Source: Acidobacteriaceae bacterium
GTDB taxonomy: Bacteria; Acidobacteriota; Terriglobia; Terriglobales; Acidobacteriaceae
NCBI GenBank assembly: GCA_035651235.1
Contig: DASRGC010000061.1
Coordinates: 27,263-67,262 of the forward strand
DNA: 40,000 bases
Direction: 5' to 3'
Part shown: in pieces, positions 1-40,000 of the stretch
Layout of the letters: every line of letters starts with the position of its first letter
Numbering within the stretch: position 1 is the stretch's first letter
Position numbers and translations under genes: made by a program
Notes under the pieces: model-generated
Seen by the model: the letters and a program-made list of their open reading frames with translations, nothing else
Database searches by the model: none
Told to the model about the DNA's origin: nothing

Positions 1-39
1 AAGTACGAGGTCGTCATCGGGAATGTGGCTGTCGATCAT
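1..39 (-). CDS. N-terminal 13 codons of a gene continuing beyond the window; possibly the anti-sigma partner of the upstream ECF sigma gene
   Basis: Minus-strand ATG at 39..37 (MIDSHIPDDDLVL...) starts 2 nt after the sigma gene stop (44..42) and stays open to position 1. Function is inferred only from the usual sigma/anti-sigma operon layout. Confidence 0.3.
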   Translation of the reverse strand, partial: MIDSHIPDDDLVL

Positions 40-41
40 CG

Positions 42-605
42 TTAAGCTTCCAGCTCCTTTCTCAGGCTTAGCAGCGCGGTGCGGATTCGGGTCTTTACGG
101 TGCCGAGCGGGTCGCCCGTGACCTCGGCGATCTCAGAGTGAGTGAGCCCATCGAAGTATGCCATTTCGAGGGCTTTTCGTTGCTCCAACGGAAGTCGCAG
201 GATAACGGTCCGGGCGCGCTGCATCATGGTGTTCCGCTCGGCTTCGCTGGCGAGATCGAAGGGTGAGGCGAGATAAACCTCCTCAACCTGTTCGCTGGGG
301 CGTTTGCGGCGGAGGGTGTCGATGGAACGGTTGCGGGCGACGACGGCGAGCCAGCCGCCGAGACTGCCGCGGGCGGAGATGAACCCTTCAGGGCGGCGCC
401 ACAGGCCGAGAAAGACGTCCTGGACAACGTCTTCGGCGGAGGCGGGGTCACGCAGGACGCGGAGGGCGACGGAGTAGACCACGCGGGAGTAGCGATCATA
501 GATGGCGGCCATGGCCTGCTCATCGCCACGACGTACCCGGCCCAACAACTGGACATCCTGCTCCGCGGCTCCATTGATCATCGGTCCTTCAACGTTGCTC
601 TTCAT
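42..605 (-). CDS. RNA polymerase sigma-70 family ECF sigma factor
   Basis: 187 aa. Region 2 signature (DVVQDVFLGLWRR) and region 4 HTH (LTHSEIAEVTGDPLGTVKTRI); size typical of ECF sigma factors. Confidence 0.9.
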   Translation of the reverse strand: MKSNVEGPMINGAAEQDVQLLGRVRRGDEQAMAAIYDRYSRVVYSVALRVLRDPASAEDVVQDVFLGLWRRPEGFISARGSLGGWLAVVARNRSIDTLRRKRPSEQVEEVYLASPFDLASEAERNTMMQRARTVILRLPLEQRKALEMAYFDGLTHSEIAEVTGDPLGTVKTRIRTALLSLRKELEA

Positions 606-801
606 GAATTACGTTCCTGCGACGATGACGGATTTGCTGCTGAGGGTCGACGCCTCACACGCTGCGGCCTGCTCCAAGGTGTTTCCGAGTGCCCAGTGTA
701 CGTCATGCCGTTGCTGAAGCAGGCGGGCGTCGACGAAACTGGACTGGGAAGCTGGTCTGGAAACTGCTTGCGGCTGCCGGCAAGCGGGCGGCGGGAGCAA
801 C

Positions 802-1557
802 TTGAAACTTCGAATCGACAAATTGCTGGTGGACCGGGGGCATGCCGCATCGCGTGAGCGCGCGCAGGCCTTGATTCTCGCCGGACGTGTGCTGGTGAAT
901 GAGCAGAAGGTGGACAAGCCGGGTGCGCAGATTGGCGATGACGCGACGGTGCGTGTGCTGGGCGAGGACCTGCGCTATGTGAGCCGCGGCGGGTTGAAAC
1001 TGGAGCATGCGTTGAAGACGTGGTCGATCGATGTGGCGGGGCTTGCATGCGCGGATGTGGGTGCCTCGACGGGAGGGTTCACAGATTGCATGCTGCAGCA
1101 TGGCGCGGCGAGCGTGCTGGCGATCGATACGGGCTTTGGGCAGATCGCGCACAAGCTGCGGGTGGACCCGAGAGTGAAGCTGATGGAGAGGGCCAATGCT
1201 CGCTTACTGAAGGCGGGTGAGGTCGCGGAGCTGGTGGGGGAGGCGATCCGGTTCTTCGCGATGGATGTGAGTTTTATCTCAGCGACGCTGGTGTTGCCGG
1301 CGGTTGTGCAGGCGCTGCCTCCGCCGGGCGAGAGATGGACTGGCGAGGCTGTGGTGCTGGTGAAGCCGCAGTTCGAGGCGGGACGCGAGCATGTCGGTAA
1401 AGGCGGGATTGTGCGCGACCCGGCGGCTCATTCGCTGGCGATTGAGAGAGTGCGTGGCGCCGTCGGTGAGCTGAAGGGCGAGGTGTTGGCCGTGATGGAC
1501 TCGCCGATTCTTGGGATGGAGGGGAACCGGGAGTTTTTGTTGCACGCGAGGTTTTAG
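802..1557 (+). CDS. tlyA: TlyA-family rRNA 2'-O-methyltransferase (hemolysin A-like)
   Basis: N-terminal S4 RNA-binding segment (RIDKLLVDRGHAASRERAQALILAGRVLVN), YVSRGGLKL, and FtsJ-type SAM motif DVGASTGGFTD. TTG start per ORF track. Confidence 0.85.
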   Translation: MKLRIDKLLVDRGHAASRERAQALILAGRVLVNEQKVDKPGAQIGDDATVRVLGEDLRYVSRGGLKLEHALKTWSIDVAGLACADVGASTGGFTDCMLQHGAASVLAIDTGFGQIAHKLRVDPRVKLMERANARLLKAGEVAELVGEAIRFFAMDVSFISATLVLPAVVQALPPPGERWTGEAVVLVKPQFEAGREHVGKGGIVRDPAAHSLAIERVRGAVGELKGEVLAVMDSPILGMEGNREFLLHARF

Positions 1558-1620
1558 GGATCAGGGAACAGGGATTTGCAAGAGAGACTTGGCGAGAGCC
1601 GCAGGTACACTGAAAGTCCG

Positions 1621-2481
1621 ATGCCCAAGGCTGCAATCATCTCGAAGCCGCAGAAGCCGGAGCTGTGTGAAATTCTTGCGCAGCTACTGCAGTGGTTTGG
1701 AGAGCGCGGCTATGAGTGTGTGCTGGATCCGGAGAGCGCAGGATATCTGGACCGCGGGCATGAGGCAGTAGAACGGCCCGAGATGCCGGGCCACAACCCG
1801 GAGATCTGCGTGACCTTGGGCGGTGATGGGACACTGCTTTCCGCGGCGCGAGCGTTTGCGTATACAGAGACACCAATCCTTGGCTGCAATCTTGGATCGC
1901 TTGGGTTCCTTACCGAGGTTCCGCTGGCCGAGCTGTTCACGACGCTGGAGGCATGGAAGAACGGAACGGCGTTCATCGACTCGCGGAGCATGATGCATGC
2001 GGAGCTGCTGCGGCACAACCAGGCGCCGCGCGAGTGGCTGGCGCTGAACGATGTCGTGCTGGCGAAAGGCGCGATCGCTCGCATGGGCGAGTTCATGGTG
2101 GAGCTGGACGGAGAGTTCGTGGCGCGGTTTCGCGCGGATGGCGTGATTGTCGCGACGCCGACGGGATCAACGGCGTACACGCTGGCCGCGGATGGGCCGA
2201 TTCTGATTCCATCGCTCGATGCAATGGTGCTGACCGCGATCTGTCCACACCTGCTGACGATTCGGCCGATTGTGGTGCCGGGGACGTCGGAGATCGCGGT
2301 CACGGTGGATGTCGTGCCGCATGAGACGTATCTGACAGTCGATGGGCAGGAGGCGGTGGAACTGCTGCTGAACGACCGGATTCGCTGCCGCAGATCGGAG
2401 CGGCGCGTGAACCTGCTGCGGCTGCGGTCGAATGGGATATTCAACGTGCTGCGCGCGAAGCTAAGCTGGGGCGAGCAGTAG
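1621..2481 (+). CDS. nadK: NAD(+) kinase
   Basis: GGDGTLL motif, NDVVL and TPTGSTAY motifs. The ORF is open from 1576, but the ATG at 1621 (MPKAAIISKP) is the likely start. Confidence 0.9.
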   Translation: MPKAAIISKPQKPELCEILAQLLQWFGERGYECVLDPESAGYLDRGHEAVERPEMPGHNPEICVTLGGDGTLLSAARAFAYTETPILGCNLGSLGFLTEVPLAELFTTLEAWKNGTAFIDSRSMMHAELLRHNQAPREWLALNDVVLAKGAIARMGEFMVELDGEFVARFRADGVIVATPTGSTAYTLAADGPILIPSLDAMVLTAICPHLLTIRPIVVPGTSEIAVTVDVVPHETYLTVDGQEAVELLLNDRIRCRRSERRVNLLRLRSNGIFNVLRAKLSWGEQ

Positions 2482-2510
2482 GCGCTTTTTGAGATGTAGG
2501 GAGGGGAAGA

Positions 2511-2586
2511 TGGTGCGCCCGGAGCGAGTCGAACGCCCGACCTACTGGTTCGTAGCCAGTTGCTCTATCCACTGAGCTACGGGCGC
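2511..2586 (-). tRNA. tRNA-Arg (anticodon ACG), CCA encoded
   Basis: The reverse complement folds by hand into a cloverleaf: acceptor GCGCCCG/CGGGCGC, D arm GCTC-AGTGGATA-GAGC, anticodon arm ACTGG-CTACGAA-CCAGT, T arm GGGCG-TTCGACT-CGCTC, then ACCA. Confidence 0.9.
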
Positions 2587-2657
2587 ACATTGCAAGGACT
2601 GCAACTGGTGTAAGGATACAGGATGCGGCGCGATTGCTGCAAATCTATTGGCGAAAG

Positions 2658-2927
2658 CTAACTTGCTGCGGCCGGCTGGGGCCCGGGTTCGGGCTGAGGC
2701 GGAACGAGCGAGACGCGCTCAACGAGGTCGAGACCGGAGCGGCGCAGCAGGCCCTGAACGATGGGCTCGGTGAGACGGGTGGCGTCATATTCGAGGCGGA
2801 CGGTGCGCGCGGTTTCGTCGAAGACGAGCCCGCGGATTCCATAGACTTCGCGAATCCGGGCGAGCGCCATCATCGCAGCCTGGCTCGGCGGCATGCCGTA
2901 GCGATACATTACATCCAACTGCGTCAT
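2658..2927 (-). CDS. small hypothetical protein (89 aa)
   Basis: ORF with an AGGA-type RBS a few nt upstream of the ATG. Composition is protein-like with a Pro-rich tail. No recognisable motif. The overlapping plus-strand ORF 2634..2990 looks like its shadow. Confidence 0.5.
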   Translation of the reverse strand: MTQLDVMYRYGMPPSQAAMMALARIREVYGIRGLVFDETARTVRLEYDATRLTEPIVQGLLRRSGLDLVERVSLVPPQPEPGPQPAAAS

Positions 2928-2961
2928 AGCTCTATCCTAGCAAGCCGGTTCCAAGTCGATT

Positions 2962-3522
2962 TTAGGAGGCGAGCTTGCGGAGGTAGTTGACGATCTCGGG
3001 GCTGGTCCAATCCTGCGGCCCGATGAACTTGCGACGTATGATGCCGCGTTTGTCGATGACGTAAGTTTCGGGGTAGCGGAAGGTGCCGTACATGGCGTTC
3101 GAGCGCTGCTCGGCGTCGCGCACGGTGAGCAATGAGACGGAGTGTTCCTTCAAGAAACGTTCGTAGGCGTCGGCGTCGTCATCGGTGGAGACAGCGACGA
3201 TCTGGACCTGCGGAACATCGTGCTGCAGTTCTTCGAGGCTGGGAAGCTCTTCGAGGCAGGGGGCGCACCAGCTCGCCCAGAAGTTGAGGACGACGACGTG
3301 GCCGCGGAGCTTGCTGAGGTCGACGGAATGCTCGCCGTCGTTCACGGTGAACACTGGCGCACGCGTGCCGAGCTGCTCTGGGTGGCTGCCGCGATCGCAG
3401 CCGGTGACGGCGAGCGCGGCGACTCCGAAGAGCGCTGCTGCGGTTAAGGCTACTAATCTCGTTCGCCGCTTCGATCGCCGCTTGAATCGCAAATCGGACC
3501 GCAGGCTCAAACAATTGGCCAT
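2962..3522 (-). CDS. TlpA/ResA-family thiol:disulfide oxidoreductase lipoprotein (thioredoxin fold)
   Basis: WASWCAPC CxxC active site in a redoxin-like context. The ATG at 3522 gives a signal peptide with lipobox LAVTGC. The ORF extends to 3663, but that N-terminal extension is Arg/Ala-rich and unlikely to be coding. Confidence 0.85.
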   Translation of the reverse strand: MANCLSLRSDLRFKRRSKRRTRLVALTAAALFGVAALAVTGCDRGSHPEQLGTRAPVFTVNDGEHSVDLSKLRGHVVVLNFWASWCAPCLEELPSLEELQHDVPQVQIVAVSTDDDADAYERFLKEHSVSLLTVRDAEQRSNAMYGTFRYPETYVIDKRGIIRRKFIGPQDWTSPEIVNYLRKLAS

Positions 3523-3662
3523 CCTTCCTATAATACGAACCAGTGTCCGACCGGCCCAACTCCGACCAGCCGAAACTGAGCCCCATCCTTGGCCTTCCCG
3601 TTGACGACGAGCCTGTGCGCACGGCGCCGGCCGCGGCTGTGCAGACCGCGCATTTGACGCCA

Positions 3663-4715
3663 ATGGGCGAAGAGGTGAGCTTCGAGTTGAGCGTGATTGT
3701 TCCGGCGCGCAACGAGGAGCAGAATCTGCCGGCGTGCCTGGAGAGCCTGCTGGTGCAGGACTCCAGCCTGTTTCCGCTAGGCACGGATTGGGAGCTGCTG
3801 GTCGTCGACGATCATTCGACGGATGGGACGCGCGCGATTGCGCAGGAAGCAGCGGCGAAGCACAGCGGCGTGCGCGTGTTGGAGGCGCCGGCGCTGGCCG
3901 ACGCGCACGGGGGCTTCACGGGCAAGACGAACGCGTGCTGGTTCGGTGCACAGCACGCGCGAGGACGGTGGCTGCTGTTTACCGATGCGGACACGCTGCA
4001 TGAGCCGAACGATCTCCGCCACGCGATGCATGAGACGGAGAAGTACAAGGTCGTAATGTTGTCGTACTCGCCGCGGCAGATTGTGTCCGGAGTAATGCAG
4101 CGCGCGGTGATGCCGCTGATCTTTTCAGAGTTGGCGAGCGTGTATCCGCCAGCCGAGGTGAATGATCCCGGCAAGCGTACGGCGGCGGCGAATGGGCAGT
4201 TTCTGCTGGTGGAACGAGGAGCGTACTTTGCAATCGGCGGACATCGCGCGGTGGGTGGGTCGGTGCTGGAGGACGTGGAGTTCGCGTGGAACATGAAGCG
4301 CGCGAAGAAGCCGATTCGATTTCGGTATGCCTCTGATGCGCTGAGCACACGGATGTACCGCGGTCTGGGCGACATGATTGAGGGCTGGACGAAGAACCTG
4401 GCGCTGCTTTTTCCGCATGCGCTGCGGCTGGCTGCGTGGCGGCTGCTGGATATTCTCTTGTTGCTGCTTCCGCTGTTACTGTGGCTGCTGCCGTACCTTG
4501 TGCTGTGGGAGCGCGCGGTGATTGTGTTGCTTTGGCTGCGCACGGTAATTCGTTTTTATACTCGCGTGGCGCGCGCGCACTTCGGGTTTGTGAATTCGGC
4601 GCTGTCGGTGTTCGGGCTGCCGCTGTTTATCGGGCTGCTGGTGCGTAGCTGGATACAGCACCGCGTTTTTCATCATGTGGCGTGGAAGGGAAGGCAGTAT
4701 CACACGGGCCGATAG
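3663..4715 (+). CDS. family 2 glycosyltransferase with C-terminal membrane helices
   Basis: GT2 motifs SVIVPARNEE, LLVVDDHSTDGT and FTDADT (DxD), with hydrophobic C-terminal helices. An alternative GTG start at 3543 would leave only 20 bp to the divergent gene. Confidence 0.8.
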   Translation: MGEEVSFELSVIVPARNEEQNLPACLESLLVQDSSLFPLGTDWELLVVDDHSTDGTRAIAQEAAAKHSGVRVLEAPALADAHGGFTGKTNACWFGAQHARGRWLLFTDADTLHEPNDLRHAMHETEKYKVVMLSYSPRQIVSGVMQRAVMPLIFSELASVYPPAEVNDPGKRTAAANGQFLLVERGAYFAIGGHRAVGGSVLEDVEFAWNMKRAKKPIRFRYASDALSTRMYRGLGDMIEGWTKNLALLFPHALRLAAWRLLDILLLLLPLLLWLLPYLVLWERAVIVLLWLRTVIRFYTRVARAHFGFVNSALSVFGLPLFIGLLVRSWIQHRVFHHVAWKGRQYHTGR

Positions 4716-4768
4716 GTCGCGCCGTTTGGAGTTGAGCAGCATCCAATTTGTTTAGACTTGATGTTTCT

Positions 4769-5182
4769 ATGATTCTGCTGACACGCAAAGCCGAATTTTC
4801 TGCCGCGCACTTCTACTTCAATCCCGCATGGAGCGAGGAGGAGAACGAGCGCGTGTTTGGCAAGTGCTCCAATCGGCAGGGACACGGCCATAACTACACG
4901 CTGGAGGTTACGGTAGCCGGGAAACCGGATCCTGTGTCCGGGTTCGTGGTCGATCTCAAGCAGCTCAAGGACATTCTGGAGCGCGAAGTCCTGTCGGTGT
5001 ATGACCATCGCCACTTGAACTATGAGGTGCCGGAGTTCAGGTCCACGGTGCCGACGACGGAGAATATTGCGGTCGCGATCTGGCGGCGGCTGGATGGCAA
5101 GATTCCAAATGCGAAGCTGCATCGTGTGCGCGTGTACGAGATGCCTGATCTCTTTGCAGATTTCTACGGAGAGGGTGCATGA
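4769..5182 (+). CDS. 6-pyruvoyl-tetrahydropterin / 6-carboxy-tetrahydropterin synthase family protein (PTPS/QueD), copy 1
   Basis: FSAAHFY...FGKCSNRQGHGHNYTLEV (Cys + HGH zinc/catalytic motif) and DHRHLN. The ORF is open from 4748; the ATG at 4769 is the likely start. Confidence 0.85.
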   Translation: MILLTRKAEFSAAHFYFNPAWSEEENERVFGKCSNRQGHGHNYTLEVTVAGKPDPVSGFVVDLKQLKDILEREVLSVYDHRHLNYEVPEFRSTVPTTENIAVAIWRRLDGKIPNAKLHRVRVYEMPDLFADFYGEGA

Positions 5183-5625
5183 GCAACCGACCGCATGCAG
5201 CTCTGTCGCGCCGGTATCATTTTTCGGCTTCTCATCGGCTGCATGTAGATGCGCTTTCGCCGGAGGAGAATCGCGCGACGTTCGGCAAGTGCAATAATCC
5301 GTATGGTCACGGGCACAATTACACCGTGCAGTTGACGCTCTCGGGAGCAATCGATCCGGATACAGGCATGGTTACCAACCTCGCGGACCTCGACCAGTTT
5401 GCAGAGCGTGAGATGGTTTCCAGGTTCGATCACGAAAACTTGAATATGCTGGAATGCTTTCGCGACGTTGTGCCAACGACGGAAAACCTCGCGATCGAGA
5501 TCTGGCATATCTTTGCGGAGTACCCGCACGCAACGCTGGAACGCGTGCGTGTCGAGGAGACGAGCAACAACTCATTCGACTACTTCGGTGCGGAAGATGC
5601 TCCGAAGCATCGAACGGAAGTGTAA
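5179..5625 (+). CDS. 6-pyruvoyl-tetrahydropterin / 6-carboxy-tetrahydropterin synthase family protein (PTPS/QueD), copy 2
   Basis: FSASHRL...[18 protein letters not shown] and DHENLN. The start overlaps the copy 1 stop (ATGA at 5179..5182). Confidence 0.85.
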
Positions 5626-5630
5626 GGCTG

Positions 5631-6293
5631 ATGACGACAAAACTACCCGTAGAAAGACCAGGTCCGGACCGCGACGGAGAAGTGCCTGCTCAGCGAGCCG
5701 CTGAGGCAGCGCATGTCGAGCTGGGGCAAGCGACCCTGCCACAGATTTATTCGGAGCTTCTGCTCCGCATCGGCGAAGATCCCGCGCGGGACGGTCTGTT
5801 GCGCACGCCGGAGCGCATGGAAAAGGCGATGGCCTTTCTCACACGGGGCTATCGCCAGAGTGTCGACGAAGTGCTGCATGACGCGCTGTTCGATGTCGAT
5901 TATGACGAGATGGTGATTGTCAAGGACATTGAGTTTTATTCGTTGTGCGAACACCATCTGCTGCCCTTTTACGGCAAAGCCCACGTTGCGTATCTGCCGG
6001 ATAAGAAGGTTGTGGGATTGAGCAAGGTCGCGCGCATTGTTGATTTGTTCGCGCGGCGATTGCAGGTTCAGGAGCGCCTGACGCAGCAGATTGCAGAGGC
6101 AATTAATGATGCGGTGCACCCGCAGGGAGTCGGCGTGGTGCTTGAGGGGCAGCACCTTTGCATGATGATGCGCGGTGTAGAGAAGCAGGGATCGCAGACA
6201 GTGACGAGTTCGATGCTCGGCGTGTTCAAGACGCAACAGCAGACGCGAGTCGAGTTTCTCTCGCTGATCGACGCAAGGCCGTACAGCCGTTGA
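5631..6293 (+). CDS. folE: GTP cyclohydrolase I
   Basis: [32 protein letters not shown] and RLQVQERLT motifs. The ATG at 5631 (MTTKLP) is 5 nt after the upstream stop; the longer ORF from 5454 overlaps the previous gene. Confidence 0.9.
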
Positions 6294-6303
6294 AGGTGGT
6301 TGT

Positions 6304-7176
6304 ATGAACGGGCTCCTTATCCTCGACAAGCCTACGGGCATGACATCGCACGATGTGGTCTCGATTGTGCGGCGTGCGACGGGCGAGCGCAGCGTCGGTC
6401 ATCTTGGAACGCTTGATCCAATGGCGACGGGCGTTTTGCCGCTGCTGCTTGGTAAGTACACGCGGCTGGCGCAGTTCTTCTCAGAATCCGACAAGTACTA
6501 CATCGGCGCGATCCGCTTCGGATATGCGACCGACACGTTCGATGCAGAGGGCGAGCCGCAGTCTTCGCCCGGGCCGCTGACGCTCGAACTCGATGAACTG
6601 CGTTCACTCGCAACGCGCTTTCACGGGACGATTGACCAGGTGCCGCCAGTGTATTCGGCGAAGAAGATCGGCGGCGTGCCCTCTCATAAGCTTGCGCGCG
6701 CGGGCAAGGATGTACCCGTGAAGCCGGCGCGAATCACGATTCACAGGTTCACGCTGGAGTCGCTGGAGGCAGAGCTTGCAAGCTTCACGATGCATGTTTC
6801 GGCGGGCGGATATGTCCGGTCCGTCGCGCACGAGCTGGGACAGCTTGCAGGATGCGGCGCTCATCTCGCCGCACTGCGGCGAACGCAGGCCGGCGCGTTC
6901 ACGTTGGCTCACGCCATTACGGTTGAGGAGTTGAAGGCGCTTACACCGGCCGAAATCGTCGGCCGCCTTCCACATCCGCGCGCGATGTTGCCCGATCTAC
7001 CGTCAGTCATCGTAGACGAACTTACGGCAGGGCGCATTCGCAATGGCATGCAGGTGAACGTGCAGGAGCTGTCGTCTGCGCCGCTGATCAAGATCTTCAG
7101 CGGGCCGCGCGATCTGCTTTGCATCGCGCGAAGGATCGCAGGGACACTCGTGCAGCCGGTGGTTGTGCTCGGATGA
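6304..7176 (+). CDS. truB: tRNA pseudouridine(55) synthase
   Basis: LDKPTGMTSHDVV and GHLGTLDPMATGVLPLLLG (catalytic Asp motif); PPVYSAKK. Confidence 0.9.
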   Translation: MNGLLILDKPTGMTSHDVVSIVRRATGERSVGHLGTLDPMATGVLPLLLGKYTRLAQFFSESDKYYIGAIRFGYATDTFDAEGEPQSSPGPLTLELDELRSLATRFHGTIDQVPPVYSAKKIGGVPSHKLARAGKDVPVKPARITIHRFTLESLEAELASFTMHVSAGGYVRSVAHELGQLAGCGAHLAALRRTQAGAFTLAHAITVEELKALTPAEIVGRLPHPRAMLPDLPSVIVDELTAGRIRNGMQVNVQELSSAPLIKIFSGPRDLLCIARRIAGTLVQPVVVLG

Positions 7177-7180
7177 GGCG

Positions 7181-7942
7181 CTACTTCTTCATCATTGGCT
7201 GAATCAGCTCTTCGACGTTTGCCGCGACCTGCTGTGCACCCTGTGCTGTCGGGTGCACACCGTCGGACTGGATGTCACCTTCAACGCCGTAGACGTCCTG
7301 CAGAATGAACGGCAGCAGCGGAACGTGGAATTGTTTCGCAAGCGCGGGATACATCGAGTCGAATCGCGCGATGTAGTCGTTACCGTATTGCGGCGGCAGC
7401 GAGATTCCGGCGAGCGCAACTTTGGCTCCAGAGCGCTGCAGCCGTTGAATCATCGACGCGATGTTCTGCTGTGCAACAGAGACGGGTAGGCCGCGAAGGC
7501 CGTCGTTGCCGCCGAACTCCAGCACCACGATCTGCGGCTTGTGGGCGAGAACACGTCCGATGCGTTTGAGGCCGTCTTTCGTCGTGTCCCCGCTGACTCC
7601 TTCATTGACAACGCGATAGTGATAGCCCGCGGCATCGAGCATGCGCTGGAGATCGGCAGGGTAGCTCGCGGTCGGCTCGATTCCCAAACCCGCAGTGAGG
7701 CTATCGCCAAAGCAAGCGATGACAGGGCGAGAGTCGGTCGAGACGTCCGCCGCTGGAGCAGGAGAGATAGCTGGCGCCGGCGGATCCGCGACTACCGGAT
7801 GAGCGATGTTTGCGGACGGGGGCGCAGGAGAGGTTTCTGCCGCGGGCCTGGCGTTACCGCCAGCCGTGCTGCAACCCACCAACGCAGCCAGTCCGGCTAA
7901 GATGAGAACCGAATTGAATCGCAGCCCGTATCGTCTATTCAC
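7181..7942 (-). CDS. tesA: SGNH/GDSL hydrolase lipoprotein, TesA-like arylesterase/thioesterase
   Basis: Block I ACFGDSLTAG, block III EFGGNDG, block V SDGVHPT. The GTG at 7942 gives signal peptide NRRYGLRFNSVLILAGLAALVGC with a lipobox. It is divergent from a ybbA/ybbP-like pair, as in E. coli tesA. Confidence 0.8.
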   Translation of the reverse strand: MNRRYGLRFNSVLILAGLAALVGCSTAGGNARPAAETSPAPPSANIAHPVVADPPAPAISPAPAADVSTDSRPVIACFGDSLTAGLGIEPTASYPADLQRMLDAAGYHYRVVNEGVSGDTTKDGLKRIGRVLAHKPQIVVLEFGGNDGLRGLPVSVAQQNIASMIQRLQRSGAKVALAGISLPPQYGNDYIARFDSMYPALAKQFHVPLLPFILQDVYGVEGDIQSDGVHPTAQGAQQVAANVEELIQPMMKK

Positions 7943-7970
7943 GGCTTTAATTTTACTGAGAGGGCATGCC

Positions 7971-8720
7971 TTGCATCCGTCCGCTACGTCACTAATTTCC
8001 GATAAAGAGTCCGCCCCCATCATCGTCGTTGAAGCCTTACGCAAAAGCCTGCGCACGGGCTCGACGACGGTGGACATCCTGCGCGGTCTGGATTTTACGA
8101 TCGAGCGCGGCGAGTTTGTCGCGATCATGGGCGCTTCGGGCTCGGGGAAATCGACCCTCCTGGGGCTGCTTGCGGGGCTGGATAACCCGACATCCGGCAA
8201 CGTGCGATGGCAGGGAACGGCGATCAGTTATCTGCCGGAGAACGAGCTGGCGCAGCTTCGCGGGAGGAACATCGGCTTTGTCTTTCAAAGTTATCAACTG
8301 ATCCCGACGCTGACAGCGCTCGAAAACGTGCTGCTGCCATATGAGCTGAATGCCGAATCGGGTGGGCGGCGCGAGGGGCTGGATCGCGCCCGTCAGCTTC
8401 TCACGTCGGTCGGTTTGAGTGAGCGACTCGATCATTATCCCGTTCAGCTCTCCGGCGGCGAGCAGCAACGTGTGGCGCTGGCGCGCGCTTTCATGCTGCG
8501 GCCGCCGATCGTGCTGGCGGATGAGCCGACCGGCAATCTTGATTCGACAAACGGACAGCACGTCCTGGATCTTCTGCTGCAATTGAATCGTGCCGAGGGT
8601 ACGACGCTGGTTCTTGTGACGCACGATCCGGCGCTTGCTGCACAGGCCACACGGCGAATCATTCTGCGCGACGGCGAGATTGTCGCAGAAGAGCGCTCAG
8701 CCGTGACGAGCGAGGTTTAG
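7971..8720 (+). CDS. ABC transporter ATP-binding protein (YbbA/LolD-like)
   Basis: Walker A GASGSGKST, signature LSGGEQQR, Walker B IVLADEPT, H-loop THD. The in-frame TTG at 7971 is the likely start; the ORF from 7806 would overlap the divergent tesA-like gene. Confidence 0.85.
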   Translation: MHPSATSLISDKESAPIIVVEALRKSLRTGSTTVDILRGLDFTIERGEFVAIMGASGSGKSTLLGLLAGLDNPTSGNVRWQGTAISYLPENELAQLRGRNIGFVFQSYQLIPTLTALENVLLPYELNAESGGRREGLDRARQLLTSVGLSERLDHYPVQLSGGEQQRVALARAFMLRPPIVLADEPTGNLDSTNGQHVLDLLLQLNRAEGTTLVLVTHDPALAAQATRRIILRDGEIVAEERSAVTSEV

Positions 8721-8722
8721 CG

Positions 8723-11323
8723 ATGGCATCCCTCACATATTCGACGGCGGCTCGGATTGCCACGCGCGAGCTTCGCAGCTCTCCCGGTAAGTTCGCGTTC
8801 GTTCTGCTTTCGGTTGCCGTAGGTGTGGCTGCGCTCACGGGCGTGCGCGGATTTTCCGCGTCGTTCCGCTCCATGCTTCTGCTGCGCGCGCGAAGCATCA
8901 TGGCGGCTGATATCGCAGCGCGCATGATGGAGGCACCCGCGCCAGCCGAGCAGGCGGCGCTGGATAAGCTTTCCGGGCTCGAGGCAACGACGGTCACCGA
9001 GATGCTCTCGATGGCTTCGTCAACCACGTCGATGGATCCGCTGCTGGTCGCGGTCAAAGCCGTCGATCCATCGAAGTATCCGTTCTACGGCGATGTGGTG
9101 CTGCAGCCGGCGATGCCCCTGCGCGATGCGCTCACAGATTCCACTGTGGCAGTAGGCGACGACTTGTTATTGCGCCTGCATCTGAAAACTGGCGATTCCA
9201 TCAAACTAGGCAACGGTAGCTTCCGCATCGCTGCGGTCGTGATGGACGAACCGGATCGGCTCACCGGAACCTTCGCGGCAGGTCCGCGAATTCTGATCTC
9301 GCAGCAGGCACTCGCCGGCACAGGACTGCTTGCGCCGGGAACGCGCGCAACGCGCCGTCTGCTCTTCAAGCTGCAGCCCACCGCCTCTGGTCAACCGGCC
9401 TCCGACGCGCATGTGGCGGAGCTGCGTAGCCAGTTGGAAACGATCTTGCCGGAGGCGCAGGTCAGCGATTACAGGGAAGCGAACCCATCGATTACGCGCG
9501 CTCTCGACGGAGCGACGGGCTTGCTCTCGTTAATGTCGCTGGTTGCGCTCGTGCTTGGCGCGGTAGGCGTTGCGATGGCGATGCGTGCACATCTCCAGCA
9601 GCGGCTGGACTCGATTGCGATTATGAAATCGCTTGGTGCGGGGTCGTCGCAGATCATTCGCATTTATCTGCTGCAGACGTTGCTGCTTGGGCTGGCCGGC
9701 TCTGTTCTCGGGTTGCTTTTAGGGTTCGCAGTGCAGCTGATGCTGCCGCTGTTTCTCGCAAAGCTGCTTCATCTCACACCAGGGTTCCGACTTGACGGAC
9801 ATGCAGCTCTGCTTGGGCTTGGCGCGGGCATGCTCACCACGCTGCTCTTCACGGTGCCGCCGTTGCTCGACATCCGCAACGTGCGCCCAATCCTTATTCT
9901 GCGTCGCGCAGTGGAGAACGAAGAGTCGCCGCTGTTCACGCGCGCAGCGAAACATCTGCGAGGCTCTGGCCTGCAGCTTCTTGCGACGGCGCTGATCCTC
10001 ATCGGGCTTGCAGCGCTCGCGGCGACGGTCGCGGACTCGCGGCAGATCGGTGGCTGGTTTGCGTTCGGGTTACTTTTCGCACTTCTCGTGCTGCTTGGCG
10101 CCGCCGCTCTCACGCTGCTGCTGCTGAAGATTTTTCTCAACACGACGCGCCGTCAACTTCCGTCGGTGCTGCGTCATGGGCTCGCAAATCTATATCGGCC
10201 AGGAAATCCCTCGGCGGCACTGCTTGCAGCGCTCGGACTGGGCGTAATGCAGATCGCGGCAGTGTCGATGGTGCAGCGATCGATCGTGGGTGAGATGCAG
10301 GCGACGACTGCTGCGAAGCTGCCGAATCTGTTCCTCATTGATATTGCGACCAACGAGGTCGACGGTGTGCGGTCGCTGCTCTCCGGGCAATCGAGCGTAC
10401 AGGGTAAGCCGGAGATTGCGCCCGTGATCTCGGCTCGCATTTCGGCGATCAACGACACGCCGTTTCAGCAGCTTCATCTCAAGCACGCTCCGCGCCGCGG
10501 CGTTATGTCCGTACAACTCACCTGGCCTCCCGCGCCGGATGCGCCTCCGCCTGGCGATAAGGTTGTGTCCGGTAAGTGGTGGACCGCGCAGCAGGCTACC
10601 GACGCCGCGCATCCACTGGTTGCAATCGAGAGACACGCGGCGGACCGACTGAATATCCACACGGGCGATCGGGTCACGTTTGCACCGCAAGATCAGCCGA
10701 TCACCGCAACCGTCGCCGCACTCTACGAGGCTGACAGCCAGCATGCCTTCTCACGCGCGGAGTTCATCCTCCCACAGTCCGCGCTGCGGGGGCTCCCGGT
10801 CACATGGTATGGCGGGTTGCATTGTGATCCCTCTGCAACAGGCCAACTTCGCCGCATCCTCTATCAACACTATCCAACGATCACCGTGATCGATGTTGCC
10901 GCCACGGTAGAAACGGTGCGGCAGGTGCTGCTGCAGATCAGCTACGTAATCCAGTTTTTGGCCGGCTTCAGCACCTTTGCCGGAATCGTGATTCTCGCGA
11001 GCGCAATCGCAGGCACGCGTTATCGCCGCATCCGCGAGGTTGTCGTGCTGAAGACACTCGGCGCGACGCGCCCGCGTATTGCCAGCATCTTCTCGATCGA
11101 GTTCGCCGTGCTCGGTTTGATTGCAGCGGTTATCGGGCTGATCTTTGCGAACGGTCTCGCACGCGTGCTACTCCGCCGCGTCTTTCATTTCGACTACCAC
11201 CTCAACATCGGATGGAATCTTGCCGCGCTCTGCATTACCGCGGCGCTCACCGTAACTGCAGGCTGGCTCGCGAGTCATCGTGTGCTCGGTCAGAAGCCGC
11301 TCGAGGTTTTACGCGAGGAGTAG
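8723..11323 (+). CDS. ABC transporter permease with duplicated FtsX-type domains (YbbP-like)
   Basis: 866 aa with two hydrophobic modules. Each is preceded by the FtsX-family motif (MKSLGAGSSQI and LKTLGATRPRI). Immediately follows the ATPase gene. Confidence 0.85.
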   Translation: MASLTYSTAARIATRELRSSPGKFAFVLLSVAVGVAALTGVRGFSASFRSMLLLRARSIMAADIAARMMEAPAPAEQAALDKLSGLEATTVTEMLSMASSTTSMDPLLVAVKAVDPSKYPFYGDVVLQPAMPLRDALTDSTVAVGDDLLLRLHLKTGDSIKLGNGSFRIAAVVMDEPDRLTGTFAAGPRILISQQALAGTGLLAPGTRATRRLLFKLQPTASGQPASDAHVAELRSQLETILPEAQVSDYREANPSITRALDGATGLLSLMSLVALVLGAVGVAMAMRAHLQQRLDSIAIMKSLGAGSSQIIRIYLLQTLLLGLAGSVLGLLLGFAVQLMLPLFLAKLLHLTPGFRLDGHAALLGLGAGMLTTLLFTVPPLLDIRNVRPILILRRAVENEESPLFTRAAKHLRGSGLQLLATALILIGLAALAATVADSRQIGGWFAFGLLFALLVLLGAAALTLLLLKIFLNTTRRQLPSVLRHGLANLYRPGNPSAALLAALGLGVMQIAAVSMVQRSIVGEMQATTAAKLPNLFLIDIATNEVDGVRSLLSGQSSVQGKPEIAPVISARISAINDTPFQQLHLKHAPRRGVMSVQLTWPPAPDAPPPGDKVVSGKWWTAQQATDAAHPLVAIERHAADRLNIHTGDRVTFAPQDQPITATVAALYEADSQHAFSRAEFILPQSALRGLPVTWYGGLHCDPSATGQLRRILYQHYPTITVIDVAATVETVRQVLLQISYVIQFLAGFSTFAGIVILASAIAGTRYRRIREVVVLKTLGATRPRIASIFSIEFAVLGLIAAVIGLIFANGLARVLLRRVFHFDYHLNIGWNLAALCITAALTVTAGWLASHRVLGQKPLEVLREE

Positions 11324-11328
11324 AGGTG

Positions 11329-11347
11329 AGCGGCGGGTTGACGGGTC
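11329..11347 (+). repeat. extra 19-bp unit: third copy of the 14-mer AGCGGCGGGTTGAC plus GGGT, the first 4 nt of the left TIR
   Basis: 11329..11347 agcggcgggttgacgggtc is a tandem copy of 11348..11366 agcggcgggttgacgggta (18/19 identical). Confidence 0.9.
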
Positions 11348-11361
11348 AGCGGCGGGTTGAC
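11348..11361 (+). repeat. left flanking direct repeat (putative target-site duplication) AGCGGCGGGTTGAC
   Basis: Exact 14/14 match to 26110..26123 in the same orientation. It abuts the outer end of the left TIR. Confidence 0.85.
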
Positions 11362-11397
11362 GGGTAGGGGGATAGGCAGCTGGAAAAGTGCACCCCC
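11362..11397 (+). repeat. left terminal inverted repeat (36 bp)
   Basis: GGGTAGGGGGATAGGCAGCTGGAAAAGTGCACCCCC is the reverse complement of 26074..26109 at 32/36 positions. The outer 14 nt and inner 16 nt are perfect; mismatches are confined to the central hexamer. Confidence 0.85.
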
Positions 11398-11407
11398 ATG
11401 CGACGGA

Positions 11408-11959
11408 TCATACTTCAGCGAGCAAACGGAAATTGGCTGCAGGCAATGTCGAGGTCCGCTGGCGGAGAATGCGATCCGGCAGGGGGCCCCGACACGCGGG
11501 GATGCTCCGAGATTCGGCAGCGGAGAAACGCGGGAATTGAGACGAACCACCTGCGGCGTCCATTATCAGAACGTCAAACCCTAACCGAATAGTCGCCTTC
11601 GCCATGGCCAGAATCCGTGTCCTTCTGATGCCATCGCCGAGGTCTGAAGTTTCACGTGCTCTATCGAGTTGCCGTAAAGTGTCGTCGACCCATGGTACGG
11701 AGCGAGCGGTGTCAAGCTCCCTTATCGACGCGACGAATGGAACTGCAGATTCGCGAACCCCGTTAATGGCGGACTTGAAAGCCAAGCGGGGCGCACGCAC
11801 ACGTGCGATTGCGACACCTACTTGGGCGGGGTTTCCAGCATTACTCCAATCCCGCTCAATCGAATAGACATGTATAGAATTGCTTGCAGCGCAAAAACTG
11901 ATTGTGAGTCGGTCCGTCTCGTTCCTCGTGTTGGAAACCGACCTGTTTTTTAACCTCAA
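11408..11959 (-). CDS. hypothetical protein (183 aa), coding status uncertain
   Basis: Longest ORF in the 590 bp between the left TIR and the mod gene. No recognisable motif and an Arg/Ala-rich composition. It may be a decayed gene or noncoding. Confidence 0.2.
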   Translation of the reverse strand: MRLKNRSVSNTRNETDRLTISFCAASNSIHVYSIERDWSNAGNPAQVGVAIARVRAPRLAFKSAINGVRESAVPFVASIRELDTARSVPWVDDTLRQLDRARETSDLGDGIRRTRILAMAKATIRLGFDVLIMDAAGGSSQFPRFSAAESRSIPACRGPLPDRILRQRTSTLPAANFRLLAEV

Positions 11960-11986
11960 GCAAGTATGAACTGAAAGACTCGAAGA

Positions 11987-13762
11987 ATGCCAACACTCGA
12001 TTGGATCGGCAAGAAGGCGGTCCTAAACCACCATCGCGAGGTCCCGTACCGACTCGTAAAGTGCGATCCGACGATGTCTGTGGGCAATCCAGGCAGCGGT
12101 AATCTGCTCGTCCAGGGCGACAATCTTGTTGCTCTCAAGGCACTGCTTCCCTATTACGCGGGTGAGGTCAAGTGCATCTATATCGATCCGCCATACAACA
12201 CGGGCAATGAGGGGTGGGTCTACAACGATGCTGTGAACAGTCCGGAGATTCGGGAGTGGCTCCACAAACAGGTGAAGGGCGAGGATGAGGACTTGACTCG
12301 CCACGACAAATGGCTCTGCATGATGTTTCCCCGACTCAGGTTGCTAAGCGAATTTCTCCAGGACGATGGCGTCGTTATTGTGAGCATCGACGATTTCGAG
12401 GCATACCGCCTGAGATCGATCATGGATGAAGTCTTCGGTCCGCGTAATTTTATTGCACAACTCGTTTGGGACAAGACACGAAAGAACGATGCCAAATTAT
12501 TTTCCGTCGGGCATGAGTATCTGCTTGTGTATGCAAAATCACTGCCACGTCTCCGCGAGTTGAAAACCGTTTGGCGCGAACAGAAGCCAGGGGCGACCGC
12601 CATCATCGCAAAATGGCAAGAGCTCAAGACCGAATACGGAGACGATTTCGCATCCATTCAGCTGAAACTTCGCGACTGGTACCGAAACCTGCCAGCTGGC
12701 AATCCATCAAAGAAGCTAAGCCGCTACAAATGGGTTGACAAATGGGGACCTTGGCGAGACCGAGACATCTCCTGGCCAGGAGGCGGAGGGCCTCGTTACG
12801 ATGTTCGGCATCCCGAAACGCACCTGCCATGTCTCGTTCCCGAAGCAGGATGGCGATTCGCAAAGCCGGAAGAAATGCAACGCCAAATCGACCTCGGACT
12901 TGTCCAGTTTCGCGATGATCACACTGAGCCCCCGTTCCGCAAGGCACATCTGCTTCCGGTACCGGAAGAGCTAGAGGCCGATCAGAGCGGTCCCAATGAT
13001 GATGAAGACGGCGATCAGGAGGAAGGTACGAACGGTGAACTAGCTGGACTTCAAGTGATGCCTAGCGTCATCTACAAACAGGCACAGGTCTCGGTCAAGC
13101 TGCTGCGAAAGTTATTTGATGGTCGCAAGGTTTTTCCCAATCCAAAAGACCACGAAATACTGATGCGTTTATTTCGCTACATAACAGGCCCCAACGATCT
13201 GATACTGGATGCATTTGCGGGGAGCGGATCTACTGCTCATGCTGTTCTTCAGTTGAACAAGGAAGAAAGCTCGAATCGCAGATTCATTCTTATAGAGATG
13301 AACGAGAAGATTGCTACGGAGATTACTGCCGAGCGAATCAAGCGAGTGATGAGGGGACACGCGGGTCTTCCGGCCCTTGGAGGCAGTTTTCGTTATTGCA
13401 CTATTACGGATGAGCTATTCAACTGCGACGGCCAAGTATCGGATAAGGTCAAGTTCTCTGCGCTTGCTCAACACGTCTACTTCACTGAGACCGGAGAGCC
13501 TCTGTCCACGTCGGTCGACAGAAAACGATCTCCGTTTATTGGAGTCTGCAACGGTACAGCATATTATCTTCTCTTCAATGGCATCCTCGGTGACAAGAGC
13601 GCAAACGGGGGAAACGTCCTGACGACAGCATTGTTACGTGAGCTGCCGGCACACGACGGACCGAAGGTCATTTTCGGAGAGGGCTGCAGGCTGGGAATCG
13701 ACACGCTGAAGCGCAAACGAATCACTTTCAAACAGATTCCCTACGAAATCAAGGTGAGTTGA
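11987..13762 (+). CDS. mod: Type III restriction-modification system methyltransferase (Mod), N6-adenine/N4-cytosine class
   Basis: Motif IV DPPYNTG near the N-terminus and motif I FAGSGSTAHA about 340 aa later, with a long variable (target recognition) region between them. LDWIGK N-terminus. Overlaps the res start. Confidence 0.9.
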   Translation: MPTLDWIGKKAVLNHHREVPYRLVKCDPTMSVGNPGSGNLLVQGDNLVALKALLPYYAGEVKCIYIDPPYNTGNEGWVYNDAVNSPEIREWLHKQVKGEDEDLTRHDKWLCMMFPRLRLLSEFLQDDGVVIVSIDDFEAYRLRSIMDEVFGPRNFIAQLVWDKTRKNDAKLFSVGHEYLLVYAKSLPRLRELKTVWREQKPGATAIIAKWQELKTEYGDDFASIQLKLRDWYRNLPAGNPSKKLSRYKWVDKWGPWRDRDISWPGGGGPRYDVRHPETHLPCLVPEAGWRFAKPEEMQRQIDLGLVQFRDDHTEPPFRKAHLLPVPEELEADQSGPNDDEDGDQEEGTNGELAGLQVMPSVIYKQAQVSVKLLRKLFDGRKVFPNPKDHEILMRLFRYITGPNDLILDAFAGSGSTAHAVLQLNKEESSNRRFILIEMNEKIATEITAERIKRVMRGHAGLPALGGSFRYCTITDELFNCDGQVSDKVKFSALAQHVYFTETGEPLSTSVDRKRSPFIGVCNGTAYYLLFNGILGDKSANGGNVLTTALLRELPAHDGPKVIFGEGCRLGIDTLKRKRITFKQIPYEIKVS

Positions 13763-16386
13763 TGGCCTTACAGCTTAAGAATTACCAGGAGCATTGCCTG
13801 AAAGTCTTGCGTGAGTTTCTGCGGGACGCCGCGAACATCGGCGCAAGGGCTGCATTTAACAAACGTGAGGAACTCCCCGTTAAGTATCGTGAGGTGGCGG
13901 GGTTGCCTGGCCTTCCATATGTCTGCTTGCGGGTCCCCACAGGCGGAGGAAAGACCATTCTTGCGGCTTCTAGCGTAGGAGTTGTAACCCAGGAATTCAT
14001 GCAGTCGGATCAATGTGTAGTCCTATGGCTTGCCCCCACAAGTGCCATCGTCCGTCAGACAATCAATGCGCTTCAAGATCGGACCCACCCGTATAGGCAG
14101 GCTCTGGCGACCGACTTCGGAGGCGATGTTGAGGTGCTGTCGATGGAGGAAGCATTGCGCGTAAGTAGGGCAACTTTGGACGGTGCAACAACCGTGATTG
14201 TGGGTACCCTGGCAGCGATCCGCGTTAGCGACACCGATGGTCGTCATGTCTACGAGACAAATGGAGCGTTGCAGCATCATTTCTCCGGGTTATCGGAGCT
14301 AGAACTCTCCACACTTGAGAAGACCGAAGAGGGAGTAATTGCGTACAGCCTCGCGAACGTCCTCAGGCTCAGGAGGCCGCTGGTCATCATGGACGAGGCG
14401 CATAACGCCCGCACCCCGCTGTCCTTCGAGACTCTGGAGCGGCTGAGTCCGTCGGGCATTCTGGAGTTTACTGCAACCCCGGCGAGCGAAAGCAATGTGA
14501 TTGTTTCGGTGTCCGCCGCGGAGTTGAAAGCCGAGCATATGGTAAAGCTGCCAATTCGGTTGGCCTCTCGTTCCCAATGGAAGGAAGCAGTTGGAGCTGC
14601 CGTCACTAAACAGCGGTTGCTTGAAAACCTCGCGAAAGAGGAGCAGAAGGCAACAGGGGAATACATCCGCCCCATCGTTCTCTTTCAGGCTCAAGCGCGC
14701 AGCGAGCACGAAAACACCGTGACCGTGGAGGTATTGCGCAAGTGTCTTTTGGAAGACTTCAGTATCCGGGAAGAAGAGATCGCTGAGGGAACAGGCCACA
14801 AGTGGGAGTTGCCTGAGAAGCTGTCCGCGGTCGGGCCGGTCAGATTCATCCTAACGGTTTCGAAATTGAGGGAAGGGTGGGACTGTCCGTTCGCATACAT
14901 TCTGTGCAGCGTTTCCAACCTGTCGAGTCGCACCGCGGTTGAGCAGATTCTCGGGCGTGTACTCCGATTGCCCGGGGCCACCACGAAGGTCAATGATGAC
15001 TTGAACCATGCATACGCCTTTGCGACTTCCGCTGACTTTGCACAGGCAGCAAATGGACTTACAGACGCCTTGGTGGAGAGCGGATTTGAGCGCTTTGAAG
15101 CCAAGCAGGTCGTCGAACCCGACCCAACATTGCCGTTTGGCGATATCAAAGGACCGCTTTTTGGGAAGAGCTTCACTGAGACGTTGGTCCAGGCTCCCAA
15201 GCTGCATGCGCTATCCAAAGAGATTCGCGAACGTTTTGCTGTCGTGGAGACTCCCGCGGATAAGCCGGATAGCCCCTCGGTTTTTGAGGTAACGTATTCC
15301 GGGCCACCTCTCACTAATGATGAAAAAGACGACATCAAGCGAGTTTGCGCGTCGGACGAGGACCGCACAGCCGTGGAACGGCTGGTATTGAAATCACGTG
15401 GCCACGCTGTGTACCCGGCGGCTCTGGGCGAGACTCTTTCCGTTCCGATGCTGGCCATAAGATCTGGTGGCCAATTGGACATCTTCGAAGAGCAGTTTAA
15501 GGAAGTGCCATGGGACCTCAGCCAGTGCGATCCCAGACTTACCGAGATTGACTTCAGCATCATTGAGTCCACCGGGAGAATGGCACAGGTTGATGTTGAC
15601 GAGTCGGGCAAGTTGCATGTGGATTTTGTCAGAGAACTCCACGAACAGCTCTCCTTTATCGACATTCGCGGACCGAAAACAGCCAGCGAACTCGCAGCTT
15701 GGTTGGACAGAAATGTTGACCGCAGTGACCGCCGCTATACAACTCAAGCGCAGATGGTGCTTTTCCTACGCCGTCTTGTGGACTACCTTGTCGCTGAAAG
15801 AGGTCTGCCACTGGAGGAGGTTGTTAGTGCGCGGTTCCGACTACGCGATGTCGCATCAGCAAAGATCCGTGATCACCTTTTGCGGGCGCATACGGTGGCC
15901 TTCCAGCAGATGCTGCCACCCAACGATGAAACAGATCTCGAAGTCAGTCCAGCACTCTGCTTCAGCTATCCGGCGGACCAATACCCGGCAAACCCTTACT
16001 ACACTGGCCGATTCAACTTTCAAAAGCACTTTTACGAGAAGCCAGGACAGTTGAACCCAGAAGAAGAAAAGGTTGCCGTATTGATTGACGGAATGTTGGA
16101 GGTCAAACACTGGGTACGGAACCTCGTGCGCCAGCCCGTTTGCTCATTCTGGCTTCCTACTCCCACTGACAAATTCTATCCGGACTTTGTCGCGGAGTTG
16201 AATGATGGCCGGTACATGGTGATTGAGTACAAGGGCAAGGACCGCAAGGACAACGTCGATTCGACAGAAAAGAAGACTATTGGCGAGGTTTGGGAGGCGA
16301 GAAGCAAAGGGCGCTGTGTTTTTCGCCTGGTGGGTATTGACGATTACCGAACTGTATTGCGCTCGGCAGTTGCCAGCTCGTCTTAG
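13762..16386 (+). CDS. res: Type III restriction enzyme Res subunit (SF2 helicase + C-terminal PD-(D/E)xK nuclease)
   Basis: Walker A VPTGGGKT, motif II IMDEAHN, motif III FTATP, motif VI-like QILGRVLR. C-terminal nuclease motif YPDFVAEL...MVIEYKGK. The ATG at 13762 overlaps the mod stop (TGATG). Confidence 0.9.
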   Translation: MALQLKNYQEHCLKVLREFLRDAANIGARAAFNKREELPVKYREVAGLPGLPYVCLRVPTGGGKTILAASSVGVVTQEFMQSDQCVVLWLAPTSAIVRQTINALQDRTHPYRQALATDFGGDVEVLSMEEALRVSRATLDGATTVIVGTLAAIRVSDTDGRHVYETNGALQHHFSGLSELELSTLEKTEEGVIAYSLANVLRLRRPLVIMDEAHNARTPLSFETLERLSPSGILEFTATPASESNVIVSVSAAELKAEHMVKLPIRLASRSQWKEAVGAAVTKQRLLENLAKEEQKATGEYIRPIVLFQAQARSEHENTVTVEVLRKCLLEDFSIREEEIAEGTGHKWELPEKLSAVGPVRFILTVSKLREGWDCPFAYILCSVSNLSSRTAVEQILGRVLRLPGATTKVNDDLNHAYAFATSADFAQAANGLTDALVESGFERFEAKQVVEPDPTLPFGDIKGPLFGKSFTETLVQAPKLHALSKEIRERFAVVETPADKPDSPSVFEVTYSGPPLTNDEKDDIKRVCASDEDRTAVERLVLKSRGHAVYPAALGETLSVPMLAIRSGGQLDIFEEQFKEVPWDLSQCDPRLTEIDFSIIESTGRMAQVDVDESGKLHVDFVRELHEQLSFIDIRGPKTASELAAWLDRNVDRSDRRYTTQAQMVLFLRRLVDYLVAERGLPLEEVVSARFRLRDVASAKIRDHLLRAHTVAFQQMLPPNDETDLEVSPALCFSYPADQYPANPYYTGRFNFQKHFYEKPGQLNPEEEKVAVLIDGMLEVKHWVRNLVRQPVCSFWLPTPTDKFYPDFVAELNDGRYMVIEYKGKDRKDNVDSTEKKTIGEVWEARSKGRCVFRLVGIDDYRTVLRSAVASSS

Positions 16387-16556
16387 GGGTTAAGCACCGA
16401 CCTAATTGACACTCAGCAACTCGGCTCGATCGGGCCTGGGAAGGATGGAGGCAAGACGCGTGGGTCGCGCATTGCAGCGCGCTTCAATAGTTGTCGTAGA
16501 CACAGGCATTCACCACGCGGAATCATTCCGCAACTCAGGATACTCAGGTCACGGCT

Positions 16557-18131
16557 CTAACGTCGGTTAATCCCGACGATCCTGGCGAGCACCATCCAAT
16601 GCCTTGGGTGCGGTAGCCGCCCCTTGCGGATCTCGTTCGCGTAGCCGGGCGATACTCCGAGGGCTTTGACGAGTGCCAGACGGGAAACCGACGGAAGAAT
16701 GGGCTGAATCCGTTTCGAGTAAAAATCCGGAATCAACCACGACGGCTGCGTTGAGGGGTCCCAATCCCACGCCGCCTGCGTGTTGATTGTCTGTGTCGCA
16801 GATCGTTTGGCTTGGGACTCTGGAGCGTGCGAAGTCTCGCGACCTATGCGCGCCACGTTTTGCATGTGCTGGACGCTGTCTGCTTGCCAACAGATGCCAC
16901 ACTGCTTCGATCGACCGGCGAGTTGCGCGCCGCATGACCGGCAGATGTTGATCGGCTGGACGGGAGCCTTAGCTCTAGGAAGCGGATCGGCCCCCTTCAC
17001 TTCTCGCCGATGGCGTTGCGTTAGGCGCGCCGGTAGTTGGAGCGAGCGAGGTTTGCTCGAACGGAAGAGTTCCTGAGCGAACCATTCGGCGACGGGGGCA
17101 ACCAGCCTTGCCCAGGTAGGAGAGGTCTGTGAAAGCCGCTCGGCGAACTGAGCCATCAATCGGCAATTGCCGTTGTGCTCCTCGAAAAAATGGTTCCGGG
17201 ACAGAGGTGCCGACTTGAGCCAATCCAAAAGAAACTTGTCGACCTCTGGCCGGATGGGCTCCATGAGATCGCAGGCCAAGCTGTCACGCGACGGTGTGTC
17301 GACGTGCAATACACCGATGCCAGGATCGAGACCGAGCGTCGCTGCGGCTAACCGCGCTTCCGCTTCGAGAATCGCATAGAGGTAATTCAACATTGCGTTA
17401 ACTGGATTGGCAGCGAGCCGAGGTGAACCAGTCAAAGGAGAAACTCGCGATCCAAATGTCTGCCAGTGAGCGGGGACGCGCGGCAGATCCTTACGCGGAA
17501 ACGCGATCGATAGCGAGCGCCATGCTGCCCAATAGACCTTGGCACCTTTCGACTCGATTAGCCTCAGAGCATTGACGGATCCGACCTCTGCCAATTCCGA
17601 GCGAATTTCTTTGATTGCAAGAGCCGCTGTCTCGTCCTTGAGGTCATCGTTGGCGACCCTTTGCTGACCGGCAAGCTTGCGGTCGACGATCTCTCGGCTG
17701 AGGCGAAATCCCACGCCATTGTCGAGTGCGAGGGATTGAGCGCGTCTGAGCTTGGCTTCAGAAGGACGCACAGGGCCTGTGTTGAGAAGAACCAGACCGT
17801 CGCGTTCAAGCATTGCGAACGAAGCTTTTTGATCAGCGAGCCATCGCAACGCAGACAATGAAACAACACCATCAGTACCGATCACGACGAGGCGTTTGAG
17901 ATCGTGGCCCACGCGTGGCAACCGGCAGCTTCTTCTATCTGAGCCGATGCCATCCTCAACAAGCAAATGACCGCGATCTACACGGACGGATATTCCGTAT
18001 CCCGACAAGACCACGACTCCAAGCCTGGGCTTGATTGGGAGCGCGCCTGAGGCCTCTTTAGAAGCATCATCCTGTCTCTTAGAGCTGCGCACCCTCCTTC
18101 TCGTTGGCGTAGCTAAGCTGCTTATTTTCAT
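16557..18131 (-). CDS. cas1: Cas1-family integrase (casposase-like) with C-terminal zinc ribbon and HTH
   Basis: Cas1 N-terminal beta-domain pattern (VVLSGYGISVRVDRGHLLVEDG ... LKRLVVIGTDGVVSLSALRWLADQKASFAML). Catalytic Glu in LIESKGAKVYW. Core motif NPVNAMLNYLYAILEAE...GLDPGIGVLHVDTPSRDSLACDLMEPIRPEVD (His276, Asp288/Glu291). Extension with CRSC...CGIC (aa 397-414) and terminal HTH (LALVKALGVSPGYANEIRKG). Confidence 0.85.
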   Translation of the reverse strand: MKISSLATPTRRRVRSSKRQDDASKEASGALPIKPRLGVVVLSGYGISVRVDRGHLLVEDGIGSDRRSCRLPRVGHDLKRLVVIGTDGVVSLSALRWLADQKASFAMLERDGLVLLNTGPVRPSEAKLRRAQSLALDNGVGFRLSREIVDRKLAGQQRVANDDLKDETAALAIKEIRSELAEVGSVNALRLIESKGAKVYWAAWRSLSIAFPRKDLPRVPAHWQTFGSRVSPLTGSPRLAANPVNAMLNYLYAILEAEARLAAATLGLDPGIGVLHVDTPSRDSLACDLMEPIRPEVDKFLLDWLKSAPLSRNHFFEEHNGNCRLMAQFAERLSQTSPTWARLVAPVAEWFAQELFRSSKPRSLQLPARLTQRHRREVKGADPLPRAKAPVQPINICRSCGAQLAGRSKQCGICWQADSVQHMQNVARIGRETSHAPESQAKRSATQTINTQAAWDWDPSTQPSWLIPDFYSKRIQPILPSVSRLALVKALGVSPGYANEIRKGRLPHPRHWMVLARIVGINRR

Positions 18132-18162
18132 GCATTTATGATACTCTCCGGGTGCTTGAATG

Positions 18163-18735
18163 TCAGCCGTCGGACTTGTATTTTGCGCAGATTCGTTGCA
18201 CGGTACGAAGGCTCAAACCGGTCCTGTCTGCAATGCGTTGCTGGGCAAAACCCGTCTTGACTCCGTCTCTCTTCAGTCTTTCGACCTCATGACATATTGA
18301 TCGACATTCTTCCTCACTTGGCATCGTCGGGGGTCTGCCTCCGCCTCGATGATAAGGAAGAATCCCAACCATTCGTTCCGCATTCGAACGCCAATCCGGC
18401 AGCAACTCCTTCAATACGAAACTCAAGAAATGCTCAATCTTCGGTACGTCTTCGTCCGGAAATGCCGCGAAGATTGCGGTTGCCTTCTCTCTCGTATCGA
18501 TCATCCCCAAGATTTCATAAAAGAACTCTGGTCGAACTGAGTCGGGTTCATCTCTCTGATACATTTCGCGCGCGAGCTTGTGAAGCCATGGCGCTGGAGA
18601 TCTGTTCTTGTCCTGACATTCGCGGCGGAGTCTTGCGATGGCTTCTTCGTAGCTGTCAGCCCCACTGATCGCCAGGAGGTGTTCGATCACCTTTTCGTAG
18701 GTTGGCTGAAGTTTTCTTTGAGCCTCTTCCGTCAT
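18163..18735 (-). CDS. hypothetical DNA-binding protein with C-terminal resolvase/Hin-type HTH
   Basis: 190 aa. The C-terminus GGGRPPTMPSEEE...GFAQQRIADRTGLSLRTVQRI resembles HTH_7-type domains. Sits directly upstream of, and co-oriented with, the Cas1 gene. Confidence 0.6.
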   Translation of the reverse strand: MTEEAQRKLQPTYEKVIEHLLAISGADSYEEAIARLRRECQDKNRSPAPWLHKLAREMYQRDEPDSVRPEFFYEILGMIDTREKATAIFAAFPDEDVPKIEHFLSFVLKELLPDWRSNAERMVGILPYHRGGGRPPTMPSEEECRSICHEVERLKRDGVKTGFAQQRIADRTGLSLRTVQRICAKYKSDG

Positions 18736-18761
18736 TTCGCCAAAACTACCCCCAACCAGTT

Positions 18762-19430
18762 ATGGCAAAAGAATATGCCAAAAGAGGAGACGGGCTTGTT
18801 GATGCAGCTGCCGTTAGGCAGCATGCAGCCATGAAACGTCGATCCTCAAAGAAAGTCTCACCCAAACAGTCTGCCAGGCCATCTCGGGCGAAAGCCAAGC
18901 CCGGAACGACTCCGAAACGGAGATCCAGGACGAGCCGTGCCCCACGAACAGCGGAAGCATTAGCCGCGATGCCTGAGAATGCCCAGGATCAATGGGCGAG
19001 AGCTACCCGCGTGATCCAGAAGATGCGACGTGAGGGCATCTCGGTCACACGCGCCGCTAAGGAGTATGGCATCAGCCGCAAAAAGGTCGTCGATCTTGCC
19101 GGATCAGCCCTGCGGAAACAAACGAATGGCCGTTACGTAGCAAAGCGATTCGACAAATTGCTTCGCGTATTGGTGATCCCGTCTCGTCAAGGACCGATGG
19201 AAATTGCAGTACGCGACTCGCGAACGGCATCGAAGATCGCCGCCTATAGTGAGGCTGTCCGAAAGTTTGTACAGACTGGCGATTCCTCGGCCCTTCGCCA
19301 ATTCAAGAAACTCAAGTTGAAGGATGCGTCTGGAAATCCGATCAAGTTCTTAACAGATACGAAAGAGCTCATGCGCTTGGGACACGCTGGAGTACTTTCC
19401 TTCGAATCTCTGTACGCGAGGGCAGCCTGA
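18762..19430 (+). CDS. hypothetical basic protein with internal HTH
   Basis: The ATG at 18762 is divergent from 18735. Lys/Arg/Pro-rich N-terminus, then GISVTRAAKEYGISRKKV (HTH-like). The stop overlaps the next start (TGATG). Confidence 0.55.
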   Translation: MAKEYAKRGDGLVDAAAVRQHAAMKRRSSKKVSPKQSARPSRAKAKPGTTPKRRSRTSRAPRTAEALAAMPENAQDQWARATRVIQKMRREGISVTRAAKEYGISRKKVVDLAGSALRKQTNGRYVAKRFDKLLRVLVIPSRQGPMEIAVRDSRTASKIAAYSEAVRKFVQTGDSSALRQFKKLKLKDASGNPIKFLTDTKELMRLGHAGVLSFESLYARAA

Positions 19431-19918
19431 TGCCTACCCGCGACCCCATCCGATCGGCAACACGGCGAAGCAAAATACGCAGACGTTTTCCGCCAGGAGC
19501 GGCTTGCCACACGTGCGGGGAGACATCCCCGTTGGCACTGATCCCTTATTCCGAGCCTCTGATTTGCGCCGAATGTGAGCGTGTTCGAAACAACCAATCG
19601 ACCCGCGATTGGCACCACCCCGCCGGTAGCGCAAATCACGACCTAACGGTTCCGATCCCAGTCAACGCTCATCGCTCTCGGCTTAGCGAATCGCAGTATG
19701 ACTGGCCATCACGGACTCTTAGAAATCGCCACCGAAGTCGTCTGCTCGCTGCTGCAGCGTGCATTCGGGGGTTGATTGACATGATGAAGTACCTGCTCGA
19801 CGAGCTCGGTCGCTGGATCCCGGAATATTTGGAGTCACTGGATACAGCACTGATGGATGAATTCGGCGAAGAGTGGCCCAAAAAAGAAGCAGACAAGCTC
19901 GAAGGAGAAGACAAATGA
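19430..19918 (+). CDS. putative zinc-ribbon / HNH-like nuclease
   Basis: CHTC...CAEC cysteine pairs followed by DWHHPAGSANHDLTVPIPVNAH (HH...N...N-x-H spacing). Translationally coupled to PolB (ATGA overlap at 19915..19918). Confidence 0.45.
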   Translation: MPTRDPIRSATRRSKIRRRFPPGAACHTCGETSPLALIPYSEPLICAECERVRNNQSTRDWHHPAGSANHDLTVPIPVNAHRSRLSESQYDWPSRTLRNRHRSRLLAAAACIRGLIDMMKYLLDELGRWIPEYLESLDTALMDEFGEEWPKKEADKLEGEDK

Positions 19919-20214
19919 CTGACAAGACAGAACAGCAGCCATATCCAATACCCGTCGCGATTCGTGTCTACCCTGAACCGCCGAGAGACAGGAAGCCACG
20001 TGAGCACGTCAAAGCCATTCGACCCGACACTATGATCGTGTTCGATACCGAGACCACAACTGATCCCACGCAGCGTTTACTCTTCGGCTGCTACCGCTTC
20101 ATCGAGAACGGAATATCTGTTGAAGAAGGGCTTTTCCACGCGCCCGATCTCTCAACCTATCAAGTGAAGACACTCCGCGAGTACGCGGCTCGAAATCATT
20201 CGAGCCACCAATAG
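19915..20214 (+). CDS. polB: family B DNA polymerase, fragment 1 of 3 (N-terminus with Exo I)
   Basis: Exo I motif IVFDTETT (Asp 20044..20046, Glu 20050..20052). The frame ends at TAG 20212..20214 while the next frame is already open from 20168. Confidence 0.75.
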   Translation: MTDKTEQQPYPIPVAIRVYPEPPRDRKPREHVKAIRPDTMIVFDTETTTDPTQRLLFGCYRFIENGISVEEGLFHAPDLSTYQVKTLREYAARNHSSHQ

Positions 20215-20293
20215 AGAACCTCTCAGACTCATCACTCTCGGTGATTTCTTAGACAAACTGTTCAAAGCAGCGTACAAGGGTCGGTCCTTAGTT

Positions 20294-21034
20294 GTGGGTT
20301 TCAATCTCCCATTCGATCTCTCGCGGCTCGCGTTCAACGTAACGCCCGCACGTCGCGAGTTCGGAGGAGGATTCTCCTTCGGCTTGTGGACCTACACCGA
20401 TGAGAACCGCGTGGTTCGACTCGACCCCAATCGCCCGCGGATCACGATTAAGCACATCGATAGCAAGCGTGCCCTGATCAGTTTTACTGGCCGGAAGTCG
20501 CCGGATGAAGTCGATCTCATCCCGGAGGGATCAGTGGAGGGAACGCCACAACGTGGATACAAGTTTCGCGGCCACTTTCTCGATCTAAAGACACTCGCAT
20601 TCGCGCTCACTGACCGCAGCCATACTTTAAGATCCGCGTGCGAAGCATTTGGCGTGAAGCGTGGAAAGATCGAAGCGGAGAAGCATGGGGAGATCACTGA
20701 TGAATACATCGATTACAACCGTCGTGACGTGGAGGCGACAGCGGAGCTTGCGTTAGCTCTGCTAGCCGAATTCGACCGTCACCCGATCCTGTTGGCTGAA
20801 ACGAAAGCATTCTCGGCGGCTTCGATAGGCAAAGCCTATCTCCGATCGATGGTGATCACGCCGATTCTCGAAAGACAATCGGATCTGTTGCCCTACGTGG
20901 GATACGCTCAAACGGCCTACTTCGGAGGTCGCACCAGCGCGCATATTCGCAAGACTCCGGTTCCTGTCGTCTATACGGATTTTCTATCGATGTACCCCAC
21001 CGTGAACTCCCTCACGGGTCTCTGGGGTTATTGA
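20294..21034 (+). CDS. polB: family B DNA polymerase, fragment 2 of 3 (Exo II, Exo III, Pol motif A)
   Basis: LVVGFNLPFDLSRL (Exo II), YIDYNRRDVEAT (Exo III, YxxxD) and VYTDFLSMYPT (motif A DxxSxYP, Asp at 20978..20980). This reading frame is open from 20168 and has no convincing start of its own. Confidence 0.75.
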   Translation: MGFNLPFDLSRLAFNVTPARREFGGGFSFGLWTYTDENRVVRLDPNRPRITIKHIDSKRALISFTGRKSPDEVDLIPEGSVEGTPQRGYKFRGHFLDLKTLAFALTDRSHTLRSACEAFGVKRGKIEAEKHGEITDEYIDYNRRDVEATAELALALLAEFDRHPILLAETKAFSAASIGKAYLRSMVITPILERQSDLLPYVGYAQTAYFGGRTSAHIRKTPVPVVYTDFLSMYPTVNSLTGLWGY

Positions 21035-22953
21035 TTACCAGAGAGATCAAGGTCATCGATCACTGCCAGGCTGAGATCATTCGATTCCTGAAAGGCATCA
21101 CGGTCGATCAACTGTTTGATCCAAGGACGTGGAGGAAGCTGAGAGCCTTCGTCAAAATCGTCCCGAATGGAGACATCCTGCCTGTTCGTGGGTCTTTCAA
21201 TTCCGCAAGCAACGACTGGCAAGTTTCGATCAATCACGTGTATGCGGGTACGGATGAGGATCGCCTTTGGTATTCGCTGCCTGACGTCGTCGTATCGGTC
21301 CTCCTGACCGGGCGCATTCCCGATATCGTCGATGCCTTCCGAATCGAACCGTCGAAGCAGGTTCTCCCAAATCTGCGACCAACGAAGTTTCGCGGTGAAA
21401 TCCGCATCGATCCCAGAAGGCAAGACTTCTTCACACTAGTCATTGAAGAGCGAAAACGCCTCCGTTTCCGAAAGGATCTAACGAAGGATGGACGGGAATG
21501 GCTGGACAAGGGACTTAAGGTATTGGCCAACTCAACGAGCTATGGAATCTATGGCCAGATGGATCGGAAGGAATCGAACGAGCGAAAGACCGTCAAATGC
21601 CATGGCCTCGACCCCAATCCCTACGAATGCAGGGTGCAGAATCCCGATGTGCCTGGAGAGTTCTGCTGTCCTCTATTGGCATCTCTGACCACTGGTGCAG
21701 CACGCCTTATGCTTGGACTGCTGGAGAAGTGTGTCACGGACATGGGTGGCACCTACGCGATGGAAGACACCGACTCCATGGCAATCGTCGCGACTCAGAA
21801 GGGCGGATTGGTGCCGTGCGAGAGCGGCCCCTTCAAGCTGCGCGACAGCACAAGTGCGATCAAAGCGCTTAGTTGGGCGAGAGTGCGCCAAATCGTTGAC
21901 CGATTCGAGAAACTCAACCCCTACGACCGCGCTGCTGTCCCTGGATCGATCCTGAAGGTTGAGAGCTGCAACTTCGATCGAAAGACGAAACGACAGCGAG
22001 AGATATGGTGTTTTGCGATCTCGGCAAAGCGATATGCGCTCTTCGTCAAAGCCAGATCGGGTCGACCCGCCCTCTTATGCGAGGACGTGAATTGTGAGGA
22101 GGACCATTGGTCGGAACATGGGCTCGGCCATCTACTCAACCCGAGCGACATCGATAAGGATGATCGGGACTGGATCGCTCACGTTTGGCAGTGGATCATC
22201 GAAGGATGTTCAGCGAACCGCAGGCCGGTCCCGTTTGCCAAGCTCCCGGCCATCGGAAGACTCACGGTCTCTAGCCCGTCACTCTCGAATCCGCTGGCCA
22301 GCCTGAACGTAGCGAAGGCCTACGCTCAGTGGATCAAGCCGTTCAACTTTCTCGTGACGTGTCATGTCAACCCATTCGGTCACCCTAAAGACTGTGACCC
22401 CAAGCGTTTTCACCTGATCGCGCAATATCAGACCGACTCGAAGATGTGGGTGAGGTCACAATGGATCGAACAGTATTCGGGCAAGAGCTATAAAGTGACC
22501 ACCGACCTAGAGGGTCGCGATCGGCGAACTGCTTGGGTAAAGACATACGCAGATGTGATCGAAGAGTACGCTCATCACCCGGAAGCAAAATGTGCTGACA
22601 AAGACGGAAATCCGTCAGGTCAACCGACAATCGGGCTGCTCTTTCGGCGGCATGTGCGCATTGGAGAGATCGTCGCGATAGGCAAGGAGTCGAACAGCCT
22701 CGAAGAGGTCGACGCGGGGCTACTGCATTCCGCCGATCAGGTTTATACAGTGTATCCAGACAGGACAAGGGATTTCTGGGCGCGGGAGATCGCGTCGAAG
22801 TTGAAGAAAATCCCTCTGTCTGTTTTGATCAGGGAGACCGGATTGTCACGGCGAATGCTGGTTAACGTCCGTGGCGGCCAGGTACGCCCGCATCGGCGTA
22901 ATCAAACCATACTGATCGAGCTTCTTCATCGCCTAGCAGCGCAACAGTGCTAG
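21031..22953 (+). CDS. polB: family B DNA polymerase, fragment 3 of 3 (Pol motifs B and C, thumb)
   Basis: KVLANSTSYGIYG (motif B KxxxNSxYG, 21517..21555) and AMEDTDSM (motif C DTD, 21766..21774). There is no canonical start codon at 21031; it continues fragment 2 after a -1 frame change. Confidence 0.75.
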   Translation: MITREIKVIDHCQAEIIRFLKGITVDQLFDPRTWRKLRAFVKIVPNGDILPVRGSFNSASNDWQVSINHVYAGTDEDRLWYSLPDVVVSVLLTGRIPDIVDAFRIEPSKQVLPNLRPTKFRGEIRIDPRRQDFFTLVIEERKRLRFRKDLTKDGREWLDKGLKVLANSTSYGIYGQMDRKESNERKTVKCHGLDPNPYECRVQNPDVPGEFCCPLLASLTTGAARLMLGLLEKCVTDMGGTYAMEDTDSMAIVATQKGGLVPCESGPFKLRDSTSAIKALSWARVRQIVDRFEKLNPYDRAAVPGSILKVESCNFDRKTKRQREIWCFAISAKRYALFVKARSGRPALLCEDVNCEEDHWSEHGLGHLLNPSDIDKDDRDWIAHVWQWIIEGCSANRRPVPFAKLPAIGRLTVSSPSLSNPLASLNVAKAYAQWIKPFNFLVTCHVNPFGHPKDCDPKRFHLIAQYQTDSKMWVRSQWIEQYSGKSYKVTTDLEGRDRRTAWVKTYADVIEEYAHHPEAKCADKDGNPSGQPTIGLLFRRHVRIGEIVAIGKESNSLEEVDAGLLHSADQVYTVYPDRTRDFWAREIASKLKKIPLSVLIRETGLSRRMLVNVRGGQVRPHRRNQTILIELLHRLAAQQC

Positions 22954-23064
22954 CTTTCTAATTCTGAGGCGGAACCCGGCAACCGGCAAACGTAGACCGA
23001 AAGGCTGGTGAAGCAATACGATCGTCTGCGGTTATGATGGTTACGATTCCACTGAGCAATTCTG

Positions 23065-24174
23065 ATGGCCTATTACATTGACCTCTTCTCGCCCGAAACG
23101 TATCGAGCCTTTAGCAATTCAGACCGGACGGTGTCAGGATTTCGACCCCGGCATGAAAGCCTTGCGAAACGTATCCTTCCGGGCGACACGTTTGTTTGCT
23201 ACGTGACAAAGCTTTCACGCTGGATTGGATTGCTGAGAGTCGATGCAGGGCCTTACGAGGACAGTACTCCGATCTTCGCTACAGAAAACGACCCATTCAG
23301 CATTCGCTTCAAGGTGAGCAGTGAGGTGTGGCTCGATCTCGAGAAGGCGGTACCGATCCATGATGAGGAGATATGGAAGGGGCTTTCTTTCACCCGTGAA
23401 CTGTTGCACAACTCAATTGCGTGGACGGGAAAGGTGCGCGGTAGCCTTGTGCGGCTTGAGGATTCGGATGGAGAATTCATTGCTCAAGTGCTCAGACGGC
23501 AGCTATTGACCCCCAAACTTTATCCAATCGATGAGCAGGACAGGAAGAAACTCACGACTCATACCATTGTCCGCTCCGACAAGGTTGTAAGTGTTTCGGT
23601 GCCCGACGATCCTCCACCGGTCGAAGAAGCAGCTTCCACGCCGGATACGGAAGCGCCGGAGCGTGAATCCATACGTATGCAAGCCCTGATCGCACAAATT
23701 GGTCACCAGATGGGAATGTCCATTTGGATTCCACGATCCGATCGCGAGCGGGTCTTGCGAGAGTGGAAGGACTCCAACGCGCGCGTCCTCGATCGTCTGC
23801 CTCTCAACTACGACGACACAACTCTTAAGACCATCGAACAGATCGATGTTCTTTGGCTTCGAAACCGTTCCATCATCCGCGCGTTCGAGGTGGAGCACAC
23901 GACATCAATTTATTCCGGGATCTTACGTATGGCTGATCTACTCGCGCTTCAGCCAAACATGGATATCAATGTGCACATTGTTGCTCCAGTAGCGAAACGT
24001 GAGAAGGTGTTCCAAGAGATCAGGCGACCTGTTTTTTCTCTGCTGGACCGCGGACCTCTCGCCGAAAGCTGTACCTATCTGCCCTACGACGCCTTGCGCG
24101 ACATTGCGCAACTGAAGCATCTCGAACATCTGTCCGACAAGGTTCTCGATGAGTATTCCGAAGAGGCAGAGTGA
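23065..24174 (+). CDS. EVE/PUA-like domain fused to a PD-(D/E)xK-type nuclease-like domain (candidate modification-dependent endonuclease)
   Basis: The N-terminal 150 aa follow the EVE-like layout (MAYYIDLFSPE..., GDTFVCYVTK...WIGLLRV, ...RGSLVRL). The C-terminal part has IDVLWL...IIRAFEVEHTTSI...VHIVAP, a D...E-x-E/K nuclease-core-like pattern. Confidence 0.55.
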   Translation: MAYYIDLFSPETYRAFSNSDRTVSGFRPRHESLAKRILPGDTFVCYVTKLSRWIGLLRVDAGPYEDSTPIFATENDPFSIRFKVSSEVWLDLEKAVPIHDEEIWKGLSFTRELLHNSIAWTGKVRGSLVRLEDSDGEFIAQVLRRQLLTPKLYPIDEQDRKKLTTHTIVRSDKVVSVSVPDDPPPVEEAASTPDTEAPERESIRMQALIAQIGHQMGMSIWIPRSDRERVLREWKDSNARVLDRLPLNYDDTTLKTIEQIDVLWLRNRSIIRAFEVEHTTSIYSGILRMADLLALQPNMDINVHIVAPVAKREKVFQEIRRPVFSLLDRGPLAESCTYLPYDALRDIAQLKHLEHLSDKVLDEYSEEAE

Positions 24175-24289
24175 TTCTTGACTGAACGAATTTGCGAATC
24201 ACCTGTCTAAAGCAAAGTGATTCGCGACAGCGGGTCCTTATATGAATACGATTGACGGAAAAACTTATTTCGGGCTGACTTAACAATTT

Positions 24290-25498
24290 ATGGCCGACTC
24301 GCCAGTCATGCTGCCGGAGTGGAAGAAGGGGCATTCGCGTCTCAATCCCACAATCGCAGCGCTCCTAAGTCGTGGTGTTGATACTGATGCCGCCGCTGAA
24401 CTTCGGCGCAAAGGGTGGACCCTCGGCAAGTTACAGCAACAGACTCCTGAGACACTTCAGTCCCTTGGAGTTCGTGGAGAAGCGATCGAGCGTATCCTCG
24501 GTTCAGATCGCCCCCCAATTCCTTTTGCGACTCTAGCTCAGGTTCTCATCGCAAGTCGCATGACATGTTGCGTCTGCAATAATCCAAGCCGAGGCGTGGT
24601 TGTGCATCACTTGCTCGACTGGTCAAAATCACATAGCCACGACGAGCAGAATCTTGCTGTGTTGTGTCTTATTGATCACGACAGAGCCCATTCACAAATA
24701 GCCCATACGCAAAACCTCACTGTCCCATTAATCAAACGGTTCAAAGAGCGTTGGCAAAAACGTGTTGAAGAACTCAGCACCAAGGCAATCCTGACCGCCG
24801 CAGCCAAGGACTTTAGCTGCTGGTGGTATTTCAATAGGACTCGGCTATTCGGGATGGCCCAAGATAGGTCTGTGTTGTTGCAAAATCTTCAATATTTCAG
24901 AAGTGCGCATTCAGGCGGTTGGATTAATCAGGAAGGTTATCCCCTGCGCAAGAATCACCGCGCTAACTATTCCTTGGAGGGCGGCGATGGCGGGTCGATG
25001 TATGCATATCTCAAAGCTGTCTTAGATCACACGCTCCTGTCCACAAGCGTTCTCAACATCAGCGATGACCTCGATCGCAACTTCTTGAAAGCCGTCTTGC
25101 GACCCGGTCATTTAATCTTTTTGCAGGGCTCATACAGGTTTGTCGAAAAGACGAAGCGGGATAGGGGGCCTGGACAGACCGTTGAGATGTATCGTCAAAC
25201 AAATGGAGTGCGCGTTTCGTCGACGATCGACCGATGGGAAGCCACCTCTAATTCTGCATGGTCCAGTTACCTCAAAGGGACATACGAAGCTTCGGCGATA
25301 ATGCGCGTCGTATCTCTCGACTCCTTGAACGGAGAATTCGTGGTCCGGGGCTCGTCAATTGCAATCGGAGCACCTCTCGAGGGCATGAAAACTCGCGAAT
25401 ACTCAAATGCCCCCTACCGACGCGGCTATTACGTCCGTACGGATCAATTCGAAGAGGACGACTATATGGGCGAGTGCTTTGAGAATCCAGATCGTTGA
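24290..25498 (+). CDS. HNH endonuclease domain protein with N-terminal HhH-like segment and large uncharacterised C-terminal domain
   Basis: CCVCNNPSRGVVVHHLLDWSKSHSHDEQNLAVLCLIDHDRAH (Cys pair, HH, N, H-x-x-H). About 250 aa downstream of the HNH core has no recognisable motif. Confidence 0.7.
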   Translation: MADSPVMLPEWKKGHSRLNPTIAALLSRGVDTDAAAELRRKGWTLGKLQQQTPETLQSLGVRGEAIERILGSDRPPIPFATLAQVLIASRMTCCVCNNPSRGVVVHHLLDWSKSHSHDEQNLAVLCLIDHDRAHSQIAHTQNLTVPLIKRFKERWQKRVEELSTKAILTAAAKDFSCWWYFNRTRLFGMAQDRSVLLQNLQYFRSAHSGGWINQEGYPLRKNHRANYSLEGGDGGSMYAYLKAVLDHTLLSTSVLNISDDLDRNFLKAVLRPGHLIFLQGSYRFVEKTKRDRGPGQTVEMYRQTNGVRVSSTIDRWEATSNSAWSSYLKGTYEASAIMRVVSLDSLNGEFVVRGSSIAIGAPLEGMKTREYSNAPYRRGYYVRTDQFEEDDYMGECFENPDR

Positions 25499-25500
25499 GT

Positions 25501-26022
25501 ATGGCAAAAACCCTCACACCTGATAAATTCGCAAGCGATCCTAAGCCGTGGCGCATCTGCGCGCAGTTCAATCTGGACGCCGCACGGGTTCTATTCACCC
25601 ATGAGGCTGCGATAATGCTTTGCTTTCCGGCAGCCACGCTCGCACACCTGGGTCTCGAAGCAATGCTAAAAACCGCCCTTATCCGCGAGGGCTTCACGAT
25701 CTTCGACCCAATGAAACTCAAGCAGCTCTCTGCGTCCACGCTCACGAGAGACAAATGTGCCTGGGGGCACAATCTGGTGGCGCTCGCGAGGCTCTTGACT
25801 TCGAAGCGTCCGGATTTCGACCTGCAAAAACCTCTTCGCGGGGTTTTTCCACCCCACGATTATCCAGTGACGATTGAAGATGGCCTGGAGATATTCGATC
25901 CATACTTCTCGGAGCTACGATATCCGCAGCAGCTCAACAATCTGCAAGGAATCGGACCCGACGATATACGAATGCTTGATGCAATCGCCGAAGAACTTCT
26001 CCCATTTGCAGGGCCCTTATAG
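25501..26022 (+). CDS. HEPN-like domain protein
   Basis: Helical protein with AATLAHLGLEAMLKTALI, WGHNLVALARLL and YFSELRYP, resembling the HEPN helix pattern. The ATG at 25501 is 2 nt after the HNH gene stop; a TTG at 25495 would overlap it. The gene ends 51 bp before the right TIR. Confidence 0.45.
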   Translation: MAKTLTPDKFASDPKPWRICAQFNLDAARVLFTHEAAIMLCFPAATLAHLGLEAMLKTALIREGFTIFDPMKLKQLSASTLTRDKCAWGHNLVALARLLTSKRPDFDLQKPLRGVFPPHDYPVTIEDGLEIFDPYFSELRYPQQLNNLQGIGPDDIRMLDAIAEELLPFAGPL

Positions 26023-26073
26023 GCTTGGTCTCGGTGTTTCGCGGCCAGATCGACGCTGACTGGCTCTGAGTGA

Positions 26074-26109
26074 GGGGGTGCACTTTTCCGCCGCCCTATC
26101 CCCCTACCC
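26074..26109 (-). repeat. right terminal inverted repeat (36 bp)
   Basis: GGGGGTGCACTTTTCCGCCGCCCTATCCCCCTACCC is the reverse complement of 11362..11397 at 32/36 positions. Confidence 0.85.
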
Positions 26110-26123
26110 AGCGGCGGGTTGAC
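26110..26123 (+). repeat. right flanking direct repeat (putative target-site duplication) AGCGGCGGGTTGAC
   Basis: Exact copy of 11348..11361. It abuts the outer end of the right TIR. Confidence 0.85.
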
Positions 26124-26207
26124 CCATTCGTCTGCGGCAAATACACTCAAACAGGCGGCTGATTGTGGCTCCCGCCCGAGCCTGCAGCTGCCATATTCAA
26201 TCTGAAT

Positions 26208-26281
26208 TGCCCTCTCGTTCAATGGTAGGACAGTCGGCTCTGAACCGATCAATCGGGGTTCGAATCCCTGGGGGGCAACCA
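26208..26281 (+). tRNA. tRNA-Gln (anticodon CTG), CCA encoded
   Basis: Hand-folded cloverleaf: acceptor TGCCCTC/GGGGGCA, D arm GTTC-AATGGTA-GGAC, anticodon arm GTCGG-CTCTGAA-CCGAT, T arm CGGGG-TTCGAAT-CCCTG, discriminator A + CCA. A 5' U is typical of bacterial tRNA-Gln. Confidence 0.9.
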
Positions 26282-26426
26282 AGAACGTACTTATCCGAAC
26301 GTCCTAGAACTTCTTGGAACTCCAAAACTATAATGAAATCAACTGGTTGGGCGGAAGTTCGGTCCACAGCGGTGCGGGGACGTACGGGTACAGCCACCCT
26401 TTGCTGCGGGTACGACTGCGGGTATA

Positions 26427-26898
26427 GTGAAGCCAATCTGTGGGTACGGAATTCGCCAACGCGAAAACGAAAATAGCTTAGAGAAGATCGCCGGTGCATG
26501 GTGGGATTGGTGGTCGATCGGCAAATCTCCACGTCATGCAGAAACTGTGATGCGCCGTCTAAAGGCGGATGTGTTTCCGGCGTTCGGTCACAAATTCATC
26601 GACGCCGTGACGGCCGCAGACGTTCGGAAAGTGAAGCTTGCCATCGAGAGACGAGACGCTCGAGACGTTGCCAAGCGCGCACGAGAGCACAGGGCAGGTT
26701 TTTCGATTTGCAATTGTGCGGGGTCTCGCCAGCAGGAATCCCGCTGCGGATTTCAGACCGAGTGACATCCTGGCGGAAGTCAGGTCTCAGAATTTCGCTC
26801 GTGTTGAAGTGAGGGACTTATCTGAGCTTCTGGTGAGGATGGATGAGTACAAGACCTTCGCCATGTACGCGGGCGCGGTCATCCGCCTCGGGGTCTGA
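26427..26898 (+). pseudogene. remnant of a P4-type tyrosine integrase: SAM-like N-terminal domain only, frameshifted, catalytic domain missing
   Basis: Frame 3 reads ...SLEKIAGAWWDWWSIGKSPRHAETVMRRLKADVFPAFGHKFIDAVTAADVRKV. Frame 1 continues GQVFRFAIVRGLASRNPAADFRPSDILAEV...FARVEVRDLSELLVRMDEY. This matches the arm/core-binding region of tRNA-associated integrases. No R..HxxR..Y catalytic region follows. It lies 145 bp downstream of tRNA-Gln. Confidence 0.7.
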
Positions 26899-27064
26899 TC
26901 TTCGCCGGCATCCGCATGATGACTGGACGGTTTTCAATCCCCAGTCCTGAGGCGGATCAAGTGGCCCTCCCGATCCTTGTCGTTGGCAGAAACGGGGTAG
27001 CACGTATTTATTGGATTCGTTTCAATTCTTGAATCTTGATTCCATGCATATACATCTACTAGGC

Positions 27065-27499
27065 ATGAAGAACTCGTTTACTCCAACTCTTCCGTGCATG
27101 TGCGCCAATATTCGACGCGCAGCGCGGGCGTTCACGCAGCGGTACGACGAGGCGCTGCGGCCTCTGGGATTGACGATCACGCAGTTCACCATCCTTCAGG
27201 CGCTTTCATTGGCGGGTGAGCCGATGCAGGGGGAGCTCGGAGAAATTCTCGCCATGGACAGCACGACCCTGACCCGAACGCTGGCAATTATGGACCGGCA
27301 TGGATGGATTGCTAAGAAATACGGGGCCGACAGACGAGAGCGGCGGCTGCGTCTGACTCGGGCTGGGGAATCCGAATTCAGTCGTGCAGTTCCGTACTGG
27401 CGAAGCGCGCAGGAAACTGTGCGCAAACGGCTCGGCAAACAGCGTTGGGACGAACTGACGAAATTGATCAAAGACACAGCCTCAATGCTCGCTGACTAA
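27065..27499 (+). CDS. MarR-family transcriptional regulator
   Basis: Winged-helix pattern LTITQFTILQALSLAGEPMQGELGEILAMDSTTLTRTLAIMDRHGWI...DRRERRLRLT. The ORF is open from 27011; the ATG at 27065 is the likely start. Confidence 0.85.
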   Translation: MKNSFTPTLPCMCANIRRAARAFTQRYDEALRPLGLTITQFTILQALSLAGEPMQGELGEILAMDSTTLTRTLAIMDRHGWIAKKYGADRRERRLRLTRAGESEFSRAVPYWRSAQETVRKRLGKQRWDELTKLIKDTASMLAD

Positions 27500-27509
27500 G
27501 AAGTTTTGG

Positions 27510-27932
27510 ATGCGAAGTAAGTTCTTCACTCCGGAAGAAGAGATGAATCTCTACGGTCCAAAGCAATTGGCCGACAGCATCCGCTCAGGTCGGCGAAACA
27601 CGGATTACCTCGTCGAGAAAGAGGAACACGTGACAACAATGGAAGCTCTCGACTTCGGCCAGTTCCTCAGAGACAGTGCGTTGCAAGAGAAGAGGCTCCG
27701 TTCCAAATCCACACTGATCAAGTTACTGAGGGATTCAGGCGAAAGCTGAGCAGAGTGGGTGGAATTCTTACCTGAGCCGTTCCTGGCGGAAGAAGTTGCC
27801 CAGCACGACGGAACGTCGAAGACTCGATTTGAGATGATTCTCGGCACACATCAACACGCGATGCACCATCTTGATCAGCTCACGGTCATTGTCCCACACC
27901 TCACGAGCCATGCGAGACGCAGAGGTTTCTGA
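27510..27932 (+). pseudogene. DinB-family (DinB_2-like) gene interrupted by an in-frame TGA
   Basis: Single reading frame 27510..27932. The N-terminal part is YGPKQLADSIRSGRRNTDYLVE. After the in-frame stop at 27747..27749, the C-terminal part reads KTRFEMILGTHQHAMHHLDQLTVIVPHLT, resembling the DinB metal-binding His motif. Confidence 0.45.
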
Positions 27933-27965
27933 AAAACCGGCATAGCAATTGAAGAAAGGAAGTTT

Positions 27966-28736
27966 ATGAAGCTCAATCACCGCACCATTCTGATTACTGG
28001 CGGCTCCGCTGGCATAGGTCTTGCTTTTGCTCTCAAATTTCTTGAACTCGGCAACGAGGTCATCGTGACTGGTCGCCGTCAGTCGGTGCTCGATGACCTA
28101 AAGGTAAGCCATCCGAAGCTCCACACGATCCAGAGCGACATCGCAGACCCCGCGCAGATAGCTTCCCTCGCACGGCGCGTGAAAGCTGAGTACCCGAAGC
28201 TTGATGCCCTGATGAATAACGCTGGCATTATGCACCACCGAAACCTCCGGGCCCCAGCGGCTGACCTCAACGAATTGACGACCGAAATAGACGTCAATCT
28301 GGGCGGCGTCATCCGTACCACTTCTGAATTCGTTGACATTCTCACGGCAAACAAAGGTACCCTGATCAACGTATCTTCTGGGCTCGCTTTCGTACCTCTA
28401 TCCTCTGCGCCAATCTACTGTGCAACCAAGGTGGCCGTTCACTCCTATACCCAATCTCTGCGGTTTCAATTGGAGGAGTGCGGTGTTGAGGTGATCGAAC
28501 TCATGCCGCCAGCCGTGAAGACGGCTCTATCCGCTGATCTTCCTGAAGGAGGTCTCGTCTCGTTGATAACCACGGATGAGTTGTTGAAGCAGACCTTTGC
28601 AGCTTTCAAGGCAGGTAAGCTCGAGATTAGGCCGGGACAGGCCAATCTACTCGCACTGATGCGGCGCTTGGCGCCAGGGTTCATGAACCGGCAGCTCTGG
28701 AAGGCTTCCAGGAACTTGGTTCCTGTCAAAGCTTGA
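27966..28736 (+). CDS. short-chain dehydrogenase/reductase (SDR) family oxidoreductase
   Basis: Cofactor motif ITGGSAGIGLAFA, NNAG, and catalytic S...YCATK (YxxxK). Confidence 0.9.
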   Translation: MKLNHRTILITGGSAGIGLAFALKFLELGNEVIVTGRRQSVLDDLKVSHPKLHTIQSDIADPAQIASLARRVKAEYPKLDALMNNAGIMHHRNLRAPAADLNELTTEIDVNLGGVIRTTSEFVDILTANKGTLINVSSGLAFVPLSSAPIYCATKVAVHSYTQSLRFQLEECGVEVIELMPPAVKTALSADLPEGGLVSLITTDELLKQTFAAFKAGKLEIRPGQANLLALMRRLAPGFMNRQLWKASRNLVPVKA

Positions 28737-28752
28737 TGCCTGTTTGGGAGGC

Positions 28753-28836
28753 ATGCGCGTGAAAGTCGGGATCATTGGAACTGGGAACATCGGTGGCGCA
28801 CAGGCCCGTAGACCCGTCTTCCGAACCCCTGGCTGA
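28753..28836 (+). pseudogene. truncated 5' fragment of an NAD(P)-binding Rossmann oxidoreductase gene
   Basis: A GGGAGG RBS precedes MRVKVGIIGTGNIGGA (classic GxGxxG N-terminus). The frame then degenerates and stops after 27 codons. Confidence 0.3.
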
Positions 28837-29445
28837 GTCGCTTCTATGAACTGTTCCGTCGTCAGCTTGACCCGAGTCCTCAGGCTCGAGCACCTTTAGT
28901 CCCGCTGATTCTGCCTCAGCCTTGCCGACGAACTCCCTGCTCTCGCTTGCGGAGTGCGATTAGTGCATCGGATCCGCTGCCTTCGACCGTGGTGTAGACC
29001 GTCTTCCGTTCGAGATACTCTCTCAACTGGAACTTGCCATCTATAGCCGGGGCCTTTGTTTTGCAGAACTGGAGAATCTCAGTGACCCTTTGGCTCAGGA
29101 GAGCGGCTCTACATACTCGAATCATGGGGTGGCGCTTTGCTTACCTGCGCAGGAAGATCTGAACGACGAGATATTGAGTGAGACATCTCTCTGGGCCAGA
29201 GCCGGTGCTGCCGGATTCGTGAGGCACATGTCTCTGACCGGTGACAAGCGCCGCAGGGTGACCTGGATCTTTTTGTTCTAGCCCTCATCAACAGCGGTGT
29301 TTCAACTGCCTATGAACTCTAGAAGCAGGCCGGGCTCATCCTGCTGGTTGTGCGATTCGGATCTGCTAGGTTGACGGCGCGTGGCGGCCAATCGGCGGCT
29401 CATCCGCTATGGAGTCAACGTTTGATAACGGTGAGCGTACGCTGA

Positions 29446-31170
29446 TCAATACAAGTCGTTCTGGCGGAGTGTTGTGGTAGTTGCTTTCGGGCTGGTGACC
29501 ACATTTGCATTCCGGCTGGTGATTGGATCTTGGTCTATTCTCCAGAGTTCATATCGATCGCTTTCACCGTGCCCTAGTCCCCACAGCCAGTAACCCGCCA
29601 TATTGCTGTAGAAGCCGATTCCTTCTCCCATGGTTCTTCCGAACCGATACTTATGGCTAACCTCGCCGGCCAATGTACGATGCGGGAAAAGAGCCAGCAA
29701 CTTGTCTTCATTCTCGATCCGGCCCACCACCAGCAGATCCCCAGGCTTGGGTTGGGGGCCGCCCGGGAAGGTGAGCTTTGCCCCAGCCAGAGGCGCGTAC
29801 CAATACGACGAGTACTCGTCGCCGAACCATACTCTTTCGCCTGCTGCAACGCGCGGCTGAATCAAACGAAACATGGCTTCCCGGCCGAAGTCCGCATACT
29901 CTGCGTCCGAGTGAAGGATCAGAAGAGAATAGCCGGTGCTGGCAATGATCAACGCAATGGCTGCGGCCCGGGTGAGCCTGAACGAAAAACCTTCCATCAA
30001 CCGGAAGCAGAGAAAAATGACGGCCGGCAAGCAGGGAAGTAGATACTTAATGGGAAGTTGAATGTAGTAGACAACCGGGAGAGGAATCAGAACCCATAAC
30101 AATAGGAAGACGTCGGTATGATCGCGCTTTCGCAATGCGTCGAATGACAGGTCGACCAGCACGACGAACCCGATGATGTCGAAGGACGAGACAAGCCGAT
30201 GTCGATGGTGCCAGAACAAAACGGCGAGTGCCAACGCGGTCGTAATGCTTACGATGGGCCATCGTCCGACCTTCAGACGGTTCGCAAACCAGCAGGCGGC
30301 CAAGGGTAGAGGAAAGACGAAGTACAGCAGATAGGAACGAAGATTGGTTTGGATGAACTGAGTTCCCGTGAAAACGGTGGCCGGACTATCGGCCGCACTA
30401 TGCCCACGCGTAGCAGCGATGATTGCCAACAGGAAAGCAGCGCCTGCCAGAACCGGTGTCCACAGCCAGAATTTCCGCCGGATCTGCGCCACAATTTCGT
30501 TGAAGTGGATGCTATCGAGCAGAAAAAATGCCGCGAGAGGAAATAGAAGCACGAGATGTGGGCGCGTATAGGGGGCGAGGCCCATTGCAATAGCGGCCGC
30601 CACGGCCTGCCTAGCCTTGTGCTCGGACTTCCATGCTGCAAGACGTTCGATAGCCACCAGCGCAAGCGCTGTTGCGAGAATATCAGGCATCGCGGTGCTA
30701 GCCATGGGGAGAAATGGCGTGACAGCTACCAAAAGTAGAGTGCCGGTAATTGCATGAGCCCGATTCCATCCAAAGCGAAAAACGAGCGAAGTCATCGCCA
30801 ACACTGCAATCCAGACGAACGGCAGTTGGGTAAGGTGCGCCATCCACTCGTGAGCGCCGCCCAGAACTGTCGGCACGAGTGCATAACCTTGCGCTTCTTC
30901 TCCAAGCAGGGCATTTCCGGGTCTCACCGGGATGTTGGAGAAGTTCCAGCAAACCTGAAAATCCATCGGATGCATCGGGTGTTTGACGATCTGCTTCGCC
31001 ATGGTGAGAAACCACGTATCGTCATTGACGTAAGCCTTGTTCAGAAATGGGAGAAGGCACACGGTAGCGAGAAGTAAAGCGGGCCACGCACAGGCCAGCA
31101 CAGTCATTACCGAAACCGTCTCGGGTGCGCCGCGATCTGTCTTCTTGTTCTCCAGCGTGAATGAACTCAT
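29446..31170 (-). CDS. polytopic membrane protein, GT-C-fold (ArnT/PMT-like) glycosyltransferase candidate
   Basis: About 574 aa with many hydrophobic helices. Acidic loop motif AYVNDDTWF directly after the first helix. A soluble C-terminal domain is present. The ATG at 31170 overlaps the upstream stop (TGATG). Confidence 0.65.
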   Translation of the reverse strand: MSSFTLENKKTDRGAPETVSVMTVLACAWPALLLATVCLLPFLNKAYVNDDTWFLTMAKQIVKHPMHPMDFQVCWNFSNIPVRPGNALLGEEAQGYALVPTVLGGAHEWMAHLTQLPFVWIAVLAMTSLVFRFGWNRAHAITGTLLLVAVTPFLPMASTAMPDILATALALVAIERLAAWKSEHKARQAVAAAIAMGLAPYTRPHLVLLFPLAAFFLLDSIHFNEIVAQIRRKFWLWTPVLAGAAFLLAIIAATRGHSAADSPATVFTGTQFIQTNLRSYLLYFVFPLPLAACWFANRLKVGRWPIVSITTALALAVLFWHHRHRLVSSFDIIGFVVLVDLSFDALRKRDHTDVFLLLWVLIPLPVVYYIQLPIKYLLPCLPAVIFLCFRLMEGFSFRLTRAAAIALIIASTGYSLLILHSDAEYADFGREAMFRLIQPRVAAGERVWFGDEYSSYWYAPLAGAKLTFPGGPQPKPGDLLVVGRIENEDKLLALFPHRTLAGEVSHKYRFGRTMGEGIGFYSNMAGYWLWGLGHGESDRYELWRIDQDPITSRNANVVTSPKATTTTLRQNDLY

Positions 31171-31820
31171 CACCGGACACATTCCAGAATCAGGTGGGTG
31201 TATGGAATACGCAATAGATCGTGGCGGACGCTTGGTCTGATATTGCTGAATACCTGAGATGCAATTCCCACGTACTCCCGCTCGCTCCTTACGTGTTCTC
31301 CCCGATCTCTTGTCAACAACCACCGCGCGGTGGAGGACTGACCGTCTGCGTACACGCCATCGAAGGTGACGAGCTTGCCACCGGGTTTTAGAGCGTCATA
31401 CGCGATTTGAAATAATTGCCGCGCTTCTGCATCGTCGAGGTGGTGCACAATCCCAAGCGCCAGCACTATGTCAAACTTCTCCTCTTTGGCGAGTGAGAAT
31501 TGACTCACTCGTTCGCAGACAAAGTGTGCTTTTGGAAAACGTTTCTTTGCCAACTCGATGTACTTGGGGCTTAGATCGAATCCCAGATACTCGCAGGGTG
31601 GCAGATAACGCGCGATGGTCCCGGGTCCGCACCCAATTTCAAAAATCCTGGAGCCAGCTGCTGGCTGAACATATTGGTTCACCAGAACTTTGGCCCAGCC
31701 AGGTCCGCCGACGAGATTCCACCACAACTGGTATGCGGCCGGAATGGCCAAAATGGAACGAATGGATTGAAACATCAGCCTCTCCGACCTGAGTTGACTA
31801 TTCCCCTCGGGCAAATTCAA
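31170..31820 (-). CDS. class I SAM-dependent methyltransferase
   Basis: Motif I IFEIGCGPGTIARYL, with post-I and motif II-like FDIVLALGIVHHL. Confidence 0.85.
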   Translation of the reverse strand: MNLPEGNSQLRSERLMFQSIRSILAIPAAYQLWWNLVGGPGWAKVLVNQYVQPAAGSRIFEIGCGPGTIARYLPPCEYLGFDLSPKYIELAKKRFPKAHFVCERVSQFSLAKEEKFDIVLALGIVHHLDDAEARQLFQIAYDALKPGGKLVTFDGVYADGQSSTARWLLTRDRGEHVRSEREYVGIASQVFSNIRPSVRHDLLRIPYTHLILECVR

Positions 31821-31912
31821 AGTGGATTTTCAAAAGCTATCACGACTCCAGCAACTCGGCGGTTTTGGAGCGGCGCTATGCAGCGGCGCCGACGGACCGG
31901 CGCTGCGCTGAT

Positions 31913-32749
31913 CTATTCCTTGACGGCGACGCACAGACAACTGCCTCCGAGCAGACAGCGCTTACCGGCACGCAACCGGCGCAGTTCAAGGTCGAGCATT
32001 CGATCCATCGCCCAGGCCGCAGGGCCACGGAGCGTGTGTTCCGAGCCAGCAATCTCACGCCTTTCGCCATTACGTATGCCAAGCCGTGTCGGGATCGTTC
32101 GGCTAAGAAAGATCAGCGGCGGAAGTGGACTAAAGATGTAGGACGAAAACTCGATTCGAAAGTTGCTGTTGGCAAGAACGCGATGGAGTTGAGGCAATGT
32201 GTAGCGGCGAAAATGACCCGCCGCGCGATCTTCGGAAGAGTAAAGAAATTGGTACGCGGGTACGGTGAGAAACAGGCGACCGGATGACTCTAGAAGTGAA
32301 CGGATAAGCTTCAGGGCAGCAGCTTCATCCTCGATATGTTCGAGAACATCGAAGAGTCCAACTGAAGCAGCGCACCCAGCAGGCAGATTCGAATCCTCAA
32401 GCCGCGCACAAACAACCGGATCAACCCCGCGAGAGCGGGCGGCCAAAGCTCCATCGATACCTGGCTCAACCAGTATGCAGTGAATGCCCGCAGATATGAG
32501 GGCTTGTGCAACAAAACCATTGCCGCCGCCCACATCAAGAAACGTTCCGCCGGAACGGTGGAACCGTTTTACGAACTCCGTAATCACGCGATTGCGGTGG
32601 CGGAACCAAAACGAACGATCCTCAACCGCAAGACACGCAACGTTTCCGTGACTCGGATATGACACTGCAGCCCCGTCTTGCCTCGCAAACCAAAGCCCGG
32701 GCTGGCGCTGCTCCAGAGATGGCGCCAATGTTGCGAGATCAAGCTGCAT
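31913..32749 (-). CDS. class I SAM-dependent methyltransferase
   Basis: Motif I FLDVGGGNGFVAQAL and VGLFDVLEHIED. The start is 2 nt after the upstream gene stop. Confidence 0.8.
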   Translation of the reverse strand: MQLDLATLAPSLEQRQPGLWFARQDGAAVSYPSHGNVACLAVEDRSFWFRHRNRVITEFVKRFHRSGGTFLDVGGGNGFVAQALISAGIHCILVEPGIDGALAARSRGVDPVVCARLEDSNLPAGCAASVGLFDVLEHIEDEAAALKLIRSLLESSGRLFLTVPAYQFLYSSEDRAAGHFRRYTLPQLHRVLANSNFRIEFSSYIFSPLPPLIFLSRTIPTRLGIRNGERREIAGSEHTLRGPAAWAMDRMLDLELRRLRAGKRCLLGGSCLCVAVKE

Positions 32750-32751
32750 GA

Positions 32752-33903
32752 TTATTGGGAGTTCCAGTTCTGGTAGAAATCGAGCACCGTTTCGGCGACT
32801 TCAGTCACATCTCGATCGCTCAAATCATAATACATTGGCAGCCGGAGCAGACGGCTGCTCGTATCATCCGTTACTGGCAGATTCATCTGAGGCAAGCCGA
32901 GAGATTTGCCGAAGGGCGAAGAATGCAACGGCACATAATGAAAGACTGCAAGGATGCCCGCCTGGCGAAGGTGGGCAATCAGAGCCTCGCGCTCGTCTTG
33001 GTTTGCGGCCAACAGATAGAACATATGGTAATTCGAGGTACAGTGATCCGGTATGAAGGGCGTGCGAATCCGGCCGCTATCGACGAGAGGTGCGAGCAGA
33101 TTTACGTAAAGATTAAAAATTTCGCCTCGACGGGCTGTGATCTTCTCCATGTGCTCGAGCTGGCCGTATAGGAAAGCCGCCAGTATGTCGGACAACACGT
33201 AGGAAGAGCCGATGTCTACCCACGTATATTTGTCAACCTGCCCACGCAGAAACTGGCTGCGGTTGGTGCCCTTCTCGCGCAGGATCTCGGCGCGCTTCTC
33301 CAAATCCGGTTCGTTGATCGTCAGCGCGCCGCCTTCGCCACACGAGAAGTTCTTGGTCTCATGAAAGCTATAGCAGCCCATATGGCCGATGGTGCCGAGC
33401 CATTGGCCCTTGTATTTGGCGAAGACTCCTTGTGCCGCATCCTCGACGACGAGCAAGTTATAGCGCCGCGCAATGGCCATTATCTCGTCCATCTCACAGC
33501 CGACACCGGCGTAATGAACGGGGAGGATCGCCCGCGTACGTGGGGTGATAGCGGCCTCGATCAGCCGCTCGTCGATATTCAGCGTGTCCGGCCGAATATC
33601 CACGAACACTGGTTTAGCTCCTCGCAACACGATCGCATTAGCGGTGGAGACGAAAGTAAACGAAGGAACGATGACCTCATCGCCTGGGCGGAGTTCGCAT
33701 AGAAGCGCCGCAAGCTCAAGCGCCGCGGTGCAGGAGGTGGTAAGCAAAACCCGGGCGGCGCAAAACCGCTCCTCCATCAATTTCTGCGCCCGCCGGGTGA
33801 ACGGCCCGTCACCGCTGGCATGTCCGCCAGAGATCGCCTGGCTGACGTAGATAAGCTCTGAGCCGACGATGCATGGTTTGTTAAACGGAATGTGGATCGT
33901 CAA
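32752..33903 (-). CDS. wecE: dTDP-4-amino-4,6-dideoxy-hexose (4-keto-6-deoxy-glucose) transaminase, DegT/WecE family
   Basis: Nearly collinear with enterobacterial WecE as I recall it: IPFNKP..VGSEL.Y...A...G...GDGPFTRR, PSFTFVSTANA, VHYAGV, FHETKN (PLP lysine), REKGTNRSQF, VDKYTW.DIGSSY, FHYVPLH, LRLP.YY.L. Confidence 0.9.
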   Translation of the reverse strand: MTIHIPFNKPCIVGSELIYVSQAISGGHASGDGPFTRRAQKLMEERFCAARVLLTTSCTAALELAALLCELRPGDEVIVPSFTFVSTANAIVLRGAKPVFVDIRPDTLNIDERLIEAAITPRTRAILPVHYAGVGCEMDEIMAIARRYNLLVVEDAAQGVFAKYKGQWLGTIGHMGCYSFHETKNFSCGEGGALTINEPDLEKRAEILREKGTNRSQFLRGQVDKYTWVDIGSSYVLSDILAAFLYGQLEHMEKITARRGEIFNLYVNLLAPLVDSGRIRTPFIPDHCTSNYHMFYLLAANQDEREALIAHLRQAGILAVFHYVPLHSSPFGKSLGLPQMNLPVTDDTSSRLLRLPMYYDLSDRDVTEVAETVLDFYQNWNSQ

Positions 33904-34038
33904 TGTGTTGAACTCACTGGAAGGGTCTTAGGCTCTAAGAAGAGCGGAGTCGAAATACCAGTATCGCTGAAAAGTAAAAGTTGATGGGCGACGCTACGTC
34001 ATCTGCCTTGATGGCACAGCAGACGATTTGCTCACGGA

Positions 34039-34791
34039 TCATCGCACGGCTGACCTCAGGCTCCCAAATGGACACCAGTGGAGGGTGATGCTGGGTGCGG
34101 GGAAACGAAAACCTAAGGAGACATAAAGATTGTGCACCGCAACATTCTGGGATGAGATGCTGGTGGAAACCTCTTCTACCCCTTCGCGGTGATGGAAAGC
34201 GAGCATTGCCTGCCAGACGCGCCGGCCCAGCCCGTGGCCGGCCAGGCCGGGAGCGAGCCCGACCAGGGACCAAAACCGGCTGGCAGGAGTGGGTTGCTCG
34301 ACTATGAAGAAGGCGATAGTACGACCTTCCATCAAACACTTCAGCACACTTTGATTCGGGTTCTCGAAGGCGTTTTGGGCCCACACACCATAGCGGCGGC
34401 TACCAATTTCGGGGCCAACCTGCGGGTCAACGTGTAGCCGGCCAGTTGCAAATATTTGTTCAGCGAATCCGGATATTTCTCTACTGTCCTCCGGAAGTGC
34501 TTGGCAGATAGTAATCTCCGAGTCGTCCGAAAACCTGTCAAGGCTGCGCAGGACGGGGTGGTAGTTTAGCTCGATGAACCGAAAGCCCTGTCTTTCGAGA
34601 AACCCACACTCGGTCAACTGATCCTGGGCCAGACGGCAACTTACCAACTTGGTATGGTTCCGCATGCACCAATCCCGGAAGCTCTCAAATGTGGGTCCCG
34701 CCTCTTGCTCTATCCGCACTTGGATCGATGCGATGGCGGCCGTGTTGCCTTCGAAAATCGGTACATCCCAAGGCGTCAAGTGGTACGTCAT
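34039..34791 (-). CDS. wecD: GNAT-family N-acetyltransferase, WecD (dTDP-fucosamine acetyltransferase)-like
   Basis: GNAT motif A region VGLAPGLAGHGLGRRVWQAMLAF and C-terminal NVAVHNLYVSLGF. The N-terminus LTPWDVPIFEGNTAAIASI resembles the WecD start. It neighbours wecE. The ORF is open to 34884, but that start would overlap the upstream gene by 26 nt. Confidence 0.65.
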   Translation of the reverse strand: MTYHLTPWDVPIFEGNTAAIASIQVRIEQEAGPTFESFRDWCMRNHTKLVSCRLAQDQLTECGFLERQGFRFIELNYHPVLRSLDRFSDDSEITICQALPEDSREISGFAEQIFATGRLHVDPQVGPEIGSRRYGVWAQNAFENPNQSVLKCLMEGRTIAFFIVEQPTPASRFWSLVGLAPGLAGHGLGRRVWQAMLAFHHREGVEEVSTSISSQNVAVHNLYVSLGFRFPAPSITLHWCPFGSLRSAVR

Positions 34792-34858
34792 GCTCAACGC
34801 AGAACTTTCCGACCGCTCCTCGACGTAGCTAAACAAGTCTGCTCTCCCGAGTAGGATG

Positions 34859-35815
34859 CTAAATCGATTCCGTGACAGTTCCATCGGGCGCCGGCAAAGC
34901 GGCCATCTCTCCGATCACGTAGGGAGGGCGGTCCATGCTGCGGAAGTGGATCCGCGCGAGATATTCCCCGAAGATACCAAGAGCGAAGAGTTGCACGCCA
35001 GCAAAAATAGCAATCACGCATACAAGGAAAGTGAATCCTGGGACCGCGCCCCCGTGGATCAAATAGTTGGCCAGGACCAAAGCCAATACTGAAAAGCCAA
35101 ATGCGACAGATACAAAGCCAAGAATACTGGCGATATGCAGCGGCAGAGTGCTAAACCCAGTCATGAGGTTGAACCCGTGCCGGATCAATTTACGTGTGCT
35201 ATATCCCGATACGCCCGCAGTGCGTGGGAGGTGGGAAACCTTGATGGCCGTAAACCGTGTCGTTGTCCAGGTGAGTAGCACGTCGATCGATACATACGGA
35301 TTCCGGTAATCCCGGAAGCCGTCTCGCAGGCGAGTACGGAAAACACGAAAAGCGCTCACGTTACGGGCCGTCTCGGCGCCCATCGCGCTGGCGAGCGCTA
35401 TTTTTGTCATGCGCGAGGCGAGATCGCGCAGAAATCCATGCTGTTCTTCTCGCGGCGCGCCATACACGACGTCATACTCAGGCTTCAACGCCGCCAGCAT
35501 TGGTGCGATTTCGCTGACTGGATGCTGCAGATCGTCATCCATGGTGAGAATGATCTCGTACTTTGCCGCCATGATGCCGCAGAGGAGCGCATTGTGCTGA
35601 CCGTAATTTCGGCTCATCTTGATGCCGCGTACACGGTAGTCTGCGCGGGCTAAGTCGGCAATGATCGCCCAGGAACCGTCGCCGCCTCCATCTTCAACGA
35701 AGATGATCTCAAATACTGACGTTAGCGCCGATACCGCATCGGAAAGCTGTCGGTAAAGATCCGGTAGTGTCCGTTCCGCACGATAGACAGGAATAACAAC
35801 GGAAAGCGTAAACAT
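34859..35815 (-). CDS. family 2 glycosyltransferase, polyprenyl-phosphate sugar transferase type (ArnC/GtrB-like)
   Basis: LSVVIPVYRAE, IIFVEDGGGDGS, MDDDLQHP (DxD/DDD-QH motif of the ArnC/GtrB/DPM1 type), and two C-terminal transmembrane helices. Confidence 0.85.
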   Translation of the reverse strand: MFTLSVVIPVYRAERTLPDLYRQLSDAVSALTSVFEIIFVEDGGGDGSWAIIADLARADYRVRGIKMSRNYGQHNALLCGIMAAKYEIILTMDDDLQHPVSEIAPMLAALKPEYDVVYGAPREEQHGFLRDLASRMTKIALASAMGAETARNVSAFRVFRTRLRDGFRDYRNPYVSIDVLLTWTTTRFTAIKVSHLPRTAGVSGYSTRKLIRHGFNLMTGFSTLPLHIASILGFVSVAFGFSVLALVLANYLIHGGAVPGFTFLVCVIAIFAGVQLFALGIFGEYLARIHFRSMDRPPYVIGEMAALPAPDGTVTESI

Positions 35816-36159
35816 GAATAAATTGGGCTAACCTCATACACTTGCTTCGAGCGCCTGGAGGAACTCGTAGGGGTGCGGCAGTCGAGCGAACTGTAGGTGA
35901 CGCCAATGCACCTCTCGCGCCATGCTGTCAGAGTACAACGGTCCCGACTGCAATGGGGCGACCTGTTTGAGGGCTCGAACGGCGGCACCTGATGGACCTG
36001 CTGCACGGGTTTCGTCTTCTACGTCGGGTGACTGCGAATCGCCAACGCAAGTTCCAATCAACACCGGTCTACGGTCGTTTTGTCCCTCCCGTGCGCTGCC
36101 GAAGAGTTTCCTGCTCTATGATGTCGGAGTCATAGCTGAATTGCGATTGTCGTCGGAAG

Positions 36160-36427
36160 AGAAGACGAATGGGCTGAGCGATTGGCTTGTACGGGCGTGT
36201 GTGGCTCTGCCGTTCCTCATCTTCGGGCTGGAGAAGTTTGGGAAGGATCCACACTGAATGAGCATGTTTGCAGAGATTGGGTGGGATGTGTGGAGGTATT
36301 GGGGTGCGATGTCTTCGAGGTGATCGACTGGTCCAGTCTTTTCGGCGTCCGCTCCACGCCGTTGCAAGAAGCGCTCAACACCACGTTCCGCGACCCTAAG
36401 TACTCGAGGTTCGAGCTGGACTTCTAA
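36160..36427 (+). pseudogene. possible DoxX-family membrane protein remnant (frameshifted, truncated)
   Basis: One frame reads TNGLSDWLVRACVALPFLIFGLEKFGKDPH then stops. The next frame continues DWVGCVEVLGCDVF...SLFG. Together these resemble a DoxX N-terminus and second helix. The assignment is weak. Confidence 0.25.
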
Positions 36428-38166
36428 TCCCGCTTGAGAATCGTCAGCATTCCATACCGCTGCACAAACGTGTAATGCGATGCGATGTAGTCGTCCAGCA
36501 GGTGCACACCGGTGCTCACCGAGCTACCGTTTGGCTCGTGGATGTTCTGAAATCGCCCGTCGAGCACCACGTACGGTGGCCGATTGCGCTCCAGCTCACC
36601 GATCATCTCTTGTTGTATGTCTGCGCGATTCTGCAAGAAAGGATCGAAGTGGGACCACTTCGTGGCAGGCAGTCTCTGTGCGGCAAAGTACAGGAGATTG
36701 TTGTTCATCACGATCCGGTCGTGCTTTGGTAAACCCACATAGATCGTGTCCTGCGGGTTCGTGTGCTCGGTCAGGTACTTCACAGTAGCTATACTGTCGG
36801 ACTCGATGGAATAACACATTCCCCATGTAATCACATTGCTCGTCTTGCACCAGCCGCGATCGGGCGGAAGCGGCGCCTGGTTGACGGGTGCGATGATCCA
36901 CTTGAGCATAATCGCGCGCTGCTGACGTTCTACAAGAACGGTATTCTGCAGAGACAAGAACCCCAGAACAAAGAACAGTACAATCGTTACGAACAAAACG
37001 CCACGCAACGAGCGGCCGAGGTTGCTTCCGTGTTGGCCGAGATAGTTTCTGAATTGATAGACCATAGCGCCCAGCAGGAGCGACGGAATCAGGCACGCGT
37101 ACATTGCACCGGCGCTGATTCTCACCAGGCCCTTGACCGACAGCAGCAGAGCCACTAACGCCAACGAGAGCATAAACTCCGCCCACACCGACGGCTCCGT
37201 CGCTTTCGCATCCGCAGCGGAACGTCGCCTTCGGATGCCAATCACGCCGACATAGACCGCCAAGCCGAGGAGAACAGGAAGCAGATACACGGCAAGGTTA
37301 TTCCAGGACGGGCCGAAGATCGACGGCGGCGGAAGCGCCCGCCCGGCGCGATAATACTTCGCCGTGTACAGCACAATGTCATACAGCAGGTCGTGCAGCG
37401 GCGCGACTGCCAGGTACGCTGTCATGATCGGCACTGCAACGAGAACAAAGCCGCCCACATAGCTTGCGAGCCACGAACCGAGGACTCGGCCGCGACGCTC
37501 GCCATCGCGAGCCCGCCGGTAGATGACCACCGCAATCGCCACCACATGCCCGGCCACGAGCATCACGCCCATGTCGTACCGGAACGCGAACAGAACCCCA
37601 ACCAGCAGCCCCGCCGCAAAGCTCCGTCTTCGATCCACCTTTTGTTGAGCCGACACAACGTTGAGATACGTACTCCAGAGAATGAGCACGCACACGCTCG
37701 AGAGCAGAAAACTCGGAATGAAATTCTCTCCGATACCCCACAACACAAAGCAGAGGACCGTTGCCAGCGCTACGCTTCTTCCGCAGAACCGCCGCGCCAG
37801 GCCGTACAGCGACACGCCGAGAAACGAACCCGCAAACAGCCCAACCAACCGCTCCAGAAGAACCGACGAGCCGAACACCTTGAACAGCCCTGCAAGCAGA
37901 TACAGTTGAGCCGGTCCGTAGTTGTAATAGAAGTCCCTATGCAGCACCTGGCCTGCCATTGTTCTCATCACTGCCGTAAGCAGGATTCCCTCGTCGTACA
38001 AATTGACCGCGCGGTTGCTGAGCAGAAAGGCCACTGCGAACACAGCGACGAACACCACCAGCAGCTCGCCCACCATCCCGTGTCTCCATTCGCGCCTGCC
38101 TGGAAATGACTTGGGCGATCCTTCTGCTAACGTGCTGCCTGCCTGCTGTTCCGTCGCGATGCTCAT
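36424..38166 (-). CDS. polytopic membrane protein, GT-C-like glycosyltransferase candidate
   Basis: About 580 aa with more than 10 hydrophobic helices. Acidic motif NLYDEGILL after helix 1, then HRDFYYNYGP. Soluble C-terminal domain. The ATG at 38166 is the likely start (ORF open to 38238). Confidence 0.6.
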   Translation of the reverse strand: MSIATEQQAGSTLAEGSPKSFPGRREWRHGMVGELLVVFVAVFAVAFLLSNRAVNLYDEGILLTAVMRTMAGQVLHRDFYYNYGPAQLYLLAGLFKVFGSSVLLERLVGLFAGSFLGVSLYGLARRFCGRSVALATVLCFVLWGIGENFIPSFLLSSVCVLILWSTYLNVVSAQQKVDRRRSFAAGLLVGVLFAFRYDMGVMLVAGHVVAIAVVIYRRARDGERRGRVLGSWLASYVGGFVLVAVPIMTAYLAVAPLHDLLYDIVLYTAKYYRAGRALPPPSIFGPSWNNLAVYLLPVLLGLAVYVGVIGIRRRRSAADAKATEPSVWAEFMLSLALVALLLSVKGLVRISAGAMYACLIPSLLLGAMVYQFRNYLGQHGSNLGRSLRGVLFVTIVLFFVLGFLSLQNTVLVERQQRAIMLKWIIAPVNQAPLPPDRGWCKTSNVITWGMCYSIESDSIATVKYLTEHTNPQDTIYVGLPKHDRIVMNNNLLYFAAQRLPATKWSHFDPFLQNRADIQQEMIGELERNRPPYVVLDGRFQNIHEPNGSSVSTGVHLLDDYIASHYTFVQRYGMLTILKRD

Positions 38167-38274
38167 AAATTCTGTTATCGGTTCACCTATAATTTTATGA
38201 GAACAGGGCAGCTCCAGTGTTGGCCAACGGATCAACATCTTTCGCGCCCTCTAACACGCTGTCGAAATCGAAAA

Positions 38275-39612
38275 ATGACCACAAGGCACGCAGTAGCGAC
38301 GGAAGTCGGCGGCCCGTCCACTCGCGGTGCATGGGAGCGCGTGTGCGACCGCGCCCGCACACTCCTTGCACGGTTGAGCATACGCACCGGACTCACTCCG
38401 CTGTGGCTTGCCGCCGCGTTCATTCTCTCCGCGGCGCTCATCGTCCTGCGCGACCCAAGCCTCTTCACCAACCCGCAGTTCTGGGCAGAGGACGGCAAAG
38501 TCTGGTACGCGCAGGCCTACAACGGCGGCTGGCTGCACTCCCTTACGATGCCCCTGGGCGGCTACCTGAACACGCTGCAGCGTCTCGCCGCGGGCCTCGC
38601 TCTGCTCGTTCCGTTCCGCTGGGCCCCGCTGCCGATGGCGCTCGTCGGCCTCGTCTGTGAGGCGCTCCCCGTACCCATTCTGCTCTCGCCGCGCTGCCGC
38701 AACTGGGCGCCGCTTCCGTTGCGAATCCTCTTCGCCGCGGTCTATATCGCGATTCCCGACGCGCGCGAGATCCACATCCTCTGCACCAATGCGCACTGGC
38801 ATCTCGCCGTCAGTGAAGTGCTCCTCGCCTTCGCTGCCGCCCCGCGCTCGCTGTTCGGCAAAGTCTTCGACATCTGCCTCTTTCTCCTCGCGGGATTCTG
38901 CGGTCCATTCGGCGTTCTGCTTCTGCCGTTCCTGTTTCTGTTCTGGCTGATTCGCCGTCAGCGCTGGTCTCTCGTTACCGGAGGTCTCCTTAGCATCGGC
39001 GTTGTCGTGCAAATCATCTTCCTCCGCACCTTTCACGAGACCCGCCACGTCCGTCCGCTCGGCGCATCCCTCGCCATGTTTCTCCGCATCCTCGGCGGAG
39101 ACGTTTACCTCGCCGCACTTCGCGGCTCCTTCGCATACGGCAAAACCCAGCCACTCTTCGTCTGCGCCATCGCCTCCGTCATCGGCCTCGCAATTTCCAT
39201 CTACTGTTTCCGCTACGTCTCTCTCGAGGTCCGCCTCTTTTTCCTCTACTGCGGGGCCATCTTCGCTGCGTCCATGCGCAGTCCGCTTCTGCCCACAACT
39301 TCTCTCCCGCTCTGGGACTTCATGCTGTCAGCGTCCTCCATCCGCTACTGGTTTTTCCCGAGCCTGATCTTTCTGTTCTCCATCCTGTGGTGCATGATCT
39401 ACGCCCGCAACGCGATCATGAAGTGGACAGCGGTCGCCCTCGCCGTCATCCTGCTGCAGGGCATCTACCGCGACTGGAGAATCGCCCCGCTCGTCGACAT
39501 GCACTTCGCCCAGCAGGCAGCCATCTTTCAAGCAGCGCCTCCCGGCACGCACGTCAGCATCCCGCTCAACCCGCCCACCGGAGAGTGGCATGTCGATCTC
39601 ACAAAAAAATAG
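38275..39612 (+). CDS. polytopic membrane protein of unknown function (GT-C-like acidic loop)
   Basis: About 445 aa and multi-helix. FWAEDGKVWY follows the first helix. Divergent from 36424..38166. The ATG at 38275 is the likely start (ORF open from 38197). Confidence 0.55.
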   Translation: MTTRHAVATEVGGPSTRGAWERVCDRARTLLARLSIRTGLTPLWLAAAFILSAALIVLRDPSLFTNPQFWAEDGKVWYAQAYNGGWLHSLTMPLGGYLNTLQRLAAGLALLVPFRWAPLPMALVGLVCEALPVPILLSPRCRNWAPLPLRILFAAVYIAIPDAREIHILCTNAHWHLAVSEVLLAFAAAPRSLFGKVFDICLFLLAGFCGPFGVLLLPFLFLFWLIRRQRWSLVTGGLLSIGVVVQIIFLRTFHETRHVRPLGASLAMFLRILGGDVYLAALRGSFAYGKTQPLFVCAIASVIGLAISIYCFRYVSLEVRLFFLYCGAIFAASMRSPLLPTTSLPLWDFMLSASSIRYWFFPSLIFLFSILWCMIYARNAIMKWTAVALAVILLQGIYRDWRIAPLVDMHFAQQAAIFQAAPPGTHVSIPLNPPTGEWHVDLTKK

Positions 39613-39843
39613 CTGACGAGAGGATCTCCTTTGCCCACCTGCACAACGGAACCGGCCATCAGCTCGAGCCCTCGAGCCCGTCGCATCGATGCGCCGGTCG
39701 CCGACATGCACGACCTATTCAGCCTCTACCGCGCGGAAGCAGCCGTTGCGCAGGAGATGCAGCGCGCCGACCTTCGGCTTCCCCACGTCCCTGAGCGTCT
39801 GGAATCTTTCCTCAAAATTCAGCACACTTGAAACACAGCAGCC

Positions 39844-40000
39844 ATGAATTCGACCACAACCGCACCGCCTGACCCGCTCACCACCACTCGCTCTCAGAAA
39901 GCCGCGCTTTCGCTCTTCACGCGCGAGAGCCTGCTCTGCGTTGTAATCTTCTGCATCTGCCTCCTGATCGTCTGGCCCGTAGCCGAAGTCGGCGTAAACG
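39844..40000 (+). CDS. 5' part of a membrane protein gene running off the window
   Basis: The ATG at 39844 (MNSTTTAPPDPLTTTRSQKAALSLFTRESLLCVVIFCICLLIVWPVAEVGVN...) is open to the window end. It has one clear transmembrane helix followed by a VGVN loop resembling the VNDD loop of 29446..31170. Confidence 0.4.
   Translation, partial: MNSTTTAPPDPLTTTRSQKAALSLFTRESLLCVVIFCICLLIVWPVAEVGVN

Follow-up and report, generated by a model that had tools for sequence, protein, structure and literature searches.

Among described casposons, which are transposons mobilized by a Cas1 enzyme, the closest to the element analyzed here belong to family 3, which includes NitAL212-C1, a 14.4-kb element with a 36-nt terminal inverted repeat (TIR) starting with GGGGTAT and a 14-bp target-site duplication (TSD), and AceAut-C1, the casposase of which comprises Cas1, a zinc-binding domain and an HTH (PMC4046053). 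In family 2/4 casposons, a "leader"-like determinant lies outside the duplicated segment (PMC4779613, PMC10359463, PMC6614799). The window analyzed here, a 40,000-nt stretch of DNA, contains at positions 11362-26109 an element that is interpreted, with a probability of roughly 0.88, as a family 3 casposon in a soil Acidobacteriaceae genome, with the target and mechanism proposed below. It is a further casposon of known type; the target biology of these casposons was previously unreported. The host is bacterial, a fragment identical to its family B DNA polymerase (PolB) having been deposited as a MAG TPA entry (Acidobacteriaceae bacterium).

Ends, gene content and relatives of the element

The 14.7-kb casposon is bounded by a pair of 36-nt TIRs (Table 1), which form the longest inverted repeat within 10.5-27 kb. 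The original prediction gave the TIR coordinates, the 32 matches in 36 positions and the perfect inner 16 nt correctly; the perfect outer run is 15 nt, not 14. An exact 14-bp TSD, AGCGGCGGGTTGAC, lies directly outside both TIRs, as had been recognized, and a third exact copy farther left had been missed. A third copy of the TIR was not found in the window; with two copies only, the TIR is not dispersed, and neither repeat behaves as the dispersed REP-like sequence that had been named as evidence against a casposon. GC content is 0.51-0.57 within the element, 0.61-0.63 in the left flank and 0.53-0.57 in the right flank until approximately 37 kb, the low-GC right flank being occupied by a glycan-synthesis cluster. 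The predicted contrast between an AT-rich interior and its flanks is thus real on the left and absent on the right, and composition delimits the left boundary only.

Table 1. Positions of the element's ends, genes and target in the window
Feature	Position	Strand	Remarks
Extra promoter-distal copy of AGCGGCGGGTTGAC	11329-11342	+	absent from single-copy orthologues L085-L089, L092/L093
Spacer GGGTC, putative excision footprint	11343-11347	+	also in empty allele L004
Left (promoter-distal) TSD, 14 bp	11348-11361	+	
Left TIR	11362-11397	+	GGGTAGGGGGATAGGCAGCTGGAAAAGTGCACCCCC
Mod, type III restriction-modification methyltransferase, cargo	11987-13762	+	Pfam N6_N4_Mtase 1.3e-31; PADLOC MTase_III 1.2e-164
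Res, type III restriction enzyme, cargo	13759-16386	+	Pfam ResIII 1.2e-12; PADLOC REase_III 5.1e-131
Casposase: Cas1 domain, then C-terminal CxxC...CxxC zinc ribbon, HTH-like tail	16557-18131	-	524 aa, intact
190-aa protein	18163-18735	-	weak C-terminal HTH match (below Pfam cutoff)
242-aa conserved core gene	18702-19430	+	weak HTH match
162-aa conserved core gene	19430-19918	+	zinc-finger/HNH-like by motif
Family B DNA polymerase gene, frameshifted twice	19915-22953	+	pieces 19915-20214, 20294-21034, 21031-22953
NmeDI_C protein, type II restriction-endonuclease-like C-terminus, cargo	23065-24174	+	PF27126 (precomputed); PADLOC REase_II 2.4e-16
402-aa protein with HNH endonuclease domain, cargo	24290-25498	+	Pfam HNH 1.9e-4, 21.9 bits (cutoff 21.4)
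175-aa ORF, cargo, without family match	25495-26022	+	
Right TIR	26074-26109	+	GGGGGTGCACTTTTCCGCCGCCCTATCCCCCTACCC
Right (promoter-proximal) TSD, 14 bp	26110-26123	+	last 5 nt TTGAC = start of -35 box
Target promoter TTGACC-N17-TACACT, sigma-70-type	26119-26147	+	promoter scan; reads away from element
tRNA-Gln (CTG), gene downstream of targeted promoter	26208-26281	+	

The core of the element consists of cas1, divergent from the 242-aa gene, the HNH-like gene and polB, and variable defence cargo occupies both arms. The 242-aa gene has matches at the same syntenic position between cas1 and polB in 51 of the 80 best related loci, and the 162-aa protein carries the invariant residues C29, C46, C49, H62, H63, N69, N79 and H81 (CxxC/HH/N/N..H). 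The HNH and HTH assignments of these core genes are putative, resting on motifs or sub-threshold matches: the 242-aa protein has a sub-threshold HTH_psq match only, and the 162-aa protein has no significant match in Pfam. The 190-aa protein is poorly conserved (matches in 5 of 80 loci), and Mod is absent from the 30 delimited relatives, with weak matches in 2 of 80 loci. Searches with Pfam, NCBIfam and PADLOC of the ORFs of at least 162 aa in 11.4-26.0 kb, plus one 87-aa ORF (Pfam only), revealed neither a tyrosine or serine recombinase nor a DDE transposase inside the element.

As predicted, the Cas1-family protein (Pfam Cas_Cas1, 3.7e-40) retains its catalytic residues: E193, H276, D288 and E291 align with those of the M. 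mazei casposase (6opm) and are invariant in 28 relatives. The generic Cas1 model alone passes its cutoff, none of the CRISPR-subtype Cas1 models doing so. Against the Krupovic 2014 set of casposases and CRISPR Cas1 proteins, BLASTP scores were 125-212 bits for family 3, 83-118 for family 2, 60-64 for family 1 and at most 52 for CRISPR Cas1, with AceAut-C1 as the closest reference (46% identity). In a distance (NJ) tree of 29 sequences, the protein groups with StrAlb-C1, HenMar-C1, NitAL212-C1 and AceAut-C1, as it does by BLASTP, with bootstrap values of 79 for its pairing with AceAut-C1, 86 for the family 3 clade and 100 for the separation of casposases from CRISPR Cas1. By sequence comparison, it is a family 3 casposase, inside the casposase clade and far from CRISPR Cas1, and the phylogeny that had been proposed as a check places it accordingly. 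The reported absence of CRISPR repeats and cas2 was borne out as well, since neither a CRISPR-like array in the window nor a cas2 gene among the window ORFs scanned was detected.

Relatives of the element number 344 among GTDB species representatives, occur in Tunturiibacter, Granulicella and Edaphobacter, and, for the best 80, are nearly all from Acidobacteriota; PolB adjoins cas1 in 74 of these 80 loci. For 30 related elements, TIRs and an exact TSD were delimited. Once all elements are anchored uniformly, the TSD is 14 bp in all 31 of them and all ends start with GGG, and the TIRs share a family-wide pattern of GGG, a variable stretch and an inner motif resembling GAAAAGTGCAC. A sibling element at the same site (L097) carries other cargo, has perfect TIRs and encodes an unbroken PolB of 1017 aa; its left TIR is identical to the right TIR of the window element (36/36) and differs from the left one, and the right TIR also matches a TIR in L044 at 34 of 36 positions. 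The prediction of a bacterial casposon therefore stands on the casposase clade, the neighboring polB, the TIRs and 14-bp TSDs of the relatives and the empty sites described below, and none of the findings that it had listed as contradicting it was obtained.

Insertion at the -35 box of a promoter

The site of insertion is described most accurately by reference to the tRNA-Gln promoter, at its -35 box, rather than to the stop codon of the permease gene. The predicted insertion 5 nt after that stop codon fits the first copy of the 14-mer, and the copy abutting the element starts 24 nt past the stop; the predicted distance of about 85 nt to tRNA-Gln was accurate, the TSD ending 84 nt upstream of it. 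In the related elements, including that of the window, the TSD ends in TTGAC in 28 of 31 cases, and this word is the -35 box of a sigma-70-type promoter in 27 of the 31 insertion sites, which are not independent, 10 of them being the valS promoter. The genes downstream of the targeted promoters are tRNA-Gln, valS, thrS, rpmH and others. When orthologous and deduced-empty sites are aligned, both promoter hexamers are invariant and the spacer is variable. A further TIR abuts the promoter-distal TSD in 12 of 30 loci and the promoter side in none; this one-sided occurrence of neighboring TIRs indicates polar tandem arrays.

A possible mechanism can be proposed from this anatomy and published casposase biochemistry. 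The casposase would join the two GGG...CCC TIR ends to the target at positions 14 bp apart, and gap repair would generate the 14-bp duplication. One of the cuts would fall directly after TTGAC of the tRNA-Gln promoter; because the promoter-proximal TSD copy rebuilds the -35 box, the promoter still reads away from the element. The same -35 rule holds across the acidobacterial clade at the tRNA-Gln, valS, thrS, rpmH and other promoters, and repeated use of the promoter-proximal copy could give rise to the polar tandem arrays.

Alternatively, the casposase may read only a short word, (T)TTGAC(C), and the association with full promoters may reflect the survivorship of harmless insertions, a reading that we consider quite possible, if short of probable. 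It is favored by the information content of the target, which peaks at TTGACC (1.2-1.8 bits per position) and is lower in the -10 region, and by the expectation that TTGAC insertions inside genes would be counter-selected. However, the sigma-70 criteria (a -10 box spaced 16-18 nt away) are satisfied at 27 of the 31 insertion sites but in just 5.2% of the background TTGAC words of these loci, and the promoter-proximal copy of the identical 14-mer adjoins the delimited element in 12 of 12 arrays and in the window. The constant position of this copy beside the element points to a determinant that lies promoter-side of the cut. Casposases of the acidobacterial clade could accordingly take the whole promoter as their target through such a determinant, comparable to a leader and possibly including the -10 box or a bound RNA polymerase-sigma complex, and could always act at the promoter-proximal copy to produce polar, leader-adjacent arrays with identical 14-bp repeats, with the window carrying the first natural casposon excision footprint. 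This combined proposal is tentative. If it is true, casposon arrays form a natural counterpart to CRISPR arrays that grow under the direction of a leader, and the footprint supports an imprecise-excision model, unconfirmed by M. mazei experiments.

Empty allele, putative footprint and polymerase decay

An empty allele of the window locus is present as Logan contig L004, which corresponds to window positions 8451-11361 at 100% identity (2911 nt) followed by positions 26124-26138, and the contig carrying the element (L002) stops at the k-mer node of this junction. Both alleles come from the same metagenome run, SRR5581483, and their coexistence in one sample indicates that the window copy moved recently. 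The empty site that the original prediction called for was thus found, with a difference: in place of a single 14-mer, it retains both left copies. The empty allele could represent the ancestral state and need not have arisen by excision. At the orthologous loci L085-L093, no casposon lies between the permease gene and tRNA-Gln; five of the seven distinct loci have a single target copy (those listed in Table 1), a sixth, L090, shows a degenerate near-repeat, and in the seventh the site is missing.

In the left flank, the order is 14-mer, GGGTC, 14-mer, TIR, which brings the 14-mer to three exact copies in total, and GGGTC can be composed from the four initial nucleotides of the TIR (GGGT) and its final one (C). 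Given the single target in five of seven orthologous loci, the 14-mer-GGGTC-14-mer arrangement looks like an excision footprint, and it would most simply be that of an earlier occupant that was imprecisely excised, the extra 14-mer copy being interpreted as the duplication left by this occupant. Slipped-strand tandem duplication unrelated to casposon excision is a less probable alternative to this interpretation, although TRF does find a 19-nt unit (2.2 copies, 95% identity), GGT precedes both copies so that the unit can be written as GGT[G/C]AGCGGCGGGTTGAC with a 1-nt spacer, and the segment can also be described as an 18/19-nt slippage duplication differing at one or two positions. The footprint reading is based on one locus, no second clean footprint having been found in 80 loci, and such a singular case is in keeping with slippage, as is the precise, footprint-free excision of the M. 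mazei casposon in vivo (PMC10359463). Slippage is disfavored, however, by an exact repeat whose two limits coincide to the nucleotide with those of the 14-bp TSD, by an extra copy at the position of an older array member, as in 12 of 30 loci, by a spacer that can be written as TIR prefix and suffix, which an estimated 6 or so of 1024 random 5-mers would fit, and by the single-copy state of five of the seven distinct orthologous sites.

PolB was predicted as one gene with Exo I-III and motifs A, B and C. All of these motifs are present, but the region is not one ORF: Exo I lies on a 99-aa piece in frame 1, Exo II/III and motif A on a 246-aa piece in frame 2, and motifs B and C on a 640-aa piece in frame 1. 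Compared with the intact PolB of the sibling element, the window copy lacks 2 nt near 20202 and 1 nt at 21032; two assemblies show these frameshifts, and both may come from the same reads. In relatives, PolB is one ORF of about 1015 aa, and the canonical motifs are all invariant across 42 homologues. A predicted model of the Edaphobacter bradus homologue matches family B polymerases only (170 at E<=1e-3, best 1.3e-11). The PolB of the window copy is probably non-functional. The term "self-synthesizing" is therefore not applicable to this copy as it stands; the element has probably lost the ability to replicate itself and would depend on PolB provided in trans, should PolB be needed in the first place.

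The element could also be a dead relic that arrived once by casposition and became immobile when PolB decayed, the polymorphism reflecting lineages that never had the element or lost it otherwise. The two frameshifts, the four differences between its own TIRs, set against the perfect TIRs of the sibling, and the frameshifted PolB of a few relatives (L060, L063/64, L075, L083) are compatible with such a history. It is nevertheless unlikely: Cas1 is full-length with intact catalytic residues, the out-of-frame middle segment of PolB is stop-free and 65-76% identical to relatives, which indicates recent damage, and the 100% identity of the empty-allele flank over 2911 nt points to a very recent difference. 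Moreover, casposase integration in vitro reportedly proceeds without PolB (PMC6977970). Finally, a stray CRISPR adaptation Cas1 or an integrase-driven, pipolin-like tRNA-associated island with incidental terminal repeats, which the public annotation of Cas1 relatives as "CRISPR-associated endonuclease Cas1", the adjoining tRNA gene and a PolB matching Pfam DNA_pol_B_2 alone and marginally might suggest, is rejected as highly improbable, because no array was detected and no cas2 or tyrosine or serine recombinase among the ORFs scanned, its Cas1 falls in the casposase clade, its ends are a TIR and TSD upstream of a tRNA promoter and not direct repeats in a tRNA 3' end, and the same architecture recurs at valS, thrS and rpmH promoters.

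Comparison with known systems

The family 3 casposons are closest to the window element. AceAut-C1 of Candidatus "Acetothermum autotrophicum" has the same Cas1-zinc-HTH order and is its sister in the NJ tree, and NitAL212-C1 of Nitrosomonas sp. AL212 has almost the same size, TIR and TSD; a polB gene, restriction-modification cargo and intergenic insertion are common to both sides. Family 3 elements share a conserved HNH endonuclease and an HTH protein with family 2, to which the small HNH-like and putative HTH core genes of the window element may correspond. The published family 3 elements are a handful, whereas the acidobacterial clade comprises 344 GTDB relatives with Acidobacteriota as host phylum, and the window copy differs from the published elements in its frameshifted PolB. 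The TSD of NitAL212-C1 lacks TTGAC, in contrast to the acidobacterial clade, which lies mostly on TTGAC -35 boxes (28/31 with TTGAC), so that the targeting of promoters may be a peculiarity of this clade.

Family 2/4 casposons (MetMaz-C1 of Methanosarcina and that of Aciduliprofundum boonei) resemble the window element in a 14-15 bp TSD with strong site preference, in tandem arrays with a shared TSD between members and a decayed PolB in one array member, and in filled and empty sites among strains (PMC4779613, PMC10359463, PMC6614799). On the other hand, their hosts are archaeal, their targets are tRNA 3' ends, aEF-2 and specific intergenic sites and not promoters, and their Cas1 proteins are only 26-30% identical to the window casposase. 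After excision of MetMaz-C1, one clean target site remained (PMC10359463), whereas the window locus shows a possible footprint.

Pipolins and other PolB integrative elements likewise combine PolB with variable defence cargo, often beside tRNA genes, but pipolins employ a tyrosine recombinase together with direct att repeats (PMC11551731), usually inside a tRNA gene. The window element has no integrase and no att repeats; it has a casposase, inverted repeats and a TSD, 84 nt upstream of a tRNA.

CRISPR adaptation by Cas1-Cas2 at the leader-repeat junction likewise involves a Cas1-fold integrase, a fixed-length target duplication and polar addition beside a flanking, promoter-containing "leader". 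In the window, in contrast, there are no Cas2, array or spacers, and it is the 14.7-kb element that is inserted; moreover, the promoter of the CRISPR leader reads into the insertions, whereas that of the window reads away from them.

Family assignment and ends of the element

Casposons have been proposed as the ancestors of the CRISPR adaptation machinery, and the few dozen described are almost all archaeal; to our knowledge, no bacterial family 3 casposon has been studied functionally. Based on Cas1 phylogeny, Cas1 domain layout, size, and the lengths of its terminal inverted repeats (TIRs) and target-site duplication (TSD), the element is a family 3 casposon. The original prediction of a bacterial casposon was borne out by the Cas1 placement, the TIRs, the TSD and an empty allele. 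The Cas1 ORF matches Pfam Cas_Cas1 (3.7e-40); in NCBIfam, the generic Cas1 model alone passes its cutoff, and none of the CRISPR-subtype Cas1 models does so. As expected for the predicted Cas1 homologue, E193, H276, D288 and E291 occupy the catalytic positions in an alignment with the structure of the M. mazei casposase (6opm), and they are invariant across 28 relatives. C-terminal to the Cas1 domain, four invariant cysteines (C397, C400, C411 and C414) are followed by a conserved tail, and across the family this region gives weak zinc-ribbon matches (15/28) and weak HTH_3 matches (7/28). The same domain layout was described for the family 3 element AceAut-C1 by Krupovic et al. (PMC4046053), whose Additional file 2 served as the reference Cas1 alignment for placement. 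The window Cas1 scored 212 bits against AceAut-C1 (46% identity), 125-199 bits against other family 3 members, 83-118 bits against family 2, 60-64 bits against family 1 and at most 52 bits against CRISPR Cas1. In a neighbour-joining tree (100 bootstraps) with the reference set, the window protein and six acidobacterial relatives were sister to AceAut-C1 (bootstrap 79), this group was nested in family 3 (86) and family 3 in the casposase clade (100), which separates the protein from CRISPR-associated Cas1. The published family 3 casposon NitAL212-C1 (14.4 kb, 36-nt TIR starting GGGGTAT, 14-bp TSD; PMC4046053) resembles the element in size, TIR length and TSD length.

Two other identities were considered. 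A CRISPR adaptation module was rejected because cas2 and an array are lacking and Cas1 falls in the wrong clade; neither a CRISPR-like array nor cas2 was found in the window, in agreement with the original prediction. A pipolin was rejected because there is no integrase and TIRs stand in place of att repeats.

Features of the element and its flanks (window coordinates)
Feature	Coordinates	Details
Casposon	11362-26109	
Left TIR	11362-11397	
Right TIR	26074-26109	
TSD copies	11348-11361; 26110-26123	14-mer
Third 14-mer copy	11329-11342	
TIR mismatch block	11377-11381; 26090-26094	CAGCTG left, GCGGCG right
Left TIR to Mod gene	11398-11986	~590 nt
cas1	16557-18131	minus strand
PolB, first piece	19915-20214	frame 1
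PolB, second piece	20294-21034	frame 2
PolB, third piece	21031-22953	frame 1
Predicted promoter	26119-26147	TTGACC-17-TACACT
Leader before mature tRNA-Gln	26154-26207	~55 nt
Low-GC right-hand region	26300-37500	GC 0.53-0.57

As predicted, the two TIR arms pair at 32 of 36 positions; they form the longest inverted repeat within 10.5-27 kb, and the exact 14-mer AGCGGCGGGTTGAC adjoins the outer side of both. By our own estimate, such an inverted repeat would arise anywhere in 16 kb with a chance of ~1e-6, to which the adjoining 14-mer adds a further factor of roughly 1e-8. The TIR occurs only twice in the window and neither it nor the 14-mer is dispersed, which speaks against the dispersed genomic repeat that had been considered. 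A third 14-mer copy lies in the left flank, where the order is stop codon, AGGTG, 14-mer, GGGTC, 14-mer, TIR. All four TIR mismatches fall within one 6-nt block between two conserved motifs, the terminal 15 nt and the inner GGAAAAGTGCACCCCC, a position that suggests a bipartite TIR. In the sibling casposon locus L097, this block is GCGGCG at both ends, and the related locus L044 carries yet another variant. Few matches to the window TIR 15-mer were obtained in 80 related loci because TIR sequences diverge. From the left TIR to the Mod gene, no ORF has a homologue in any of the related loci.

The AT-rich interior that had been predicted is seen at the left boundary, where GC falls from 0.61 to 0.51-0.57, but on the right GC stays low to ~37 kb. 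A second mobile island downstream of tRNA-Gln, prompted by this low GC, was rejected: the genes there (MarR, SDR, two methyltransferases, DegT aminotransferase, GNAT, GT2 and a PMT_2-family glycosyltransferase) are a glycan-synthesis/modification cluster and not a mobile element, and no integrase was seen in this region. The cluster was possibly acquired horizontally. In L097, a phage-type integrase lies beyond tRNA-Gln.

Core genes, cargo and the acidobacterial clade

A Cas1-alignment scan of GTDB species representatives gave 344 relatives, of which the best 80 are almost all from Acidobacteriota, including Tunturiibacter, Granulicella and many Terriglobia MAGs. Tunturiibacter psychrotolerans and Granulicella sp. 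L46 are culturable hosts of such relatives. One of the 80 loci, L045 (CAVXKJ010000003.1), is labelled 'uncultured Candidatus Micrarchaeota archaeon', probably through a binning or labelling error, the other loci being from Acidobacteriota. Thirty further elements of 7.6-17.7 kb were delimited by script, with TIRs of 33-144 nt and an exact TSD in each; after uniform anchoring of the 31 elements, 62/62 ends begin with GGG and the TSD is 14 bp in 31/31. The locus belongs to a casposon clade that is large and whose host phylum ranks among the most abundant in soil. At least two different casposons of the clade occur per genome in some cases (L026/L047 on one contig, L019/L034 in one MAG, L075 and L069), and a second PolB copy lies within 10 kb in L075 (fragmented) and L069 (partial match).

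The core order, with cas1 divergent from a 242-aa gene, a 162-aa gene and polB, recurs in relatives. The 162-aa family has no significant match in a Pfam scan, and its invariant CxxC/HH/N/N..H pattern is suggestive of an HNH nuclease. The non-core genes are defence-type and comprise type III Mod and Res (PADLOC, 1e-164 and 5e-131), a type II REase-like protein and an HNH protein; they are absent from the 30 delimited relatives, with at most one or two weak matches among the 80 loci, and no second recombinase is present among the element's genes. The 15,993-bp casposon of L097, located through the Cas1 homologue P0003 (79% identity), occupies the same permease/tRNA-Gln site with different cargo (GmrSD and a type I/IIG restriction system). 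The element shows casposons as vehicles for interchangeable restriction and defence cargo.

The predicted family B polymerase was confirmed in its motifs but not as one ORF, since its reading frame is split across frames 1/2/1. The pieces hold Exo I (DTET), Exo II (NLPFD), Exo III (YNRRD), motif A (DFLSMYPT), motif B (KVLANSTSYG) and motif C (EDTDS), all invariant among 42 homologues. The profile match is borderline (Pfam DNA_pol_B_2, 27.3 bits; cutoff 25.8), and an intact PolB found no match when its sequence was searched against the PDB. The Edaphobacter bradus homologue was therefore modelled (pLDDT 66, pTM 0.64), and Foldseek returned 170 PDB matches at E<=1e-3; the 50 listed are all family B (Pol alpha, ASFV, poxvirus, archaeal PolB and E. 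coli Pol II), with alignments to these polymerases of ~800 columns. The comparison of the modelled fold settles the assignment to family B after the weak profile evidence.

In nearly all 74 PolB-carrying related loci, the three pieces are contiguous in a single frame, and the homologues are single proteins of ~1010-1040 aa. L097 encodes an intact PolB of 1017 aa, relative to which 2 nt are missing from the window near 20202 and another 1 nt at 21032. The split is also present in the source ENA contig and in a Logan contig, both of which may rest on the same reads. Programmed frameshifting was rejected because relatives encode one ORF; the sites, CAA TAG A and TAT TGA T, are presumably not slippery. 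The polB of this copy was concluded to be a recently broken pseudogene. Lacking a working polymerase, the copy would depend for its own mobility on the intact casposase, possibly with PolB supplied in trans.

Promoter targets and tandem arrays

The TSD ends in TTGAC in 28 of 31 elements, usually followed by C, and a TAnnnT hexamer lies in the host flank 17-18 nt past the TSD. By the criteria of a promoter-scanning tool, sigma-70-type promoters are anchored on this TTGAC at 27/31 sites, compared with 68/1302 background TTGAC words in the same loci (binomial 6e-31, overstated as the sites are not independent). At least 12 distinct promoters are represented. For the window, the scanning tool itself calls TTGACC-17-TACACT at 26119-26147. 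The downstream gene is tRNA-Gln in the window, T. psychrotolerans L012 and L097, valS in ten loci, thrS in two, rpmH in two, and nuoB and others elsewhere. Most targeted promoters serve protein genes; Rfam recognized no known RNA downstream of them in 11 loci. Across nine aligned sites (seven orthologous sites and the deduced-empty sites of the window and L097), both hexamers and the transcribed leader are invariant and the 17-nt spacer varies freely, a pattern that reads as the signature of a working promoter. The window leader (AGGCGGCTGATTGTGGCTCCCGCCCGAGCCTGCAGCTGCC...) is highly conserved in the orthologous loci L085-L092, above the level of the promoter spacer. Five other loci (L016, L026, L028, L036 and L039) share, past the promoter, a conserved part of the transcript (GTGTTCTCCGC...GGAGGGATTCCTGAGTC) that precedes the first long ORF by 100-500 nt and has no Rfam match; it could be an undescribed leader or small RNA.

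In every case the promoter is oriented away from the element, and the promoter-proximal TSD copy restores the -35 box. The promoter-distal TSD is abutted by the TIR of another casposon in 12/30 loci (at least 20/32 identities to another element's TIR; promoter-side controls, at most 14/32), and two of these flanks contain Cas1 fragments. Such loci are tandem arrays in which the delimited Cas1-bearing element is always promoter-proximal. Since both TSD copies are identical and the proximal one is consistently used, a recognition determinant would lie on the promoter side of the cut. The rule is precise and unusual (a cut after the TTGAC of the -35 box of housekeeping promoters, always promoter-proximal) and provides a testable handle.

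Empty alleles and a candidate excision footprint

Two Logan contigs, both of run SRR5581483, were recovered by an exact-protein look-up. L002 (14,747 nt) corresponds exactly to window 11392-26138, that is, the element with 29 nt of right flank, and L004 (2,926 nt) is 100% identical to window 8451-11361 and continues into CCATTCGTCTGCGGC (window 26124-26138). Both end at one shared 30-mer node, as expected where two paths converge in a k=31 graph. The filled allele cannot be the source of the k-mers that link GGGTC-14-mer to CCATTCG, so the run contains an empty allele, which belongs to the same strain-level population as the filled one. The left end of L002 is 30 nt inside the TIR and not at the junction, its right end being the expected k-mer node, and the flank contig L004 takes the empty path; this start may reflect a gap in coverage with subsequent tip clipping, or else a sequence variant at 11391. 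This natural filled/empty polymorphism in one sample is a further testable handle. The exact 28-mer of the empty site was not found in JGI metagenome contigs. When JGI metagenomes were scanned with the permease as protein guide, ten orthologous loci proved usable (permease identity 63-90%), and a casposon occupied this site in none of them; tRNA-Gln is downstream in nine, ~3 kb away in L091, and TTGACC-N17-TACACT lies ~85 nt upstream of the tRNA in seven of the nine. The TIRs of L097 are perfect and identical to the window's right TIR, its TSD is GCGGCGAGGTTGAC and its PolB is intact.

An empty site had been predicted with a single 14-mer, but the empty allele retains both left copies (...GAGGTG, 14-mer, GGGTC, 14-mer, CCATTCG...), with the junction ...GGGTCAGCGGCGGGTTGAC|CCATTCG. 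The slot where an older array member would sit holds GGGTC only, a sequence made up of the four opening bases of the TIR and its final one. On both sides, the stretch that is repeated exactly coincides with the TSD to the nucleotide, and a single target copy is present at 5 of 7 distinct orthologous sites and at the deduced site of L097. The preferred reading, to which we assign about two chances in three, is a casposon excision footprint. An insertion would have been followed by imprecise excision leaving TSD-footprint-TSD and then by re-insertion at the promoter-proximal copy, with the empty allele of L004 as the footprint allele. Alternatively, the arrangement may have arisen by slippage, as a duplication that carries one or two changes; GGT stands both in the spacer and before the first 14-mer copy, and the window is the single case, no further footprint having been found in the 80 related loci. 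One orthologous empty site before tRNA-Gln, L090 (JGI Ga0335074_10000070), has three TTGAC words (...GGTTGAC|TTCGCGGGCTTGAC|GGTTCGC|TTCGCTGGGTTGAC|CC), the last two 14-mers being 12/14 identical and 7 nt apart with a spacer beginning GG; this degenerate triplet may be the decayed remnant of an older footprint or may be due to chance.

The accessible literature contains no paper linking casposons to Acidobacteria in substance and no mention of a casposon clade of such size or of Acidobacteriota as a host phylum; a promoter -35 target rule, polar arrays in bacteria, in-sample filled/empty polymorphism and a candidate footprint are likewise absent from it, and for the family 3 elements published so far the insertion sites are given simply as 'intergenic'. 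The promoter-side determinant implied for the acidobacterial clade is comparable to the 'leader' that the A. boonei casposase was shown to require (PMC6614799), and promoter-proximal insertion parallels leader-directed spacer integration in CRISPR. Imprecise excision was predicted by the original casposon model (Krupovic 2014, as summarised in PMC10359463), whereas the Methanosarcina casposon MetMaz-C1 was excised precisely (PMC10359463). The candidate footprint bears on this disagreement and, unlike the excision of MetMaz-C1, would fit the prediction of the original model.

Follow-up and report, generated by a model that had tools for sequence, protein, structure and literature searches.

The conserved C-terminal tail of a casposase from a probable family 3 casposon in an acidobacterial chromosome

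The window—by which we mean the entire 40,000-nucleotide stretch of DNA analysed—carries on its reverse strand an open reading frame of 524 aa with an ATG start (16557..18131) that encodes a casposase and not an orphan Cas1, and we consider it highly probable that this casposase belongs to a complete family 3 (bacterial) casposon, a self-synthesizing kind of transposon, residing in the chromosome of a soil acidobacterium. The ca. 190 residues following its Cas1 core constitute a conserved, ancestral trait of the large family 3 subclade that includes AceAut-C1, and most likely function as a DNA-recognition and positioning module that would render integration site-specific. The architecture itself is not new, having been on record since 2014 for related bacterial casposons.

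The casposase and its C-terminal tail

The earlier note on this DNA had described a real 524-aa frame encoding a solo Cas1 homologue with an intact active site, which description holds in all its parts. The Cas1 N-terminal beta domain and catalytic alpha domain occupy residues 36–335 (17127..18026, reverse strand), with the Pfam family Cas_Cas1 (PF01867) matching residues 42–330 at E = 3.7e-40. When the catalytic residues E193, H276, D288, and E291 were followed through alignments no substitution was found: all four are unchanged in 25 homologues of 54–81% identity as well as in 12 remoter ones of 34–40% identity, and they line up with the motifs of the M. mazei casposase (PDB 6OPM) and of the A. 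fulgidus Cas1 (4N06). Structure prediction and comparison, which the note had proposed as a check, gave the 6OPM casposase as the top Foldseek match of the Cas1-core model (E = 1.5e-17). Beside this Cas1 homologue—catalytically intact as judged from its residues—we saw neither a Cas2 nor a CRISPR array: a repeat search of the window and a search with Rfam (no CRISPR-DR) returned no array, and the called genes within ±10 kb of the casposase contained no match to a cas Pfam family.

Four parts make up the tail: a linker, basic in character, that bears an LTQ motif; a Cys4 module predicted to bind zinc; a hairpin of helices; and a probable XRE-type helix-turn-helix (HTH). The first of these (residues 336–395; 16947..17126, reverse strand, as are the remaining three) opens with a conserved helix at residues 337–357 and continues as a basic, low-confidence linker containing the invariant L370-T371-Q372, with the pLDDT of the casposase model falling below 50 at residues 359–373 and 386–391. 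There follows the predicted zinc-binding module (16884..16946), whose CxxC-x10-CxxC pattern (C397, C400, C411, and C414; CRSC-x10-CGIC, nt 16943–16890) was correctly read in the earlier note; all four cysteines are invariant in the 25 homologues, and a CxxC-x8-17-CxxC pattern recurs in 81 of 99 full-length distant representatives, most of the others having a CxxC..CxxxC variant. On the strength of that cysteine pattern the module probably binds zinc. The note's term "zinc ribbon" stands insofar as a C-terminal Cys4 module is present, but as a fold label is a loose one: in the model, at a pLDDT of 83–95, the second CxxC opens a long helix (412–434) in a treble-clef-like arrangement, and the Pfam match to Zn_Ribbon_1 is insignificant (E = 0.29).

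Two long antiparallel helices (residues ~412–456; 16764..16883), with K442 and W457 invariant, join the zinc module to the probable XRE/Cro-type HTH domain (residues 457–524; 16560..16763). The terminal HTH claimed in the note is borne out by four modelled helices (residues ~468–518, nt ~16728–16578; pLDDT 84–97), by a recognition helix S494-x-x-Y497-A498-x-x-I-R-K-G followed by the invariant P507-H508-P509-R510, and by retention of the domain in 96 of the 99 distant full-length representatives. Its assignment to the XRE type draws on several signals: the motif GVSxxYxxxIRKG..P....L..L agrees with the XRE pattern; Pfam HTH_3 was found in 7 of 17 HTH segments, at best with E = 7e-4 and under the gathering score; and all the HTH matches of the C-terminal model (pLDDT 92) in the PDB were XRE-type but weak (E > 0.3). 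That Foldseek search returned nothing at E < 0.3, nor any significant match to known DNA-binding zinc fingers; and the HTH profile, run against PDB sequences, found neither the 6OPM C-terminus nor any other significant match.

The note had allowed that the tail might be the artefact of a frameshift or of a fusion of two genes, or else a lineage-specific module. It is neither, since the same fusion of a zinc-binding domain (ZBD) plus an HTH has been published for AceAut-C1 and the full-length architecture is spread over more than 1,000 clusters (at 50% identity) from several phyla; among the 150 best representatives, of 36–48% identity, most have the ~500–530-aa architecture from end to end. 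Krupovic et al. (2014) described AceAut-C1, of family 3, as having a "ZBD and HTH fused to the C-terminus of Cas1" (PMC4046053), which observation a 2023 review restates (PMC9939771) and which removes the novelty that the note had implied. Alignment with casposases, likewise suggested in the note, demonstrated that the zinc module is shared: the Cys4 and HTH, both C-terminal to Cas1, are aligned in the AceAut-like protein P0272—a proxy for AceAut-C1, with 75% identity to the Cas1 domain of AceAut, on which proxy the homology of the tail was tested—and in proteins from Actinomycetota, Chloroflexota, and Binatia metagenome-assembled genomes (MAGs). A search of plasmid proteins returned only an unrelated Aeromonas CRISPR Cas1.

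The element: ends, gene content, and family

The casposon spans 14,748 bp (11362–26109) between a macB-like ABC-permease gene and the gene for tRNA-Gln. The 36-nt terminal inverted repeats (TIRs) and the 14-bp target-site duplication (TSD) reported in the earlier note are both present. The left TIR, GGGTAGGGGGATAGGCAGCTGGAAAAGTGCACCCCC (11362..11397), is 89% complementary to the right one (26074..26109), compared with 97–100% in the sibling elements L010 and L011; and the same 14-mer, AGCGGCGGGTTGAC, lies directly outside each repeat (11348..11361 and 26110..26123) in a perfect match. The window's TIR was also found in siblings L010, L011, and L018–L020, and its inner block AAAAGTGCACCCCC, with a GTGCAC palindrome, is conserved among most siblings, the inner TIR of L016 being divergent (AAAACTGCCCC). 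An empty site occurs in a related metagenomic contig (L030), where the sequence at window position 11324 is joined to that at 26115 with 12 nt between.

At the left end the order is TSD-GGGTC-TSD-TIR: a third copy of AGCGGCGGGTTGAC (11328..11341) lies upstream of the left TSD, forming a 19-bp tandem repeated 2.2 times (11325–11365), and the GGGTC between the two copies (11342..11346) matches the first four nucleotides of the TIR (GGGT) plus its last (C); whereas only one target copy is present in L011 and at the empty site of L030. The GGGTC with the third copy may be an excision footprint, a possibility that we read from this arrangement of letters. A 14,747-bp Logan contig that we considered as an excised element corresponds to window positions 11392–26138 and reflects an assembly break in the TIR, hence providing no evidence of excision; and a metagenome scan with a strain-specific 24-mer gave no match.

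Within these ends the forward strand encodes, as cargo, a Type III restriction-modification (R-M) methyltransferase (Mod, 11987..13762; Pfam N6_N4_Mtase 1.3e-31, PADLOC MTase_III 1.2e-164) and the corresponding restriction enzyme, a Res helicase-nuclease (13759..16386; Pfam ResIII 1.2e-12, PADLOC REase_III 5.1e-131). Directly upstream of cas1 and on the same reverse strand lies the gene of a small, conserved HTH protein of 190 aa (18163..18735; weak Pfam HTH_23/HTH_29), syntenic in all siblings; there follow on the forward strand a conserved core gene of 222–242 aa (18702..19430; weak HTH_psq), likewise syntenic in siblings, and a Cys-rich one of 162 aa (19430..19918; CxxC...CxxC) that corresponds to the 162–168-aa gene before polB in all siblings. 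A family B DNA polymerase (PolB; 19916..22953, forward strand) is likewise present inside the element, though two deletions in this copy, one of 2 nt near 20201 and one of 1 nt near 21031, leave it in three ORFs; the breaks are identical in two assemblies, and the C-terminal HTH of PolB is kept. The sibling PolB is intact, with 1006–1031 aa. Since the fragments are still 62–88% identical to the intact orthologue and contain no further stop codons, the inactivation is recent; and because of the frameshifts the window copy may no longer be autonomous. To the right, again on the forward strand, are a Type II restriction-endonuclease-like protein (NmeDI_C, 23065..24174; PF27126, PADLOC REase_II 2.4e-16), an HNH endonuclease (24290..25498; Pfam HNH at 21.9 bits against a cutoff of 21.4, E = 1.9e-4), and a 175-aa protein at the right end (25495..26022) with a weak HEPN match (E = 0.035). 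The synteny of the PolB, HNH, and small HTH genes with those of the siblings is conserved. As a comparator the nanopore MAG L001 was poor, its cas1 being itself split. Right of the element, a stretch of low GC (26.3–37 kb) that we suspected of being a second island proved to be a glycan-biosynthesis cluster without mobility genes.

Among reference casposases AceAut-C1 was the closest in BLASTP (45.5% identity over 290 aa), followed by the rest of family 3 (32–38%), family 2 (26–29%), and family 1 (24–25%). In a neighbour-joining tree with references from families 1, 2, and 3, the bootstrap was 100 for the clade of the casposase and AceAut and likewise 100 for the grouping that comprises AceAut, NitAL212, StrAlb, and S. 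spinosa, to which HenMar attached at 53; the Cas1 thus groups with family 3 and not with families 1 or 2. The bacterial host (with Acidobacteriaceae relatives), the intergenic insertion, the HNH endonuclease, and the small HTH protein all conform to that family.

The target and possible roles of the tail

The right junction contains a bipartite, promoter-like target TTGACC-N17-TACACT (26119..26147, forward strand), ca. 60 nt upstream of the tRNA-Gln (26208–26281); it is the sole match within 26000–26400, where 0.1 would be expected, and its –35 box falls within the TSD. Seven independent sibling insertions have in common the target TTGAC-N17-TAnACT, with TTG-N20-TAnACT in register at all 7 sites, where the background is 1.4e-5 per position; and the TAnACT box is invariant, at 18 nt from the TSD. 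By its match to the consensus the motif may be a promoter.

Homology with casposases already characterised suggests that the Cas1 core would attach the element's 3'-OH ends to the target at positions staggered by 14 bp, and that repair of this stagger would generate the 14-bp TSD. For the tail a role in TIR or target recognition, as the earlier note had put forward, is plausible. Our preferred division of labour, held tentatively and at somewhat less than even confidence, is that the HTH reads TAnACT while either the TIR or the target's TTGAC end is touched by the zinc module and hairpin, with the –35 box inside the duplicated 14 bp. The catalytic sites would then be so positioned that the duplicated segment spanned the –35 box, leaving the downstream gene with its promoter. 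The recognition helix is constant in siblings having other TIRs (L012 and L016) but the same target motif. We also formulated a joint reading, which in its entirety we regard as unlikely: that these acidobacterial casposons of family 3 home in on promoters of the sigma-70 type; that the tail (the zinc module plus the XRE-type HTH) reads TTGAC-N17-TAnACT; that the cut duplicates the –35 box with the tRNA-Gln promoter kept; that TSD-GGGTC-TSD would be the first footprint of casposon excision and same-site re-insertion; and that the elements would serve as site-specific shuttles whose defence cargo can be swapped (R-M of Types I, II, and III, GmrSD, and SIR2).

The most serious competitor, though a doubtful one, proposes that the ends of the casposon, for instance at the inner TIR block, are what the HTH and its PolB homologue bind, which would bring integrase and polymerase to the termini, with the Cas1 core or the zinc module picking the target. 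An HMM of the casposase HTH matches the extreme PolB C-terminus in the window (E = 2e-4), L011 (1e-4), L001 (2e-5), and L010 (0.06), the register being the same in each, and family 2 casposons, too, have an HTH on PolB (PMC4046053); such a homologous domain argues for binding to the element ends rather than to the target, as does the retention of the inner TIR block in most siblings. Against it, the casposase recognition helix is unchanged in L016 despite the divergent inner TIR of that element, and the recognition helices themselves differ (SRRMLVxxRxG in PolB versus SxxYAxxIRKG in Cas1).

That the window copy is a decaying, immobile relic, whose casposase either has stayed intact by chance or is preserved only to serve other copies in trans, seems to us rather unlikely: the split PolB and the lowered TIR complementarity point in that direction, but the casposase retains all the invariant residues of the family, the TSD is perfect, and the PolB fragments have diverged so little. 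More improbable still is a mainly architectural zinc module and hairpin, which would oligomerise or bridge the casposase tetramer in place of Cas2 with no reading of sequence. Casposases do act as tetramers without Cas2 (PMC6977970), the hairpin is long and helical in the model, and the Foldseek comparison gave no significant match to a known DNA-binding zinc finger; yet the casposase of family 2 forms a tetramer while lacking any such module, and the N-terminal ZBD of NitAL212-C1 implies that a fixed bridging position is not required. Finally, an orphan adaptation Cas1 that had lost its array and cas2, or an annotation artefact fusing two genes, is ruled out—public annotations of homologues as "CRISPR-associated endonuclease Cas1" notwithstanding—by the TIR, TSD, and PolB context in place of an array or cas genes, by the clustering with casposases (structural match, BLASTP, and tree), and by the conserved full-length architecture.

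Comparison with known systems

As a family 3 model, the present clade is bacterial, mesophilic, and very abundant; its 36-nt ends are sharply defined, its TSD measures 14 bp, an empty site serves as reference, and the bipartite target is conserved, so that what the tail binds and how the integration site is measured can be tested directly. Biochemical studies are known only for the archaeal casposases of families 1 and 2, and the role of the essential C-terminal HTH is described as unsettled (PMC6977970; PMC8464041).

AceAut-C1 shares with our element the order Cas1, C-terminal zinc-binding domain, HTH, along with an intergenic insertion and a TSD of 14–15 bp, but is larger (20 kb, with 602-bp TIRs, versus 14.7 kb and 36 nt) and has a host of another phylum; and the segment that separates zinc module from HTH is shorter in the acidobacterial clade than in the AceAut type. 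In geometry NitAL212-C1 (family 3, Nitrosomonas sp. AL212) is nearly identical, with 14,414 bp, a 36-bp TIR starting GGGGTA, a 14-bp TSD, and an intergenic position; its casposase likewise has both a ZBD and an HTH, but the former is N-terminal rather than C-terminal (PMC4046053) and the Cas1 domain is only 32% identical to ours.

The M. mazei casposase (family 2), though the best structural match for the Cas1 core, differs in its tail: that enzyme and the one from Aciduliprofundum boonei lack a zinc module and have tails of 60–70 aa instead of ca. 190, and the M. mazei HTH has no detectable sequence similarity to the window HTH. The C-terminal HTH of the M. mazei casposase is essential for integration activity (PMC6977970), which result is transferable by analogy only, because our HTH profile misses the family 2 (6OPM) domain. 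Both archaeal enzymes integrate site-specifically as set by the sequence beside the TSD (for M. mazei, PMC6977970), and their elements, in archaeal hosts, target tRNA 3' ends or other intergenic sites.

With the CRISPR Cas1–Cas2 integrase the casposase has in common the fold, the catalytic tetrad, and a staggered integration leading to repeat duplication; whereas the window contains no Cas2, array, or leader, and the CRISPR Cas1 has no additional C-terminal DNA-binding tail. The CRISPR spacer integrase is presumed to descend from casposases. As an analogy only, Tn7 at attTn7 likewise inserts sequence-specifically at a "safe" intergenic position, leaves the neighbouring genes functional, and reuses the same site; its transposase (TnsAB/TnsD) is nevertheless unrelated, and the recognition element in the window is promoter-like and does not lie in a coding sequence.

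The casposase and the element that carries it

As the earlier note had read it, the open reading frame at 16557-18131 encodes, on the minus strand, a protein of 524 aa with a Cas1 domain (Pfam Cas_Cas1, residues 42-330, E=3.7e-40). The closest solved structures by sequence are the Cas1 of A. fulgidus (4N06; 2.4e-23) and the family 2 casposase of M. mazei (6OPM; 4.9e-22), whose alignments to our protein span LIESKGAKVYW, GVLHVD and CDLMEP. The active site, which had been described as intact, is so, with E193, H276, D288 and E291 unchanged in all 25 aligned homologues (54-81% identity); near homologues were found in Acidobacteriaceae, e.g., Edaphobacter bradus. When the full model was compared by Foldseek, the top match was the 6OPM casposase (E=1.5e-17), every CRISPR Cas1 structure ranking lower.

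The designation of this Cas1 as "solo" holds in one respect—we found no CRISPR array and, among the genes called within ±10 kb, no further cas gene—but not in another, the ORF being part of a complete casposon. The strongest inverted repeat of the window is a 36-nt pair (11362-11397 / 26074-26109; 89% complementary), and the identical 14-mer AGCGGCGGGTTGAC adjoins the outer side of both of these terminal inverted repeats (TIRs); the element measures 14,748 bp and has a lower GC than the left-hand flanks. The TIR (window 11362-11397; 1125-1161 and 1412-1444 in the related loci L012 and L016) consists of two conserved blocks with about 6 variable nt between them: a tip block, GGGTAGGGGGATAGG, which in some relatives is GGGATAG(A/G)AGACAG; and an inner block, GAAAAGTGCACCCCC, which holds the palindrome GTGCAC. 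The tip in the window looks like an internal duplication, GGGTAGG followed by GGGATAGG. Besides the casposase, the element has genes for a family B polymerase and an HNH endonuclease, together with two small HTH-like genes and two further ORFs, one Cys-rich (162 aa) and one of 175 aa. Its restriction genes are Mod (11987-13762; PADLOC 1e-164) and Res (13759-16386; PADLOC 5e-131), which make up a Type III R-M system, and one that is Type II REase-like. The 162-aa core gene (19430-19918), located 5' of polB, contains CxxC-x17-CxxC and then a His-rich stretch (DWHHPAGSANHD...NAH); it had no Pfam or PADLOC match, and a counterpart of 162-178 aa is present in all the siblings. The window is identical to the ENA contig ERZ27279688:k141_488682 and to a Logan contig from SRR5581483.

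The polB gene (19916-22953) is broken into three ORFs by two deletions, of 2 nt (near 20201) and of 1 nt (near 21031), called against the intact orthologue of the related locus L011, to which the protein is 81-88% identical for most of its length. Together the deletions remove 3 nt, and the frame is lost only for the ~272 codons in the middle. Identical breaks occur in two assemblies, and the casposase of this copy keeps every family-invariant residue. The casposon has probably been disabled recently for self-replication, while its integrase may still be functional.

Among 11 related loci compared for synteny the core arrangement is kept: cas1 shares its strand with a small HTH gene, and polB, HNH and two small genes lie on the opposite strand. 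The variable slot adjoining cas1 holds differing defence genes: the Type III R-M in the window (11987-16386), a Type I/IIG R-M in L011, L018 and L019 (in L011 together with GmrSD), an Eco57I-like enzyme plus GmrSD in L010, a Bpu10I R-M in L012, and SIR2-domain genes in L020 and L021. These casposons thus seem to carry defence genes to specific sites. PIN-TPR was also observed among the slot cargo of the L010-L021 siblings.

The C-terminal tail

That the casposase ends in a tail with a putative zinc-binding module and an HTH was a correct reading, the Cys pairs (nt 16943-16890) corresponding to residues 397-414 and the HTH (nt 16685-16572) to residues 483-520. In the same 25 homologues (54-81% identity), C397, C400, C411 and C414 as well as the terminal motif S494..Y497-A498..P507-H508-P509-R510-x-W512 are unchanged. 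AlphaFold2, run on the family alignment, predicted the Cas1 core and the tail with confidence and the basic linker between them (359-391) as disordered; modelled in isolation, residues 389-524 reached a pLDDT of 92. In the tail model C397 and C400 sit on a short beta knuckle, C411 and C414 open a long helix (412-434), a second long helix follows (437-456), and the chain ends in a four-helix domain (468-518). As for the term "zinc ribbon", Pfam gives no significant match to such a profile (E=0.29), and the predicted module looks treble-clef-like instead of a classical ribbon. A Foldseek search of the PDB with the tail model returned no significant match; the weak matches to its last ~55-60 residues were all HTHs of the XRE/Cro/lambda-repressor type, including HipB, SinR, 434 Cro and C-proteins (rmsd 2.5-3.5 Å). 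Pfam HTH_3 matched 7 of 17 isolated HTH segments and HTH_31 matched 5 of the 17, the best at 7e-4.

A word-indexed search yielded 5,312 proteins at E<=1e-5, the best 120 of which are mostly of ~450-570 aa, and when the 50%-identity representatives were searched exhaustively, 1,110 clusters passed E<=1e-30. Of the 150 best representatives, the majority can be aligned over residues ~35 to ~520 at 36-48% identity, which end-to-end architecture rules out that the tail arose as an artefact of a frameshift or gene fusion. Among 99 representatives of at least 480 aa, the HTH HMM matches 96 and CxxC-x8-17-CxxC is found in 81 (modal spacer 10-11), most of the rest having a CxxC...CxxxC variant. Nor is the tail lineage-specific, as the earlier note had thought conceivable: P0272 (504 aa), an AceAut-like protein 75% identical to the AceAut Cas1 domain and used here as a proxy for AceAut, aligns with the casposase through the Cys4 module and the HTH, as do homologues from MAGs of Acidimicrobiia, Thermomicrobiales, Gaiellaceae, Binatia and Solirubrobacteraceae, with C397, C400, G401, C414, Y497, P507 and H508 invariant across all of these.

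An HMM of casposase residues 455-524 also matches PolB at its very C-terminal end, with E=2e-4 for the window, 1e-4 for L011, 2e-5 for a PolB fragment of L001 and 0.06 for L010, in a constant register (W..+I.P.L...P.S.L.+.TGLSRR.L...R.G..RPH.R). An HTH on both Cas1 and PolB is published for family 2 casposons, and the same feature is now seen in family 3; because the profile of the casposase HTH found no match in the 6OPM sequence, homology to the family 2 HTH is not demonstrated.

Insertion site and target motif

L030, a metagenomic contig, runs collinear to window 6006-11324 at 77.7% identity and resumes 12 nt later with window 26115-26282 (95.8% identity); the site is therefore empty in this relative, which has a single target copy. 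Elements sit at this position in L011, L001, L023 and, with a variant TIR, L027; this macB/tRNA-Gln intergenic site seems to be an insertion hotspot. In L027 (OBLV0100076870.1) the differing TIR at the macB/tRNA-Gln site is GGGGATAGCTATAGGGGAGGGAAAATTCACCCCC, and the insert found there in L029 (Ga0070732_10164584), ~1 kb long, is unrelated. On the right-hand side of tRNA-Gln, a low-GC stretch (26300-37000; 51-57%), most of which is missing from L023, carries MarR, SDR and glycan-biosynthesis genes (DegT aminotransferase, GT2, GNAT, methyltransferase, PMT_2); its gene content marks it as a variable locus for polysaccharide synthesis and not as a mobile element.

In eight complete elements the TIRs come with perfect 14-bp target-site duplications (TSDs). 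In a common register, TTG occupies TSD positions 10-12 in six of the seven independent insertion sites, and TAnACT lies exactly 18 nt past the TSD in six, the seventh being off by 1. The seven sites share TTG(A/G)C-N17/18-TA(C/T/G)ACT in fixed register with the TSD (window 26110-26147; flanks of L010, L012, L016, L018, L019 and L020), the background of TTG-N20-TAnACT being 1.4e-5 per position in all the sequence examined. This geometry is of the sigma-70 promoter type with the -35 box inside the TSD, so that the -35 box is duplicated along with the TSD, and on the downstream side a promoter-like unit stays whole. In the window the motif, TTGACC-N17-TACACT (26119-26147), precedes tRNA-Gln by ~60 nt and may be a functional promoter; no other sigma-70-like match occurs between 26000 and 26400, where 0.1 would be expected. 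The motif points away from the PolB/HNH end in 6/7 sites.

In TAnACT the C at position five is invariant although the -10 consensus does not call for it, which suggests protein-specific recognition of the box. The recognition helix SxxYAxxIRKG is unchanged in the casposases of L012 and L016, whose TIRs differ but whose target motif is the same, which constancy offers a weak argument that the HTH might read the target rather than the TIR; the presence of the HTH also on PolB argues the opposite way.

At the window element the 14-bp target occurs three times in total: within 11325-11365 an extra AGCGGCGGGTTGAC lies upstream of the left TSD and is followed by GGGTC, in which GGGT equals the first 4 nt of the TIR and C its last nt. 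The resulting order TSD-GGGTC-TSD-element-TSD possibly records an excision that left a 5-bp footprint, after which the element re-inserted into the copy closest to the TAnACT box; alternatively, a 19-bp unit may have been doubled by replication slippage. Only one target copy is present in L011 and at the empty site of L030.

Relation to known casposons

Krupovic et al. 2014 (PMC4046053) described family 2 casposases with a C-terminal HTH that is also present on PolB and, for the family 3 AceAut-C1, a Cas1 that bears both a ZBD and an HTH at its C-terminal end, which latter account a 2023 review restates. The abstract of a 2021 NAR article treats casposases outside family 2 as little known. Our literature search found no report linking casposons to Acidobacteria. 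The tail is a published, widespread hallmark of a family 3 subclade, and the window casposase adds to it a host phylum unnamed in the casposon literature found. The added value lies in a well-defined bipartite promoter-like target, an empty-site control, and a possible excision footprint, which together make the function of the tail experimentally tractable.

Compared with the reference Cas1-domain sequences from the alignment file of Krupovic et al. 2014, the casposase is 45.5% identical to the family 3 AceAut-C1 over 290 aa, 38% to that of S. spinosa, 35% to StrAlb-C1, and 32% to both NitAL212-C1 and HenMar-C1, all likewise of family 3; the family 2 references reach 26-29% and those of family 1 24-25%. 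In a bootstrapped NJ tree the casposase and AceAut-C1 form a clade with 100% support within family 3. An intergenic location is reported for family 3 elements (PMC4779613) and holds for the window element, whose geometry furthermore matches that of NitAL212-C1, with its 14.4 kb, 36-bp TIR and 14-bp TSD.
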